Below are positions 1-64,000 of a DNA stretch of 64,000 bases, one piece after another; position 1 is the stretch's first letter, and the number at the start of each line of letters is the position of its first letter. Location of the stretch: contig CDRNVI010000043.1 in assembly GCA_977017575.1 (NCBI GenBank), forward strand, positions 558,001-622,000, in the 5' to 3' direction. The translations under genes were made by a program, and so were the position numbers. The stretch comes from Paramoeba atlantica. Taxonomy: Eukaryota; Protista; Discosea. The notes beneath the pieces are model-generated. The model searched no databases and had not been told where the DNA came from. It worked only from the letters and a program-made list of their open reading frames with translations.

Positions 1-349
1 GCAGAGAAGTTTTCGAAAAAAAACCGCAGAAAGGGTAGCCGGGGTCTTGGCACGCATTTTCCACCCCCCTACCCGGGGGTGACCCCCCTGCGGATCCGCA
101 GGACCTCCCTGCGTATGCGCAGGACGGGTCCGCCGAGTTCGAATTTTTTCGGAAATTTTTTTTTGAAAAAAATTTTAACGTGGCGAAAAAAATGGCAAAA
201 AAAATATTTTTCCAAAATCGTTTCCCTTATTGTATTTTGATAGTTTGGGACCTACACTAGCTTTCTCCGCAGTTGTTTTCGCAAGGTATCCCTTCTTCGA
301 ACCGTGGTGCGCCCCTCAAAATGACCCATTCTTGACCAAAAAAGGTGAA

Positions 350-551
350 AAAGTATTTTTCGGACCTAAAGGGGCATTTTTGTGTCGAAAGAATGGTATG
401 GTTGGAGTCGTATTCTCTACCCAATACGTTCGGTAGGCTTCCATTCATGTCTACGAGTGATTTCCCACGCGCAAATTTCGGATTTAGTGCTCTGAGAGCA
501 AAAATATGCGAAAATCACCCGATTTTTACCCGAAATTCGGCTATTTTTGGC
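350..551. repeat. Dispersed ~200-bp repeat, copy 1 (copy 2 at 2211-2412)
   Basis: Gap-free alignment of 350-551 with 2211-2412, about 21 mismatches in 202 bp by manual count (~90% identity). Confidence 0.9.
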
Positions 552-616
552 TAGTACAAGCATAGTGTAGTTTTGCAGTACTAGTACAAGCATAGTAGTT
601 TTGCATAGTACAAGCA
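551..616. repeat. Short tandem repeat (CTAGTACAAGCATAG...TTTTGCA units, ~2.4 copies)
   Basis: ctagtacaagcatagt at 551 and 581; tagtacaagca again at ~606. Confidence 0.75.
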
Positions 617-1113
617 CGCAAGTATGCGAGTGCTATGTGAGACTTGAGAGAAAAACTTGGATCGTCCCATAATAAGGAGCATAGTCTGCACATTCCAGAA
701 AATTTAATCCAAGATGAAAGCGGGCCGATAGGTGGCTTAGAAAGGGAAGTTAAAGGGGACGGCGAAGACGGTAGTGAAGGGGATAATGGAGGGATAACGA
801 AGGGGGCTATGATGGGGATGATGAAGAGGACGATGATAGAGACGATGAAGCTAACGAGCTCCGACTCCTGCCTTCCAATTTCGTCCGTAGAACTCCACGC
901 AAGACCATTCGCCTAAAAATAGAGCAGAAAAAGAAATACATACAGTATGTAGAAGTGAAATAACCCCCCCCAATGAAACGTGACCCACCCCTTTTTTTCG
1001 TACAAGTGTCCGTTTGAGCTGATTTTTGTTGCATTTTGCAGATCTCAACACAAAGACTTTGGGCGAGAAGGAATGAAACTAAAAGAAGCGAATAAGTATA
1101 ATTTAGAGAGAGA

Positions 1114-1462
1114 TTACCATTTTGTCACTTTTTCGCCGTTCAACTTTATACACTGTTTAAGGCGAGAGTCAAAGCTTAAGACCGTTTTGTCGCTCACTTT
1201 TTGAGGCAAAGAAGACAATTCTTTACGTACACATCGGATAAGTGAAGGCTTGTCCGATGGGGTTTGTTCGTCCACTGCCTTTTGAACCATAGACCAGACG
1301 TTTTCTATGGGGGAAAAGTCTGGTGAATTGGGGGGGCAGTTTTTCAATACATCTTTCATTCTACTTGTAATGTAGTCCTTAGAGGCATGGGCGGTGTGCC
1401 GTGGCCCCATCCTGTTGAAAAATACAATTCATGGGGAAAGTTACCCTTTTGAGCGTCTCTAT
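1114..1462 (-). pseudogene. Tc1-type transposase, C-terminal fragment (frameshifted)
   Basis: IETLKRVTFPMNCIFQQDGATAH, then a frameshift into ...PPNSPDFSPIENVWSMV..., the Tc1 DDE C-terminal motif. Confidence 0.85.
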
Positions 1463-1748
1463 GGAACCCATGCAGTTTTGGCTCGCAGTGGCTGGCAGCG
1501 TTTGACAGCGTACGGCAGCATGTGGCAGCGTATGACATAATTTTGAAAAAAAAATGACATATACTAATTATTGGTCGGACTTTTATTTGAAAAATTAATA
1601 TTTCTACTAGATTCCTTTCGTTTACAAGAACAAAACATTTTATTGATCGTGTCAGAGGAGTACGTTCAGGTTGGAAGGGATAGATTTCCACTGCGTTACT
1701 GTGGGACATGCGATCAAAAAAACCCTTCACTCTATTGAGTCCGAAAGC

Positions 1749-2297
1749 ATGTTTGTATTGCGCTACAAACTTCTCGTGGAGAAACCGGTGGAGAAACTTC
1801 CCGACGTGATTGCGGAAGTGGAATCGTGCCTTTCGTGTGGGTATGCGAACGTACCCGTGAGAGCTGTAATATGCCCCCAATGCCACAGGCGCAAGAACGC
1901 GGAACTATTGACTCACATGGATAAGGAAAAGCTTCGTTCTGCGGGACTGAATGTTGAAAGCGCGCAACGCGTGTGCTGCAAATACGCAAAATACATGTTG
2001 TGCGGGAAGCGCCTAAGTCCTTCAGATGTGGCTTACATCCTTTGGCAAATTGAGATGTCTCGTCAGGCCAGGCAGAATTGTAGAAGGGACGGCTCGTATA
2101 TCCGAGCGGCTCGTAGCTTAAACTCTCACTTTTTTCCGCACGGGATTCACGCAGACGATGAGCGAGTCACATCTAATATTCAAAAAAAAAATGTGTGGGT
2201 GGCCTATGATAAAGTATTTTTCGGACCCCAAGGGGCCTTTTTGTGTCGAAAGAATGGTGTGGTTGGAGTCGCATTCTCTACCCAATACGTTCGGTAG
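1749..2297 (+). CDS. Cargo ORF inside the Harbinger-like element, with a CxxC-x11-CxxC zinc-ribbon-like motif
   Basis: ATG at 1749 (open frame from 1671); CLSCGYANVPVRAVICPQC; the last ~30 codons run into the 200-bp dispersed repeat. Confidence 0.4.
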   Translation: MFVLRYKLLVEKPVEKLPDVIAEVESCLSCGYANVPVRAVICPQCHRRKNAELLTHMDKEKLRSAGLNVESAQRVCCKYAKYMLCGKRLSPSDVAYILWQIEMSRQARQNCRRDGSYIRAARSLNSHFFPHGIHADDERVTSNIQKKNVWVAYDKVFFGPQGAFLCRKNGVVGVAFSTQYVR

Positions 2298-2412
2298 GCT
2301 TTGCTTCATCCCTACGAGTCATTTCCCACACGCAAATATCAGATTTAGTGCTCTGAGAGCAAAAATACCCAAAAATGACCCCATTTTTATCCGAAAATCG
2401 GCTATTTTTGGC
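2211..2412. repeat. Dispersed ~200-bp repeat, copy 2
   Basis: ~90% identical to 350-551. Confidence 0.9.
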
Positions 2413-2451
2413 CACAATCTTTCCGTTTTCTTCAGCTTTCCAGGCCAAATT

Positions 2452-2566
2452 TTCTTTTTTAGGCTCTTCGTTAAACGCGGTGGTAGTTTTCCACGCGAAG
2501 CGCGCAGCATGTGTGACTTCTAAGTTGAAAACAACCACCGCGTTTAACGAAGAGTCTAAAAAAGAA
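2452..2566. mobile_element. Small foldback/MITE-like element, family L copy 1
   Basis: ~43-bp inverted arms TTCTTTTTTAGGCTCTTCGTTAAACGCGGTGGT... / ...ACCACCGCGTTTAACGAAGAGTCTAAAAAAGAA; further copies at 39827-39932 and, partially, 24143-24182. Confidence 0.8.
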
Positions 2567-2737
2567 TTTAACTATTAATAGTACAAAAACCACTTGTCTA
2601 CATGTTCGGGTAACCAGCTGGTTTGGCTTCAGGGAGAGAGGCCCTCAGAGGACGTTTTTGGCTCGCAGTGGCTGGCAGCGTGTGGCTTGGCTGGCAGCGT
2701 GTGGCACTGGCTCGCAGTGGCGGTCTGCATGGGTTCC

Positions 2738-3010
2738 TATGTAGGACATACATATGTACTCGTGATAGACGAGTCAGAATCCAGAATAACCAAGTATCTC
2801 CACCCTACTCCTATGGCACCCCCAACTTGATATCTTGGCGCCCAGCGTACTTTTCGACGCGGGGCTGCTTTTTGACTGGGTGCTACCCGCACATTCGCGA
2901 AATGGCTTCCTTTTTGACACACCCTGACCGTCTCTCATCCTTAACAAAAGCTTTCCGCTATTCGTAAGCCCCCCTTTCGGTAGCCGAAAAGGAGACTTCG
3001 GCATTTTTCC
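2738..3010 (-). pseudogene. Tc1-type transposase, N-terminal fragment
   Basis: MPKSPFRLPKGGLTNSGKLLLRMRDGQGV matches MTKSPYRLPKGALTDSGKVLLKMRHAEGV of copy 2; VGWRYLVILDSDSSITS matches YLVILPNDTSITS. Confidence 0.75.
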
Positions 3011-3235
3011 GAAAAAATGAAGTTTTTCAAAAAAAAAAATCAGTTTTTTTAAAGATTTTAAAAGAGCTGAAAATAGCGGGAACGTACAGATCTCAAAATT
3101 TTGAACGATAATGTGGTGCCGTAACCCCCCTACACCCCCCTGTGCGAAAAACAAGGGTGGGTCACCTATTCGTTGGGGGGGGGTTATATGTAGAAATTTC
3201 GCTTCTAATTTTTTAAATTTGTCACTTTTTTTAAA

Positions 3236-3344
3236 GCGACAGATAACTAAGGGGCGTGGTCGACGGAAAAAATGTTCGACGGGCCGAAAAGCGACAGATA
3301 ACTAGGGGGCAGTGGGGGGGGGGTGACAGATAACTAGGGGGGTA
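3236..3344. repeat. Array of G(T/C)GACAGATAACTAGGGG motifs (transposon-end family F)
   Basis: Three copies at 3236, 3291 and 3323, ending GGGGGG-TA; the same motif array occurs at 25417-25620. Confidence 0.75.
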
Positions 3345-3516
3345 CAGTAAATTATAAATTTTCGGCCCTGTACTTATTAAAAACTTCCTACCAGTATGAA
3401 ACAGTACCAGGTATTGTATGCCAGATCCCATGCTGCCTCGGACCCTTGTGTGTCATGCTTTTACCGGATTCAACCTGTCCTTGTTGCTATATTTTTCCAT
3501 TTTTTACTGTATCTCC

Positions 3517-3810
3517 ATGGAACCACAAGCAACAAGGCCATATGCGTCACAGGACCCTACTACGGAATCACGTGACGTGACCGAACCTACGACATTCATT
3601 ACTATGCAACCCTGTTCCCCGGATTCCAAAGTAAAAGCATGCCGCTCAGCTGATAATATTGGCCGAAGTGCTCATGACATGCCAAAATGCAATATTGTCC
3701 CGTCTGCGCTACAGCTTTACTATCCACCCATGTCTCACCTCAAACTTTATTCAACGGTTCCAAAAAAGAGCGACCCGGTACCTACGACGATGGATTGGTC
3801 GGATTTCTAA
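3517..3810 (+). CDS. Possible small Ser/Thr/Pro-rich hypothetical protein, opposite strand to all other host genes
   Basis: ORF only (MEPQATRPYASQDPTTES...); no recognisable motif. Confidence 0.15.
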   Translation: MEPQATRPYASQDPTTESRDVTEPTTFITMQPCSPDSKVKACRSADNIGRSAHDMPKCNIVPSALQLYYPPMSHLKLYSTVPKKSDPVPTTMDWSDF

Positions 3811-4386
3811 TTAGTTTATACGTAGCAGCAAAAGAGGTCGCATAAATGCACTGCATATACGTGTGTAAACACGCAATTACATGTGTTTCATATGTAAATT
3901 ATGAAAATATGCAAAAATAAACGGTTCTCTATGTTTCTATCATATGAACGTAAACAATGTAGCAATCCGATATTCGGCAATGGGGGTGAGCCCTGATCAT
4001 CCAAGCCAATGAAAAGGTAACAAGCACAAAGTACGCGATTATCGTACAGATCAAAATGATTGCCTTGACTTCAACTATGCGTGTGAAACGTATAGAGTTC
4101 ACTCATTTTTTCAACATATTACATCAGCATAAAAGATATGCCATATTTTTTCAAGTAGCCGACTTACACGTCAATATTGGATATTCAAATAAAAACTTTT
4201 TTCAAATCTATCGAATTTATAACATCTACAATGGAAAATATGAATAATCTAAATTATGGAACGTGATTCAAATCAAGTAGCATCAATACATCGCGAAATC
4301 CGAGTTTCACATGATCAATACAAAAACTCAGCAACGTGGTTAAAAAACAATGCAAAATACACGACGACAGGTAACAAGTAGCTGGG

Positions 4387-6363
4387 CTATTTTTTCTCTT
4401 CCGAAGAACCCTCTGACTCTGGTTTCGCTTCCTGTCCTTCAGTGGAGTTCGAAGACGTGGAACTGGAACCGGTGGTATTCTTGGCGGCAGCTTGCTGATA
4501 CTCCGTACGCCCGCACTCCATCACAGCCTTTTGTAGTTTGTCCGTGGCCGCTTGAAGCTCATCCTTGCCCGAATTCGCATTGTCCATGCACGTGCGTAGT
4601 TCAGAGACAAGTTTGCGCACGTTTTCCTTCTCTGCGTCACTAACATATTTCCAGTCTCCTAGTTGACGTTCAGCTGTGTTGAGTTGTGTGTCCGCATTGT
4701 TCTTGCATTCAACTAGATCGCGCTTTTTGCGATCCGCTTCGGCGTGCATTTCTGAATCCTTAATCATTTGCTGTACTTCGGAGCTAGAAAGGCCACCATT
4801 CGCCTGGATAGTGATGTTTTGCTCTCGTCCTGTAGCCTTATCCTTGGCAGTGACGTGGCAGATGCCGTTGGCATCAATGTCAAAGGTGACTTCGATTTGG
4901 GGTACGCCACGAGGTGCGGGAGGAATACCTACCAAGTCGAACTGCCCAAGGATTTGATTATCCGAGGCCATTTCACGCTCCCCTTGAAACACCTTGATAC
5001 CCACCTGTGTTTGGTTGTCAGCGGCCGTACTGAACACTTGGCTTTTCTTAGTTGGGATAGTAGTGTTCTTGTTAATCATCCGAGTAAAGACGCCACCAAG
5101 AGTTTCAATTCCTAGTGAGAGAGGGGTCACGTCAAGCAATACCAAGCCTTTTACTTCACCGCGCATCACACCTCCCTGAATGGCTGCACCTACTGCAACA
5201 ACCTCGTCGGGGTTGACACCTTTAAAGGGCTCTCGGCCAAAAAATTGCTTCACGACTTCAACTACCTTCGGCATTCGGGTCATCCCTCCCACCATGACGA
5301 CCTCTTGTACACCTTTCGCATCAACACCCGCGTCCTTCAGACATACTTTTACGGGGCCGATGCTCCTCTGGACAAGGTGTTCAACAAGGCCTTCAAACTT
5401 GGCGCGCGTAAGATTCATTTGAATGTGCTGAGGACCTTCGCTGTTCGCGCTGATGAAGGGAAGATTGATTTCGGTTTGCGTCGCCGAAGACAGTTCACAC
5501 TTGGCCTTCTCCGCTGCCTCTCGAACACGCTGCAGAGCCATCTTCTCTTTCGAAAGATCAATTCCTGTAGATTTTTTAAAGTCGTTCAGAATGTGATCTG
5601 TCAAAAGTGCGTCGAAGTCCTCTCCTCCCAGGAAAGTGTCTCCATTTGTCGCTTTCACTTCGAAGACGCCGCCGGCAATCTCAAGAATTGAAATATCAAA
5701 TGTACCACCACCCAAGTCGTAGATAGCAACGATGCGATCCTTTTCCTTGTCCATACCATACGCAATAGCAGCGGCCGTCGGCTCATTGATGATGCGGGCA
5801 ACATTTAACCCGGCAATCTGCCCTGCATCCGTAGTCGCAGTACGCTGTTGATCATTGAAATAGGCCGGGACAGTAACTATCGCGTGCTTTACTTTGCGGC
5901 CTAGATGACTTTCCGCAGTCTCTTTCATTTTTTGTAAGACAAACGCACCAATTTGTGACGGAGAATACCGCTTGCCGTTAGCGTCCTCGACCCAGGCATC
6001 ACCATTCGTGTGTCGTGCAATCTTGTACGAAACCATCTTCTTGTGCTTTTCTGTCATAGAATCCTCAAAGCGGCGTCCGATCAAACGCTTAACCGCGTAG
6101 AATGTGCTCGAAGGATTCGTCACCGCTTGGCGTTTCGCTGCGTGACCCACAAGCTTTTCTTCGCCCTTAAAGGCAACAATGGAGGGCGTCGTCCGCATAC
6201 CCTCGGCATTCTCCAAGACACGGGGCTTGCCTCCTTCCATCACTGCCACACAGCTGTTGGTCGTGCCTAAATCAATACCTATGACGTCTCCGTCAAGCTT
6301 GGAAGTAGCGTACTGACGAATACCGGCTAAGGAAAGCGAACCAAGGGAGCGGCGGACAAGCAT
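4387..6363 (-). CDS. mtHSP70: Mitochondrial Hsp70 (DnaK-type)
   Basis: [31 protein letters not shown]; short Arg-containing presequence (MLVRRS); C-terminus [11 protein letters not shown]...[21 protein letters not shown] resembles kinetoplastid mtHsp70. Confidence 0.97.
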
Positions 6364-6489
6364 CGTTATGGAATCAGAAAAGTTAAGTAAAATTGAGCTG
6401 AAAACTTAAAAAGTATATGAGAAGTCATTTAGCGCATTAGGTTAAAATCATGAGATCGATGGCTACGAGAAAAGAACGTGTACAAAATT

Positions 6490-7530
6490 TTAAGATGTTT
6501 TTACATCTGTGATGCGATCCGCATATGGTTCTGTTAGAATGAAGCATTTTAGTAAGTGATCATTCCAGATGGGAACTATGGCGCACGAACTAGGTGTTGG
6601 ACTTTCACTTTTATCGTGAACTTCGCTCGTATTTTTCTCGGACGAGTGTTCAGATGATGGTACTTGATCACTCCTCAGTGCTCTTGAATGAACGGAATAA
6701 GGACCATGTAAAATTTTTCGGTGGTCAGGAACAACATTTTCTGTGCCGTAGCTAATTTCTGGAATAGCTATCCAAGAAGAACCTTGCATCACAATATTCG
6801 ATCCCCCCTTGTCCGGAATCCCCTTTTCGCCTTCTTCAATAGTTCCGTTGGTAGGAAGACTATAGACAGCTAAATCGAGTAATAATTCAAATGCTGGCAT
6901 ACTTGGATTTGAAAATCTCGGCTCTTGAATAATTTTCCTTTGAGAAACGTTACTGTGGGAAGAGTTGAGTCTCGGATCGTACTGGCAGGCTATGGTCCGC
7001 TCCAGCAGTCCAATCAGACTGTCACGCATGCACATGGGCGACTCTGTCAAACAGGAATTTGTCAAATAACCTTGCTTCTTTCTTGAAGCTGCGCGGTTTC
7101 TAATGTGATCAATATTGAATGTCAAAACTTTCGATGAAACGAAACAGCAAGGAACCACATTTTCAAATTCAAGCGTCACTCCTTCGTTTGGAGCAGTGCG
7201 GATTCGCGCACGACGTATTCCCAAGTAAGGACATTTAGACGTATCTTCCACTGACCATACCTGCGAGATACCTTGAATAAGAGGGTCTTCCAGTAATTCT
7301 GTTATGTAGTACTCCACCGCTTTGTGCTTGCACCGATAATAGAAATATGATCTGCTTGTGTAGGAATTAGAGTTCTTTAATGTTTCCTCATTCTCAAAAA
7401 TATGACCAGGAACTTTGCATTGCTCAAAACATTCTTTCGGATAACACCCACGGGCGTACACCACCTGATGAATCCAGACTTCAAGATATAATTTCCAAGT
7501 TATCGTACACTCTTCGTCCATTGCTTTCAT
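6490..7530 (-). CDS. REV7: HORMA-domain protein, REV7/MAD2L2-like
   Basis: N-terminal LYLEVWIHQVVYARGCYPKECF...CKHKAVEYYITELL resembles REV7 FLEVAVHLILYVREVYP..IF...CHPELNQYI. Confidence 0.6.
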   Translation of the reverse strand: MKAMDEECTITWKLYLEVWIHQVVYARGCYPKECFEQCKVPGHIFENEETLKNSNSYTSRSYFYYRCKHKAVEYYITELLEDPLIQGISQVWSVEDTSKCPYLGIRRARIRTAPNEGVTLEFENVVPCCFVSSKVLTFNIDHIRNRAASRKKQGYLTNSCLTESPMCMRDSLIGLLERTIACQYDPRLNSSHSNVSQRKIIQEPRFSNPSMPAFELLLDLAVYSLPTNGTIEEGEKGIPDKGGSNIVMQGSSWIAIPEISYGTENVVPDHRKILHGPYSVHSRALRSDQVPSSEHSSEKNTSEVHDKSESPTPSSCAIVPIWNDHLLKCFILTEPYADRITDVKTS

Positions 7531-7572
7531 TCAGCTTTGGACTCCTGCAGTTTAATCTCAGAAGTGACGAAG

Positions 7573-8252
7573 TCACAAATATCGCATGCAGCGTAGTATT
7601 TTATATAGCGTTGTAAAACCTTCGGCTTCTGAGCATATGGTATCAATTTCGTCTGAAGTTAAGCTACAGTCCTTCGAATAATCCGGGCTAAAGTGGGCGA
7701 GGGAGCTACCGATAACACAGATGCGGCGGCTTCCCACAGGAAAGATGGTATCCCCCTTTTGGTATGAAAGCACTCGGGTGCATACAAAGTAGGAGATACC
7801 ATCTTTCCTGTGGGAGGCCGCCGCACCTGTGTTATCGGTAGCTCCCTCGCCTACTTTAGCCTGGATTACAGAGCCATGAAAACAAGTTCCCTAGGTATGC
7901 TTACAGCTTCCAACGCGAGGAAGTCGTCGTCCCTGACGCAAAAAGTCAGAAGTTCTGCTTTCGGCCTTGCGCCCCCTCCTTCCTCTACGGTCCTTGGTCA
8001 CACACTTCCAGTCAAATGAATCATGTGTGGTAATTTGCGCTTCGCAAATTGCTTACCGCGAATTTCGAATGATACATGTTCACGTTGTAAACCAACCCTG
8101 CGTTCAAGAAAGAGCCTAAAACAGAAACATTTAGAAAACACTGAAGAATAATTCTGTTCTCCGGCCAACACCTTTTTTCGCCCAAGAATATCAGATTTCC
8201 GTGTTTTGACCTGAGGTTTTGAATCCTTTACCAGTGGGGGTTGGTTAGGCAT
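7573..8252 (-). pseudogene. Disrupted ~165-aa hypothetical ORF (internal TGA plus MITE insertion)
   Basis: The frame from ATG 8252 continues past TGA (7998-8000); removing the MITE and one TA gives ...ELVFMALYSKDCSLTSDEIDTIC... in the same frame to the stop at 7573. Confidence 0.55.
7681..7866. mobile_element. MITE (foldback) with TA target-site duplication
   Basis: ~75-bp inverted arms (7681-7755 / 7792-7866, 5 mismatches), TA at 7679-80 and 7867-68; excision restores the flanking reading frame. Confidence 0.85.
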
Positions 8253-8747
8253 CTCATCGTAAAAACATCATAGAATCGTATCTGGGTTTCCAAGCTCTCA
8301 GAATACGGTTTGGCAATCTATTTTGAAAAAATACTTTTTAACTTTTTTTTCGGTAAAAAAATATTTTTGGGGAGCAAAAAATCCAAAAAAAAAATCCAAA
8401 TCATTCCGGATTGCTCCGGACGGTCACTGGCAAGCCAGACCCTTCACAGACAGATTTGGAAGTTCCGAGGCCGACGTCCTCGACCAGTTTCCGCCCGTCC
8501 AAGGCGGCACCAACATGCTGTTACCAACACCCTGCGTCGACGAATTGTACGTCAACACGGCTTACCCAAGAGGTGTAAGCCGGGTAAGGGAGCTGGTTCC
8601 CTGAGGGGAGGGTCCGGGACGGTCCTCCGAGTACTGGGCCTAGTCGGTTCTCAGCCCAGCCTCTTAGAGTGAGGCCGCCAGGAATAATGCGATGAGTGGG
8701 TTTGAACTCGCTATCTGAGCATCATGCGCTTCAAACTTTGAATTCTT

Positions 8748-8786
8748 GCCATCCAAAGATCCTCGTTCCACACGTTTTTGACCCTG
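8748..8786. mobile_element. hAT family E fragment, left of the nested hAT insertion
   Basis: gccatccaaagatcctcgttccacacgtttttgaccctg matches 28044-28082 in the family E copy and resumes at 12354. Confidence 0.75.
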
Positions 8787-8841
8787 CATAGTCTAACTAG
8801 TATACTAGTATATACTAAAACACTAGTATTCGGCTAGTATA

Positions 8842-9622
8842 CAGGGGGGATCACCAATATCGGGACACCTCCTATTTTTGGGCTGTGGGTCCGTTTCACC
8901 TGATTTTTGTTGCAAAAGAGAGATCTCGACGCGAATATGATCGGAACGACATTTTGCGCCTATTTAAACACACTTGTAAAAAATGGTATAAAAAAAATAA
9001 AAAAAATCTCTAAAAAATATGCAAATTTATGTAAGAATTGTGCAAATCCCGTTAAAATTGTCTGTTAAAGGATACAATTCTCTTTTATTGCACCGGGTCA
9101 TGGGCAAGCCCGTCGTGCGGGATTGCAAGCAGGCCTAAACATTATTGATTGGCCCTCAAAGTCACCTGACTTAAACTTGATAGAAAACTTGTGGTCAATC
9201 ATGGATGACTACATTCATAGTTCTTTGCGTCCGAAAAATAGGCATGAATTGCGAGAGGCCATACCCAAGGCTATTGAATGTCTCCTAACCGAAAAGCGGG
9301 ATATCCTAGAGAAGACTCTGAAGAGCCTCCCAAAACGGTTAGAAAGTGTAAGTGAGTTACGGAAGTGTAACGGAGGGGTTATTTCATACTAAATAATTTT
9401 TTCAATGCTTTTTAAGACATTTTTATCCACATTTTCAAATGTGCAAATTTTGAAAAAAATCGTTTTTGTCGTACACACCCTACTTTTTAGGTGTGTTTCA
9501 ATAGGCGCAAAATATCGTTCCGATCATATTCGCGTCGAGATCTCTCTTTTGCAACAAAAATCAGGTGAAACGGACACATGGCACAAAAATGGCGGGTGTC
9601 CCGATATTGGTGATCCCCCCTG
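8842..9622 (+). mobile_element. Tc1-like element, family B, internally deleted (781 bp)
   Basis: 132-bp TIRs starting CAGGGGGGATCACC, TA TSD (8840-41 / 9623-24); internal ORF 9123-9392 has DWPSKSPDLNLIENLWS. Confidence 0.92.
9123..9392 (+). pseudogene. Tc1 DDE transposase, C-terminal remnant
   Basis: IIDWPSKSPDLNLIENLWSIMD...LREAI...LPKRLESV...NGG motif. Confidence 0.85.
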
Positions 9623-10481
9623 TATACTATAGTATATACTATGAGATACTACTTTTTTGTAGACTGGGTATTTACTAATCGTAATCAACGGACGCATGGA
9701 AAACCTCAAGCAATTCAACGTTCAAGGCAAAGGAAGCAGGAGAATATGCTGAATGCTTCATTCTCCAACAGTTACTTAACAAATCAACCAATAAACTTCC
9801 TTAAAAATCAGGAATTGATTTAGTTTACCACAGCGCAGATGCGCACAGAGAGGTGAAAGGATGCTTATCCTGAGCGAAAGTTGAGTCGAGTGCGTGAAAA
9901 AGTGAGTTGAGGGGTGAAAGGAGTTCAGATCTCGCATTCCGCGCATAAACGCTTCCTCACATATTTTTCATTGGTATATGATGTAAGAAAAGAAACAGAT
10001 CAAGAGCGTGTAGCACGAATATACGAATAAAATTAATATATTGTAGTGTAATAAAAAATACTAAACGTGGCTATTTTCATCAATGCATAAATATTTATTT
10101 ATATGTTATTCTGAATTGATAAAGATACCTGAAGGAATACTTCAAGGACTTACACGACACTGAGTTAAACCACAGAACCCAGTTCCGACGTCAATACATA
10201 GTGCATAATAGTACAATAAACCGTTGCTGTGGACGAAAAAAGTATTTCGCTTGTTGAACACTGAGAAAAAAACCAGAGAAAAATATCTCAGATACGGAGA
10301 AGAAATACCACAAAACGGAGCTCTGGACGTACGAATATTATCGCAATATTACCACATATTCTATTTACCGCAATTCAATTGATATTTACCGCAATGTATA
10401 CCCTGTATGCTACGATACTCTATATGTATGATACTCTGTGCGCCATGTAGTTCGATATTATTTTATATGGAGTGTTCCGCG

Positions 10482-12106
10482 TCAGATCCAGTAGACAATT
10501 AGCCATCGCGTGACCCCGCCAAGTTTGGGAGAAGTGACGGCTCGAATTTCATGAGAATGTGCAATGGATTTCACCACACTAGAACCTTTCGCAATTAGAA
10601 TCTCACATTGGTCTTCTATTTCCAGAGCTTGATTCAGTTCGGCAAACACATCGCGTGCCTTTAAAGATACTTTCGAGAGAGTTTGCAATGCTTCCTTGAG
10701 ATGAGCTATGGTGTCCCTGCGACCCCTCTTGTCAAGTTTTTCGCTGTTCACAGAACGATAAAAAGATTTAAAGTACGATTCAGCTTTTTGAGTCTCTTCG
10801 TCAAAGGCGCTTAATATATCTTCAAGAGCTTTTCCGAAATACTTCCCCTTCTTTGCCCCCACACGGTCCCCTGCATAGAAAATCCTGGAGAAGTATGTTC
10901 TTACTTTCATAATTTGCAGATTTGCGTAGTGCTGCATTGCATCTTTGGCCATATTATGAAACAAGTGTCCGAAGCATGGTAATAGCGCGACACGTGGACA
11001 GTGCTTCGTCACGCCAATTACAATGTTCTCTCGGTCCGTGCTTCCGATAGAGCTGAGGCGCGAGTAAAATTCTTCCTCTGCGGAAAGAAGAGAGTCACGA
11101 ATGCCTAACATAGTGGATTCTATTTCCTGCCTAGCCACATTATTTACTGGGGCTCCGTCTGCCATTATGAATCGCAACTTTAGGAGTCGGCTCTCGGAGA
11201 GGCATGACCGAAGTACTTCTATCAGGGATTGTGCCATCTCGCTACCGTTAAATGATTTGTGCTTAGGGTGGTAGATAGGTGGGAGAATAAAGTGGCGATC
11301 CACAACATACAAAATGGCGATAAGTACATGTTCGCTAAGAACCCTGTCAACTCCACCGTCGATGGCGAGGACAAAGAATTTAGCTCCATCTATGGTTCGT
11401 CGAATGTCTTCCCAGATCATGTCGGCAATTCGACGTTCACTGATATGAAATTCGCGAGGAGAAGGAAGGATCGATGCAGCTTCTGAAGGATGTATGTCGA
11501 GGGGAAATTCTTGAAATAAGTTCTTTACGCACTCGAGGAATCCTTCGGTAGAAAGATTGCTCTGAGCTGCGAAACATGGGAGAGCTTCGGAGATGTACTC
11601 CTCTAGCGACTTGGGATTTGCAACTTCACTGGAGTCTTCTATCCCCTGCTGCGCCTTCGAGCAGCACTCTTTCAAATGTTTATAACAAAAATTTCCCCCT
11701 TGCTATGGGTCACCCACCCACATACTTTACATCGAACATGCTGTGAGTGGCCCATAGCATCATTCCGGATGCCTGAGACGTTTTTCCGAGCCCACTCGAG
11801 GCACAATTTTCCAGAAGACTCAACGCCGAGATCGCATCGCTCGTACGTTAATTGCTGCTGTCGACGGAGGCTTCCACAAGCGAGTGGATCGTTCCCGCAG
11901 TTGCTTTTTCTCTTTCTCTGGAGAGCATTCTCCTCTTCAAGCGGAGAGAGGGACGCACTTAACGGTACTTGGGAAGGTGTCTCCTCTAACTGTGACGTAA
12001 TTGCGGATACTCTCTCGCGATGCTCCCGTGCTGACGGTCGCTTTCTTGTGTTTTCAGGGGTGGGGGTTGAAGGTGCGCTTTCCGAGTTCTTTGAACGTTG
12101 CGTCAT
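10482..12106 (-). pseudogene. hAT transposase with BED-type zinc finger, frameshifted near 11675-11700 and C-terminally truncated
   Basis: Joining the two ORFs gives CKVCGWVTHSK...KHLKEC (Cx2C...Hx3C); FVLAIDGGVD (D1), FIMADGAPVN (D2), PCFGHLFHN (CxxH), GVTRW; no catalytic E or dimerisation domain visible. Confidence 0.75.
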
Positions 12107-12353
12107 TTAAAACAGTGAGTGACAAGGTGATTAAAGGAAGTGATAAGGTGTAAACAAAAAGGCTGAGCAATACTTGTGTACCAGTCCTAAATGTCGCAAT
12201 AAAGACAAATCTTTCCATTCATATACAGGGAAAAACTACATTTCTATAGACACTTAATAAGATTATAGACACCTTCGAAAAGTAGTATCTCATAGTATAC
12301 ATAGTATTGTATACTATAGTATATACTAAAATACTAGTTAGACTATGACCCTG

Positions 12354-12660
12354 AGTGCTTCGCATCCACTCCTCAAAATTTAGGTCATGACTCTTTTTTC
12401 AAGTGCGTGAGGGCCGAGGAGTAGGAGACTCGAAAAAAAAGGGTTTCTTCGCGCCTGCTTCGCAGACTTGTCATTTGAAATTATGCATCACGAATTTTAA
12501 CAAAGTGTAAAGCAACAAACTCCGCCTGGCTTTCGTCGTTCCGTCGCATATTTGGTATTTCTGAGAAATAAAAAAAATAAAGTTTTATATACATGTACAG
12601 TATTTAAAATTTTATAGTACTATAAAAGTACTATAGTTTTTAAAGTTTTAGGGACCCCTG
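12354..12660. mobile_element. hAT family E fragment with right terminus
   Basis: Homologous to 28082-28313 and ends in AAAGTTTTAGGGACCCCTG (reverse complement of the CAGGGGTCCCTAAAAC TIR); no matching left end found. Confidence 0.8.
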
Positions 12661-12778
12661 AAATAAATGACAAAAAATTACGAGTTTTTAAATGTTAGGG
12701 TGCATTTTTGCCGAAATACTGCCCGAATGTTTTCGTACACCACTCTCGCAACAACTTGCAGATTACAATTCAGAACGG

Positions 12779-13519
12779 TTAACCGTTTTGCGGGTAGAAC
12801 CTTACATTCGCAGGGATTGCTTTACTAACATTTGAAAACGAATTCGATGTTAGATCAAGGATTTGCATTCCTCTAGGAAGTGTCCATAAATCGATTGGGC
12901 CGTGCAATGCGTTGTTATTTAAATAAACGTATTGTAGTTCTGATGTGAATGTAGTCGTGTTTACCTGACCGAAAAATCGGTTGCGGCTTACATTAAGTAC
13001 ACGTAACTTAATAGCCCCTTGTGTGGGCTTAGGAAACGTAATTGGCCCAGAAAACTTATTGTAGCTTATGTCGCAGTGCAGCAGAGTTGAAGGTAAATCG
13101 GCAAGGGGAAAACATCCATGGAATTCGTTGTTTTTCAGATCAAGAAAGCGCAGATCAGCGGGCATTGCACACACAGATACTTCACCTTGAAATCTATTTT
13201 CGCTAAGATCAAGAAAAAGAAGAGTGTGTGGAAGGAATGACCAACTAAGGTTACCTGTTAGCATTCTTTTTGACCAGTTCACATCAGTCACGCGGAACGA
13301 AGCGTCACATTGTACGCCTTTCCATGAGCAAGCAGAAATAGCAGAACTCCAAGTAGAGTTGATCTTATTCAGGCCCTTAATAAAGCGCTCCAAGTTGTGT
13401 TCCGGCGGAAACACGCCGGAATGCACTTTACCCAAACGAAGCCTCGTATTGTGTTCCTGCTGGTCTGATGACGTCAATCCCAAACAAATGAAGGCTTTAG
13501 CGAGCTGTACACACACCAT
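12779..13519 (-). CDS. Leucine-rich repeat protein (plant-type/GP46-like LRR with N-cap)
   Basis: CSWKGVQC N-cap; repeats such as LPHTLLFLDLSENRFQG, LPSTLLHCDISYNKFSG, LPRGMQILDLTSNSFS. Confidence 0.85.
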   Translation of the reverse strand: MVCVQLAKAFICLGLTSSDQQEHNTRLRLGKVHSGVFPPEHNLERFIKGLNKINSTWSSAISACSWKGVQCDASFRVTDVNWSKRMLTGNLSWSFLPHTLLFLDLSENRFQGEVSVCAMPADLRFLDLKNNEFHGCFPLADLPSTLLHCDISYNKFSGPITFPKPTQGAIKLRVLNVSRNRFFGQVNTTTFTSELQYVYLNNNALHGPIDLWTLPRGMQILDLTSNSFSNVSKAIPANVRFYPQNG

Positions 13520-14088
13520 AAATTTATTAACTGGTTAGGAAAAAATTCAATGAATCATAAATAAGGCTTCGAAAACTGAAGAGACTTTCGTGTTCGTGCA
13601 TAAAAGTAAACGGCGCGAAAATGTTTTTTTAATCAGCAAAGAAATTTACCGTATATCCCCCCGCCCGCCTAGTACTGGAAGCGTACGATAGTAATCCTGT
13701 GTCTGTATAGTCTATAGATACTGTAGGAATCCTTTTCTGGATTTTCCTTTTGCCTTTTTCTTGACCGGGGGATATCGCTTTACAATAAAGTGAAAATATG
13801 AATTTTTCGACTTCTCTATGGTGGGCGAAGGAAAATCGAATTTTTGTACACAATTTAAGGTCTCGGAACAAATCAAGGCAGCTCGAGTGAAAAAGACAGC
13901 GGATTCGGGACGATTGGGTCGAAAAAGGCGGTACGCGAAATTTTCCTAAATCGAACAAAGTATGCCTGCAGAGGGGTATAAAAAGCTGCCGAGGGGTGTG
14001 TACTGTATAATCCTCCCCTTAAAGGGTGACCGTAAATTTCATCTAAAAACTCAAATATGTGTACTAACAAGCCCGACGAATAATTTCT

Positions 14089-14994
14089 TTATTGCAAGCG
14101 GTTCCTCGTTCCTCTTTTATCTTTAGCTTGAAGGTCAGAAGTATTAAATGCAGTTTTGTTTTTTTCGGGGGATACCGAAAAAGGAGCGAATGAACGATGC
14201 ATTGCTGTGGTAACACGATTCTGTATAGTCTGGCCGTGCTGACTTGAATTCTCAACCGAGGATGCGTCTGGCTTCGAAAGAATTACGCTATTCCGAGAAT
14301 TCAAAGTACGTCGTTTGCCCCAAACTATGATGGAAAACCTTTCCGTAATCATTGCATTGTCCATCGGAACGCCATGAAGAAACGCGTCGTTCACTTTGCT
14401 TGAAAACGCGAAGCAGTCACCATTGCGCTGCGGAAACGAAAATTTCGAATTGGTATCTTCATGGAGAAAACTTAGCTTTCTAGTTGCGCCTAATGATATG
14501 CCTATCGTAAAGTCTTCTTTGACTTCCTTGGTCGCGCTACTGTAAGCATGACTGTCACGATGAAATGTTTTCCAATGTGTGCCATCCGGGTAATAATTCA
14601 ATCGCGATGCAAATCCATCTACATCAAAGTACTTCTTCATAATTGCCACAATGCTTTGAAATGTAGGAGAAAATGTGGGATCCTCATGCCTCATGTGACG
14701 GCTCCAATTAATCATGCCTGTGGACGTCTTTTCGGTATCAAGTGACTGTATTTGACTCGCATGCTCCAATAGCTCTTCCTTTAATGTACGAAAGATAGTG
14801 GTATCCCGTTCTAAGCAAATGAAATCTCGAAGGTAGACGCAGTTTCCCCCAAGCGTGTTAGAGACTGCGTCCTGTAAATCAGCATGAGCTTGCGAAAATT
14901 CGGATTTCTGAAGTTTTGCGATGTATTGTGATGCGAGATTTACCCTTTCTTTATGGAAATCAAAGGAAATAGGCATGAGGGCATGTACCATCAT
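14089..14994 (-). CDS. AlkB-like 2OG-Fe(II) dioxygenase
   Basis: RLNYYPDG..W..FHRD (HxD), ISLGATRKLSF, GDCFAF, LHGVP (distal His), RFSIIVWG. Confidence 0.8.
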   Translation of the reverse strand: MMVHALMPISFDFHKERVNLASQYIAKLQKSEFSQAHADLQDAVSNTLGGNCVYLRDFICLERDTTIFRTLKEELLEHASQIQSLDTEKTSTGMINWSRHMRHEDPTFSPTFQSIVAIMKKYFDVDGFASRLNYYPDGTHWKTFHRDSHAYSSATKEVKEDFTIGISLGATRKLSFLHEDTNSKFSFPQRNGDCFAFSSKVNDAFLHGVPMDNAMITERFSIIVWGKRRTLNSRNSVILSKPDASSVENSSQHGQTIQNRVTTAMHRSFAPFSVSPEKNKTAFNTSDLQAKDKRGTRNRLQ

Positions 14995-15887
14995 TAATAG
15001 AAAATAGGAATGAAAAAGCCAAACTTGCGGTAAAAGCTCTACTATTGTATAGCAATCTTTCTTATACTTATCAACATCTGACTACGTCAATAGAGCCCGC
15101 CCTGCAAGTGAGCGAACATTCGAGGTGGGAGCCCGCGGCTCGCTACCTACCTCCTGTCGGACCCTTAATGTCCTCTTTGACGAGGACACAAATCTTGCAG
15201 AAAAATGTCGACAAAGTCTATTGCAGACCGGCCTTTGAGACAGTTTCATTATCTGGCAGAGTCGAGAATCTGCCGTTTGGACAGAAGCGCGTGCTTAGCG
15301 TCTGTGAAAGGCAGGCCTGGGGAGCGTCATATGCGCCCCCCAGACTTATCTACATATTCTCTGTCTTTTGAAGGCATGATAAACTAAAATTCCTCTACAA
15401 AGACTAATATGAATAAATAGAGGAAGTTTCCGTCCTCTGTTTCGACATCAGTTCTTACTGTTTCATCAGATCATGGCTGATATGTAAGGATTAAGACTAT
15501 AGATGCATCATAGCAATTAGTGAGAAGGATGAATTTTAAAAGCGGTAACACTCCAAAGCTTCGTAGAGAATGATGTCTTTTTTTCACACGGAATGATTAC
15601 CGTAGACACCCCAGTATGAGACCTCAAATTACGACAGATTTATCTCGGGAAGCTGGGTGGCTGGGGGGGGCTGAGGGGGCGCGGTGGCGGGGTGGCTGGA
15701 TGCGTCAAGGTGGCTGGGCGGGGGCATGGCTGAGCGCACACAACATTTGGCAAATATCGGTCAGCGCGCTAATACCAAAAGCAGCAAATACCGGTCAGCG
15801 CGCTAAAGCCTATTATGTCATGCAACTCACTTTGGCTTTCTTCTTTTACCAACAAAATTTTATATCCCCCCTAGGCCCACCGGATGC

Positions 15888-16079
15888 CTACCCCCTAACA
15901 CCACGGCGGTACCAATCTTGTACCGCGGCCTGAATGATCTGGGCATTGCCTTTCTGGATGGCCACCCCTATGGCCATCAACAGGTGAGAGAGGCACCCGT
16001 TTCTGTCAGAAGAGTGGGCCTTCGCCACCTTCCAGGGTCTGGGGGCCCGGAATCCCTTTAGGCATATCTCTTCGGGCAT
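15888..16079 (-). mobile_element. Possible 3' remnant of an RLE-type (CRE-like) non-LTR retrotransposon
   Basis: HLLMAIGVAIQKGNAQII resembles the C-terminal QRISxAIQRGNA motif of CRE-clade elements; no RT domain visible. Confidence 0.35.
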
Positions 16080-16411
16080 ATCCCTTCGGGCATATCCCTT
16101 TAGGCAGGGAAGGGGCGAATGGTGCAGGTATCCTGTTTCAAGAAGTTATGGATGCTTTTGAGACTCATTGGCGCAACACTCTTGGAGTCTCAATCTGTAC
16201 GCTTCAGGTGGATTGCGTAATCCGTGCAGTGCGAAGGTAAACTTGTTCTTGACTTTCATCAACACAAAGACATCTCTACAACCAGGCCAGCTATTGTTAC
16301 TTTTTGGGGACATCGCCAGTAGTCCTTGTGCTGGTCAAATTGACCGAGGCAGAGGACTACACCACAAAATCGTGTCCAAGTTCATACATGATTAGGAATA
16401 AATTTGGTTTG

Positions 16412-16600
16412 ATGCAGGTTGATGAAATCTTCATCGAGAAAAGGAAATATCACCATGGAAAGCGATAGCGGCATATTGTAGTTCGTCGGCATGACTGAGA
16501 TAATCGGACGGGAAATCGGCCGCACCCGTTGGAAGTTGTTTTCCTGCAAAGATCCAGAAACACTTCACGCATTCATCGGTCCACATCTGTATAGTGCGCG
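16412..16600 (+). pseudogene. Merlin/ISXO2-like transposase remnant 1
   Basis: MQVDEIFIEKRKYHHGKR matches the Merlin V(Q/E)IDES.FGKRKY..GR motif; stop and frameshift follow. Confidence 0.7.
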
Positions 16601-17341
16601 TTAGACTCATGAAGGGTTGCCAGACGTGTTAGTTTCGGCTTTCGTGTCTTTCTTGTCCGCCTTCTTCTTCAAACGGCCTGCCTTGAGCAACCTCCTCGAC
16701 ATGAAGAATCCATAAATATCCTCGACGTAAAGAAAATCGGCTTGGGGGTACGTTGGTTGAATTCTCAACGAACGGGATTCCGATTTCTGAAGTCATAAGA
16801 ACTGCGGGGTGCGCTCAGAGAGAACTATGTCTGCCACTTCCGCAGGATTGTGTATTCGTTTTCCTGTACTGCGACACGTAGTTTACGTGGAGGCAAGGCC
16901 CAACTGTGAGCGAAGCCCACTTCTGGAAGCAAAAACCCCCTTTGCGAGCAAGGCCCTACTGTGAGCGTAGCCCTGGGACAGAATTATATTTTTGTGGCGA
17001 TCCGCGTGCTCCAGTGTGTGGGTTGCGCACTGAGAACCTGTGTCTGCCACTACCGCCGGATTATATTTTTTGACTATAGAATATCTCCACTTTTCCTTAC
17101 GATAAAATTACATTTCTTTTTGTATCCCTCTGCTTTTCTTCGTTTACCATGGAACTTCGTCTGCTATGAAAGAAGACTATAATGAACAAGACCGACACTC
17201 TCCTGAAATTAATGAGGCCGAGCGACTCATGATGGTGTTCCTTGAGGCGATTGATCGTGTCGTAGAACGTGTTCTACATGAGACAGCATCGCACGAAAAT
17301 AATCCAGAACCTCATATTCAACCCGTTCTTCAAAACGGAGT

Positions 17342-18085
17342 TTGGCGAAATTTGCATGCCAGACGACTTTGCTCGCGGTGTGCCGGATTGTTTGCGTTCG
17401 GGGGTGGCGAATCATTGGCTGTGCTCCGCAAGGGGAGAATGCGGTAACCTGGATGAGATCACATAGCCTGTTTGAAGATGCCGTCTGTTACTTTCATGGG
17501 GCGGACTATCTCCGAGATATGCCAGGAAAGCCCGATATGATGGTTTGCGACCACCGTCTTCCGCATGAAACCTGAGTCGGGCCCGAGTTAGCAAATTCTC
17601 TCCATTCCTCTCCATACGAACATTATTGACACCTTCCATGCTCTTTCTTCTTTGGGCAGACGCCGCGAACCATTTATGTACTGGGCAGATTTTCCAGAAC
17701 CGTGGAGTGCAACGAATGGTAGCGCAGAAAATTAGCCCATCGCTTGGCAACTCAGCCTTGCATGAGGAGGAGACTTCGAACTACTAATTTGCCAGGATGC
17801 AGGTTGACAAGACGTTTATTGGGAAACGGAAGTACGATCGTGAGACGCGTCAGCGCGAAACAGGCTACTGGTTCGCAACAGATACTGAGCAAGAAGGAAG
17901 AATGATGGGTCTTACCCACTGTAAATTGGTAAAGACTCGGGATCGTGCGACATTGCAAGCTTGGATTCTGTCTCATTTGGCGAGCGCACGCACAGTAGTA
18001 GTGAGTGATGCTGGAAGGCTTATACTAACCTCGGTGAGTTCTGCCGACTTGGTTCATCATACGCTCATTGGCGCAGAGAGATCCC
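17342..18085 (+). pseudogene. Merlin/ISXO2-like transposase remnant 2
   Basis: MQVDKTFIGKRKYDRETR...YWF...RDRATLQAWILSHL...VVSD; a -1 shift gives SDxWKAYTNL; upstream Cys-containing fragments HWLCSARGEC and MRSHSLFE. Confidence 0.75.
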
Positions 18086-18895
18086 GGTGAAACTGAACCA
18101 AATTCCGCACTTTTTCTCATTTTTGCAAAATAATTTTTTTTACCAAAGATCTGTCTTTCTTTGATATTGTTTTCACACAAACATAAACTATTGAAGCGAA
18201 TGTCGTGCGAATTTAGTTATTTCTAAACTACTTATCGCTTATTTTAACAAGATGATGCCCTATTTATTGCCTATTTAATACCGTGCTCTGGAGATGTGGG
18301 TTCTTTTGTGGGTGCACCCTAACGATTACATTAATATCTTCGTGAAGTGAATCACAGTGCTCAAAGTGGCTTAAAGATCATCACTTAACCCCTCTAGAGG
18401 GGATACATGATCCCTCTAGAGGGGTACAGGGATGACTCTGGGTGGGCAGTACGTGGTCTGAGATCCTGTGGAACCCGTGGAAAATCGTTCGGTCGATACT
18501 CCCATCCTCAACATCATGGAATTGGAAATCGTACCAAGATGCGGACTAATGGAGCACGGCACAACTTTTCGCCCCAAGGCAAGTACAAGTGGGAGAGTGT
18601 TAGCCACAAACGGCAGTGGTCTACAACTCAAGAAACTCACACCACCACTGGAATCCGCTAATTCCATGGTTAAGCAGAGGTTCAACAGTGAACAGAATCC
18701 AAATCCTCGCAGAGAAATGCACAGGAATTTTGAAGCGAATTTTGAAGAGAATGAGGACAATGTATTGCTCTAATTATTGCTAAATTTGAAGGAGTAGTGT
18801 GCCATCTAAGCAAGAAAAAGGCTCAGAGTTGATGAAGGATGAAATTTTTCGTGAAAACGTTTTGGAGAAAGTGTGGAATTTGGTTCAGTTTAACC
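18086..18895 (+). mobile_element. Internally deleted Merlin-like element with ~33-bp TIRs, apparently inserted in remnant 2
   Basis: GGTGAAACTGAACCAAATTCCGCACTTT / AAAGTGTGGAATTTGGTTCAGTTTAACC inverted pair; internal degenerate fragments PVENRSVDT, YKWESVSH, LESANSMVK; no clean TSD. Confidence 0.6.
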
Positions 18896-19299
18896 GATAT
18901 TCCCCTTAATACAATGGACGGTATCATCGGTACATGATCCGCCCATAACGGATGTCGCCAAAGGGGGTTCGACACGGACTCTGTCGGTAGAGAGGTCCAG
19001 GCAACTCGCCTCTCTTTACGCGGCCGGAGGGGCGCACTTCAACCAACCACTGCCTCGCGATAATGCAAGGCAGTCACGCCCAGTGGTTCTCAAGGGAGGC
19101 CACCATGGTGCGTAGCTCCCAGGAGAAAAAAACGCGAGAAGGAGAAAGCCAGGGAGGGAAGTAACCTTACTCGAGGAGTGAGTCGGGGAGCGGTGAAGAG
19201 TTGGAAGTACATCCCCTACTTCCACGACAAGAGGTACAGTCCCTGCTAGCCGTCAGCCGGGCTTTTAAAAAGAAAATGTATGCCCGTTTCCGGGAAAAG

Positions 19300-19619
19300 A
19301 AAGGAAGGGCTAGCAAAATGTACCAACAAGGTACAGAAATTGTATCTTTATCATTAACGTTTATGCTATGGATCACAGCAAGGAATTTTTCACCTATCAA
19401 GGGTACCACACCAATCATGCGGAGGGTGTGCACGGTACCTTAAAGGGGTGGGTGAAACGGCAACACTACAACTTCGGTTCGAAACCTATGGACTTACAGC
19501 GAAATGTCACCCTTCAGTATGTAAAGTTTGGAAACATACATCACGCTCGTGAACAGGCATGGCACCTCCGCATGCAAAACATTATTCTTTGCGTCAAAAA
19601 GCCACTACGGTGCATTTAA
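19300..19619 (+). pseudogene. Merlin/ISXO2-like transposase, C-terminal remnant
   Basis: QGTEIVS, then DHSKEFFTYQGYHTNHAEGVHGTLKGW (the VNHS...HTN.IEG.W..LK motif). Confidence 0.7.
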
Positions 19620-20873
19620 TCGCGATTGGAATGGGGAAGATTTGAGTGAGAGTAGCGGGACCGATTCGGAATGAGAAATTTTTAATGGTTTCGGTTTAGT
19701 ACTCAACGAACTCCCGGATTTTCGTTGAGAACTCAAAGAACGTATCCCCAACCCAAATCGGCTATCAACTTCAACATAAAGAAAATCAACATACTGTGCC
19801 CCCCCACTTATAGTGCCGCGGTTTTCGACCAAACGGCACCATAAGTGGGATGGGGTAGTATGTTTCAGGTCGAGTATCAAAATTTTCCCCCTCAAAAAAC
19901 TTGAATGAGATAAGTACAACCCCCAGGAATCCTGTGGAAGTCACAATTAGTGGGGATTCTATGAACCCGATGGGCTGTGTACTCATCCGCTACAAGAGCT
20001 GTCGCAGGTTGCGAACCTCCAAGTAAGGAAGATTGATCGTGCATGATCTCTTCAAATACTTGACGGTTCATCCAACCAGTCGAAGTTACGTACACCTTCA
20101 AAGCGTTGTCGAGCGTCCGAGCAACATGACGTCGAGCGTCTCGCAGTATGCGGGACTTTTCATCTTCTGCATTGGACTTGAGCAGTATCGTAGGAGGAAG
20201 GGGAAGAGCTTTTCTGTTGTGAACATCGTAAACACCGGAAAGAAAAACAGTTATACTTTCCTTGTCGTTTGTGGTTACGGCTTGCACGTTACGAAGCCCT
20301 ATGGGAGCCAATGTTACTCCCGTATTTTCACCATCAACGGGAAGAGACGTTTCATCCCCAAATATCACATACGCGTATGAACGGACTTGATTTTGTATGT
20401 AGAGCTGCCGTGCCCAAGCTCGTATTCGCGAGCCCACGTCGGAAGGACCCACGTAGTGGACACGTCCAAATCTTCGGTTTGTCCACCCGAAAAGACGCTT
20501 GAAGCGCTTGTATATGCGTTCCTTCGTCTCATCGGCAAAGCTTTGAAAAGCTGTATTCCGTATGTTTCCATAACGGAAAAGACGAATGCCTTCGTTACAA
20601 CATGTTTACCATTGACTTCTTGGAGCAATTTAAGGTGCACTTTCCTTAAAATTGCCTTCCGCTCTTTGTTAAGTCTCTCTGGCGCTTTCTTCACTTGAGA
20701 CCACGATTAGTACGTGATTGATAAAAAGAGGCACCGTTGCTTTTAATACTTCGGACAGTTCTTAAACTGATCCGATACTTTTCGCTCAGCCTTTTTGTGT
20801 CCAATTCGCTCAGACACACATTCAACTTCTCTTGCATAGTCAAACACACTCTAGAGGTCCTAGGTGTGCTCAT
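19605..20873 (-). pseudogene. pogo/Tc2-like (DDE_1) transposase, multiply frameshifted
   Basis: N-terminal LTMQEKLNV...LSEKYRISLRTVRSIK (psq/CENP-B HTH); IFGDETSL...TLAPIG, KESITVFL, LPPTILLK, GWMN...F, LVADEYTAH, IPGGCTYLIQ. Confidence 0.8.
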
Positions 20874-21353
20874 CTCTAGAGGCTCATCTCTAGGACTCTA
20901 GAGGTCCTAGGTGTGCTCATCGGAAGAGAATCAAGTGTGTTGGGGGGAAGACGGCTGGCCACCGGGGGACCAATTCTCGGCGCTGGCGGAATCACCGTAA
21001 ACCAGCGTCCCAAAGGACCTGAAATCGCCGATCCACGAGTGTGCGCTTTGTCTAGCGTCTCGTTCTCGTTCGAATCGACAGTCATTGAAAGGATAAAGGG
21101 AACTATTAATAAAGTTTCAATGATTTCGATAAAAGAAAATATTAAAATTTTACGCTACATTTACTCTACCTTTTTGGTAAAAAAAATTCCCGTCTACTAT
21201 AAACCCAAAGGGGGCGGGCATACCTAAAACTTTAATAAAGCAAAATGTAGTTTTTTCGCGAGTTAAAATGACGAGGATTCGCCAGATCATGCGAGAACAT
21301 GTGAGATCTCTCCGGAGCGGATTTGGCACGCGAGGGTGGTTGGACGCGGGGAG

Positions 21354-21715
21354 AGTCAAGGAATATTGCATAAGTCAAGGAATATTGCATAAGCCGTAAA
21401 TTGCTTATTTTTGTTTCCTCATGCGCGAGCGTCGGGTGAATTGGTTTATTGAAGCTTGTGACGACTTTAATTGCATTGAATATTTCTCTTTAAACAATTT
21501 TGGAGAAATCAGTGCTGCCCTAGGGCTTCCCTGGCTCATCGGCCCGGCCGGCCCCTCGGTGCGTTCGGCCTCAAAACAACTTGTATTCCCCAAAACAACT
21601 ACCTTCCCCCCTCAACTCCGAGAACTCACCGGGAGCAGGACAGAAGTGCAAGGGCTTTAATTTCATTGGTCCTGACTTATGCAATATTCCTTGACTAATG
21701 CAATATTACTTTACT
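21354..21715. mobile_element. Inverted-repeat element with 42-bp arms, each built from two 19-bp units
   Basis: AGTCAAGGAATATTGCATA x2 at 21354-21391; inverted, slightly degenerate pair at 21674-21715; no TSD seen. Confidence 0.6.
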
Positions 21716-21932
21716 TTGGCCGTTGGACGCTGTCGAAACGAGTTCACGTGAGACCACGCGAGATCATACCCGCAGCCCCTCATGTGTAAACAAGCGAACA
21801 AACTTCTGCTAAGCAACATACGGTAACACGAAGAAATATTGTACAAATTTTGTATTAAGTGGGAAACTTAAAGTTCAAGGAGGAAATCATTCTAAGAATT
21901 TCCGAGAAGAATAGTGAAATTCTTTAAAAGGG

Positions 21933-22487
21933 TTAAGCAAAATCCGACAGCTTTAATTCTGTATGGTCCATGTCTGAACTTTCAGTTGACGTTTCGGAAG
22001 ATTCTTCCTCTTCCGTGGCACAAACACTCTTTGTCTCGCGATCTTTATCGTAGTTCTCAAGCTCCGAATCATGTTTCAGTAATTCAATCTCAATATCCTC
22101 ATAGCCTTTGCCTGCTATGGTCTGCAAGGGAGTAGCGTTCATTGCATTACGTGAACATACAGACCAACCAGCGTCAAGAAGAAGCCGGACGGCTTCTGCC
22201 TGGTTGTTCAAAGCAGCCCAGTGAAGTGCTGTATTGCCCCCCAATGTTTTGGCTTCGCGTTGCAAAACTTTACCATACGGTTCACTCATTAGAAATCGCA
22301 TAACATCGGTGTTACCATTTGCAGCTGCACAGTGCATCATGGTCAATCCTGAGTCATTTGAACAGTTGGGATCATTAGCAGTGCTCTCCAAAACACGTTG
22401 GATTTCTTGTATATCTCCACTTGATCCGACACGAGCGCAGGCTAAAAGATCCTGTATTTGACCTTCACAACTTGGTGTATGCGACAT
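21933..22487 (-). CDS. Ankyrin-repeat protein
   Basis: GLTMMHCAAANGNTDVMRFLM, GNTALHWAALNNQAEAVRLLLDAG, NATPL. Confidence 0.9.
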   Translation of the reverse strand: MSHTPSCEGQIQDLLACARVGSSGDIQEIQRVLESTANDPNCSNDSGLTMMHCAAANGNTDVMRFLMSEPYGKVLQREAKTLGGNTALHWAALNNQAEAVRLLLDAGWSVCSRNAMNATPLQTIAGKGYEDIEIELLKHDSELENYDKDRETKSVCATEEEESSETSTESSDMDHTELKLSDFA

Positions 22488-22869
22488 TTTAAAAAATAAG
22501 ATGAAAAAGAGCGTTAGAATTAGGCAGTAGATTCTATACTTCGATAATTTAAGCTAAGATTTAGAATTATTTTTACTTCGTCAGGCATGTACATGGATAT
22601 AGGCATGTACATGGTACGTGTATGCATAAACGCATACGTTTATAAATACTCGGGACAGATAACAAGGGGGGACACTAAAAAGAAAATGCATCTGCAAGTA
22701 AAGCATGCTTATATACAGGGGAATCATGGACGCTTCTCCCTCAGGAAATGAATTGAGGTGTGTTGATGCTAAAGGATATATTGAAATACAGTACATGGGA
22801 ATTATTTGTTGCAATAAACTCAAGCCGGAACATGCCGTCAAATTGGACACCCTTTTCTTTCAAAATTTC

Positions 22870-24033
22870 TTAGTGAAATGAAAATAATGTCCCGGTCTCT
22901 TTTCTAAGTGTAATAAACATTGAGTGCTCTGCGTCACCTCTAAGCTCAAATATATTTGGGTATCTTTGAAGGAAACGAATGAGTATATTCGTAGAAGGCC
23001 ACACAAAGAGATCAAAGTCATCAGTATCAAGCATCATTTTGACCATTTCACGGTGAGTGATATCCCCCCAGCGTTCGATATGTGTTCGCAGACGGTGGTG
23101 AAAACGCTCCTCAGCTCTCATCAAAGACGTTCGTCGAAGGTCATCAGCAGCATCGCAACTATGCAGCATGTGAGGACGAGCAATACGCAACTCATTCTTC
23201 CCTGCAAGCTCGACGAATAGGTGACGGTGTCTGTGAATGAAATCTCGAAAGCAACCCGTTGTGCGAAGCAAAGTATCAGCCACGCAAGGTGGTATCATTC
23301 CGGAGTCACGCAGCTTATTCTGAATCAGATTGCAGTTCATGCTGCCACGGTATGGATTGTACACCTCGTCATCGAGAAGTTCCACAACTTCCTTCGCAAT
23401 GCGCACCTCACGAGGATGAATCCCAACCTCATGGTAGTGATTATTGAAGGGAGCCCCGCAGCAGACCTCTAAGCAAAACACGGACGGTTGGATCGTCAGT
23501 AAATGAGAGCAACACACACAATTGGAATCCGGGCTCAAGGTACCAAGGTACAAACGCTCGGTACGATTTACAGTAAGATGACAAATCAATTGCAGCCCAT
23601 CCGGCCACGTGCTTCGTGACGGGTACACTAGTGAGAGACAACTGCTTAAATCGAGCAAATTGCGCAAGGGAATTACTTGTAAGTCATCCATAGCAGGTGC
23701 CGTCGCCGTTACCTGAGAGCCTGGTTGAAGCACGGGGCACATAAGAACTTGCAACCCATTCAACAAAACGCAAACCGTGGCTTTATTGTGAGAAAACACA
23801 CCCGGTGGTTCGGCGGAGTGCGTATAAAAAGTGGACGGTTCTCGTGTAGAGGAGCGAGAAACCTGTTCCGAAAGTTCGACAAATTTATTTGTGGTCTCCA
23901 TCCCTTCAACGGAAGTGAAATGTGTTCTCACGGGAGGATGATTTATTAGAGCATGCTGCAAATACCGATAAAATCGAAAGATTCCAACAGAAAAATCTAA
24001 AGTAATATTATCAGCATGGAGATGAATAAGCAT
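22870..24033 (-). CDS. Hypothetical protein, possibly two OST-HTH/LOTUS-like winged-helix repeats
   Basis: 387-aa ORF on the gene strand; GCFRDFIHRHRHLFVEL and LIRFLQRYPNIFEL resemble LOTUS C-terminal motifs; true start may be downstream (METTNK). Confidence 0.55.
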   Translation of the reverse strand: MLIHLHADNITLDFSVGIFRFYRYLQHALINHPPVRTHFTSVEGMETTNKFVELSEQVSRSSTREPSTFYTHSAEPPGVFSHNKATVCVLLNGLQVLMCPVLQPGSQVTATAPAMDDLQVIPLRNLLDLSSCLSLVYPSRSTWPDGLQLICHLTVNRTERLYLGTLSPDSNCVCCSHLLTIQPSVFCLEVCCGAPFNNHYHEVGIHPREVRIAKEVVELLDDEVYNPYRGSMNCNLIQNKLRDSGMIPPCVADTLLRTTGCFRDFIHRHRHLFVELAGKNELRIARPHMLHSCDAADDLRRTSLMRAEERFHHRLRTHIERWGDITHREMVKMMLDTDDFDLFVWPSTNILIRFLQRYPNIFELRGDAEHSMFITLRKETGTLFSFH

Positions 24034-24142
24034 ACTACAGATGAATGGTTAATTACAATGTAATTTGTTTTTTATGCTCTCTGGCAAACATGGTGGTTCC
24101 TTTCAGCTTACAGAAGAAGGTACCACTGCTGTGCACTTCGCA

Positions 24143-24182
24143 TTGAAAAGTACCTCCGCATTTACCGAAGAGTCTAAAAAAG
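24143..24182. repeat. Degenerate right arm of MITE family L
   Basis: ttgaaaagtacctccgcatttaccgaagagtctaaaaaag vs ttgaaaacaaccaccgcgtttaacgaagagtctaaaaaag (5 mismatches in 40). Confidence 0.6.
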
Positions 24183-24277
24183 ATGGCAAATATCAAGAAT
24201 AATTCATTTTTTGGGTGAAAATACTAGATTTTTTTGCAGTCGGCGAAAATACATGTCTGAAACTCGTCTACCTAAGC

Positions 24278-25275
24278 TCACAATGCCAGCGCTACGTTAT
24301 CCATCACGAAATGAGATAAAAATGCTTCAGCGAAGTTTAACAGGCGCCGTAGCGCATGCACATATTCACGGATTGATGGATTGTTCATCCAATGCTTTAA
24401 ATTGACAAATGCAATTTTTTCGCGACTTACCTGGGAATGTGCGAGAGATAGAGAGACTCCGAGTGGCCAAGGGTGATTTCCAATGGAAAGCTGAAAATAC
24501 CTTTGGTGAGCCTCCACGAAATCTTGGTTTGGATAGATGGAATATAAAATGGAATAAAAATGTCGAACGAGTTCTTCGTTCGTCCTGCCCGTTTTAAGAT
24601 TCACAAGAAGGGGAAGTAATGATTTCTGCGTTTCTAAAAGTTTTGCGCCACCTTTGAATTGAGAAGTGTATTTCGTGTGATGCCCTTTACAACCTTCAGA
24701 AGCGCCGAAAAAGTCAAGAATGTGTGACTGAATCCAGGCGGACAGAATAAAGCATATAGAATGTAAAACATATTTTTCTTTTTCTTCGGTGAGTTGGATT
24801 CCTTTTTCATCAATCGAATCTTTTGTGTTGAGGAATGACCTTTTGTCGTCCCGAGGTACAGACCTTACGAATCCATCAAGCTTTCTTTTGGAAGTCGTTA
24901 ATACCTTCTCTGCAAATTGAGACGACACAGTATCGCTTTTCACTTCGTAGAGGTCACAAAGAAAGTCTTGTAACTCTTTATCAAATACGGGGGCGTATCA
25001 AATACGGCTTTGGGCGTCCTTTCAATGTCATGATTATCTTCAGTGGCATTTCTAAATCCTACTTCCCCTGTATGCAAGTCAGACGGTGATAGACACGAGC
25101 GCACTTCCTTAATAGATCCGTCACAGATTTCATCACACAGATCAATGTTCAACGTGTTCGAGCTGGAAAGATCTTCAATTTTAGACAAAGTCGAAACTAC
25201 TTTTAGATCCGGTTGATTCGGAGACGGTTTCCGCCTCTTCAACGCGCGCGACTGTGATGATAGCTCGGACCACAT
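24278..25275 (-). CDS. PRP18: Pre-mRNA splicing factor Prp18, split into two frames by a 17-bp duplication
   Basis: YFQLSIGNHPWPLGVS...SREKI...HWMNNPSIREYVHALRRLL is the Prp18 signature; the only upstream ATG is at 25275 in another frame; TATCAAATACGG repeats at 24979 and 24996. Confidence 0.8.
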
Positions 25276-25382
25276 ATACCATATTTCTTATTTATTTGAA
25301 AATAGCTTTTGAATAATGAAAAAGAGTACAAAAAGTGGCAAAATTATCTTTAGTATTCTTCATGGTACAGGTGGAGATGTAC

Positions 25383-25567
25383 TTACGGCAGTCTTTATTT
25401 ACGGATAATATTACTGTACTCCCCCCTACTTATCTGTCACTACTTTTCGCGAAAAGGTGACAGATAACTTGTATTTACGGCAGTCTTTATTTACGGATAA
25501 TATTACTGTACCCCCCCTACTTATCTGTCACTACTTTTCGCGAAAAGGTGACAGATAACTAGGGGGG
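25383..25567. repeat. ~92-bp tandem duplication, each unit holding a hairpin; the second unit has a complete 57-bp family F mini-MITE (25511-25567)
   Basis: TA|CCCCCCCTACTTATCTGTCAC-TACTTTTCGCGAAAAG-GTGACAGATAACTAGGGGGG|TA. Confidence 0.8.
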
Positions 25568-25633
25568 TAGGGGTGTGACAGATAACTAGGGGGATCAGTG
25601 TGCGACAGATAACTAGGGAGGGGCTCTAAAAAA

Positions 25634-25748
25634 GGCGGTAAATCTCTTCGCTAGGAAGACGAGGTCTCTCCAATGCTGCAAAGATGAGCAAAAACGGATC
25701 AAAAACATCAAAATTCCGAGGGGGGGGCAAGATCAACTGAAACCACTG
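25634..25748 (-). mobile_element. Solo Tc1-like terminus (family C, related to D)
   Basis: Ends ...GATCAACTGAAACCACTG|TA; subterminal block homologous to the D TIR. Confidence 0.7.
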
Positions 25749-26586
25749 TATAGATGTTCATGGCCCCTGGCATTCAAGAACAAGTAGCTGCGGCGGCCGC
25801 AGAATCGGATACGAACTTAGGTTCCAAAAGAAATTCATTTTCTTCCGAGGAAATGGAAAGTGTTGCAGGCCGCGCGTAGTTTTCTCCGTCGCAACAACAT
25901 TGGTGTATTCTCCCGTACAATCCCGAAAATAATATCTTCAAATTTGGGCTTCCTGCAAAACTTAACGAATCAGATAAAGCTACATATAACCAAGATGAGA
26001 AAAACTTATTTACAAGTGGATTCATGTACGGATAAACTATTTAAGGATAAAATCGCCAATTTCTTATCCTTTATCCGTAAATAAATATTTCCGTAAATAT
26101 ATCTCGGACGTAAATACAGTCCGCGTCATATTGATCCCCCCCTCAGGAAAGGTTAGTTTTTTTATCCGATTTTGCTCATCTTTGCAGCATTCGAGAGATC
26201 TCGTTCCCGTAGGAAAGTATTTTGCCGTAATAAAACGTAAGGAGGGGGGGCGCCCCCTGGAGAGAATCCCAAACTTAGGAAACAACAGAAAAAGTTAGGA
26301 AAATGACAAAAATGATGTGCGATCGCCGCGTAGCTACAAAGCTTTTTTTCTAGGAATTCGCATTTTTCATGTAACTAAAGGTATTTTTAAGGGATTCAGA
26401 CGGGGATACGTGCCGTTTCGGCCTCTTCGGGGTGCTGGAAGAAGAAGTCATGAAAAAATAAGCAATTTTTAATCTATTCAAAATTTTATTAAAAACAATG
26501 TGTTTTTACTATGTATGGAAATTATTTTCCATAATTTCGAAGTGTCTGGCTAAAGGGTAAAAACCAGGGGTCCTTAAAACTTTATA

Positions 26587-27518
26587 AACCCCCGCTCACG
26601 AATAAGTGACCCCCCCTTATTTTTAGCACATGGGGGCGTGGGTGGGTTATCATACCACTGTTTCGTTCAAAATTTCGAGATCTGCACGTCCCCGCTGTTT
26701 TTAGCTCATTTTAAAATTTTAAAATTTAGTCAAAAAAAATAATTGGCTTTTCAACTTTTTTTTCCAAAAATGACCAAATCACCATATCGGCTTCCAAAAG
26801 GGGCGCTTACGGATAGTGGTAAGGTTCTTTTGAAGATGAGACATGCAGAAGGTGTTCCGATAAAACAATTATCCCGTGATTTTAACGTCTCTAGAAGGAT
26901 AATCAAAAAATATCTGAAAGAAAAAAAATCTAGCGGGGAATACACTTTGAGTCCTGTGGGTGGAGGTATTTGGTTATTCTACCAAATGACACATCTATTA
27001 CAAGTAAGACGTACATAGAAACATCAAAACAGGTAGATTTCCCCCCTAATAGTGTATTTCAACAGGATGGGGCAACGGCACATACTGCCCGTGCCTCCAA
27101 AGAGTATATTGAGAATCGAATGAGTGATGTTCTAAGAAACTGGCCCCCCAACTCGCCCGACCTTTCCCCCATAGAAAACGTCTGGTCTATGGTCCAAGAG
27201 GCGGTAGACGAACAAACGCCATCGGATAAGCCTTCACTTATCCGATGTGTACGTAAAGCATGGTCTTCTTTAACTCAAAAAGTGATCGACAAAACAGTAT
27301 TAAGTTTTGATTCTCGACTTAAGGAGTGTATAAGATTGAAGGGCGAAAAAGTGAAAAAATGTTAATTCTTCTCTAAATTGTGCGTATTCGTTTCTTTTTG
27401 TCTCATTTCTTCACGCGCAAAGTCCTTGCGTTGAGATCTGCAAAATGCAACAAAAATCAGCTCAAACGGACATTTGTACGAAAAAAAAGAGGGGGGTCAC
27501 TTTTCGTGAGCGGGGGTT
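26587..27518 (+). mobile_element. Tc1-like family A copy 2, internally deleted
   Basis: TIR AACCCCCGCTCACGAA(T)AAGTGACCCCCC, TA TSD at 26585-86 and 27519-20; transposase pieces at 26770-27365. Confidence 0.9.
26770..27365 (+). pseudogene. Tc1-type transposase lacking the first catalytic Asp region (D35E spacing)
   Basis: HTH-like N-terminus (IKQLSRDFNVSRRII) joined out of frame to FQQDGATAH...WPPNSPDLSPIENVWS; 35 residues between D and E. Confidence 0.85.
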
Positions 27519-28509
27519 TATATATAGTTTATAGTATTTCAAAAAAAATTATGGTACTATAAATGGCATTTATAGCACTATAAATACTTTAAAGTGTTTG
27601 AGAAACTTTATTTTTAAGGGAGGCTAAAAGGGGTTCAAGAAGCCCAAAATTGTATTGGATGTTGTAAGGGGTGATCATCTCAGGGGCCTGGCGTTCGGCT
27701 CGCAGTTCCGGGGTTGAAAACCCTTTTCTGAGATGGCAGTCTCAGGGAGACTCCATGTTGAGGGTGTCAAAAGCTTGCCGAGAACTAGTTGGTCGGCGTC
27801 TGTACCATCAGTGAGATGACAGTGTCAGGGAAGACTACGAGAAGGTCCCGACCCTGCTCCCCATGTTCAGGGTGTCAAAAGCTTAGTAAGTTGTTGATCG
27901 TACTTTCCCCAGGGACACAGCGCAGTCCCTTCGTAAGAAGCCACTTAAGGTTTGGGTCCTGCAAAGCAGCATTGCTAACCCCATGATTGATTTTCCATAG
28001 GAGGTGTCGCTCAAATTCCTGTAATTGTGGTTTCACGGTGAAGGCATCCAAAGATCCTCGTTCCACACGTTTTTGACGCTGAGTGCTTCGCATCCACTCC
28101 TCAAAATTTAGGTCATGACTTTTAGTTCAAGTGCGTGAGGACCGAGGAGTAGGAGACTCGAATCCCCTTTTAGCAAAAAAAGGGTTTCGTCGTTCCGTCG
28201 CATATTTGGCATTTCTGAGAAACAAAAAAAATAAAGTTTTATATATAGTATTTAAAAGTTTATAGTACTATAAAAGTACTATAATAAAAGTTTTAAAGTT
28301 TTAGAGACCCCTGGTAAAAACAGTGGCAAAGTACTTTCCTATGGGAACGAGATCTCTCGAATGCTGCATAGATGAGCAAAATCGGATAAAAAAACTAAAA
28401 TTTCCTGAGTGGGGGATCAATGTGACGAGGACTGTATATCTCGGACGCACACATAACTGTATTGTCAAAGGTTCGAAAACATAACTGCCATTTCAAAATA
28501 GTACAACTA

Positions 28510-29250
28510 TCACTTCGCGGGTAGGTCACTAAGGTTCATAAGTATGTTGACCGCTTCCTGAAAAACTTCGTGGCTAATGCTCTCGAGCAAGCCGTCACTC
28601 AAAAGAATGTTTTGAAAATTTTCTGCTTTCGGGGGGGTTACGTGCACTTTGTCTAACTCTATCTCAATCTCGTAGATAAAAGAAGCTGAACCATCTTGTT
28701 TTATAGCTGTAGTTTCTGTAAGATCTAAGATCCACTTTTCTTTTTTGTATGAGTGGCGCACTTTTTTCCGTCTCATCATGTTCCCACAATTTTCTGGAAC
28801 AAAATTTGAAACTTCTTTCTCCTCGCAAATACTAAACCGAACATCAAACTTTGAAGTGGATGATTGTGCATCAATAATCGCTAATTTCCTTTTGTTGGTA
28901 TATCCTTTTGAACACTGAGATACGTGGTCATATGAACTTCTAATTCCATTTTCGTATACGGTGTCAGTTTGCAACGAAGTGCCAACGTGAAGCCAACAAG
29001 AAGCTATACGCTCCTTAAAATTCGTGAAAACACTTTTTGAAACCCCTGGAACAAAACGCCAACGATTCATGTCCCCATGACCTTGATACGAAATTTGCTT
29101 GCCAATCCGCAGTTCGATCTCGAGAGAAGCTTTAGAATCTATGGGGGTTTCAAAGTACCTTTTAATTGCATGGAAGATATGATTCGTTATCTTAGCATTA
29201 TCTCGCATTGGCAGCGGTCCGATTCGAGTGGGTGCTGAGTGCTCAGACAT
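28510..29250 (-). CDS. CET1: RNA 5'-triphosphatase (Cet1/CYTH triphosphate tunnel metalloenzyme)
   Basis: LEIELRIG (motif A), RKKVRHSY, ILDLT, YEIEIEL (motif C). Confidence 0.85.
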   Translation of the reverse strand: MSEHSAPTRIGPLPMRDNAKITNHIFHAIKRYFETPIDSKASLEIELRIGKQISYQGHGDMNRWRFVPGVSKSVFTNFKERIASCWLHVGTSLQTDTVYENGIRSSYDHVSQCSKGYTNKRKLAIIDAQSSTSKFDVRFSICEEKEVSNFVPENCGNMMRRKKVRHSYKKEKWILDLTETTAIKQDGSASFIYEIEIELDKVHVTPPKAENFQNILLSDGLLESISHEVFQEAVNILMNLSDLPAK

Positions 29251-29388
29251 TGTACAATAAGATTAGTAAATAAAAAAGTTTCACAGAACATAAACATCTT
29301 TGATCTTTTAATTTCACCCAGACGTAATAACATGACTATCCCGAATTTTGTCTCATGTATAAGGTAAGAAATTAGCGTGAATTATTTA

Positions 29389-30180
29389 CTACATGTATTT
29401 ATAATTGGGGTCAACCTTTATTCCCGTATGTATTGCGACTATTCCACCAGAAAGATTCGTGTACTTCACGTTAGAAAAACCGGATGAAGCTATTCTTGCA
29501 CTAAAAGCTTCCTGGCTCGGAAACATACGAATAGATTCGACCAAATATTGATAGCTATCCCAGTCGTCTGCAACTAATTTGCCCAATACGGGTATAGCTT
29601 GAAAGCTGTAGGCATCATATAGCGTGGATAACCCAGGGCACGTCACTTGGCTAAACTCCAAACAATGGAATGTTCCCCCATTCTTCAGTACACGATGTGC
29701 CTGAGCCAACGCTTTGTTGAGATCGGGTACATTTCTCATGCCAAAAGCGCATATGAAAGAGTCAAAAGAAGATTCATGAAATTGGTCCTCCAATCTTTCG
29801 GCGTTTGCTTCCCGAAACTTAAAATCAATATTGGAGCAAGGATGATACCCGCACTCCGTTGCTCTTCTCTCCGCCTCTTGAAGCATTGCCTTGTTTATGT
29901 CAGTAATGACCAACGTGCAATTTTTGGATCGCGCTCTGTGCCAACTTTTAAGAACTCGAAAAGACACATCTGCGGTACCCCCGGCTACCTCTATAATAGA
30001 GCTATTCGCGGTAGGACGAATGCACTTTTCTACAAAGTAGTTCTTCCACCATCGATGAAGAAATCCACTCATTAGATCATTCATAATATCATAGCGAGGC
30101 GCTACACCTTTAAACACCTTGTCGACTAGGGTTTGCTTAGTATCGACCGGTATTTTTCGGAATCCAAAATTCGTTGTCAT
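29389..30180 (-). CDS. COQ5: Ubiquinone biosynthesis C-methyltransferase (UbiE/Coq5)
   Basis: TNFGF...VF..VAPRYDIMNDLMSGFLHRWWK, EVAGGTAD, FGMRNV, CLEFS, YQYLVESIRMFP, GGIVAIHTG. Confidence 0.95.
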   Translation of the reverse strand: MTTNFGFRKIPVDTKQTLVDKVFKGVAPRYDIMNDLMSGFLHRWWKNYFVEKCIRPTANSSIIEVAGGTADVSFRVLKSWHRARSKNCTLVITDINKAMLQEAERRATECGYHPCSNIDFKFREANAERLEDQFHESSFDSFICAFGMRNVPDLNKALAQAHRVLKNGGTFHCLEFSQVTCPGLSTLYDAYSFQAIPVLGKLVADDWDSYQYLVESIRMFPSQEAFSARIASSGFSNVKYTNLSGGIVAIHTGIKVDPNYKYM

Positions 30181-30398
30181 GTCCGAGGTGGTAGACTTTA
30201 GGTATCGTAGGGTTACTAAATGCTAAATGCACGGATTCCGTAAAAAAGAATAGACGGGATATACGAGTGCATGTAAAAAATAGCTCTTTGGCAATCGCAT
30301 AGAAAGCAAAGTAGAATTAGAATATATTTTATAAACACATAGTTTTCTTTAGGCAAGGATCTCCCATACAAATATCATGTTTAGTACTTTTCTATGAG

Positions 30399-31322
30399 CT
30401 ACGTTCCGTTCAAGTGGCTTTCTATTACTTCGTTCGTAGGCCACACACGCACCATGCCGTCTTCCGAGCCTGACGCGTAGGTATCACCTACCGGGGAGTA
30501 CCGTATGTGAAACACAGGACCATGATGTCCTCTGTGAGAGCGCAGTTCTGTCCCATCCAATCGGCATTCTTTTACCTTCAACCCGGTACCCATCACCACA
30601 TGCTTTCCCCCGGGCGAGAGACTCGCGCACTCCACATCCTCACCACTAGTAATTCGATGTGTCTCAGACAACGTTCGTGGATCAAGCAACGTCACCCCCT
30701 GCTTATGCGCCCCCAACACCACCGGCTGGTACATCTCCACATACTCCACCCCGTTTAGGTCCCCGATTTTTGTCTCATGAACAGATGTTTTCGGACTCCG
30801 TAGATCCCACACCCGCAGCGTCTCCTCACACGCGGTCAACACCCATTGACTCTCCACCACATACACCGCCTTAATCACGGAGCCATGTGCCCTAAACACA
30901 CACCCCGGGTCCCCTCCCCCATGCTCCGGGTCATACACCCGCACATTCCCATCAAAACACCCGGTGACTACCTTATCACGCCTCCAGTCACAGCATTTTA
31001 CATAATGCGGGTGGGTCCACGTCGTCAGACACGCCCCACTCAGCGCGTTCCACACTTTTGCGGTGTAATCCCCCGAGGCGGTGACCACCCGCCTGGCCTC
31101 GGCATCGATCGCGCTGCCGTAGACCGCCCCGCGGTGACCCACGAAGGTCCCGACCCAGTTGCCCGTCTCCCCGTTCCGTAGCATCGGCTTGCCGTCGTGG
31201 GAGGAGGTGACGAACCAGTAGGAGTCGTCACGGCGCTCACTGTAGGCGATGTGACACACGGGGCGTGTGTGGCCGGGACAGACTTTGACAGGGGGGAGGG
31301 GGGATTTGTCCGGGGGGGTCAT
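30399..31322 (-). CDS. STRAP: WD40 protein STRAP/UNRIP
   Basis: CPGHTRPV...DGKPMLRNGETGNWVGTFVGHRGAV, GHHGPVFHIRYSPVGDTYASGSEDG. Confidence 0.9.
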   Translation of the reverse strand: MTPPDKSPLPPVKVCPGHTRPVCHIAYSERRDDSYWFVTSSHDGKPMLRNGETGNWVGTFVGHRGAVYGSAIDAEARRVVTASGDYTAKVWNALSGACLTTWTHPHYVKCCDWRRDKVVTGCFDGNVRVYDPEHGGGDPGCVFRAHGSVIKAVYVVESQWVLTACEETLRVWDLRSPKTSVHETKIGDLNGVEYVEMYQPVVLGAHKQGVTLLDPRTLSETHRITSGEDVECASLSPGGKHVVMGTGLKVKECRLDGTELRSHRGHHGPVFHIRYSPVGDTYASGSEDGMVRVWPTNEVIESHLNGT

Positions 31323-31643
31323 GGGGGGGGAGGGAGGGGGTTGTGGTGATAGGAGAAAGTGGGATAAAGTGGTTTTAGGGAAGGGTGGGATTTCTCCACG
31401 ATTTATACAGTGTTGGAGTGTACGGAAGGAGTTATACGCTGGAGTAGTACTGTAGTATTGTAATTGATTGATTTAGCATTTACGTGCATCTACTTATTTA
31501 TTACATTCTTATCTTATTACAAGATTTGTATTTTTCATTTATCTGTGATGGATGTATGATCATGATAAAAAAGGCATATAAAATAGGGGAATCATTGAGC
31601 CCAATAATAATACATGTATAATTTACTGGATTAAATTCCTCGT

Positions 31644-34600
31644 CTAAGACATATCCTCCATGATGACTTCGAGTGCACTCCTTGGGAAGTGTGCGCCTGA
31701 CTTTTCTGTCCACATTTTCTCCTCTGATGTTCGTTGAATATCTTTCATATCGTTGGGTTCATTGCGCACACGCAAGCTGCTTATGGCACTAGAAATACAC
31801 TCGTGCAGTACATCGGATCTCGTGGTTCGCTTAACGTACGACGTCACTGCTTTTCGAAGTGTTTGCCGTTCTGATTCCTTATCGTGCTGTTTGAGCCTCA
31901 GAACTTTTCCAGCAACTCGGATGGCCAACGCCTCATCAAGAGGAGCACTACACGTAGAATTCAGGACATCCAGACTGTGCCGAAGCGCACGATCATAGAG
32001 GTTGACCTCTGTGCTTTCTGTTATTGATAAATAGCCGTCTAACACAGCCAATTGTAGGCAAACAGGATGTGAATCATATTGTAGCTCAATCAAATTCAAA
32101 GTGTCGTTATTTTTTTCCATATATGCCATAAGAATTCCGCGCAAAATAGCTATTGAGCAATCATCAGCAAAGGAATTTTGCGAGAAATGGAGTGCGGATG
32201 TATTTTCCACAATCTGACTTAAGACGTTGGCACTCACTTTGGAGCAATCGGTTCGCAGCATCATGGATATCGCGCGCACTGTAGTTAGGGAACAAGTACC
32301 ATCTAATTGTCCGCCTTGCAATATCAAACGAATGTAAGAGCTGATGTCACTACCTTTGAACTGGTAATTACAAAGCGCGTATACATATTCCAGGTACGCC
32401 ATGCGAAGCGGTTTGTCTCTATTTCGTAGCACTTTGCTAGAAAAAGCTCCCAGAACGGAAAGAATAGTAGGTCGAAACGTATTGAAATGAACTCGCGTCG
32501 CTAAAAAGGTAAAAATCTTGATAAACGATTTTATTGACAAAAAATCCGAGGACTGTAAACCGAAACGGAGAATGCGACCGGCGATATGTGCATTGTACTT
32601 GTCAAGTACTCCATCTTTTAGGAGTTCGAGAAGACTACACAGATTATCGGTCGCGACGTTAACGTTCTCAGAGATGGTCGGCTGTATAATCGCACTTAAG
32701 TAAAATGTCAATATTGGATACAGTCCTTCTTCCAGTTCAAGTCCAGGTATGGAATTACTGTGTAACAAGGCAGCTTGTCTCATGGATTGTATGCAGCCAT
32801 CTAATGCAGGAAAAAAATCGGCAATAGCCCTGGCACCATTGCCTACTGCTTTACTATCGTCAGCGTCCGCACATCGTTGTATGACCCGAAGTATGGTCCA
32901 TAAGAATTTTTTTGTAGACTTGAGAACGCCGTTATTCTCACTATCATAGTGCGGGACAACGCGATGAATATTCGAAGTTATAAAACTCTTCCAAGGCCAA
33001 TCACTTTTCAGTGCGCAAGTAAAGGCAGTTATCAAATTAATCTGGGCTGCAATCTCTTTTTGACGTGAATGACTTCTTGTTATAATTGGGCTTACAACGT
33101 CGAGACTCTCAGGGCCAATGTCCACACATATCTTCTCCAGTAGATCCGTAAATGGGAGAACACCGCTTTTCTCAGACAACAGAACTCGAAATGTGAGATC
33201 GACAAACTCATTCAAAATTTCTTCACTATCTTCCATCGTCCTGGCTAAGTACGCGGCGTGTAACACTTTAACATCGCATTTCGCCAAATTCTCTTCAGAT
33301 TCTACAATATAAGCAAAAGCTCGTATTAAGGCGCCCCATACCATTCTTGGTCTATCTTCGGCTAGAAAATTAATCAGAAGTACGCAGGTATCTATGTGAG
33401 TTGAAGTGAAACACAAAACTTGTTTTGCTGATTTCGCCAAAAATAAGGCTCCGTTCGAGGAGCAGGCTGCTTCCCACAATAGTTTCATTGGTGACCTCAG
33501 CTCTGGTTTGTCAATATACTTCAGTGAAATGTGAACGAGGGATTCTGGTATCCCATTTTGCGACTGCCAATTCGAGTAACGCAAAATGCAAGCCATTCCA
33601 ATGATTATGTTCCCAATGGAATCTATTTTCGGATTTGTTAATGAACTTTTTTCAAACAGAAAATACACTTTGTCAAGTAATTTGCTCTCGAGATCCTTGA
33701 GATGCGAAACTGCTCGCTCCATTGTCGCGTGATTGATATCTTCTCCTGAGATTGACAACATTAGTAGATACTCTCCTACTGTCTCCCCAAATTTCAAGTA
33801 ATCACTTAATCCGTCCGAGAACAATTTCCACAATACATTAGATCGCGTCCTTGTACCTAAGCACTCGCTGGAGCGCAGTACAAAAAGCGCCGCAAGCAAT
33901 GATTTGTACGATTCACCGAATGCCGATGCGCTCATTTCCTGAAGTTCTTTGATCTCGCATGCTGCAGTCGGAAATTTGTCAACTTTATCGGATGAATCAG
34001 ATGCCAACAAGGGTGCAGCTACACCTTTTGTTGAGAAGCTCATTAAAATCGTGTAAATCAGTTGAACACATACGCTTCTGACTTCTTCCAGTGGAGACCA
34101 TAATCCTGCACTAAGTATACCCAAAGTTTGCGAACTTTTCTCGTAACTCAATGATTTCACTATCGTTGTTGCGGCCTCCACAGCAGCCAGGCGTACCTGG
34201 CGATCTTCATCGGTAACACATTGAAGGATTCTGGGAACGAAATGGGGACTGATCTTACTTGACTTTTCTTCCAAGCTCGCAAAACTTTGTCCCAAAAACA
34301 GTACAAAACCTTCACGAATGGCAGGATGAACACTTTTTAGTCCAGAGTCAATGCGGGAAAGAAAGGAGTTGTCTGTTAAAGCAGCTTCGCTGATACCGCA
34401 CGCCAGGGTACGAGCACAGGCTGCGCGAGTTTGAAAATCAACAGCTGAGTCAGAAAGTTTCTGCAAATACGACGATAGAATCTGATCCAATTCACCGGTG
34501 CTCATAGCAAGGGCGATTAAAGCGCGAGAACCCGTAATTCGTGTTTCGAAATCAGGATCGCAAGCCACTTTCCATAATGCATCATGGAGTGCGGATTTAT

Positions 34601-37600
34601 ATGGCTCTATTGAATGAACACCCTGAACTAAGTGCAGTAGGACAGAACTAATACGAGCAGACTTCATCTTCGTAGTCGAGTTCGAAGCCCGTAGTCCCTT
34701 AAGTAGCACAGGAACTAGAAGAGCCAACGACGCCGATCCAAGAACTTTCTGAAAATTTATAGAAAAAATGATATCCAGAGCGTCATCCAGGCCTTTTGAA
34801 GGGGTTTTTAAAGGAGCTAAAAGTACGTCAATTTGTGAGCGAATTTCTTCGTTTGCTAAACTGCCGACTCGACGAAGAGCTGATAAAGCTCCCTGTGATA
34901 CTTTCTCATGAGTTTCACATAGGAGTTCAATTAGAAATGGTGCTAACGAAGAGATTGCTTTTTCGACATTTGTCGACCGCTGCACAAGTAGATATTCAAT
35001 CATATCTATCAAATGTAGTCGAACGCGCCAGTCGGCTGCGGAAAGGCATTTTCCAATAATCGGAGTCATTTGTGACACCCCAATACTACTCATATGTGCT
35101 GCCAAAGTGCGAAACGTACTGTTTGAATGATGAAAATTAACATCTGAGCTGCTGCGAATAAGTAACTCAAACGTTGAAAGCACAAAAGGTTCGACCAAGC
35201 GTCCAAAGGTCAGAACAAGGGCTGTAAGTAGCTCGTGGACTGCAATCTTGGCACTGACAGACTCGGACCGCAAATTTTCTTCCATATCGGAGAAAACGAT
35301 TTTGAGTAATGGGTGTTGTAATCCGACACCCTTAATTACTGAGGCAACTATGAATGAATGTGCTTGTCTCTTGTTATGATGCTCACTTTTTTTAATATTG
35401 AACAGCGCCTTATAGCTCTTCTGAAAAATTGTTTCGTAAAAATCTTTCTGAGTCGCATACTTTTTGCATAGCATCGAGATAATTTGCGAAGCAGAATTAT
35501 GGTAATCAATGCAGGAGAACTGCTCGACAAAGTTCGTTAATTTTTCAACGGATTGCATTATAATGGACGTGTCATCTAGGGCACGAAGCCCCGTACCATA
35601 ATGATGCATGATGGCCAAACCCTTGTGTTTGACAAGATCATCCCCAAGAAAATCATTTTTGATTTTCATGCGCCATATCGGATGTTCGTTCAATATTCCT
35701 ACTAATTTCATGGCAGATTCTTCCTGCATAGAACCAAATAATTTAGTCCCACATAGTAAACTCTTTTGAAAGTAGTCCAACGATGTGAGAATTGAATCAA
35801 TGAGAAGAATGTCTATCAATTTGGTGATATTGCCGCAGTTCAAGCCGATGCTCACTTCAAATTGCATCGCTGACAAGGCAACGAGAGCTCCATCTACAAG
35901 ACAGGGGGATTCAACATCGGATCGAAGCACTTGAATCATCAAAGATAAAACATTAGATGAAGCGATGTCCCGAGCTTGCAAATCTCCCAGCGTACGGCCT
36001 GCTGCCGTACATAACCCAGGATTTTTAAGTTGATCACACAAGAAAGGAACATCACTGGCATTCAACTGCGAGTGCATCTTCTGACCAATGCTCCTGGCAG
36101 TAGAGGAAACTGAGTCACACTCGTCATGAGCAAGAACGTGTATTATTCGTTGCGCATCACCGTTAAAAATTTCTGGGTTGAGAGTTGACATGGATGCGCA
36201 CGCAAGTTCTCGAATTTTTGAGTTTGAGTGAGAAAGGTAAGGAACAACAATATTCTCGTTTCTTTGGGCATTGATCTTAAACCCTTCAACAAGGGTTTTG
36301 GCAGCTGCTTCCTTCAGAAGATCCCTTGTATCAATAATATAGCATAACAAGGATATCAGGTCACAATCATTTGCAGAATCCCACAATGAATCAGTCATAT
36401 TGATTATTGAGAGCGCAGCATGTTCAGTTGGGAAGCTAAATTTCTTCGAACTTGAGTTCCTATTTACATGATTGTAAAACCAACGCACGATAGAAATATA
36501 GTCCTCATTAGAGTTCAAGGCACCTTGTGCATCACGTAGAAGAAAGCTTGCTTCACTGGGCAAACATCTAAACACGAATCTCACAATCCGGATAAAAACT
36601 TTTAGTTCAACTTGGTTGAGTCGTGAGTTCGCTAAGCGTCGGAGAACATAATCGGTAAACAGCATATCATTATCGTACGTGACGCGAGAGGGCTCGAAAC
36701 ACCCAACAAAAATTCGAACGAATAATCGTGCAACCTCACGGGCTGACGATGATGCATGTTTTCCAAAACGAAGCAAAAGAATTTCCACAGTTTTGTTAAG
36801 TTGGTGAATTATTGAAGAAATGAAAATAGAAGGATATTTCAGCAAGCTCAGTGTTGAATCAATAAATCGGTTACCTATCTGACGATCCCTGTCCATCTGC
36901 CTGTCGCAGAAGTGGGTAGCGAATGCTATAAGTTGCAAAAATATACGTACCGGATGATAAATTGCCGAAGAATTGATTGACCTACCTTTCTCCAAAATGA
37001 GGGACCGTAAATCTTTTTCACGATTTTCTGTTTGATCTCCTGATTTTTCTGTATTATTCGGAGTGTCTTTCGTATCATGGCAAAAAAGTTCTTTCGGCAG
37101 CAGTCTCATATTCTTAGACAAATATGACACGAATTCGCTTCGGAGTAGCGCGTCCTCAGATGCAACTGAAAATATGAGATCTAATGGAGACATGTGTTTG
37201 GAAATTCCTCGCAGATATCCGTCTAACGCTAAACTGGCATCTTCAATCTGTGCGTAAACCTCTTCAACGGGAAGGAAGCAAAGAAAAATTCCGAATGATG
37301 AGCTCATTACTTTAAGGGATAGAGGTCCGAAATTATGCGAGGACAATAGAAATTCGTGCATGAACTTCGATATCGATGTTCGATGAAGTGAAAAAGTTGG
37401 AATAGTCTTCGCAAGAGGTGGAACTTCTTTTCTGATACATGATACCAGATTTTTGACTTCGCTGGCGCTCTGCTCTGTATAATCGGAAGTGGAATTCCTC
37501 ATCGCACTTAACACAGTGAGTATTATCAACTCTAGTAGGATGTAGTCGATTCCGTTAGACTGGGAAGTTTTGGCAAAAAAGCGGATCAGGATTTCCCACG

Positions 37601-39677
37601 CTGTTTTTCGGAGCGAATATGCGAATTTTGTTCTTGGCTTTTCATCTCGTCGTTGCGTCATTGAATCCCAAAAGTCGGAAGATTCCCACAAAGGCAAACG
37701 AGCGGTCGTTTTGCCTTGTTTTCCTTCTGTTTTATAATTTTCCTTTTCAGACACAGTGCATACTTTCTGCTCTGTAAGTGTCTTCGCTAAAACATCCCAA
37801 AGTAATATCACGTTGGGAACGCTTTCGATATACTGCCACGCGTGCACAAGAACACTGCAGGCCTTCTTTTGGACCTCAATTTCACTACGAACTGTGCACT
37901 GGCAGATGAATTCAAGAAGGATAACCAACTCAGCCCGTGTAATACTTTTGTTGAACAACTGAAAGATATGTTCAATAACACCAAGAAGAGCTACTGATGC
38001 TAGTGAGGATGTCATTACCCGAGAGAGCACTTGTTGTCCTAGTAATTTCGTGAAAGGAATCTCACCCCAGGAGGAGTCTCTCCATATGATTTCAATCGGA
38101 ATACTGGTACTCTTCTTTTCGGTTGGAATATTAACGTCAGCCCACTTTATTAATTCAAGACTTAAAGCCGCTATTACTAAGCATTGTGGTTTCAATGCGC
38201 ACTTCTTCCACAATGCTTTGCAGCACTCATGAACGTCCTTCGTATTTAACTCCATTCTCGCAGCGGCGCATATGATCACTGTCATAAACTCCACGTACTC
38301 CGAACCAATGTCGGCAGGCAGATTCTGGACCTCCTTTTTGAATACATGCATAATGAATGCAGCATCGGAATAAAGAGTGGAAACAATTCGCATACCAAGG
38401 ATTCGAATGCTCAGAGGCCCAGTAGTGCTTATCCTCCTCAATGATTCAGGCAGGGGAATAGGTAATGGTTGAAGCTTGGAAGACTTCAGACGTTCACAGT
38501 CATACATAGCGGAGACAATCATTTGTAGTGTGCCTTTCTGTCTGTTACTAACTGCACTATCTATAATATCGAACATTGGCGTTAAAATTAGCTCGAATCC
38601 AGGAAAGTGAACAGCTTTGTGTACTAAAATTTGCATCAAACCTCTTGCAAATAAATTGGGGACCTCCCGCATCACGCATGCCAATAAATTTTTCAATAAT
38701 CCGTTTAAAATGTGCAAAGGCAGCCATTCCAATATTTTGAACGGGATAGCCAGAAGAACGTCGTTGCCGGGCAATGTGGTCAACTGCTCAGTTTTTCGAA
38801 GCAAAGGCAAAAAACATTTGTTCACTATGTTGGTCAAGTCCGGGTCGTTTACGCTCGTAGCAATATCGACCTTAGCTCCGGAGGACCATTTTTGAATTCC
38901 CAAAACATGTAACGTAATGTTCGCGTGTTCTGAAACAGGTCTTACAGCCCACAGAAATGACACTGTCGAATCCAAAAGCATGTTCTCTATCATCTCGACA
39001 TTGGACCACTGCGAACAAAATACGTGACTCTGCAGTTTTGTACGACCCTTTGCAGCACTTACAATTCTATAGAAAACCTGTGTATCCACGCGTGCAAGAT
39101 AGGCCACATGCTCTTCTATGCTACTGCTGAGATCACTCGTTACGGATTGCTCCAACTTCGCAAAGCAGAGCCAATCGAACAACATTCTGTAAAATTGGAG
39201 CAATGCTCTTCTATGCGATTGGTACCGAAGATCAAAAGTCGTGTTCTTGTACCACTCATGAGCCATTGTCACGTCTATAAGTAAGTCATCGGAAATTTCC
39301 AGATAATTGGAAAATATGCTGACCTGGCGCAGCAAATCGCTTAATAGGCAGTAGTTGCGCGGAGATTTTAGTTCTTCACCAGAAGTTAGCGTACAAAGGG
39401 CCAAATCACTGTCCATACATGCCAAAGTAGTTTCCGTTGCAAAGTGTATGGGGCTGTGTAGACACAGACGCACAATAGATTTTGTCACACATTTGGCGCA
39501 TTCTGCAAACTCTCCTGTGCATGTAGGTTTGTGCACCCCCCGACAGGTTTTATTGTAGCGCTTCAGCAAGCCGATAATTTCGATACAATTTTGTTCAAGA
39601 TGACCTTCATTATGTGAATTAATCAGGTCATTCCACTTTGCTTCGAGGTCCCACTTTTCAGACTCCTTAAAATCCAT
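31644..39677 (-). CDS. GCN1: GCN1-like HEAT-repeat translational activator (2677 aa)
   Basis: Size, and central motifs TFGRLVEPFV, DWRVR, ETHEKVSQGALSALRRVGSL, SLALLVPVLLKGL, CDPDFETR match GCN1. Confidence 0.8.
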   Translation of the reverse strand: MDFKESEKWDLEAKWNDLINSHNEGHLEQNCIEIIGLLKRYNKTCRGVHKPTCTGEFAECAKCVTKSIVRLCLHSPIHFATETTLACMDSDLALCTLTSGEELKSPRNYCLLSDLLRQVSIFSNYLEISDDLLIDVTMAHEWYKNTTFDLRYQSHRRALLQFYRMLFDWLCFAKLEQSVTSDLSSSIEEHVAYLARVDTQVFYRIVSAAKGRTKLQSHVFCSQWSNVEMIENMLLDSTVSFLWAVRPVSEHANITLHVLGIQKWSSGAKVDIATSVNDPDLTNIVNKCFLPLLRKTEQLTTLPGNDVLLAIPFKILEWLPLHILNGLLKNLLACVMREVPNLFARGLMQILVHKAVHFPGFELILTPMFDIIDSAVSNRQKGTLQMIVSAMYDCERLKSSKLQPLPIPLPESLRRISTTGPLSIRILGMRIVSTLYSDAAFIMHVFKKEVQNLPADIGSEYVEFMTVIICAAARMELNTKDVHECCKALWKKCALKPQCLVIAALSLELIKWADVNIPTEKKSTSIPIEIIWRDSSWGEIPFTKLLGQQVLSRVMTSSLASVALLGVIEHIFQLFNKSITRAELVILLEFICQCTVRSEIEVQKKACSVLVHAWQYIESVPNVILLWDVLAKTLTEQKVCTVSEKENYKTEGKQGKTTARLPLWESSDFWDSMTQRRDEKPRTKFAYSLRKTAWEILIRFFAKTSQSNGIDYILLELIILTVLSAMRNSTSDYTEQSASEVKNLVSCIRKEVPPLAKTIPTFSLHRTSISKFMHEFLLSSHNFGPLSLKVMSSSFGIFLCFLPVEEVYAQIEDASLALDGYLRGISKHMSPLDLIFSVASEDALLRSEFVSYLSKNMRLLPKELFCHDTKDTPNNTEKSGDQTENREKDLRSLILEKGRSINSSAIYHPVRIFLQLIAFATHFCDRQMDRDRQIGNRFIDSTLSLLKYPSIFISSIIHQLNKTVEILLLRFGKHASSSAREVARLFVRIFVGCFEPSRVTYDNDMLFTDYVLRRLANSRLNQVELKVFIRIVRFVFRCLPSEASFLLRDAQGALNSNEDYISIVRWFYNHVNRNSSSKKFSFPTEHAALSIINMTDSLWDSANDCDLISLLCYIIDTRDLLKEAAAKTLVEGFKINAQRNENIVVPYLSHSNSKIRELACASMSTLNPEIFNGDAQRIIHVLAHDECDSVSSTARSIGQKMHSQLNASDVPFLCDQLKNPGLCTAAGRTLGDLQARDIASSNVLSLMIQVLRSDVESPCLVDGALVALSAMQFEVSIGLNCGNITKLIDILLIDSILTSLDYFQKSLLCGTKLFGSMQEESAMKLVGILNEHPIWRMKIKNDFLGDDLVKHKGLAIMHHYGTGLRALDDTSIIMQSVEKLTNFVEQFSCIDYHNSASQIISMLCKKYATQKDFYETIFQKSYKALFNIKKSEHHNKRQAHSFIVASVIKGVGLQHPLLKIVFSDMEENLRSESVSAKIAVHELLTALVLTFGRLVEPFVLSTFELLIRSSSDVNFHHSNSTFRTLAAHMSSIGVSQMTPIIGKCLSAADWRVRLHLIDMIEYLLVQRSTNVEKAISSLAPFLIELLCETHEKVSQGALSALRRVGSLANEEIRSQIDVLLAPLKTPSKGLDDALDIIFSINFQKVLGSASLALLVPVLLKGLRASNSTTKMKSARISSVLLHLVQGVHSIEPYKSALHDALWKVACDPDFETRITGSRALIALAMSTGELDQILSSYLQKLSDSAVDFQTRAACARTLACGISEAALTDNSFLSRIDSGLKSVHPAIREGFVLFLGQSFASLEEKSSKISPHFVPRILQCVTDEDRQVRLAAVEAATTIVKSLSYEKSSQTLGILSAGLWSPLEEVRSVCVQLIYTILMSFSTKGVAAPLLASDSSDKVDKFPTAACEIKELQEMSASAFGESYKSLLAALFVLRSSECLGTRTRSNVLWKLFSDGLSDYLKFGETVGEYLLMLSISGEDINHATMERAVSHLKDLESKLLDKVYFLFEKSSLTNPKIDSIGNIIIGMACILRYSNWQSQNGIPESLVHISLKYIDKPELRSPMKLLWEAACSSNGALFLAKSAKQVLCFTSTHIDTCVLLINFLAEDRPRMVWGALIRAFAYIVESEENLAKCDVKVLHAAYLARTMEDSEEILNEFVDLTFRVLLSEKSGVLPFTDLLEKICVDIGPESLDVVSPIITRSHSRQKEIAAQINLITAFTCALKSDWPWKSFITSNIHRVVPHYDSENNGVLKSTKKFLWTILRVIQRCADADDSKAVGNGARAIADFFPALDGCIQSMRQAALLHSNSIPGLELEEGLYPILTFYLSAIIQPTISENVNVATDNLCSLLELLKDGVLDKYNAHIAGRILRFGLQSSDFLSIKSFIKIFTFLATRVHFNTFRPTILSVLGAFSSKVLRNRDKPLRMAYLEYVYALCNYQFKGSDISSYIRLILQGGQLDGTCSLTTVRAISMMLRTDCSKVSANVLSQIVENTSALHFSQNSFADDCSIAILRGILMAYMEKNNDTLNLIELQYDSHPVCLQLAVLDGYLSITESTEVNLYDRALRHSLDVLNSTCSAPLDEALAIRVAGKVLRLKQHDKESERQTLRKAVTSYVKRTTRSDVLHECISSAISSLRVRNEPNDMKDIQRTSEEKMWTEKSGAHFPRSALEVIMEDMS

Positions 39678-39826
39678 TGGAAATTAAAGTTGACAAAACC
39701 AATCGAGTGAAATAATCGAGAGAAAAGTGAAGTAAATTTACATGAAAGACATTTTTAAGGACGTGTAGTAAAAAATCCAACTTTTTCACCCAAAAAAATA
39801 GATTATTCATGGTCCTTCGGCCATTT

Positions 39827-39932
39827 TTCTTTTTTAGGCTCTTCGTTAAACGCGGCAGTAGTTTTCAACGCGAAGCGCGCAGCATGAGTGACTTCTAAGT
39901 TGAAAACAACCACCGCGTTTAACGAAGAGCCT
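39827..39932. mobile_element. MITE family L copy 2
   Basis: Near-identical to 2452-2557; perfect 20-bp terminal inverted pair AGGCTCTTCGTTAAACGCGG / CCGCGTTTAACGAAGAGCCT. Confidence 0.85.
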
Positions 39933-40127
39933 GATATCATAATTAATAAAAGTTGCTCTCCAACAAGCCCAGAGACATGTGAACTCCTATCGCCCACAGA
40001 CCTTCCTTAAGTGTATTCCAAAAAATTTACTTTCAGCTAGCGATACGAAGAGGGTGGGAAATAGAGTAGATCAAATGCATAGTATCTTAGAAAAAAAATC
40101 GGACTACGTTCCATAGAATCACTTTAT

Positions 40128-42122
40128 TCACTGTTCATAAAATTTACTTCTAACGGTTTCCCACTGGGTACCACATCGGCATAGTGAATGTACCACAGCT
40201 GCGACCTCACCCATATCGATACGTATCTGTTCGGTGCTATCACGTTCTCGTAGCGTCACCTTTCCATCACCCACGAGGTCGACAGTAACCGTGAATGGTG
40301 TCCCAATTTCATCAAGGCGGGCGTACTTTTTCCCAACGCTAACGGCACTCTCGTCCGTCTTCGCTCGTAGTCCACACTGTGTCATGTTGCGTAGAACACT
40401 ACGGACATTTTCCATCATTGTGTCCTTTACCATGAGAGGGATAACCGCTACCTCAAAGGGTGCGAGACCAGGGGATAAACTGAATACGGCCCGTTGCTCG
40501 TTCTTTCCACTCTCGTCACGACGTACCCAGTACGATTGTTCGAGCAGAGCGAAAAGCAAGCGACCAATACCAAAAGAAGGCTCAATGACGCTCGGAATGT
40601 AGCTTCGTCCGGTAATTTTTTCAATTCGGTGTTCGAAAGTTACTGCATTCCTGCATATTGTTACGCTGTCATCTGGAGCAATAGATATCGAAAACGAAGC
40701 GTCGTCCGGCATGGCCTCTACTTCTTTCATTTTCTCAAGTGAGAGATTCGAAAGGGCGAGTAGTACCTGATGCGATTTTTTACCAAACACTTTTCCGATG
40801 AGAGGTTTACAAGGTTTACACATATGCCTTAGCTCTTCTCTCGCTTCTGGAAGGGTCTCCCAAAATGTAAGATCTTTTCCCGTTTTGTTGGCATGAGCTG
40901 TAAGATCATACGCTGAGCGATCTGCTATTCCAATCACCTCAACCCAACCGTAGGATGTTAGCAGTTCACAATCCCAACAGTCCTGAGCATAATGAGCCAT
41001 CTCTTTATTGAGATGCTGTCGATATCTCGTGAATTTAACTCCTAAACGTCGTAAAAAGAGTTCTATTCGTCCGAGATAATACCCGACGGTTTCATTGTCA
41101 ATCATCCGGGAAGAAACAGCTTCGCCTATAGTTAGGCACCTGGGAATGCCTGACGCCTCCTGCTCTTCTCGAGTCAAAAGCCAAATCTTTATTTCTGCGA
41201 CGGTGGCAAACTTCTCATGCGACTTGTCTGAAGGATTAACAAAATGCTCGATTTCTGCTAGGGTAAACTCGCGCACTCTAAGCAACGATGCGCGGGGGGA
41301 TATCTCATTCCGAAAGGCAGGTCCGATGGCACAAGCCGCGAACGGTAATCGTGAAACGGAATTTGTTTCCAGCAGTCGTTTGAAGTTTAGACAAATGCCT
41401 TGTGCGAGTTCGGGTCTCAGATAAGCTTTCCGGGTCTTCTCAGGTCCAACATGCGTTTCAAACATTAAGTTAAATTCGAAAGGTTCAGATAACTTGTTAC
41501 CTTCGCTCGACTTCATGTCGTATTTTGCCACCAATTCGCCCAATTCAGTTTTATTTAGGTTGGGAATGATATCTGCTGACACTAAAGGTTCGTCTGATGA
41601 AATTCTTCCGCAGTCGCCATCTAGCTTTGAATTCCGCATTAACCATTCTTGAACAAACTTATCAAGTCTTACACATTCGCCAGTGACTGTGTCGCGTGCC
41701 ATAATGTCATTAAAACGTTGCAGGTGACCGGACGTACTGAATACAACTTCAGGCGTGATACACGAAGGATCAATTTCACACATATTTTCTTCCCGTAAGA
41801 AATGATCTCGCCATTTTTCAAGTACTTGGTATTTTATTGCACACAAGGGAGGGCCAAGGTCATATTGTCCCGAAACACCACCGTAGATATCAAAAGAAGG
41901 ACCAAAAAAGAACCGACGTCGACACGTACCCTCAAAGTCTTCTCTTCTAAACGAAGGTAAACAGTTCGGAAGGGTGGATTGTGAAGTGAGCTTCAAATTG
42001 CTCACCGCATTACATGCATTGTTCATCATCCCAAAACCAAACAGACACAAACAAAGGGCAACAGTGAAATAGAAACGGGATTTAGTGATAAAATATATCG
42101 TGCATGTAAATATTTCTGTCAT
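40128..42122 (-). CDS. GARS: Glycyl-tRNA synthetase (eukaryotic class II homodimeric type)
   Basis: RRFFFGPSFDIYGGVSGQYDLGP, YLRPELAQG, FRNEISPR..LLRVREF, EMAHYAQDCWD, VIEPSFGIGR, YARLDEIGTPF; start may be the ATGATG at ~42029. Confidence 0.95.
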   Translation of the reverse strand: MTEIFTCTIYFITKSRFYFTVALCLCLFGFGMMNNACNAVSNLKLTSQSTLPNCLPSFRREDFEGTCRRRFFFGPSFDIYGGVSGQYDLGPPLCAIKYQVLEKWRDHFLREENMCEIDPSCITPEVVFSTSGHLQRFNDIMARDTVTGECVRLDKFVQEWLMRNSKLDGDCGRISSDEPLVSADIIPNLNKTELGELVAKYDMKSSEGNKLSEPFEFNLMFETHVGPEKTRKAYLRPELAQGICLNFKRLLETNSVSRLPFAACAIGPAFRNEISPRASLLRVREFTLAEIEHFVNPSDKSHEKFATVAEIKIWLLTREEQEASGIPRCLTIGEAVSSRMIDNETVGYYLGRIELFLRRLGVKFTRYRQHLNKEMAHYAQDCWDCELLTSYGWVEVIGIADRSAYDLTAHANKTGKDLTFWETLPEAREELRHMCKPCKPLIGKVFGKKSHQVLLALSNLSLEKMKEVEAMPDDASFSISIAPDDSVTICRNAVTFEHRIEKITGRSYIPSVIEPSFGIGRLLFALLEQSYWVRRDESGKNEQRAVFSLSPGLAPFEVAVIPLMVKDTMMENVRSVLRNMTQCGLRAKTDESAVSVGKKYARLDEIGTPFTVTVDLVGDGKVTLRERDSTEQIRIDMGEVAAVVHSLCRCGTQWETVRSKFYEQ

Positions 42123-42182
42123 GCATACATTATACAGTATAGTTTTGTGGAACAGAATCTGTAATACAATCTGTATGTATTA

Positions 42183-44150
42183 TTATGGCGTAAACACAAC
42201 GTGTTCTCCAGGAGAAATCATTCTCCAGGATAATAATAATTGAAAAACTCTACTAACTACAGAGTTGAACATCTTGGAAAGCAGCTTTTCCCAAAGAAAA
42301 GATTTTGAGATTGATTTCGTCATGTACGTACCTTCTAACTTGTACCCTAGTTTTCGGTAATAGTTTCTTACTCCAATCCCCGAAATAACAGCTGTTTTGT
42401 TGCAACCATGCGTCCTTGAGTACGATTCTGCGGTGTCCATAAGTCTCCTGCCAGCCCCTAAATGCTGAGTTTCTTTACCTGAATTGGTTGAACACACTGG
42501 CACAAGTTGTCCATACGTGTGAAGTTCACGAATTAAAGCAGCATATCTTAGCTCTGGAAACGGATTGTTTGAAATATCGTGATTAATTCGGAGGCGCAAA
42601 TGCGCAAACAACTCTGTGCGCTTCTGATTTTCCAAGCTGAAGTAATACTCTGTTCCACCACTGGCTTTAAACTTGTCAACATACAAGATCGCTTCTCCAT
42701 CATATGTAGTGCGAGTCTTACATTCACGCTCACGAACATCACGGCATTCAATTCCTCTCTGTTTCATTAACCGGTCTATTTCTTGTCTAAGATTGGTTCG
42801 TTTTTCCCCAGCGAGTATATAGTCACCTGGAATGTCTCTTACAATACGATTTAAACGTATCCTATAGGGTACATGTTCCATGATATAGCAAATCAATTCC
42901 ACTATAAGCTCTCCATTGTTTTTCTCCGCGTATGGAGTGTAGAGGCCGTTGTCGTACCACTCTTTAATTTTTGTGTAGGGTACGGTCGCCGTGGGGTAAA
43001 CCTTCCATTGGTCCACCTGAAGTTCCGTATTTTTATGACTAAAAAGGTATTTAAACATCTCTAAGTCCTTCTCAAAAGTCGATCCTGGGAGATCTGGCAT
43101 CCAATGAGCGTCAACTTTGAATCCCGTTTCTAAAAGTAGTCGGATACCCTTCTTAGATTGCTCAATTGAGCATTCTCGATTCACAAGTTCCAGTATTTCA
43201 TTCTCAATGTGTTGAATCCCAAGCTGGACGCGGGTCACACCAAGTTTTCGGAACCTAGTAATTTCGGATAGCGTAACATAGTCAGGTCGGGTCTCCACAG
43301 TCAGGCCAATAATCCTACACTGGGCATCTTCATTTCGCGTCATTTCTTCTTCCAAACTTAATGACTTTCGTGAAGCGGGAGCGAAAAATGTGTTCGCTGC
43401 GAAATATAGCCCAGTCATAAACTCCTCGGCGTACTCTTTGGGGTAAAAGCTAAATGTGCCACCCAAAACAATAATCTCAATCTTGTCCACAGTATGGCCA
43501 TTGTTCTCCAGTGCACGGGCTCGATCATTGAATTGTCGAATTGGGTCCCACCCGTTACGGTAGCCACGCAGAACGCTGGGCTCGCGGAGGAGATATGATC
43601 TTGCGACTCCGGGCTGGTTCGGGCAGTAATGGCAATCTTTTGGACACGAGAAGCGTCCGGGGCCCATCAGTACGCTAACGACCAGTACTCCCGAGTGGGA
43701 TTTCGCTCGTTTCTTCAGTAAGTAGCTAATGAGATCCTGATTGGGTTTCGTTTCGAGCCCACAATGGTCGATATACTCATGATATGCACGTATTACTTGT
43801 GATTTTCTGGCGAATCCCCCTCCAGGATGCCCAACTCTTCTGCATAATGTGTTGTACTTTTTCTCGAATTCTGCTCGAGAGGGAATAGTGGGTTCGCTTT
43901 TCTTTGCGGCTTTTTCCCCATATTGTGACATGAAGTCATGAAGACCCTGTGCAACGGATATGAAATGATTTCTCTCGTTTTCGGATAGATCGTTCCAGTC
44001 TTCGTAAGTTTGCATGCACGTGGCATCTTCGATTTCATTCGCCTCGTCTGGATCTTGATAATCGCCTAAAAGCTCAAAATGCTCATCGCCCATGCAGTCC
44101 GTGTAATCACCATTCGTTCGCTCAGACTTCGCCATTACCTGTACTTTCAT
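42183..44150 (-). CDS. ELP3: Elongator catalytic subunit Elp3-like (radical SAM + GNAT)
   Basis: CPKDCHYCP (CxxxCxxC), GLTVETRPD, GVTRVQLGIQ, HWMPDLPG, IRELHTYG, QHLGAGRRL, VISGIGVRNYYRKLGY. Confidence 0.93.
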   Translation of the reverse strand: MKVQVMAKSERTNGDYTDCMGDEHFELLGDYQDPDEANEIEDATCMQTYEDWNDLSENERNHFISVAQGLHDFMSQYGEKAAKKSEPTIPSRAEFEKKYNTLCRRVGHPGGGFARKSQVIRAYHEYIDHCGLETKPNQDLISYLLKKRAKSHSGVLVVSVLMGPGRFSCPKDCHYCPNQPGVARSYLLREPSVLRGYRNGWDPIRQFNDRARALENNGHTVDKIEIIVLGGTFSFYPKEYAEEFMTGLYFAANTFFAPASRKSLSLEEEMTRNEDAQCRIIGLTVETRPDYVTLSEITRFRKLGVTRVQLGIQHIENEILELVNRECSIEQSKKGIRLLLETGFKVDAHWMPDLPGSTFEKDLEMFKYLFSHKNTELQVDQWKVYPTATVPYTKIKEWYDNGLYTPYAEKNNGELIVELICYIMEHVPYRIRLNRIVRDIPGDYILAGEKRTNLRQEIDRLMKQRGIECRDVRERECKTRTTYDGEAILYVDKFKASGGTEYYFSLENQKRTELFAHLRLRINHDISNNPFPELRYAALIRELHTYGQLVPVCSTNSGKETQHLGAGRRLMDTAESYSRTHGCNKTAVISGIGVRNYYRKLGYKLEGTYMTKSISKSFLWEKLLSKMFNSVVSRVFQLLLSWRMISPGEHVVFTP

Positions 44151-44530
44151 ACGAGATTAAAATGACATCGAAATACGCCTTGTATAATACGATAGAATAT
44201 GCAATTATTGGTCGTACAAGCAAACAGGTGTTTTGATCGCTGGTTCTCGTACTTCGCTGAAGCTGTATGAAAACGCCCATCTAAATTTGTATACTCTATT
44301 GTACTCTAGTATGTACTCTATTACCAGCAGAAGGGCTGGGTATATTGACAGCATCATAGAAATGAAATGAGTTGACCTCTACCCGAAAGGTCCACAATTC
44401 ATCTTATAGAAAGGTCTATGATGGTACTATGGTAGTAAACGACATGCACCGTCACGGCGTGTAGATAGAGAAAAGTACGAAAATAAAGAGGTGTACTTTT
44501 ACTTTCATGAAATCCGGTGCTGGAAATCGT

Positions 44531-45703
44531 TCAGAAATCAGGTTCAAAACGAACGAAGCACTGGTCTACGGGGAAAAGGCTTTGTGTGTAGATCATGTCT
44601 TCTACCTTTTCGGCTACATCACGGCAGGTTGAAACGGGGAGCTTCTCTGAAACATTAATGGTTAGATCTACAGTATATCCTCCACCCGTCGCATACGCTT
44701 GCACACATCTGAGACCAGAAATCCGTTGGTCGCAAATCAGTACAATAAAAATGATTTGATTCAGCACTCGATTTGGTGCGGTTCTACCGCTTAGTTTCCT
44801 GCTTTGTTCCCATCCCATCTGTGTCCAGGTTGCAACAATGTAGATAGTGATTAAGATGCCCGTGATATCATCCCACATCGGGTGCAAGTAAATGACAAGA
44901 GCAACACCTATCATTCCGGCTCCGTTACTGATCACATCATTTCGATGATCCTTCCGCAGCGCATCACATGACTCGTTTCCTTTTACCAGAGTAACGCAGT
45001 AAATGTACATCAGAAATTTAACCACCACTACGGTTGCTAGAACAAAAAGAACAAGTGTGAGATGGGGCACAGATCGTACTTGGTCGCTCGTCAAGGTTGC
45101 TACAAGCTGTTTCAGACCATGGTTGAGTACATTCATGGCTGCGACTGCCATGATGCAACTGAATACAAGAACTCCCAAAGGCTCTATGCTCTTTTTTCCG
45201 TGTGGATAATATGTAAGATCTTCCTTGCGCAATATTCTATTGAGCACGACAAGAAGAGCTCCACTAATCAAATCTAAAACAGAGTCCAAGAGACTCGCTA
45301 ATGCTGTCAACGATCCGCTTAGTGTCACGGCAACACATTTCAAAGCAAGAAGAAGACAGTTGATCACCAAGGAACCAATGATGGCAAAACGAACCCTTCG
45401 CGAAGATGCTGATAAATTTCTTTCGGAATGAAATTTTTTCACTTTATCAGGACACATCTCCTGTGCGAGGGGTGCGACGGGCACTGCTGAAGAATTTTCA
45501 TTCTTTGAGGGTTGCGACAATCCTTTTTTGTCAATATTGCCGCACTCGTTGTAAAGCTGACAAAAAGTTTTTAAAAGTCCTTCTTGCTGTGCGTAATACG
45601 ATTTTACAGATTTTTTAAGCGACGTCTGAGATTTACCGCCGTCCGGTGGATTTAATCTAGGCACTTGATTGTCTGCGATGTACTCCTCTAAAAAGGTCTG
45701 CAT
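44531..45703 (-). CDS. Cation diffusion facilitator, Mn-CDF (MTP8/MTP11-like)
   Basis: SLLDSVLD (DxxxD) and DHRND metal-site motifs, YPHGKKSIEPLG, about six hydrophobic segments. Confidence 0.88.
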   Translation of the reverse strand: MQTFLEEYIADNQVPRLNPPDGGKSQTSLKKSVKSYYAQQEGLLKTFCQLYNECGNIDKKGLSQPSKNENSSAVPVAPLAQEMCPDKVKKFHSERNLSASSRRVRFAIIGSLVINCLLLALKCVAVTLSGSLTALASLLDSVLDLISGALLVVLNRILRKEDLTYYPHGKKSIEPLGVLVFSCIMAVAAMNVLNHGLKQLVATLTSDQVRSVPHLTLVLFVLATVVVVKFLMYIYCVTLVKGNESCDALRKDHRNDVISNGAGMIGVALVIYLHPMWDDITGILITIYIVATWTQMGWEQSRKLSGRTAPNRVLNQIIFIVLICDQRISGLRCVQAYATGGGYTVDLTINVSEKLPVSTCRDVAEKVEDMIYTQSLFPVDQCFVRFEPDF

Positions 45704-45969
45704 TTCAAGCTAGTCCCACACTTACGTGCTTCATTTACGTCGGAAAAAATAAGATACGGAGAGAGTAAGATCATACATGTAGATGTTTGAGCATTGAAAC
45801 CCTGCCTTCACTTACAGTACTTAGGAGTATTTTCTTTCCATGCTTTTTATTTTCTAAATTTCATGATTCTTCAATAGGCGAGACGAATCAAAAATTCACA
45901 AGTAGAAGTATCACTAGAAGCATAGAAGCGTAGAACAGAATAAAATTGGGTAGCAATTTGATACCGACA

Positions 45970-46626
45970 CTAACAAAACAAGGACCAGTTAATAATCTTT
46001 AACTCTTTAGCACAATTCTCGAGTATCAAAGCTATTTCTTCATGTTTAAGAGTTCGTCGAACTGTCCCGAACTCGGAACTTCTTGTACTGATCTCTGTTG
46101 GAGCTGTCACAGTAAGCAAAATATCTGTGTCGATGGGAGAGAGCAGTCGGCCTAGTACAGCCTCGACCCAGACAATATTTTCCGCCCCTTCTTCCTTAAA
46201 CTTATGAACTCTCTGTGATCCATTGAATCGAACCACAAATCCCATAGGAGGGGAGACAATATAGGGAAAATACGTAAAAGCTCGTTGATTGTCTGTCACT
46301 TCTTTTGCAAACATAAGAGTCTCCGCGTTTTCAGAATCAGAATACGATTCATAGCAGAGTTGGCAGAAGCCAGCCTCACGTACGGAACACAATTTATGTT
46401 CGTACGAACTACTACTTTTGGCGTGCTCATCGAAATGAATGCGCGCAGAATCCGCGTCCGCAATATCTTCATTTCGTGCTAACAATTCAATAATTATACA
46501 GCAACCCGTATCAACGTCTGTAAATACTTCCTGATGATCTGGTACTCCTGAAATACCCGAAACATCAGAGAACTCCTTGGGTTTCTTAAAGACTAAAGCC
46601 CCACCGAACAATTTTTTTGTCTCCAT
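45970..46626 (-). CDS. MOG1: Ran guanine-nucleotide release factor Mog1 (Mog1/PsbP fold)
   Basis: LFGGAL...FSDVS...VPDHQEVF...IIIELL; ATG at 46626. Confidence 0.85.
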   Translation of the reverse strand: METKKLFGGALVFKKPKEFSDVSGISGVPDHQEVFTDVDTGCCIIIELLARNEDIADADSARIHFDEHAKSSSSYEHKLCSVREAGFCQLCYESYSDSENAETLMFAKEVTDNQRAFTYFPYIVSPPMGFVVRFNGSQRVHKFKEEGAENIVWVEAVLGRLLSPIDTDILLTVTAPTEISTRSSEFGTVRRTLKHEEIALILENCAKELKIINWSLFC

Positions 46627-46851
46627 AGCATTCAAGAGTCCTACAAGGACTTCTTTATGATAGAGTCCTACAAGGTAAAGATTCCATGATTTCGACAGGA
46701 AGAGTATAAAAAGATCGAACCCCTAGTTTCACAGGGCAAATCAAGAAAACTTGTGTGAAAGACAAAACTGTTTCTACTTTTTTAACAAATACGTACAAAT
46801 AATGTGTGTTTGTAGTTCGTACAAGGTGTGCCAATAAAATACAATAGAAAG

Positions 46852-47463
46852 TTAGCTTCCTTTCTTCCCTTTATGTATCGTAATGTTCGTGTCAGTTTCT
46901 TGTTTCATGCTATGAAGAAAGGCCGTATAATCAAATATATGGGGATTTTTATTAAAAGCGTGAACCCATTGTTCGTATTTATTGGGTTCTATGTAGTATT
47001 TCATCAGCATTCCGCAAATAAAGGCACTATCTTCCTTCGTAAATACCTCATCCTTCAACTCAGCGCGGATAAGGACAATGCCTTTTGTGGATGCCAACTC
47101 CGTAAAGAATTGTATCAGCAAATGCGGAGTACAACTGTCTTCTTTATCCTGCCATTCACGTAAAGGAGCCACACCGACTACATCCCGATCAAAACATGTA
47201 ACTGCGTTGAACAGGCATGTTTTTCGAAACACTGGTACACAGAAATATGGACACTGACGTAACCTCTGTTGCATTTGGATATAGGCATCGTTTGAGATGA
47301 CCCTACCCCAGTACTGGAGCAATTGAGAATGATGCTGAACCCAAAGATTTATTATTTGAGGCGCGGGAAGCAGGAGAAGTAAATCCATTTTCATTACCGT
47401 GTCTAAAGATTTTCGTCCCGGTAGCTTAAAAAGATTTCTTAAGTTGGCACTGCGCACAAGCAT
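46852..47463 (-). CDS. ATP11: Mitochondrial F1-ATPase assembly factor ATP11
   Basis: KSLDTVMKMDLL...IINLWVQHH, CPYFCVPVFR, IQFFTELA; ATG at 47463 gives MLVRS presequence. Confidence 0.8.
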   Translation of the reverse strand: MLVRSANLRNLFKLPGRKSLDTVMKMDLLLLLPAPQIINLWVQHHSQLLQYWGRVISNDAYIQMQQRLRQCPYFCVPVFRKTCLFNAVTCFDRDVVGVAPLREWQDKEDSCTPHLLIQFFTELASTKGIVLIRAELKDEVFTKEDSAFICGMLMKYYIEPNKYEQWVHAFNKNPHIFDYTAFLHSMKQETDTNITIHKGKKGS

Positions 47464-47637
47464 GAAAAGCAAGAGCTCGTGAAACTAAACTAAAATTCGG
47501 TTTGAGTTCAGAAGTTAAATAAAAAATCTCACTATTCAAGAGCACAGATTAAGCTAAAAGAAATCTGCTGCACCTTTTTAAAAGTAACACAGTACTTGCA
47601 AAGAATACAGTGCGATCAGGATATTAAACTGCCATCC

Positions 47638-49968
47638 TTACCGCGTAAAATCAAGAACCTCCTTCCAAACCGGACAGCACGTGCGTAATGTTCGCTCGCT
47701 GCCAACTATATAAATTAATTCTCGGGCTCGTGTCAGCGCTACATTCGCACGTTGGCGGTCATCAAGAAATGTCAAGAGTTCTCCGTACTGAGGTCTACTA
47801 TTGAGAGTACTATCACTTGATACGCGATCCCTTCGGTTGATCAAAGGGCAATCTGCTTCTTTAATACATCGAACGCATGAGATAATGATGACATCTTTTT
47901 CCCGTCCTTGATACCCATCTACGGTGTTCACCTCAACAGATGCTATCCCGGATTCGTTGTGCGAAACCACGACGCTACTCTCGCGTGTGGCGTTTACAAA
48001 TTCTCCCTGATTATTCGCAAACGTTGTCGGAAGGGCCTCGAGAAGCTTTGACTTAATTTTCATCTGCTGCGCAAGGTAAGGTGTGATCACGCCTACCGTT
48101 GCATCGCGACAGCCCTTATTGGGGTTCCCCTTCAATGTTTTGATCAGATTTTCAATAATTCGAAGAACAGCATCGACTTCCTCATCATTGTAATACGAAG
48201 TGCCGTGTAGTTTTTCACTTCCTGTGACGTTTTCGAGATGGATCCGTCGCCTCGAGCTGTATTCTCTGTCGCCCGAAATATTCACTCGTTGACCTGTTTT
48301 TAGACGTCCACCATAAAATAATTCACTGGGTAAAGCGCATAGATCTGGGTGCATCCGATACTGCTCGGAAAGAAAAAAGAACGGATAGCCATTTTCAAGC
48401 ATCCGCTCCATTAAACTACGGTCGTATTTGTTGCGTATACTTTTCCTTCCAAAGACTGTAGGTGGTAATTGCATAGGATCACCTATAAGCGCAGCGCGAC
48501 GACAGGCATGAGATAGTGCAAAAATGGTTTGAGGTTCGGTTATTTGTCCGGCCTCGTCAATTATTACCGTATCGAATTTTATTCCTTCAGTGCGAAGCGA
48601 TCCTATTGTTGAGAAAACAATTTGGAATTGACTTAAGATGTGTTCACGAGGAGCAATCTCTATTTTCTTACCTGTCGTAACTGATCCATATTTATGGTCG
48701 CCAAACTGTTTACGCAGAATGTCTTCAAATAGATAACCTTGCTGAGCTACAACAGGATTCACTCTTTCTCTTGCACCGAGTCGAACCATGGATGGAATGG
48801 GGACGTTCAGGTCTTTAGCCTCCTTTATTGTGCGAAGCAAGATCTCATCCACAGCAGTATTGCTTGCCGCGCATACCAAAAGTTTCCCCATGATAGTTTC
48901 TTTTGCGTATGCATGAGTGGATTGCACAAGTAAATTGTATAATATTCCAACAATAGTATGAGTTTTACCTGTACCAGGAGGTCCCTGCACTACAACAAGC
49001 TCTGCAGAGTGCGACATCGTGTCTAAAGAAATCCAATTTCCTAAAGAAGAAAGCGTGCTGCCTGGAGCGGATGCAGCACTTGTGTCGATTTTTTTCATAG
49101 TTATTCTTGAGAACTCGGTTCTAGACATGTGCGATATCACTGCACGCTGCGTAGCATTGTATTTCTGGGATGAAGATCTTTCATTTAAAGAGTCATAACG
49201 CGATTGCAGCGCATTACATTTTCCCTGCAATTTCGCTTCTGCAGGCTTCAAAATTTGATTCGCATATGGAATCATTTGTTCTAGGAAAAAACACGCCTCC
49301 ATTGAACCAAATACGGATGCAAGACCCATGTGGCGCCTAATTGTGCACTTCATTGGTAACTTAGGTTCTATTTTGACCGGTGTAATAAATGTATAAGCTT
49401 CAGCCGTAGTGGAAGACTGGCGGTGATAAGAATCTACTGTGCGGACAACACCAACCACTTCGAGTCCAGGCAGATAAATTGATATCACGTCATGTGGAGA
49501 GAGTCGTGCACACGTTTCATTTCGGTTTTGCGGAGTAAATACCAGTCGAGTGCGTGACGGTTCAAATTTGTTGGAAGAGGGCTTAGGCAATGTGAAAACA
49601 GAGCGAAGTCGGGCTTCAAATGCTGTTTGTGGTTGTCGCCTGGCTTCAACGACTTCTGCTTGCGCGGCGCACAAGATGTTTCCGAGCCAGACCTCGCCAT
49701 ATTCATCTGCAGAGATAAATTCTTTCGGGATGCGAGCACATTGTATTGGAGGACGAAAACACTGATGCGTATTTTTCTCATTCCGGTTTTCATCTCTTTT
49801 CCTTTTGGTGTGGTCAGCTAGTGCCTCGGGATGTAATATTTCAAGAAAATCACTTTTCAGACGAAAGTACTCTAGACGTTGACGCAACACTCTTTCGGCC
49901 TCGAATGCGTCGTCCGACGATTTTTGCAAAGTACAAATGCGAGATACATGTGCATTTGTCGGTTTCAT
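47638..49968 (-). CDS. Superfamily 1 helicase, Upf1/Sen1-like
   Basis: QGPPGTGKT, ASNTAVDEI, IIDEAGQ, LIGDPMQLPPTV, QYRMHP, ITPYLAQ, TVDGYQGREKD, NVALTRA. Confidence 0.92.
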   Translation of the reverse strand: MKPTNAHVSRICTLQKSSDDAFEAERVLRQRLEYFRLKSDFLEILHPEALADHTKRKRDENRNEKNTHQCFRPPIQCARIPKEFISADEYGEVWLGNILCAAQAEVVEARRQPQTAFEARLRSVFTLPKPSSNKFEPSRTRLVFTPQNRNETCARLSPHDVISIYLPGLEVVGVVRTVDSYHRQSSTTAEAYTFITPVKIEPKLPMKCTIRRHMGLASVFGSMEACFFLEQMIPYANQILKPAEAKLQGKCNALQSRYDSLNERSSSQKYNATQRAVISHMSRTEFSRITMKKIDTSAASAPGSTLSSLGNWISLDTMSHSAELVVVQGPPGTGKTHTIVGILYNLLVQSTHAYAKETIMGKLLVCAASNTAVDEILLRTIKEAKDLNVPIPSMVRLGARERVNPVVAQQGYLFEDILRKQFGDHKYGSVTTGKKIEIAPREHILSQFQIVFSTIGSLRTEGIKFDTVIIDEAGQITEPQTIFALSHACRRAALIGDPMQLPPTVFGRKSIRNKYDRSLMERMLENGYPFFFLSEQYRMHPDLCALPSELFYGGRLKTGQRVNISGDREYSSRRRIHLENVTGSEKLHGTSYYNDEEVDAVLRIIENLIKTLKGNPNKGCRDATVGVITPYLAQQMKIKSKLLEALPTTFANNQGEFVNATRESSVVVSHNESGIASVEVNTVDGYQGREKDVIIISCVRCIKEADCPLINRRDRVSSDSTLNSRPQYGELLTFLDDRQRANVALTRARELIYIVGSERTLRTCCPVWKEVLDFTR

Positions 49969-50599
49969 TTTTGTGGCCTACGTTCAGCATTCAGAGGAAA
50001 TTCCAGTGTTCCGAATGCATGTTTCTGAATACTATCGCACCCTAGGTCGCACAGCTCACGTGAGGAAGTATTTAAGAAACTCATGGAACACGATATTTAT
50101 AGGTAGTTATAGTATTTTGGAGCTCAATGAGTTCTCATAGTTTAGAATTATTAGTCAAATGTATATTATGGTAAAAAAAAAGAACAAGAAGCTTTTTTAG
50201 AAGACCTAAAAATCTATGAGATTCAAATTGCGCTTTGAAGTACATACAACATTATAGCACATGTACGATACAGGGAAAACAAGTGGTTCATACAAACTCA
50301 CTCGAATTACTCCTGGTTAACAAGTTTAATTCGGGGCCTTTCATAGCGTACTTGTTTCAAGTAGGTGCAATTTCTGGAATTCTAATTTTTCTATTCTAAT
50401 CTATATATGAAACATTATTCACATTGTTTATTAAACAGGCAGGAAGTTACTAGGAGTTACTAGTCCATGCCACATTTAAAGTGCATTGAATCTATGAGAA
50501 AGGTGAAATGCAAAGAGTCTGCGTGAAAAAGGTGAAAATTTCACTTTTCAGAAAAGTGATACATTTTTATGTTTGAGTACGTGTAAATATCTAAATCTT

Positions 50600-50962
50600 T
50601 CACGTTCCCCTCCCTGTAAGTCTAGCCCAATTACTTACCGGAGTAACGTGATAAGTAGAATTCAGACGGCGGTTCATTGCGAATGACATGTAAGCGCACG
50701 CAGATCCCAGGATTGCCAGCCAGCCTCCTGCAACTGTGATTAGAGTCAAGAGTATGGCACTCGTACTAGGATAAAATTGAATATATTTCATGATTTCTGT
50801 ATGACTTGGAAACGTAGATTCTCGTCTCGAATTCGTTAAGCCCCGCGTCGGGAATGTGTATTCGGCACCTAAGCTGATATAATAGAAGGTTGCGCTGCTG
50901 TATCCGCCCATAAAAGCAAAGCAGTACTCTCGTGCACGACGCAATGTTACAGCACAAAGCAT
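50600..50962 (-). CDS. Possible small membrane protein
   Basis: 120-aa ORF on the gene strand in an otherwise long gap; one hydrophobic segment (AILLTLITVAGGWLAILGSACAY); no homology recognised. Confidence 0.3.
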   Translation of the reverse strand: MLCAVTLRRAREYCFAFMGGYSSATFYYISLGAEYTFPTRGLTNSRRESTFPSHTEIMKYIQFYPSTSAILLTLITVAGGWLAILGSACAYMSFAMNRRLNSTYHVTPVSNWARLTGRGT

Positions 50963-51550
50963 CCTACGGTACCTTAGTTTCTACCTATTCTATATCGACT
51001 CATGCGGAGTACCACCTCTAATATTCGGAAAACATGCAAAAAAATATTCAAGATCCTCTTTTTATACTAAAACGTGTTCGTAAGCTTAAACGGTGGCTAA
51101 TGTAAAGAGATGTGAATTCTCTCATATGAATAATCTTACATGAAGTCATTTATACTTCAGAACTCCATATGAGAGAGCATCGTCAAAAGACAATAAATAC
51201 ATCAATGCATGCTGATTAAACGAGTGAAATGCAGGTACATTAAGTGAAAACGCATGTACTTCGCCTGAATGTTCCGGAAGCGTAAAATGAATCGAACTTT
51301 GACCACTTTCTGATTTCAACGTACAGCTACTGTACGAAACGCAATATGACGTATCTCGTTCAAAAGAATGCAGTTCTTAATTACCGGGTGAGTATTTTTC
51401 CTTTTCTTAGTTTCCAACTATCCAGAACTTAATAGGGGAAAATAACAGAACCGCAAGAATAAAATACTAGTATATTTATAACACACTTGAACATAACTGT
51501 GCATAGTAGGAATCAACAAACGGTGGACGCCGCGCATCAGTGGGTTTTCT

Positions 51551-54500
51551 TCAGGCATCCAAATTTCCCCGATCGCGTGAGGTGCTGCGGCTTTTTTGTC
51601 GGCCTTCGGATTGGCTAGAACCAATGACAGTAAGATTTTCAGCAGAACGCTGGAAAGACAAACTTTTCTCATCCGTGGATACTTGTCGGTACGAATCATG
51701 CGTCTTGCGCAAAACAGGCCTTTGAGATCTGCCCCGTAGATCAACTCTAAAGTTGGAGCCTAAGTGACTCCACATGGTCCGGAGTGCTGCATGACATTTG
51801 TGAATTTCATCTCGACACCACAAATGGTCACTCCTTTCCTGCTGCAAGGCGAGTGTTATGCCTTTGCGAAAGTTCACTGCATCAGTTTTCATATTTGTAG
51901 CTTTCGTTCGTAAAAGCTCATACTTCTTTTCCCATTTTTCGCAATTTGACGTGTGCACCTTAAGTATATCTTCAAAGTTTTTCTTCGAACATTCGAATGC
52001 ATCTCGCTCAGCACGATATTTGGAAAGGATTGCTTCTTTGTCATCAAGCAGTTGCTTGAAGTCATTCTTCAGTCTCTCATACTTCTCTTGTGTGGCATGT
52101 TTTTCCTGTGTTCCGGGAGAAGGTGTTTCAGACTGTTCGTTTTGTTTCTTAATATCGTGTAACTTCTCGCGCAGTGCTTTGTTCTCTTCCTCCGTATCAT
52201 GAAGATTTATTTTTAGTGATTCGATTCTCGCTTCCAACTTCGAACTTGCGGATTGTGCGCCATGTAGGGCTTTCTGGTTAATAAGATGGTTTTCATGCTC
52301 TTCTTGTACCTCCCTATGGATATTTTTCATATCGATTCTCAGACGTTCGCATTCCTCATGGAAGTACAGCTTTTGAGACTCAAGTTCCTTTCGTTCCGCT
52401 TCTTGTTGTTGGCACTTTTCGTCCATCACACTCAGTTCCTCTTGTAACGATGTAAGTTTTGTTAAGGTTATATTTTCGACAGATCGGTAGCTTAACTCAC
52501 GCTTCTCTACTTCTTCCTCTAAATTCTTCAATTGCGACAAAAGCGCATTTCGGGATAGACGCTCCGATTCGTACTGGCTATTTACGTCACTAAGAGTATT
52601 CTGTAGGCTATGAACAAGTCTTTTTTGCGCTTCCGAAGACGAGAAATACTCCGAGGCCTGATTGTTGAGGGCGGAAGTGCCCTCGTTTTTGGTTGCCTCA
52701 ATTTGTTCTAAAAGTAGACGCACTTCTCCTCTCAATTCTTGTATTCTGCTTGCAAGATCATGATTTTCCGAGACATGTTCTTGTAAATGATCCTCTAAGA
52801 GAGCGCGTTCTGATTTTATCGCCTCAATCATCGTTCGTGCTTCATGCAATGCCACGTTGTGCTCATCGTTCGTCTTTTCAAGACTGTCGTTCTTCTGCAC
52901 TAGACGCTCTACTTCGCTCCGATACTCAAAAGTCGTGTTTTCAGCTCTCTCTTGCAGATGAAGATTCTCTTCTTCCGCAGAAATGAGTTTTCGCCTTAGA
53001 TCTTCTGAAATCGACGTCACGTTGCGAATTTCATTGCGCGATGCATTCACCTGTTCTTCTAGCTCCCCTATTCGTGATTCGTATTGATCTTTGGAAGAAG
53101 CTTGCAGTTCCTGAGTGTGAATCTGTTCTCTTGTGAATCGCTCCAAGTCGTTTTCTTTCCTCAAAAGGTCTTGGCGCAAGTTATCGTTAATTCTTTGTTC
53201 TTCAGAGTATCTGTCTTTCAATGCATCAAGTTGTGAAATATGTGTCTCATGCGCCGTGCCTAGTTTCCCGCTGTGTAAGCGTTCATTGTGCAACTCAGTT
53301 GTCATTGTTTGAATGCGGGCCAAATGCTCTTGTACAGTGTCTCTGAGATCAGCGATTGTTTCTTGTGCATCGCGTTTTTCCTTGCCGAGCTCCAAACTTA
53401 GATGGCTCAAATCAATTTTTGACTGATTCAGAGAGGCCAAAGCATCTAGTAGTTGTCCATGCAAGTCTTCTTTTGCAGAAAGGTTTTCTTCGTTCGATTG
53501 CAGCAATGATTGTTCACATTGTTCCAATTTCACCTCGATAAGGGATTTGTCTTTCATGGTGGCTTCAAGTCTTACTCTCAGATCATCATTTTCCGTGGCA
53601 AGAGTTTGCAATTGCGTCTTCAAGGATGAATTGGACTTTTCTGATTCTGTCAATTGTTTTCCGCGAATTTCCGAACTTGACAGTAAAGACTCGTGCACGA
53701 CTTGCAATTTTGTCAACGCTTCATTCTTTGCGTGTAGTTCCTCTCGGCCCTTCCCAAGTTCATCTTGAATTGTTTGAAAGGCAAGCGTTTCCTGCTGGAG
53801 ATCCCTGCGCGTTGCTTCTAAATCAGCAGTTAGCCCATTTTTTTCTTCTCTCCACGCTCTGCTGAATTGAACATGTTCATCGCGCTCCCCTTGCAGAACA
53901 ACTTGCGTCTCTGATAATTCAGTTATCGTTCGCTCCAGTTGCTCTTGCGAATTTTCTAAATAATTTCGTGTATTCGTGTGTTCCTTCTGTTCTCTCTGAA
54001 GCATTCTCTGAGTTTCGTGCATGTCAACTTCCAATTTGGAGAGTGTTTCAGAGAGATCCTCAATCCGTAGGGTAAAATCGTTAATTTCTTGTTTAGCAAG
54101 ACTCGCTTCCTGCTCTCTCCGTCCCTCAAGAAGGTGTAGCTGATGTTCCAGGTCTTCTATCTGCGACTTCAGAGAGTTGTTTTCACTGTTTTGCTCACAT
54201 AACTTGTCGTATTGAGATTGATTACTAAGTTTGTATTTGGCCGTCTGTTCCTCCACGCTCCACCTTAATCTAATTTGTTTGTCAAGATCACTGCGCAATT
54301 TTCCAAGTTTCACTTCCATATCATTTATAGTTTGCGTGCGCTCCGTGACGAGAGTCTCAGAGTCAGTTAAACTCATCTTCAGTTTATCGTGTTCGTGCTG
54401 TAGATTGTGTAGTGATTCAGAAAGGCGTTGTGCTTCTTCAGCAGATTCTTGAATGTGTCGTTTATCTTTTTGAAGCTCGGTTTCACGTTCTTTCAGCTGT

Positions 54501-55543
54501 TTTCTGGCTGAATCAAGCGTCGACTGTGTTTTAATTCGTTCATCCTTCTCGTTGATCACATTTTCATGCGAGGATTCTAATAGAAGTGTTAGTCTGGATA
54601 TTTCTTCACTGAGCTCTTTCATTCGTGACTCGTTCTCACGTGAATTCTTTTCAAGTCGATCATGCTCCTCCTCCAGATGCTGATGAAGTGCGGCATTCAC
54701 ATGTTTGAGCTCAGCGAGCCTCTGTCTTTCTTGTTCTAGTGTCTCCTTCCATTTTCCAATAGCCTGATTCGCTTTGTCTTTGTCAATATGATGACGTTCC
54801 GCGATTTCTGATCTTTCCCGCTGGGCGGAGTCTCGCTCGGAGGTAAGTTTTTCAACAATTCTTTCAAGTTGTCTTTCCCGCACTCGCGCGCGCTTCTCTT
54901 CATCTTGATGATTTCGATTTTCTTCCGCCCTCAAAGACCTTAGATCTTGCACATGTTGAACATTAATTTCACGAAGTTCTTGATTCTTTGACGTAAGCCG
55001 CTCCACTTCGCGCTCAAGTCTATTCTTCTCCTTTTCCAATCTTTGGACATTCCGGGATGAGGGAGCTGTGTTTAGAGAATGCTCTCCTATTCCACCACTC
55101 GACGTGTCACCGAGCGTACGTACACTACGTATCCGTTCGTTAAGCATCGTGTCCGCTAAAGTCGGACGGCCTTGAAGTGAAACCGAAAAATGGTGCTGTA
55201 CAACTTGATCAGAATCTGTTTCTTGCAGATGATTGGCCTTAGGCTGTGCATTGCTCGCCAGATTATCTGACGCTTTACTAGGTGATGCCATTACTTTTTT
55301 ACCAGACAGAAATTCTGAGTCACTCCATTGTATTTTTGCCCGCTTCAATGAAACTTGTGCTGATGGACTCGGCAAATGAGAACGCAATGGCTCCGATCTC
55401 AATAAAGTGTCGCTCTCTTGGCCGTTCTTCCCCAAAGCAGTCTTTGGTGGAGATGTCAGCTCCTTTCCTAGTTCGGGAGTGTGTAAAAAATCAGAGCCAC
55501 GAAAGGGTGTGGCGGTAAGCTCGTGGTTTACGTTTAAATCCAT
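51551..55543 (-). CDS. Long coiled-coil protein (1330 aa)
   Basis: About 1000 residues of E/L/Q/K/R-rich heptad sequence; no motor or SMC head motifs seen. Confidence 0.85.
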   Translation of the reverse strand: MDLNVNHELTATPFRGSDFLHTPELGKELTSPPKTALGKNGQESDTLLRSEPLRSHLPSPSAQVSLKRAKIQWSDSEFLSGKKVMASPSKASDNLASNAQPKANHLQETDSDQVVQHHFSVSLQGRPTLADTMLNERIRSVRTLGDTSSGGIGEHSLNTAPSSRNVQRLEKEKNRLEREVERLTSKNQELREINVQHVQDLRSLRAEENRNHQDEEKRARVRERQLERIVEKLTSERDSAQRERSEIAERHHIDKDKANQAIGKWKETLEQERQRLAELKHVNAALHQHLEEEHDRLEKNSRENESRMKELSEEISRLTLLLESSHENVINEKDERIKTQSTLDSARKQLKERETELQKDKRHIQESAEEAQRLSESLHNLQHEHDKLKMSLTDSETLVTERTQTINDMEVKLGKLRSDLDKQIRLRWSVEEQTAKYKLSNQSQYDKLCEQNSENNSLKSQIEDLEHQLHLLEGRREQEASLAKQEINDFTLRIEDLSETLSKLEVDMHETQRMLQREQKEHTNTRNYLENSQEQLERTITELSETQVVLQGERDEHVQFSRAWREEKNGLTADLEATRRDLQQETLAFQTIQDELGKGREELHAKNEALTKLQVVHESLLSSSEIRGKQLTESEKSNSSLKTQLQTLATENDDLRVRLEATMKDKSLIEVKLEQCEQSLLQSNEENLSAKEDLHGQLLDALASLNQSKIDLSHLSLELGKEKRDAQETIADLRDTVQEHLARIQTMTTELHNERLHSGKLGTAHETHISQLDALKDRYSEEQRINDNLRQDLLRKENDLERFTREQIHTQELQASSKDQYESRIGELEEQVNASRNEIRNVTSISEDLRRKLISAEEENLHLQERAENTTFEYRSEVERLVQKNDSLEKTNDEHNVALHEARTMIEAIKSERALLEDHLQEHVSENHDLASRIQELRGEVRLLLEQIEATKNEGTSALNNQASEYFSSSEAQKRLVHSLQNTLSDVNSQYESERLSRNALLSQLKNLEEEVEKRELSYRSVENITLTKLTSLQEELSVMDEKCQQQEAERKELESQKLYFHEECERLRIDMKNIHREVQEEHENHLINQKALHGAQSASSKLEARIESLKINLHDTEEENKALREKLHDIKKQNEQSETPSPGTQEKHATQEKYERLKNDFKQLLDDKEAILSKYRAERDAFECSKKNFEDILKVHTSNCEKWEKKYELLRTKATNMKTDAVNFRKGITLALQQERSDHLWCRDEIHKCHAALRTMWSHLGSNFRVDLRGRSQRPVLRKTHDSYRQVSTDEKSLSFQRSAENLTVIGSSQSEGRQKSRSTSRDRGNLDA

Positions 55544-55759
55544 GAGGTAGAGTTAAAAAAGAATATAGTGTTATAGGTAATAGTAAATCAGTCTTCTGTT
55601 GCACATTAGGACTAAAACTACGCTACCCTTTCTTCTCGTTTCCCTCCTCATGTTACGAAAGGAGTCAAACAATAGGGTGAAACAAAGGCTGAAAGTCTCA
55701 TCTCCGTTCGGTACCGAGAAAGTAACTTTCTCCATAAAAACTGTTATCCATAAAAACTG

Positions 55760-56365
55760 TTATATAGAATGCGCTCGCCAAAGTCCATCCCCCATAGTGT
55801 GAACAGTTTGAATCGCAATCCCCTTGCTGGATGACGTAATCTCATCTGTATCCATGCAAAGGACACCGATCGCCGCGGAGTGTTGCATGCCCTCAATATC
55901 GACCCGCACAAGCGAGCCTTTGATAACCCCGGGGGAAACGACTCCCCCTGGAGAGGTGAGGCCAGGGCACATCACATCAGCCCCGCCCAGGACGTGGACG
56001 CACCCACCGGCGTCGCACTGCATGCGAGGCAGCAGTGTGGGGAAGCGATGGAGAAGCCGGAGATGCGGCCAGTACTTTCCATCAGAGTGCTGAAAGAACA
56101 GCACCTCGGATCGAGCCACCACAAGTGTTAAACGGTTCTGGCACTTTACGAGTCGAAAACCGCCGTTCTCTTTTGGGAGAATACGGAGTAGGTCCTCCTC
56201 GGAGAAACGAGGGTATTGTGTGAGAATCGCAGCCCGAACTCGTTTTTGTGTGGAGCTCTGCGTTCGGCCGGAATCCAGTATGCAATTTGTGGTGAACTTA
56301 CGGATAGCAATGGTTAAGGATTCGATAATGTGGTCCTCTTTCGTGGCTACAGCCTCCTCGTGCAT
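55760..56365 (-). CDS. MCTS1: MCT-1/Tma20 translation reinitiation factor (PUA domain)
   Basis: FFQH.DG..WPHLRLLHRFP.LLP..Q.D.G...VLGGADVMCPGLTSPG, GIAI..VH..GDGLW. Confidence 0.9.
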   Translation of the reverse strand: MHEEAVATKEDHIIESLTIAIRKFTTNCILDSGRTQSSTQKRVRAAILTQYPRFSEEDLLRILPKENGGFRLVKCQNRLTLVVARSEVLFFQHSDGKYWPHLRLLHRFPTLLPRMQCDAGGCVHVLGGADVMCPGLTSPGGVVSPGVIKGSLVRVDIEGMQHSAAIGVLCMDTDEITSSSKGIAIQTVHTMGDGLWRAHSI

Positions 56366-56947
56366 GTTTCCTATCTTTGTATACTAAAAAATCTCTGATA
56401 TTTCTTTTAAAAGCACTATCCTAGAAACACTTGCGTATTTCATGCATATTCTTGATTTATTTTTATGGTTGATTCTTATGATTCGCTCAGAATGCATGTG
56501 GTCCTAATATTTACTGTATCTGAAGCCTATTTGTATATAGTCTTTGTAATATGCAGTAGAAATGTAGCTTAGAAAACTTATGAAGAATGTATCCAAACCA
56601 GATGGCTGGAATACAAAAACCGTGTTAGAAACGTGAAAATAAATCGAACTTCTATTAGCAAGATGGCAAGGATTATGTAAAAAAGGGAAATAACAAGACA
56701 CAAAACTGCAAACTGAAGTAAAAATTATTGAAATATACAGTATATCTTTACAGTAGAATTGTCTGTACAGTATAATTAATACATATCTTTACATTTTAAT
56801 AGTATATCTTTACAGTAGAACTACTTTGTGAACTACTACAGTAGATCTACTTTGTGATGTGATGAATTTATGACTCTTCGATGCATGAATTTAAGTTTTA
56901 AGAACTTACAATCGAAAAATAGTTTGAATACAAACACATCCTACCAC

Positions 56948-58114
56948 CTACGGCAAGATTTGGAATGGGGGGAGATGTGCTGTCATGTGCTCTTCGGAAC
57001 CAACATAGACATCACGAATAGATTTATTAAGGTTAACAAGCTCAGTGTCCCAACCAATCAAAGTTTCGTTATATGATGGCGCTACGTCTTTTGATCGTGC
57101 CTTGGAGTTTTCATCCGTCGTTTTCTCACATTCACTTCTGACCACCAGCAGCATGTGCTCCCCGTGCCCCGTGGCCCGAAGGTCGTCAAACACACAATAT
57201 TTTTGATCTTCCGACATTCTTTTGACCGTAGTACCGCGCAAGGAGCTGGAAATGGGTCGGGCAAGAAAAATACGAACCCAAGATTCCTTTCCCCGCACAG
57301 GCGCACCAAACACATCTTCCACCCATATGCGAATGTGAGAAATATGCCGAGGTTCTGGAGCAGAGGTACACGTCAGCCACTCCGCCCGCAGGCGACAGGG
57401 AAGAACGCCGCACCCGAAAGAGTTTCCAATTTTGGTCCGTTTAGACATAACCTCCTGAGGAAAGTAATCCCAGGGTTCGTAAGTGACCATTGTGCCTGTG
57501 GCGTTCAACCCTAATCCGATGAGCCCCCAGGAAGTTTTTGTCTCCTGTTCATTTAAATTGTGGAAAACAGTACCAGCCGATGAGAGTGTAGGTTTCCAAT
57601 TTGAGTTCAGTGATAAATTCAGTAGTTGAAAAAGGTAGCTTTTGAAGTCGACGAAACGAACGCCTTCTCTCACTTTTCGGGCATTGTGTGCAAAAATCGA
57701 AGAGAGAAACTTTGGGTTCAGCTCCGCCGGTGATGCGACGTCCTTACGAGAGGATACCTTTGCAATATCTTGACGCCGTATTACAAGAAATATAAATGTG
57801 CTACATCCTTCAGCCACGAACAAATTCGGCACATCATTCGCGCCATTTGAATATTCTGCCGATAGTTCCTCCAACTTCCTTGAAGAGTTTGTCACACTCA
57901 TATCTAAAAACTCGTTGATGGCATTCTGAATATCGTAAATAGTTGGTCCCTTTCCAGCGCTTTTCCCTCGTAGTGATAGCGAAAAACTTTTCCTAGAATT
58001 GCAGCTATGCTCCATCTTGTATGTGTGTACCTCAACAGACAGAGGCGAGCTGAGTTCGCACGATGCTGCTTCCGGGCTGGAACAAGAATCTGATGCCTGC
58101 GAGACCGAGACCAT
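56948..58114 (-). CDS. Hypothetical protein with a possible C-terminal Ig-like beta-sandwich
   Basis: 388-aa ORF on the gene strand; VEDVFGAPV...LRGTTV...VFDDLRATGHGEHML. Confidence 0.6.
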   Translation of the reverse strand: MVSVSQASDSCSSPEAASCELSSPLSVEVHTYKMEHSCNSRKSFSLSLRGKSAGKGPTIYDIQNAINEFLDMSVTNSSRKLEELSAEYSNGANDVPNLFVAEGCSTFIFLVIRRQDIAKVSSRKDVASPAELNPKFLSSIFAHNARKVREGVRFVDFKSYLFQLLNLSLNSNWKPTLSSAGTVFHNLNEQETKTSWGLIGLGLNATGTMVTYEPWDYFPQEVMSKRTKIGNSFGCGVLPCRLRAEWLTCTSAPEPRHISHIRIWVEDVFGAPVRGKESWVRIFLARPISSSLRGTTVKRMSEDQKYCVFDDLRATGHGEHMLLVVRSECEKTTDENSKARSKDVAPSYNETLIGWDTELVNLNKSIRDVYVGSEEHMTAHLPPFQILP

Positions 58115-58330
58115 GGAATAGTAGACGAGTAAAAGTGATTAAAACACCTACCCTTGGAATAGAAATTTCATTCTTTCCTTGAAAATACGAAAAAGAAAAA
58201 ACGCATGGCTTTGTTATTGAGCACGATGCATGTACAATGTATAAATGCATGTACATTGTATAAAGCAAGCATAAAAACTACGGAGCTGTTTTAGTTTCGT
58301 CACAACTAAAATGATCAAACGGGGGGAAAT

Positions 58331-58879
58331 CTATCCAGGTCGATGAAGTAGCTTCCTGGATATCAATTTAGTAGTATTCTCGCGATAACGTTTCTTTGCC
58401 TCTTTTGTTGGAAGGGGGGAGTTTCGTCTAATTTCGTTCTCTTCAGAAAGTAGTATTGCTCCGTCATTCTCCGAATAAATCGAATCTTCTGAATGGGAAG
58501 AATCACGGTCCTTTTTTTTGTTTGAATCACTCAAAGAACTGTTTTCTGCACTTGTGCTAGCAGATGAAGTCGTGCTCCAAGTAGTATGCTCTGTCCGGCA
58601 TTCACGCACCTCGTTGCTTAACACACTTTCTAGATAACCTGTCTCCTCCTGCGACTCATCATCGTCCGCTAGTAATCGATGAGATACGTGCAGACTTGCC
58701 ATTGGGATATCGGTCACGTCCCGCCCTTCGTTGTAGCTTATCGTAGGATACTTTCCACAATCTCCGAGAAACACACGACATTGCGAGCAAAGACCTTGTC
58801 TGTCACACAGCACATCGTTAATATCGGCACAGAGTAGACAACACATATTAGGGTCCGCAGGAATCAAATTCGGGGCCAT
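58331..58879 (-). CDS. Hypothetical protein, Cys-rich N-terminus and acidic/Ser-rich tail
   Basis: CCLLC...LC...LCSQC in a 182-aa ORF on the gene strand. Confidence 0.5.
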   Translation of the reverse strand: MAPNLIPADPNMCCLLCADINDVLCDRQGLCSQCRVFLGDCGKYPTISYNEGRDVTDIPMASLHVSHRLLADDDESQEETGYLESVLSNEVRECRTEHTTWSTTSSASTSAENSSLSDSNKKKDRDSSHSEDSIYSENDGAILLSEENEIRRNSPLPTKEAKKRYRENTTKLISRKLLHRPG

Positions 58880-59247
58880 GTCGGAGAATAGTTCGGAATT
58901 GATAGACGGAAAGCAAGTGGTTTAGGTCGGTCGTCAGCATTGCAAAACAAATCTGTTAAATTATTGTGTGCATCCTATAAAAGAAATAGTGAAGGAAAGA
59001 AGCGTTATGGGCTTAATAAAGAAACTGTGCTTTAAATTGAAAAACTTGTATCACGAATGATAATTTCCGACCTACGAATCACGTACAAAAACGTAGAAAA
59101 TCGGGCGCACGCACCTGTTCCAACCTGAGATGTCCTAGAGATGTCTTACCTGAGATGTCCTATTACTCAACCTTACATCCTACATGAGGAAATACAAGTA
59201 CAAGTCCACTATCACGCCAAACGCTGTGAGGACCGTGTTCCCTTCCT

Positions 59248-59643
59248 CTAGGATTCCACCATAGGAATCACTTCACCCCTGGACGCACATTCGAGTATAA
59301 GACGTGAGGGTCGTGGCGGGGAGATCGTCGCACTGGTGACGAAGGCGTCCAGGGGAGGGTCAGGGGGTGCGTTGTGTTCACCGTCGAACCCTCCTTCGAG
59401 GTCTACCTCATCACAGGTCGGTCCGCCTACCATGGTGGTCAGCAGGGACCACGGCGAGTCGTGCTGGTCTCCCCAGCGAGAGCGACGTCGTACGCGGGCC
59501 TCCAAGTCCTCCGCATAGCCGGGGAGGCCCTCATCCTCGGAGGCAGAGTCCTCAGAGAATTGGGCAAGATCGACTCGATGATTTCGCGTTTGTGGGTTGA
59601 GGTCCTTATGGTGTGAAGCAGAAATATCTCCAGGAAAGGACAT
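59248..59643 (-). CDS. Hypothetical acidic protein
   Basis: 131-aa ATG-initiated ORF in a GC-rich patch on the gene strand; no motif recognised. Confidence 0.4.
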   Translation of the reverse strand: MSFPGDISASHHKDLNPQTRNHRVDLAQFSEDSASEDEGLPGYAEDLEARVRRRSRWGDQHDSPWSLLTTMVGGPTCDEVDLEGGFDGEHNAPPDPPLDAFVTSATISPPRPSRLILECASRGEVIPMVES

Positions 59644-59866
59644 GGAGAGGAATCAATGTGACAAAGGAAAATCTCTAGGAAAGATTGATAATGAGAAGGA
59701 AGGGAACTCACTATTTATCTTAAAATGAACGCTTTTTTAACGTTTGGTCCTTTGTAGTGTATTCGTGATCTTATTGTACACGTAAAAGCAATAACAAACA
59801 CATGGGCATCGATCCGGTAGCTCTCCTCAGCTCCATGCCTCTTTTCCGAACCGTCCTAGCTCTCTG

Positions 59867-60928
59867 TTACCCAGCTGTCACATCTCCCGCCTCCGTCTGG
59901 GCATGGGGCTCGCTCATCCCGTGATACACCAGTGAGATCACCTCCGTGCTTGCCGTAGACTCACTCACCGGAGTTGCCTCCGACTCCATAAATGAAGAGC
60001 TGCGGTGCATTTTACCACTTGTCTTGGGCGACGAAGCCGAGGACGACGAAGACGACGAGGAGGACAAACTTTGCGACCCTGCTTGACTCGGGGACAGCGC
60101 CAACGTATTCGCGGTGTCCTCCCCGAGCCCAAACACCACCCCGGAGGTGTCTAGCGGAATGCGCCGCTCCCCGTCGCCCCCACACAGGTGAAAGAAACAT
60201 TGCGCAGTAAGAAGACTGTCACTGCCGGCCTGGTGGGCTGGACCAATCCGACGAACCCCAATCTCCTCCGCGACATGGTCCAACCCCTTTGAGTACGGTA
60301 CTTGGGCACTTTTCTTTAACACGTACTTAATATCATACAAAAACGGAAAGTACGCGTGGAGGAGCTCCAGGAACTCAATCTCCCTTTCCGGGAGATCCAC
60401 CCCGGAGAGGAGTTTGATCAAGTACCCAAAGTCGTACCCGCTGTGGAAACTCACCCAACTCACCTCCGGGCACAGCACAAGCCCGGAGGTGGTGAGGAGC
60501 TGCGCAAAGTGCGTGACGTCAACCCCTTCCCGCTCCAGACGATCGAAATTAATCCCACTGTTATGCAGCAAGTCTATCGAGTCCTGCGCGTAGACATCCG
60601 TGGATAAACAAAACCGAAAGTTGAACTGCCATGTACAGGGCCCGGAGGCCGGTGGGTCGCCGTTCTCATCGACGAGCGTAAGCCCGAGTTGGATCAGTTT
60701 TAGAAGATTTACGTTACACCGCAGGGTTTGGTAGTAGAACTCGTGAGTGGAAGCGAAATTACCAACAGGTCGGCCGACGATCCCGGGGAATTCCGTATCC
60801 ATGGCAACATAAGGACATGTTTCCACCGCACGCCGGATATTGGAGAACTCGGATTCGAGATTCGTGGCCCAGACATCCTTGATGACGCTGCTGCTGCTAC
60901 TGTAGGAGCTCCACTTACCGCCACTCAT
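59867..60928 (-). CDS. CAF1: CCR4-NOT deadenylase CAF1/POP2 (DEDD nuclease)
   Basis: VAMDTEFPG, LRCNVNLLKLIQLGLT, WQFNFRF, FHSGYDFGYL, HQAGSDSLLT. Confidence 0.96.
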   Translation of the reverse strand: MSGGKWSSYSSSSSVIKDVWATNLESEFSNIRRAVETCPYVAMDTEFPGIVGRPVGNFASTHEFYYQTLRCNVNLLKLIQLGLTLVDENGDPPASGPCTWQFNFRFCLSTDVYAQDSIDLLHNSGINFDRLEREGVDVTHFAQLLTTSGLVLCPEVSWVSFHSGYDFGYLIKLLSGVDLPEREIEFLELLHAYFPFLYDIKYVLKKSAQVPYSKGLDHVAEEIGVRRIGPAHQAGSDSLLTAQCFFHLCGGDGERRIPLDTSGVVFGLGEDTANTLALSPSQAGSQSLSSSSSSSSSASSPKTSGKMHRSSSFMESEATPVSESTASTEVISLVYHGMSEPHAQTEAGDVTAG

Positions 60929-61237
60929 AAAAGGAATGTTGATGTCAGTGCAAGCTTGATATGAAGTCTAAATTTCTGAAAAACAAATCATTAAGAACGG
61001 GTACACGAAACAGAGTGCACTCGTTGGCAGTGTACAGGGGGGGTATTGTAAATTTGTAAATTATAAGGTAAATTATTGTAGGAGATGAAATTCATTTCAG
61101 AAAAACGGTTTTTTTGTGGAGACGCACCAAGCTACGAATCTGTGCGCACTACGAGTTACATGAACACATTTTGAACCGGAAATCAGGTCCTGCACTCATA
61201 TAGCCAAAAAGATTTTATGAAAAAGAAATCCTTGTTC

Positions 61238-61780
61238 TCACGTGTCAATTCTCCAATTTTGCAAACAACTTGTACATTGAAGCAAGAGTGAAAACCCTTC
61301 ATCCGCACTTCGCATTTGGACGGCCCTGTACCAGCATATGCGTTGAGAGGCACAATTATCGCAGAATGCCTCCTGCGTGGGGAGCGAGGTTTCACTCTCC
61401 TCTGCAGAGACCCATTTAAGTCTTCGGGCTTCTGCGTAACGTGAAAATTGGCGAGCATTTGATGCAACGTCATTCGCTTTATTATCGTGATGTTCCGCTG
61501 TGGCCCTCAAAAACTGAGATCGCGTTTTCTCCTCACGATGCTGAAGCGCCGCTTCATATTCCGCTACCCTTTCCTCTATGCTTAGCCATTTCCACTCAAG
61601 TTCACCCATTTCAAGTGACATGTTTTGTGCGGCGTCCTGTTGTGGTAGAACACAGTGCGGACAGGAAGCACCTTTCCTGTTTTCGTCAAACAGAGGCAAC
61701 AGACTCCGACATGTGGGACAGAATTTCATATTTTGTATTAATAACATTGAAAAGGAATCTCTATTTGCAGTATTGGTCAT
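61238..61780 (-). CDS. RPA12: RNA polymerase I subunit RPA12 (TFIIS-like double zinc ribbon)
   Basis: FCPTC..LL...CPHC and C-terminal CDNC...QMRSADEG...CTSC; ADEG fits RPA12 better than RPC11 (ADEP). Confidence 0.75.
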   Translation of the reverse strand: MTNTANRDSFSMLLIQNMKFCPTCRSLLPLFDENRKGASCPHCVLPQQDAAQNMSLEMGELEWKWLSIEERVAEYEAALQHREEKTRSQFLRATAEHHDNKANDVASNARQFSRYAEARRLKWVSAEESETSLPTQEAFCDNCASQRICWYRAVQMRSADEGFSLLLQCTSCLQNWRIDT

Positions 61781-62020
61781 GTAGCAAACTTGAACGCTAC
61801 TTCTCTACGTTCACGTTGGGAAACTTTTCAAAAGAATGTTCTATTTATATGCGGTAACTATTCTTTTTTTGCACGCTTGTGGTGGAAGTTTAGGTTTAAA
61901 AAATATTTCGTAGTTTAGCGAAACGAAGGAGGTCGAGTTTTGAACTTATCCAAAAAAGCCTTTGGAGCTCAGTTTGAAATTTATGTGTGTTCGTTCGAAC
62001 TCGTATTCTTTTTGGTTCAA

Positions 62021-64000
62021 CTACAGCTGTAAAATGGCTTGAGAAACCTGAAAAGAAACGTCATCCTCAGCTCCGGCATCATCAGAAGATGTACCACGGT
62101 GTAGTAAAGTTTCCTGTTCTAATTTTATCAATGACTCTCGAATAAGTTGATACAACTCCGTGGAATTGACGCCACCCGCGATTTCTGGCGCACTGATGGC
62201 GAGGTAGTCCGCTATATCGGAAACACGAAATCCTTCTTGAGGCAATTCTGCAATCTTACTTTTTACAAGATCGTATATCTCCGACCCACGCGAGGACGAT
62301 GATTGATTTGACGCGTTGCTTTCATCAATATTAGGAATGCCTTGGTTCTCTTGTGCAAAGTCGGAACTGATGTCTGTGTGTGTCATTGAAGCCTTCATAA
62401 GTGTCAATGCCATTCGAACGTGATCCGTTCGGACTTCGTCGTCGAGGTGCAGTCGTGCAACGGCTTCGGATAACCGAATCATCGACTCAAGTTGCCTCGT
62501 GGTGTATCGAAACATTCGATGCGTCACCGTGCGCGTCTTCTCCATCCGAAGGTCTCGAAAAGCAATGGAGAGAAGGTCGCACGCACTCTCCGAAAGCCGA
62601 GGTTGTACACTCGTCGCATAACTCAGGTAGAGCATAAAGTCCTCATGGCTTAGTGTTTCGTTTGTGGTGTCTTCCGGTTGCTCGGAATTATGACGATGAA
62701 GGTCGGTGATTTTCTTTGCAAGCATTCTGTCCGATTTATTCGATGTATCAGCGAGAATAAATATCAAGTCAAAGCGTGAAATGATAGGTTGCGTCATGGT
62801 TACATTTTGGTGCAACGGTTTGCTGATGTTATAAATTCCACCAATAGGACTGGCAGCCGCAAGAATTGACGCTCGAGCTCTCAATGTGGCCTTAATTCCG
62901 GCCTTAGCAATAGAAATGGTTTGCTGTTCCATCGCCTCGTGAATGGCCACCATATCCGCCGGGTCCATCTTGTCGAAGTCATCAATGCAACACAACCCAT
63001 TGTCGGCTAACATCAACGCTCCTGCCTCGATCGTAAACTCCCCCGTGTCTGGGTCCTTGGCGACACTTGCCGTTAGTCCTGCGGCGGTGGAGGTCTTTCC
63101 GCTGGTGTATATCCCACGCGGGGCAATCTTGGAGGCCCATTTCAGAAAGTGGGATTTCCCGACAGCAGGGTCTCCAATTAAGCACAAGTTAATGTCCCCT
63201 CGCAAGGAAGACCCGTCCCGGGTCTTTTTGTGCACACCCCCGACCTGCTGCAGGAGTACACCCAGCTTGACCAGAGCGTACCCGAACAAATTCGGGCACA
63301 CACTATGCACCAGGGTGTTAAAAAACCCATCCCGGGAGACAACACGTGACGCGACGCTCTCCTGTTTGCTTCGAAGCTCTTTGGAAAGACTAAACGACTT
63401 TGTTTTCTCGTCTGCAAAAGGACGGTTGGGTGCGTACCCGGCTCGATTCGTTACTGTCATTGCAATGAAACAAAGTTTATAGGCGAGTGTGCGGGCACCA
63501 AGTTTTTTAAGCCCCTCCACACCCTCGGTTCCCATATCCGCCCTCCTTCCCTCGTTTGCATTGGGTGCCGCATCATCCACTCGGTGGGTAAGTTCCCGTC
63601 TCTCCTGCTGCGAGAACAGTTTCCCCACCTCCGGAATCATCGAAATAAACCCAATAAACCGCAACTTGTCCCCGGGAAGGGCCCGTTCCACGGACTCCCC
63701 CCTTAGAATCACATCAATACTCCGTGGGGTGGATCCCGGAAGCAGGGCCTCGGAGTCTTCCTGTACTTTTAGCTTCTGCCAGTCATTTAAAATGGTGTTG
63801 CGGTTGTAGACGACTGCCCACTGGTCGCGGTTCCCGCACCCATCCTGTTTACACACGATCGGGGTGGTGTAGGTGTAATTCTGTAGCACCGGGTCACTCA
63901 CGCAGCCACAGTTCTGACACGAGAAACAGGTCTGTAGCAACTCCGGGCGGACTTGGGTCATCCGGGTCACGGTGGCATGGAGGTTGCAGAGCAGACCGCA
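62021..64000 (-). CDS. MCM6: MCM6 replicative helicase subunit (5' end outside the window)
   Basis: Frame open to position 64000; VRPELL...C..C, LRGDINLCLIGDPAVGKS, YTSGKTSTAAGLTASV..D...EFTIEAGALMLADNG, IHEAMEQQTISIAKAG, SRFDL. Confidence 0.9.
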   Translation of the reverse strand, partial: CGLLCNLHATVTRMTQVRPELLQTCFSCQNCGCVSDPVLQNYTYTTPIVCKQDGCGNRDQWAVVYNRNTILNDWQKLKVQEDSEALLPGSTPRSIDVILRGESVERALPGDKLRFIGFISMIPEVGKLFSQQERRELTHRVDDAAPNANEGRRADMGTEGVEGLKKLGARTLAYKLCFIAMTVTNRAGYAPNRPFADEKTKSFSLSKELRSKQESVASRVVSRDGFFNTLVHSVCPNLFGYALVKLGVLLQQVGGVHKKTRDGSSLRGDINLCLIGDPAVGKSHFLKWASKIAPRGIYTSGKTSTAAGLTASVAKDPDTGEFTIEAGALMLADNGLCCIDDFDKMDPADMVAIHEAMEQQTISIAKAGIKATLRARASILAAASPIGGIYNISKPLHQNVTMTQPIISRFDLIFILADTSNKSDRMLAKKITDLHRHNSEQPEDTTNETLSHEDFMLYLSYATSVQPRLSESACDLLSIAFRDLRMEKTRTVTHRMFRYTTRQLESMIRLSEAVARLHLDDEVRTDHVRMALTLMKASMTHTDISSDFAQENQGIPNIDESNASNQSSSSRGSEIYDLVKSKIAELPQEGFRVSDIADYLAISAPEIAGGVNSTELYQLIRESLIKLEQETLLHRGTSSDDAGAEDDVSFQVSQAILQL

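Follow-up and report, generated by a model that had tools for sequence, protein, structure and literature searches.

The window, a stretch of 64,000 nucleotides, very probably comes from a transposon-rich part of a nuclear chromosome, with class II insertions, in a kinetoplastid related to the free-living Prokinetoplastina. About half of positions 1–28,500 is transposon debris, set between intronless genes on the same strand. To our knowledge, the textbook and the recent comparative view credits kinetoplastids with retroelements alone, relic Merlin being the one exception. Our analysis suggests instead that an early-branching kinetoplastid likely retains a diverse, still-moving class II mobilome, made up of Tc1-type, pogo, hAT and Merlin elements and a Harbinger-related lineage that duplicates 4 bp of its target. 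The direct observations are transposase domains, inverted ends, target duplications (TA, 8 bp and 4 bp), multi-copy families, and differences in presence or absence between haplotypes; we infer that transposition is still ongoing and is catalyzed by intact copies.

Merlin was the first DNA transposon reported from a kinetoplastid, in a study that already argued for DNA transposons in the kinetoplastid ancestor (PMC8101967). DNA transposons were found in none of 57 trypanosomatids (PMC12278014), and only retroelements were reported from Bodo saltans (PMC4728078). The first-pass annotation had stated that trypanosomatids essentially lack DNA transposons and that Merlin came first in kinetoplastids, and PMC8101967 and PMC12278014 bear it out. 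Its further proposal, that Tc1, pogo, hAT and Harbinger may be undescribed for the lineage, agrees with the searchable literature, which yielded no paper on any of the four in kinetoplastids and relic Merlin only.

The host was placed by a single gene, that for mitochondrial Hsp70. In an LG+C20 tree, Kinetoplastea received support of 97/94, and the window protein joined the Prokinetoplastina PhF-6 and PhM-4 at 100/99; it is 88% identical to the PhF-6 protein, compared with 75–78% for trypanosomatids. Host genes are uninterrupted, with ORFs of up to 2677 aa and all long ORFs on the minus strand, and kinetoplastid-style spliced-leader-like sequences were found. The earlier description of a kinetoplastid host with intronless, unidirectional genes therefore stands, including on the Hsp70 tree that it had proposed as a check. 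The host could also be imagined as some other euglenozoan with a similar gene organization, given the one marker and a canonical kinetoplastid spliced-leader 3′ motif that occurs only three times, with one mismatch each. This we regard as highly unlikely: diplonemid and euglenid mtHsp70s lie outside the 97/94 clade that holds the window protein, and the same clade also holds trypanosomatids, Trypanoplasma, and both named prokinetoplastids. We saw no sign that this kinetoplastid is an endosymbiont, and its transposon-bearing contigs sum to >20 Mb.

In the mechanism we propose, class II (cut-and-paste) elements would have inserted between the genes of a one-strand array and into one another, using DDE/DDD transposases of the Tc1/mariner, pogo, hAT and Merlin types, with Harbinger-type enzymes acting elsewhere in the genome. 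The enzymes would be supplied by autonomous copies elsewhere in the genome that have long open transposase frames, and most window copies would be deletion derivatives or MITEs mobilized in trans. The features on which this reading draws are as follows.

959–3189, minus strand: Tc1-like family A, copy 1; DDE_3 on 1117–1428, TA on each flank.
4387–6363, minus strand: host mitochondrial Hsp70 gene, used for placement (ORF, homologues, trees).
8787–12345, minus strand: hAT element, 2.8 kb minus a nested insert; 31-nt inverted ends, 8-bp target-site duplication (TSD) TGACCCTG.
8843–9621, plus strand: Tc1-like family B, non-autonomous, 779 bp; DDE_3 on 9069–9389, TA TSD.
16162–16601, plus strand: decayed Merlin transposase fragment; tblastn to the IS1595-domain ORFs L017–L020, E ∼1e-21 to 1e-24.
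17171–18047, plus strand: 5′ part of a Merlin copy with in-frame stops; tblastn 55% to L020, E 4e-56.
18085–18896, no strand: 812-bp element nested in the Merlin copy; 32-nt inverted ends, one 83% copy on contig C40.
19362–19616, plus strand: 3′ part of a Merlin copy; tblastn 57% to L020 residues 307–385.
19895–21188, minus strand: pogo-like copy, 3′-truncated; tblastn to the L008 ORF (DDE_1 and CENP-B_N), E 5e-13.
21348–21722, no strand: 375-bp MITE; inverted ends, perfect 8-bp TSD TTGGACGC.
21765–21781, plus strand: lone right terminus of Harbinger type (DDE_Tnp_4); 12-mer matched exactly (chance expectation 0.09).
26114–28437, no strand: Tc1-like family C shell flanked by TA; inverted ends of 113 nt that begin CAGTCC.
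26583–27522, plus strand: second Tc1-like family A copy, reduced by deletion to 940 bp; inverted ends, TA TSD, DDE_3.

The Tc1-like families A, B, C and D with TA duplications, as first annotated, are present in the window. DDE_3 reaches Pfam significance on three fragments (1117–1428 on the minus strand, 9069–9389 and 26934–27362 on the plus strand; 27–41 bits), and TA flanks the elements at 959–3189, 8843–9621, 26583–27522 and 26114–28437. Long Tc1 ORFs elsewhere in the genome carry both DDE_3 (65 bits) and HTH_Tnp_Tc3_2 above the Pfam cut-offs. The first family A copy has an internal deletion and is split by a 1.3-kb insertion at 1464–2757; it is 72–83% identical to the genomic ORF L001 by tblastn and has DNA matches to L001/L004. 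The second scores 41 bits for DDE_3, shares 78% amino-acid identity with L001, and sits within a CAGGGGTCC-type element, 17–19 bp from its end. The family B copy has inverted ends of ∼180 nt that start CAGGGGGG, and the family C shell encloses other nested elements.

The inverted ends of the hAT element, together with repeats, define a paralogous empty site at 28074–28081: TGACCCTG lies on each side of the element and occurs as a single copy at that site. The element's ORF aligns at E 2e-75 with residues 2–481 of a hAT transposase of 773 aa from the genome and lacks the C-terminal third, including the dimerization domain; Dimer_Tnp_hAT is found above the Pfam cut-offs on genomic ORFs of 773, 898 and 386 aa. 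Two hAT families had been proposed. This one holds up, and the second may be represented by the MITE at 21348–21722, whose 8-bp TSD is compatible with hAT, though Merlin also makes 8-bp duplications. That MITE is nested in a smaller one, uninterrupted copies of which elsewhere overlap by 8 bp.

Pfam scored none of the window's pogo, Merlin and hAT fragments directly, so each was assigned by its homology with intact copies in the genome. The pogo-like copy matches the L008 ORF at 19895–20548 and 20745–20879, with the HTH part also aligned and a weak, sub-threshold CENP-B_N match, and has DNA copies at 83–97% on contigs C87, C211, C2, C55 and C6. Long pogo ORFs in the genome carry DDE_1 and CENP-B_N above the Pfam cut-offs, and TA flanks the intact copy L005; the window copy lacks one end. 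The DDE_1 element of the first-pass annotation is thus confirmed in truncated form. The Merlin fragments and several MITEs that it listed are likewise present. The Merlin pieces at 16162–16601, 17378–18047 and 19362–19616 are 47–57% identical to a 410-aa ORF (E down to 4e-56) that carries DDE_Tnp_IS1595 at 53 bits, above the Pfam cut-off; the 5′ part has a weak IS1595 match of its own and DNA copies at 83–85% on contigs C2, C12, C103 and C37.

A Harbinger-like element with a 3-bp TSD had also been placed in the window. Only one terminus was found there, identical in kind to that of the full copies L039–L052, and tblastn matched no part of the window to a Harbinger-type transposase. Complete elements with two ORFs lie elsewhere on the same contig set, with DDE_Tnp_4 at 71.8 bits on a 362-aa ORF and an adjoining 216-aa ORF1 upstream, which has no recognized domain and no Pfam Myb/SANT match. 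Four independent full copies show 4-bp duplications (ACTT, ACTA, AAGA and AAAT), and the duplication begins with A at every end read.

Genome-wide, a six-frame Pfam scan found at least 150 DDE_3 matches (150 of 676 candidates were scored, and 150 of 150 exceeded the cut-off), at least 147 Merlin (IS1595) matches, many in open frames of 330–450 aa, and at least 18 hAT matches. It also found at least 106 pogo (DDE_1) and at least 82 Harbinger-type (DDE_Tnp_4) matches, two counts that take in some contigs of a second organism because the assembly is mixed, notably C149, C177, C170, and probably C169. The window families recur on >40 contigs of the low-numbered set. Of the profiles proposed earlier for a search, DDE_3, DDE_1, hAT and IS1595 all score above the Pfam cut-offs on genomic ORFs, as does DDE_Tnp_4. 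The proposed count of at least five DNA-transposon superfamilies fares less evenly: copies number in the hundreds and the superfamilies four or five, or four under the Wicker scheme, in which pogo falls within Tc1/mariner. The Harbinger type is barely represented in the window.

Comparison of haplotypes bears on whether these families still move. Haplotig C19 and L021, an ENA contig, keep the window's sequence order at 98.4–99.4% identity, although L021 may share source reads with C19 and so may not be independent. The Tc1-like copies at 8843–9621 and 26583–27522 are missing from this second haplotype, which in turn bears a 724-bp TA-flanked MITE at 2753/2754 that the window lacks. Some transposons thus occur on a single one of the two chromosome copies and so have moved recently. 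Sequencing runs add empty-site joints for the family B copy (8834 to 9630, a Logan contig of run X2) and for the hAT element (8778 to 12346, run X1); no transposon–gene junction is spanned by a Logan contig, these contigs being too short.

These elements could nonetheless be real but old, immobile relics or domesticated genes, as Merlin is in Perkinsela and Bodo saltans. Consistent with this, no window copy has an intact transposase, every one being truncated, deleted or stop-bearing; the window Merlin and pogo copies are just 83–93% like most of their kin, and the one RNA-like run examined showed no expression. We consider immobility unlikely, however, because two haplotypes diverging by only 1–1.6% differ in three Tc1-like insertions, at least 10 genomic copies of the window hAT family are 97–99% identical, and many copies outside the window retain uninterrupted transposase frames of 340–900 aa.

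The assembly contains a second organism, an intron-bearing eukaryote, and strong piggyBac matches, often with in-frame stops, occur on 16 contigs, all within C137–C242. If the transposon blocks were contamination or chimeric joins from that organism, this confinement of piggyBac and the presence of some pogo and Harbinger-type matches on contigs of the same range would be in keeping. Such an origin is extremely unlikely: gene–transposon–gene order is the same on two haplotigs and the ENA contig at 98–99% identity, insertions show target duplications and empty-site alleles, the window families spread over the low-numbered set, and scored DDE_3, Merlin and hAT matches on strong-piggyBac contigs number 0. 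Recent horizontal transfer from the amoeba-like organism in the assembly, which the first-pass annotation had raised as acquisition from an amoeba host, could draw on the joint occurrence of the two organisms in samples taken between 2015 and 2024 and on the pogo-type and Harbinger-type transposases common to both. Here, too, the absence of scored Tc1, hAT and Merlin matches from contigs with strong piggyBac matches counts against it. Beyond the kinetoplastid set, one Harbinger could be read, L013 on contig C169, which has 37.6% GC and was attributed to the second organism by composition only; BLAST detects no similarity between this element and the kinetoplastid-side family, and C169 shares a single DNA match of MITE size with a window repeat. 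In a search of 5.8 billion sequences, the nearest non-self proteins were 43–49% identical for Tc1 and 39% for Merlin. Acquisition from this source lacks support, and we judge it very unlikely.

If an early-branching kinetoplastid does retain such a mobilome, several consequences follow. First, the transposon-free state of trypanosomatids would be a derived loss, with the loss of class II elements dated to within the kinetoplastids rather than before the group. Second, the organism would offer comparative material on how insertions are accommodated in polycistronic gene arrays on one strand. Third, the organism could provide native cut-and-paste vectors for kinetoplastids, and its endogenous transposases might become genetic tools for these protists. 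Finally, the finding that the DDE_Tnp_4 elements duplicate 4 bp would add a little to transposon systematics.

It is useful to set each group against its known counterparts. Like Tc1/mariner (IS630-Tc1-mariner) elements, the Tc1-like families have a DDE_3 core, a Tc3-type HTH, and TA duplications, and the inverted ends begin CAG in window families B–D. Unlike Tc1 itself, in which 34 residues separate the second D from the E, family A has a spacing of 35 and the L004 type one of 32, counted by eye on two ORFs, which suggests that they belong to other clades of the superfamily. A further difference is that copies here have often inserted immediately within the termini of other elements. The pogo-like elements resemble pogo, Tigger and Fot in their DDE_1 core and CENP-B-type N-terminal HTH, with TA seen at the flanks of the copy L005; they differ in that the window copy is truncated and shares just 28% identity with the reference ORFs. 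As in Ac, hobo and Tol2, the hAT elements have an 8-bp duplication, short inverted ends, and, on genomic ORFs of 773–898 aa, a C-terminal dimerization domain, although no YARNG start, usual in the superfamily, was seen in what was read of the window element's ends. The Harbinger-type elements share with PIF/Harbinger a DDE_Tnp_4 transposase with a second ORF, a 2.5-kb length, and 14-nt inverted ends, and depart from it in duplicating 4 bp rather than the canonical 3-bp TWA. The Merlin proteins of Bodo and Perkinsela were not retrieved by a word-indexed protein search. Those elements share the DDE_Tnp_IS1595 domain and a kinetoplastid host with ours; they are few in copy, and the Perkinsela copies lack TIRs and TSDs (PMC8101967), whereas the genome studied here holds Merlin matches in far greater number.

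DNA transposons lie among the one-strand genes of this window. The first-pass annotation named at least five superfamilies, and for Tc1-like, hAT, Merlin and pogo elements its account holds: with representative genomic transposase ORFs as tblastn queries, all of these were found in the window, and the Tc1-like and hAT elements are flanked by TA and 8-bp target duplications, respectively. Pfam scores three of the Tc1-like pieces directly; direct Pfam scans of the window's pogo, Merlin and hAT fragments gave no significant match.

Transposase pieces found in the window by tblastn
1117-1462, minus strand: Tc1-like piece
2749-2886, minus strand: Tc1-like piece
9090-9389, plus strand: Tc1-like piece
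26901-27359, plus strand: Tc1-like piece
10503-11684 with 11699-12103: hAT ORF, matching residues 2-481 of a 773-aa transposase (E 2e-75) and lacking the dimerisation third
16162-16601: Merlin piece
17378-18047 and 19362-19616: Merlin pieces of a single copy, divided by nested inserts
19895-20879: pogo, truncated copy

The confirmation does not extend to a second hAT family in the window, nor to a Harbinger-like element with a 3-bp target duplication. Tblastn with the genomic ORFs found no Harbinger transposase here. The family's sole trace is a right terminus at 21765-21781, and no matching left end was recognised in the 125-bp MITE surrounding it.

Other repeats share these blocks. The Merlin copy holds a 460-bp unit at 18897-19357 (minus strand), closing with a spliced-leader-like sequence and then GT. 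This unit, which is not a DNA transposon, has 30 or more copies dispersed through the genome (87-88% identity). A 375-bp repeat at 8375-8751 has at least 20 copies among the matches listed (95% identity), some of them in tandem on another contig, C60, and its k-mer depth in three runs was 260 to 2800 times that of adjoining single-copy DNA. A 1.3-kb insert at 1464-2757, within copy 1 of Tc1 family A, has 29-nt direct repeats near both ends; its 208-aa ORF (1671-2297) had no significant Pfam match.

Counts for each superfamily came from six-frame Pfam scans covering all 45.7 Mb of the assembly. Many of the transposase-domain matches lie in open frames of 300-900 aa, and the profile search proposed in the annotation did recover DDE_3, DDE_1, hAT and IS1595 domains on genomic ORFs.

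Superfamilies in the assembly by Pfam, with representative ORFs
Tc1/mariner, DDE_3: 676 candidates, 150 scored, 150/150 above cut-off; ORF with DDE_3 and HTH_Tnp_Tc3_2
pogo, DDE_1: 106 matches, an upper bound for the kinetoplastid; ORF with DDE_1 and CENP-B_N
hAT, Dimer_Tnp_hAT: 18 matches at E <= 1e-5; ORFs of 773 and 898 aa with the hAT dimerisation domain
Harbinger-type, DDE_Tnp_4: 82 matches, an upper bound for the kinetoplastid; 362-aa ORF with DDE_Tnp_4, preceded by a 216-aa ORF
Merlin, DDE_Tnp_IS1595: 147 matches; 410-aa ORF with IS1595

In DNA searches the window's families recur on more than 40 contigs. The hAT family has at least 10 copies at 97-99% identity and Tc1 family B about 10 at 85-98%; pogo copies are 83-97% identical and Merlin copies 83-85%. 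At the protein level, Tc1 family A is 43-49% identical to its closest non-self relatives, and Merlin 39%. A protein search did not retrieve the Merlin proteins of Bodo and Perkinsela; since its index requires shared 5-mers, this failure is no evidence for their absence.

The host is a kinetoplastid, as the annotation had proposed, by the Hsp70 tree it called for. In this single-gene tree (LG+C20), Kinetoplastea were recovered with support 97/94, and the window's mtHsp70 fell within them, grouping (support 100/99) with the two named prokinetoplastids and with sequences from the environment. It matches the mtHsp70 of Prokinetoplastina sp. PhF-6 at 88% identity, that of PhM-4 at 79%, trypanosomatid proteins at 75-78% and the Diplonema protein at 69%; the window's exact protein is on record in ENA and EukProt only, not in NCBI. 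Kinetoplastid-type spliced-leader-like sequences occur in the genome, the window included, and a spliced-leader pattern search gave three genomic matches with one mismatch in each. A sequence search with one orphan host protein pointed, weakly, to Euglenozoa.

Gene-like ORFs of at least 150 aa in the window are all on the minus strand and uninterrupted, one of them 2677 aa long; Rfam and ARAGORN scans of the window gave zero matches. Genes are tightly packed from ~28.5 kb onward, and in the first 28.5 kb they are separated by blocks rich in direct and inverted repeats. In a distant relative (a contig of ENA ERZ25072283, its mtHsp70 84% identical to the window's), genes for a UbiE methyltransferase, an mRNA triphosphatase and mtHsp70 lie within 5 kb, whereas at 4387-30180 the same genes span 26 kb and are separated by transposon blocks and further genes. 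No transposase was found in 48 kb around mtHsp70 of two related environmental kinetoplastids, a small sample that says little.

TA flanks family A at 959-3189 and 26583-27522, family B at 8843-9621 (inverted ends of ~180 nt) and family C at 26114-28437 (113-nt inverted ends beginning CAGTCC); a fourth Tc1-like end type in the window is CAGGGGTCC. Tc1-like copies also sit at TA sites 17-19 bp within the ends of other elements (26566-26583 and 26089-26113). The hAT element at 8787-12345 has 31-nt inverted ends with TGACCCTG on each side, and the repeat it broke survives whole at 28045-28162, carrying a single TGACGCTG. A 375-bp MITE at 21348-21722 with a perfect 8-bp duplication sits in a small MITE, of which unbroken copies at other loci show an overlap of the same 8 bp.

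From position 1974 on, a second contig, C19, runs collinear with the window (98.4-99.4% identity), and we read it as the other haplotype; a 251-kb ENA assembly contig shares its structure. C19 lacks the family-B copy, with a single TA at the empty site, and the 940-bp family-A copy, and it has an extra 724-bp TA-flanked MITE at 2753/2754. The family-B site is also empty in a Logan contig of sequencing run X2. These presence/absence alleles speak for transposition after the two haplotypes split, and against chimeric assembly joins as the origin of the transposon blocks. Logan contigs do not extend far enough to cross the junctions. Upstream of 1974 collinearity ends, 1-1973 and C19:424000-426752 sharing only a 206-bp repeat. 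C19:445856-446192 holds 337 extra bases relative to window position 21188, with no inverted ends, no clean duplication and an imperfect 8-bp flank match. A 91-92-bp tandem duplication at 25378-25560 differs in copy number between the two; its GACAGATAACTAGGGGG motifs occur also at 3235-3344 and 22651.

The annotation further raised acquisition from an amoeba host, should the kinetoplastid be an endosymbiont. The assembly fits a mixture of two genomes, the second probably eukaryotic: strong piggyBac matches lie on 16 contigs (within the range C137-C242), with frequent in-frame stops. These stops look like introns, and there is one MULE match too. None of the 16 has a scored DDE_3, Merlin or hAT match. 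Some pogo and Harbinger-type matches do lie on piggyBac-bearing contigs, hence the upper bounds on those two counts. Contig C169 (GC 37.6%, no piggyBac match, a single DNA match of MITE size to a repeat in the window) may belong to the other organism, an assignment by composition only. Its Harbinger, the sole one compared from outside the kinetoplastid contig set, has no BLAST similarity to the kinetoplastid's Harbinger-type family (L014), copies of which share contigs C30, C4, C9 and C55 with copies of the window's hAT at 97-99% identity. Thus, neither the split of families by contig nor the C169 element lends support to transfer from host to kinetoplastid. There is no sign that the kinetoplastid lives as an endosymbiont. 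Its transposon-bearing contigs together exceed 20 Mb (the sum of highest coordinates seen), versus 9.5 Mb for Perkinsela (PMC7859406).

Finally, these elements can be set against known systems. Five full Harbinger-type copies and several ends were recovered, with inverted ends GAGGGGCTGCGGGT. The duplications at four independent insertions are 4 bp long (ACTT, ACTA, AAGA and AAAT), and A comes first in every flank read, so that ANNW is a candidate target. These two-ORF DDE_Tnp_4 elements (L039-L052, on C81, C62, C30, C44, C70 and C71) therefore depart from canonical PIF/Harbinger, which duplicates a 3-bp TWA. Among kinetoplastids, a 2025 survey of 57 trypanosomatids counted zero DNA transposons (PMC12278014), only retroelements are listed for Bodo saltans in its genome paper (PMC4728078), a prokinetoplastid genome survey leaves transposons unmentioned, and a fish-trypanosome paper gives 0.15% "DNA" repeats, an automated figure without curation. 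In the searchable literature, beyond which a genome paper may exist, we met no kinetoplastid described as carrying Tc1, pogo, hAT or Harbinger elements; to that extent the annotation was right to call them new for the lineage. Merlin alone was reported before: Lopes et al. 2021 (PMC8101967) presented it, from Bodo saltans and Perkinsela, as the first DNA transposon of kinetoplastids. Overall, it is the lineage of the host and the signs of recent activity that are unusual; as kinds of element, these transposons are ordinary.
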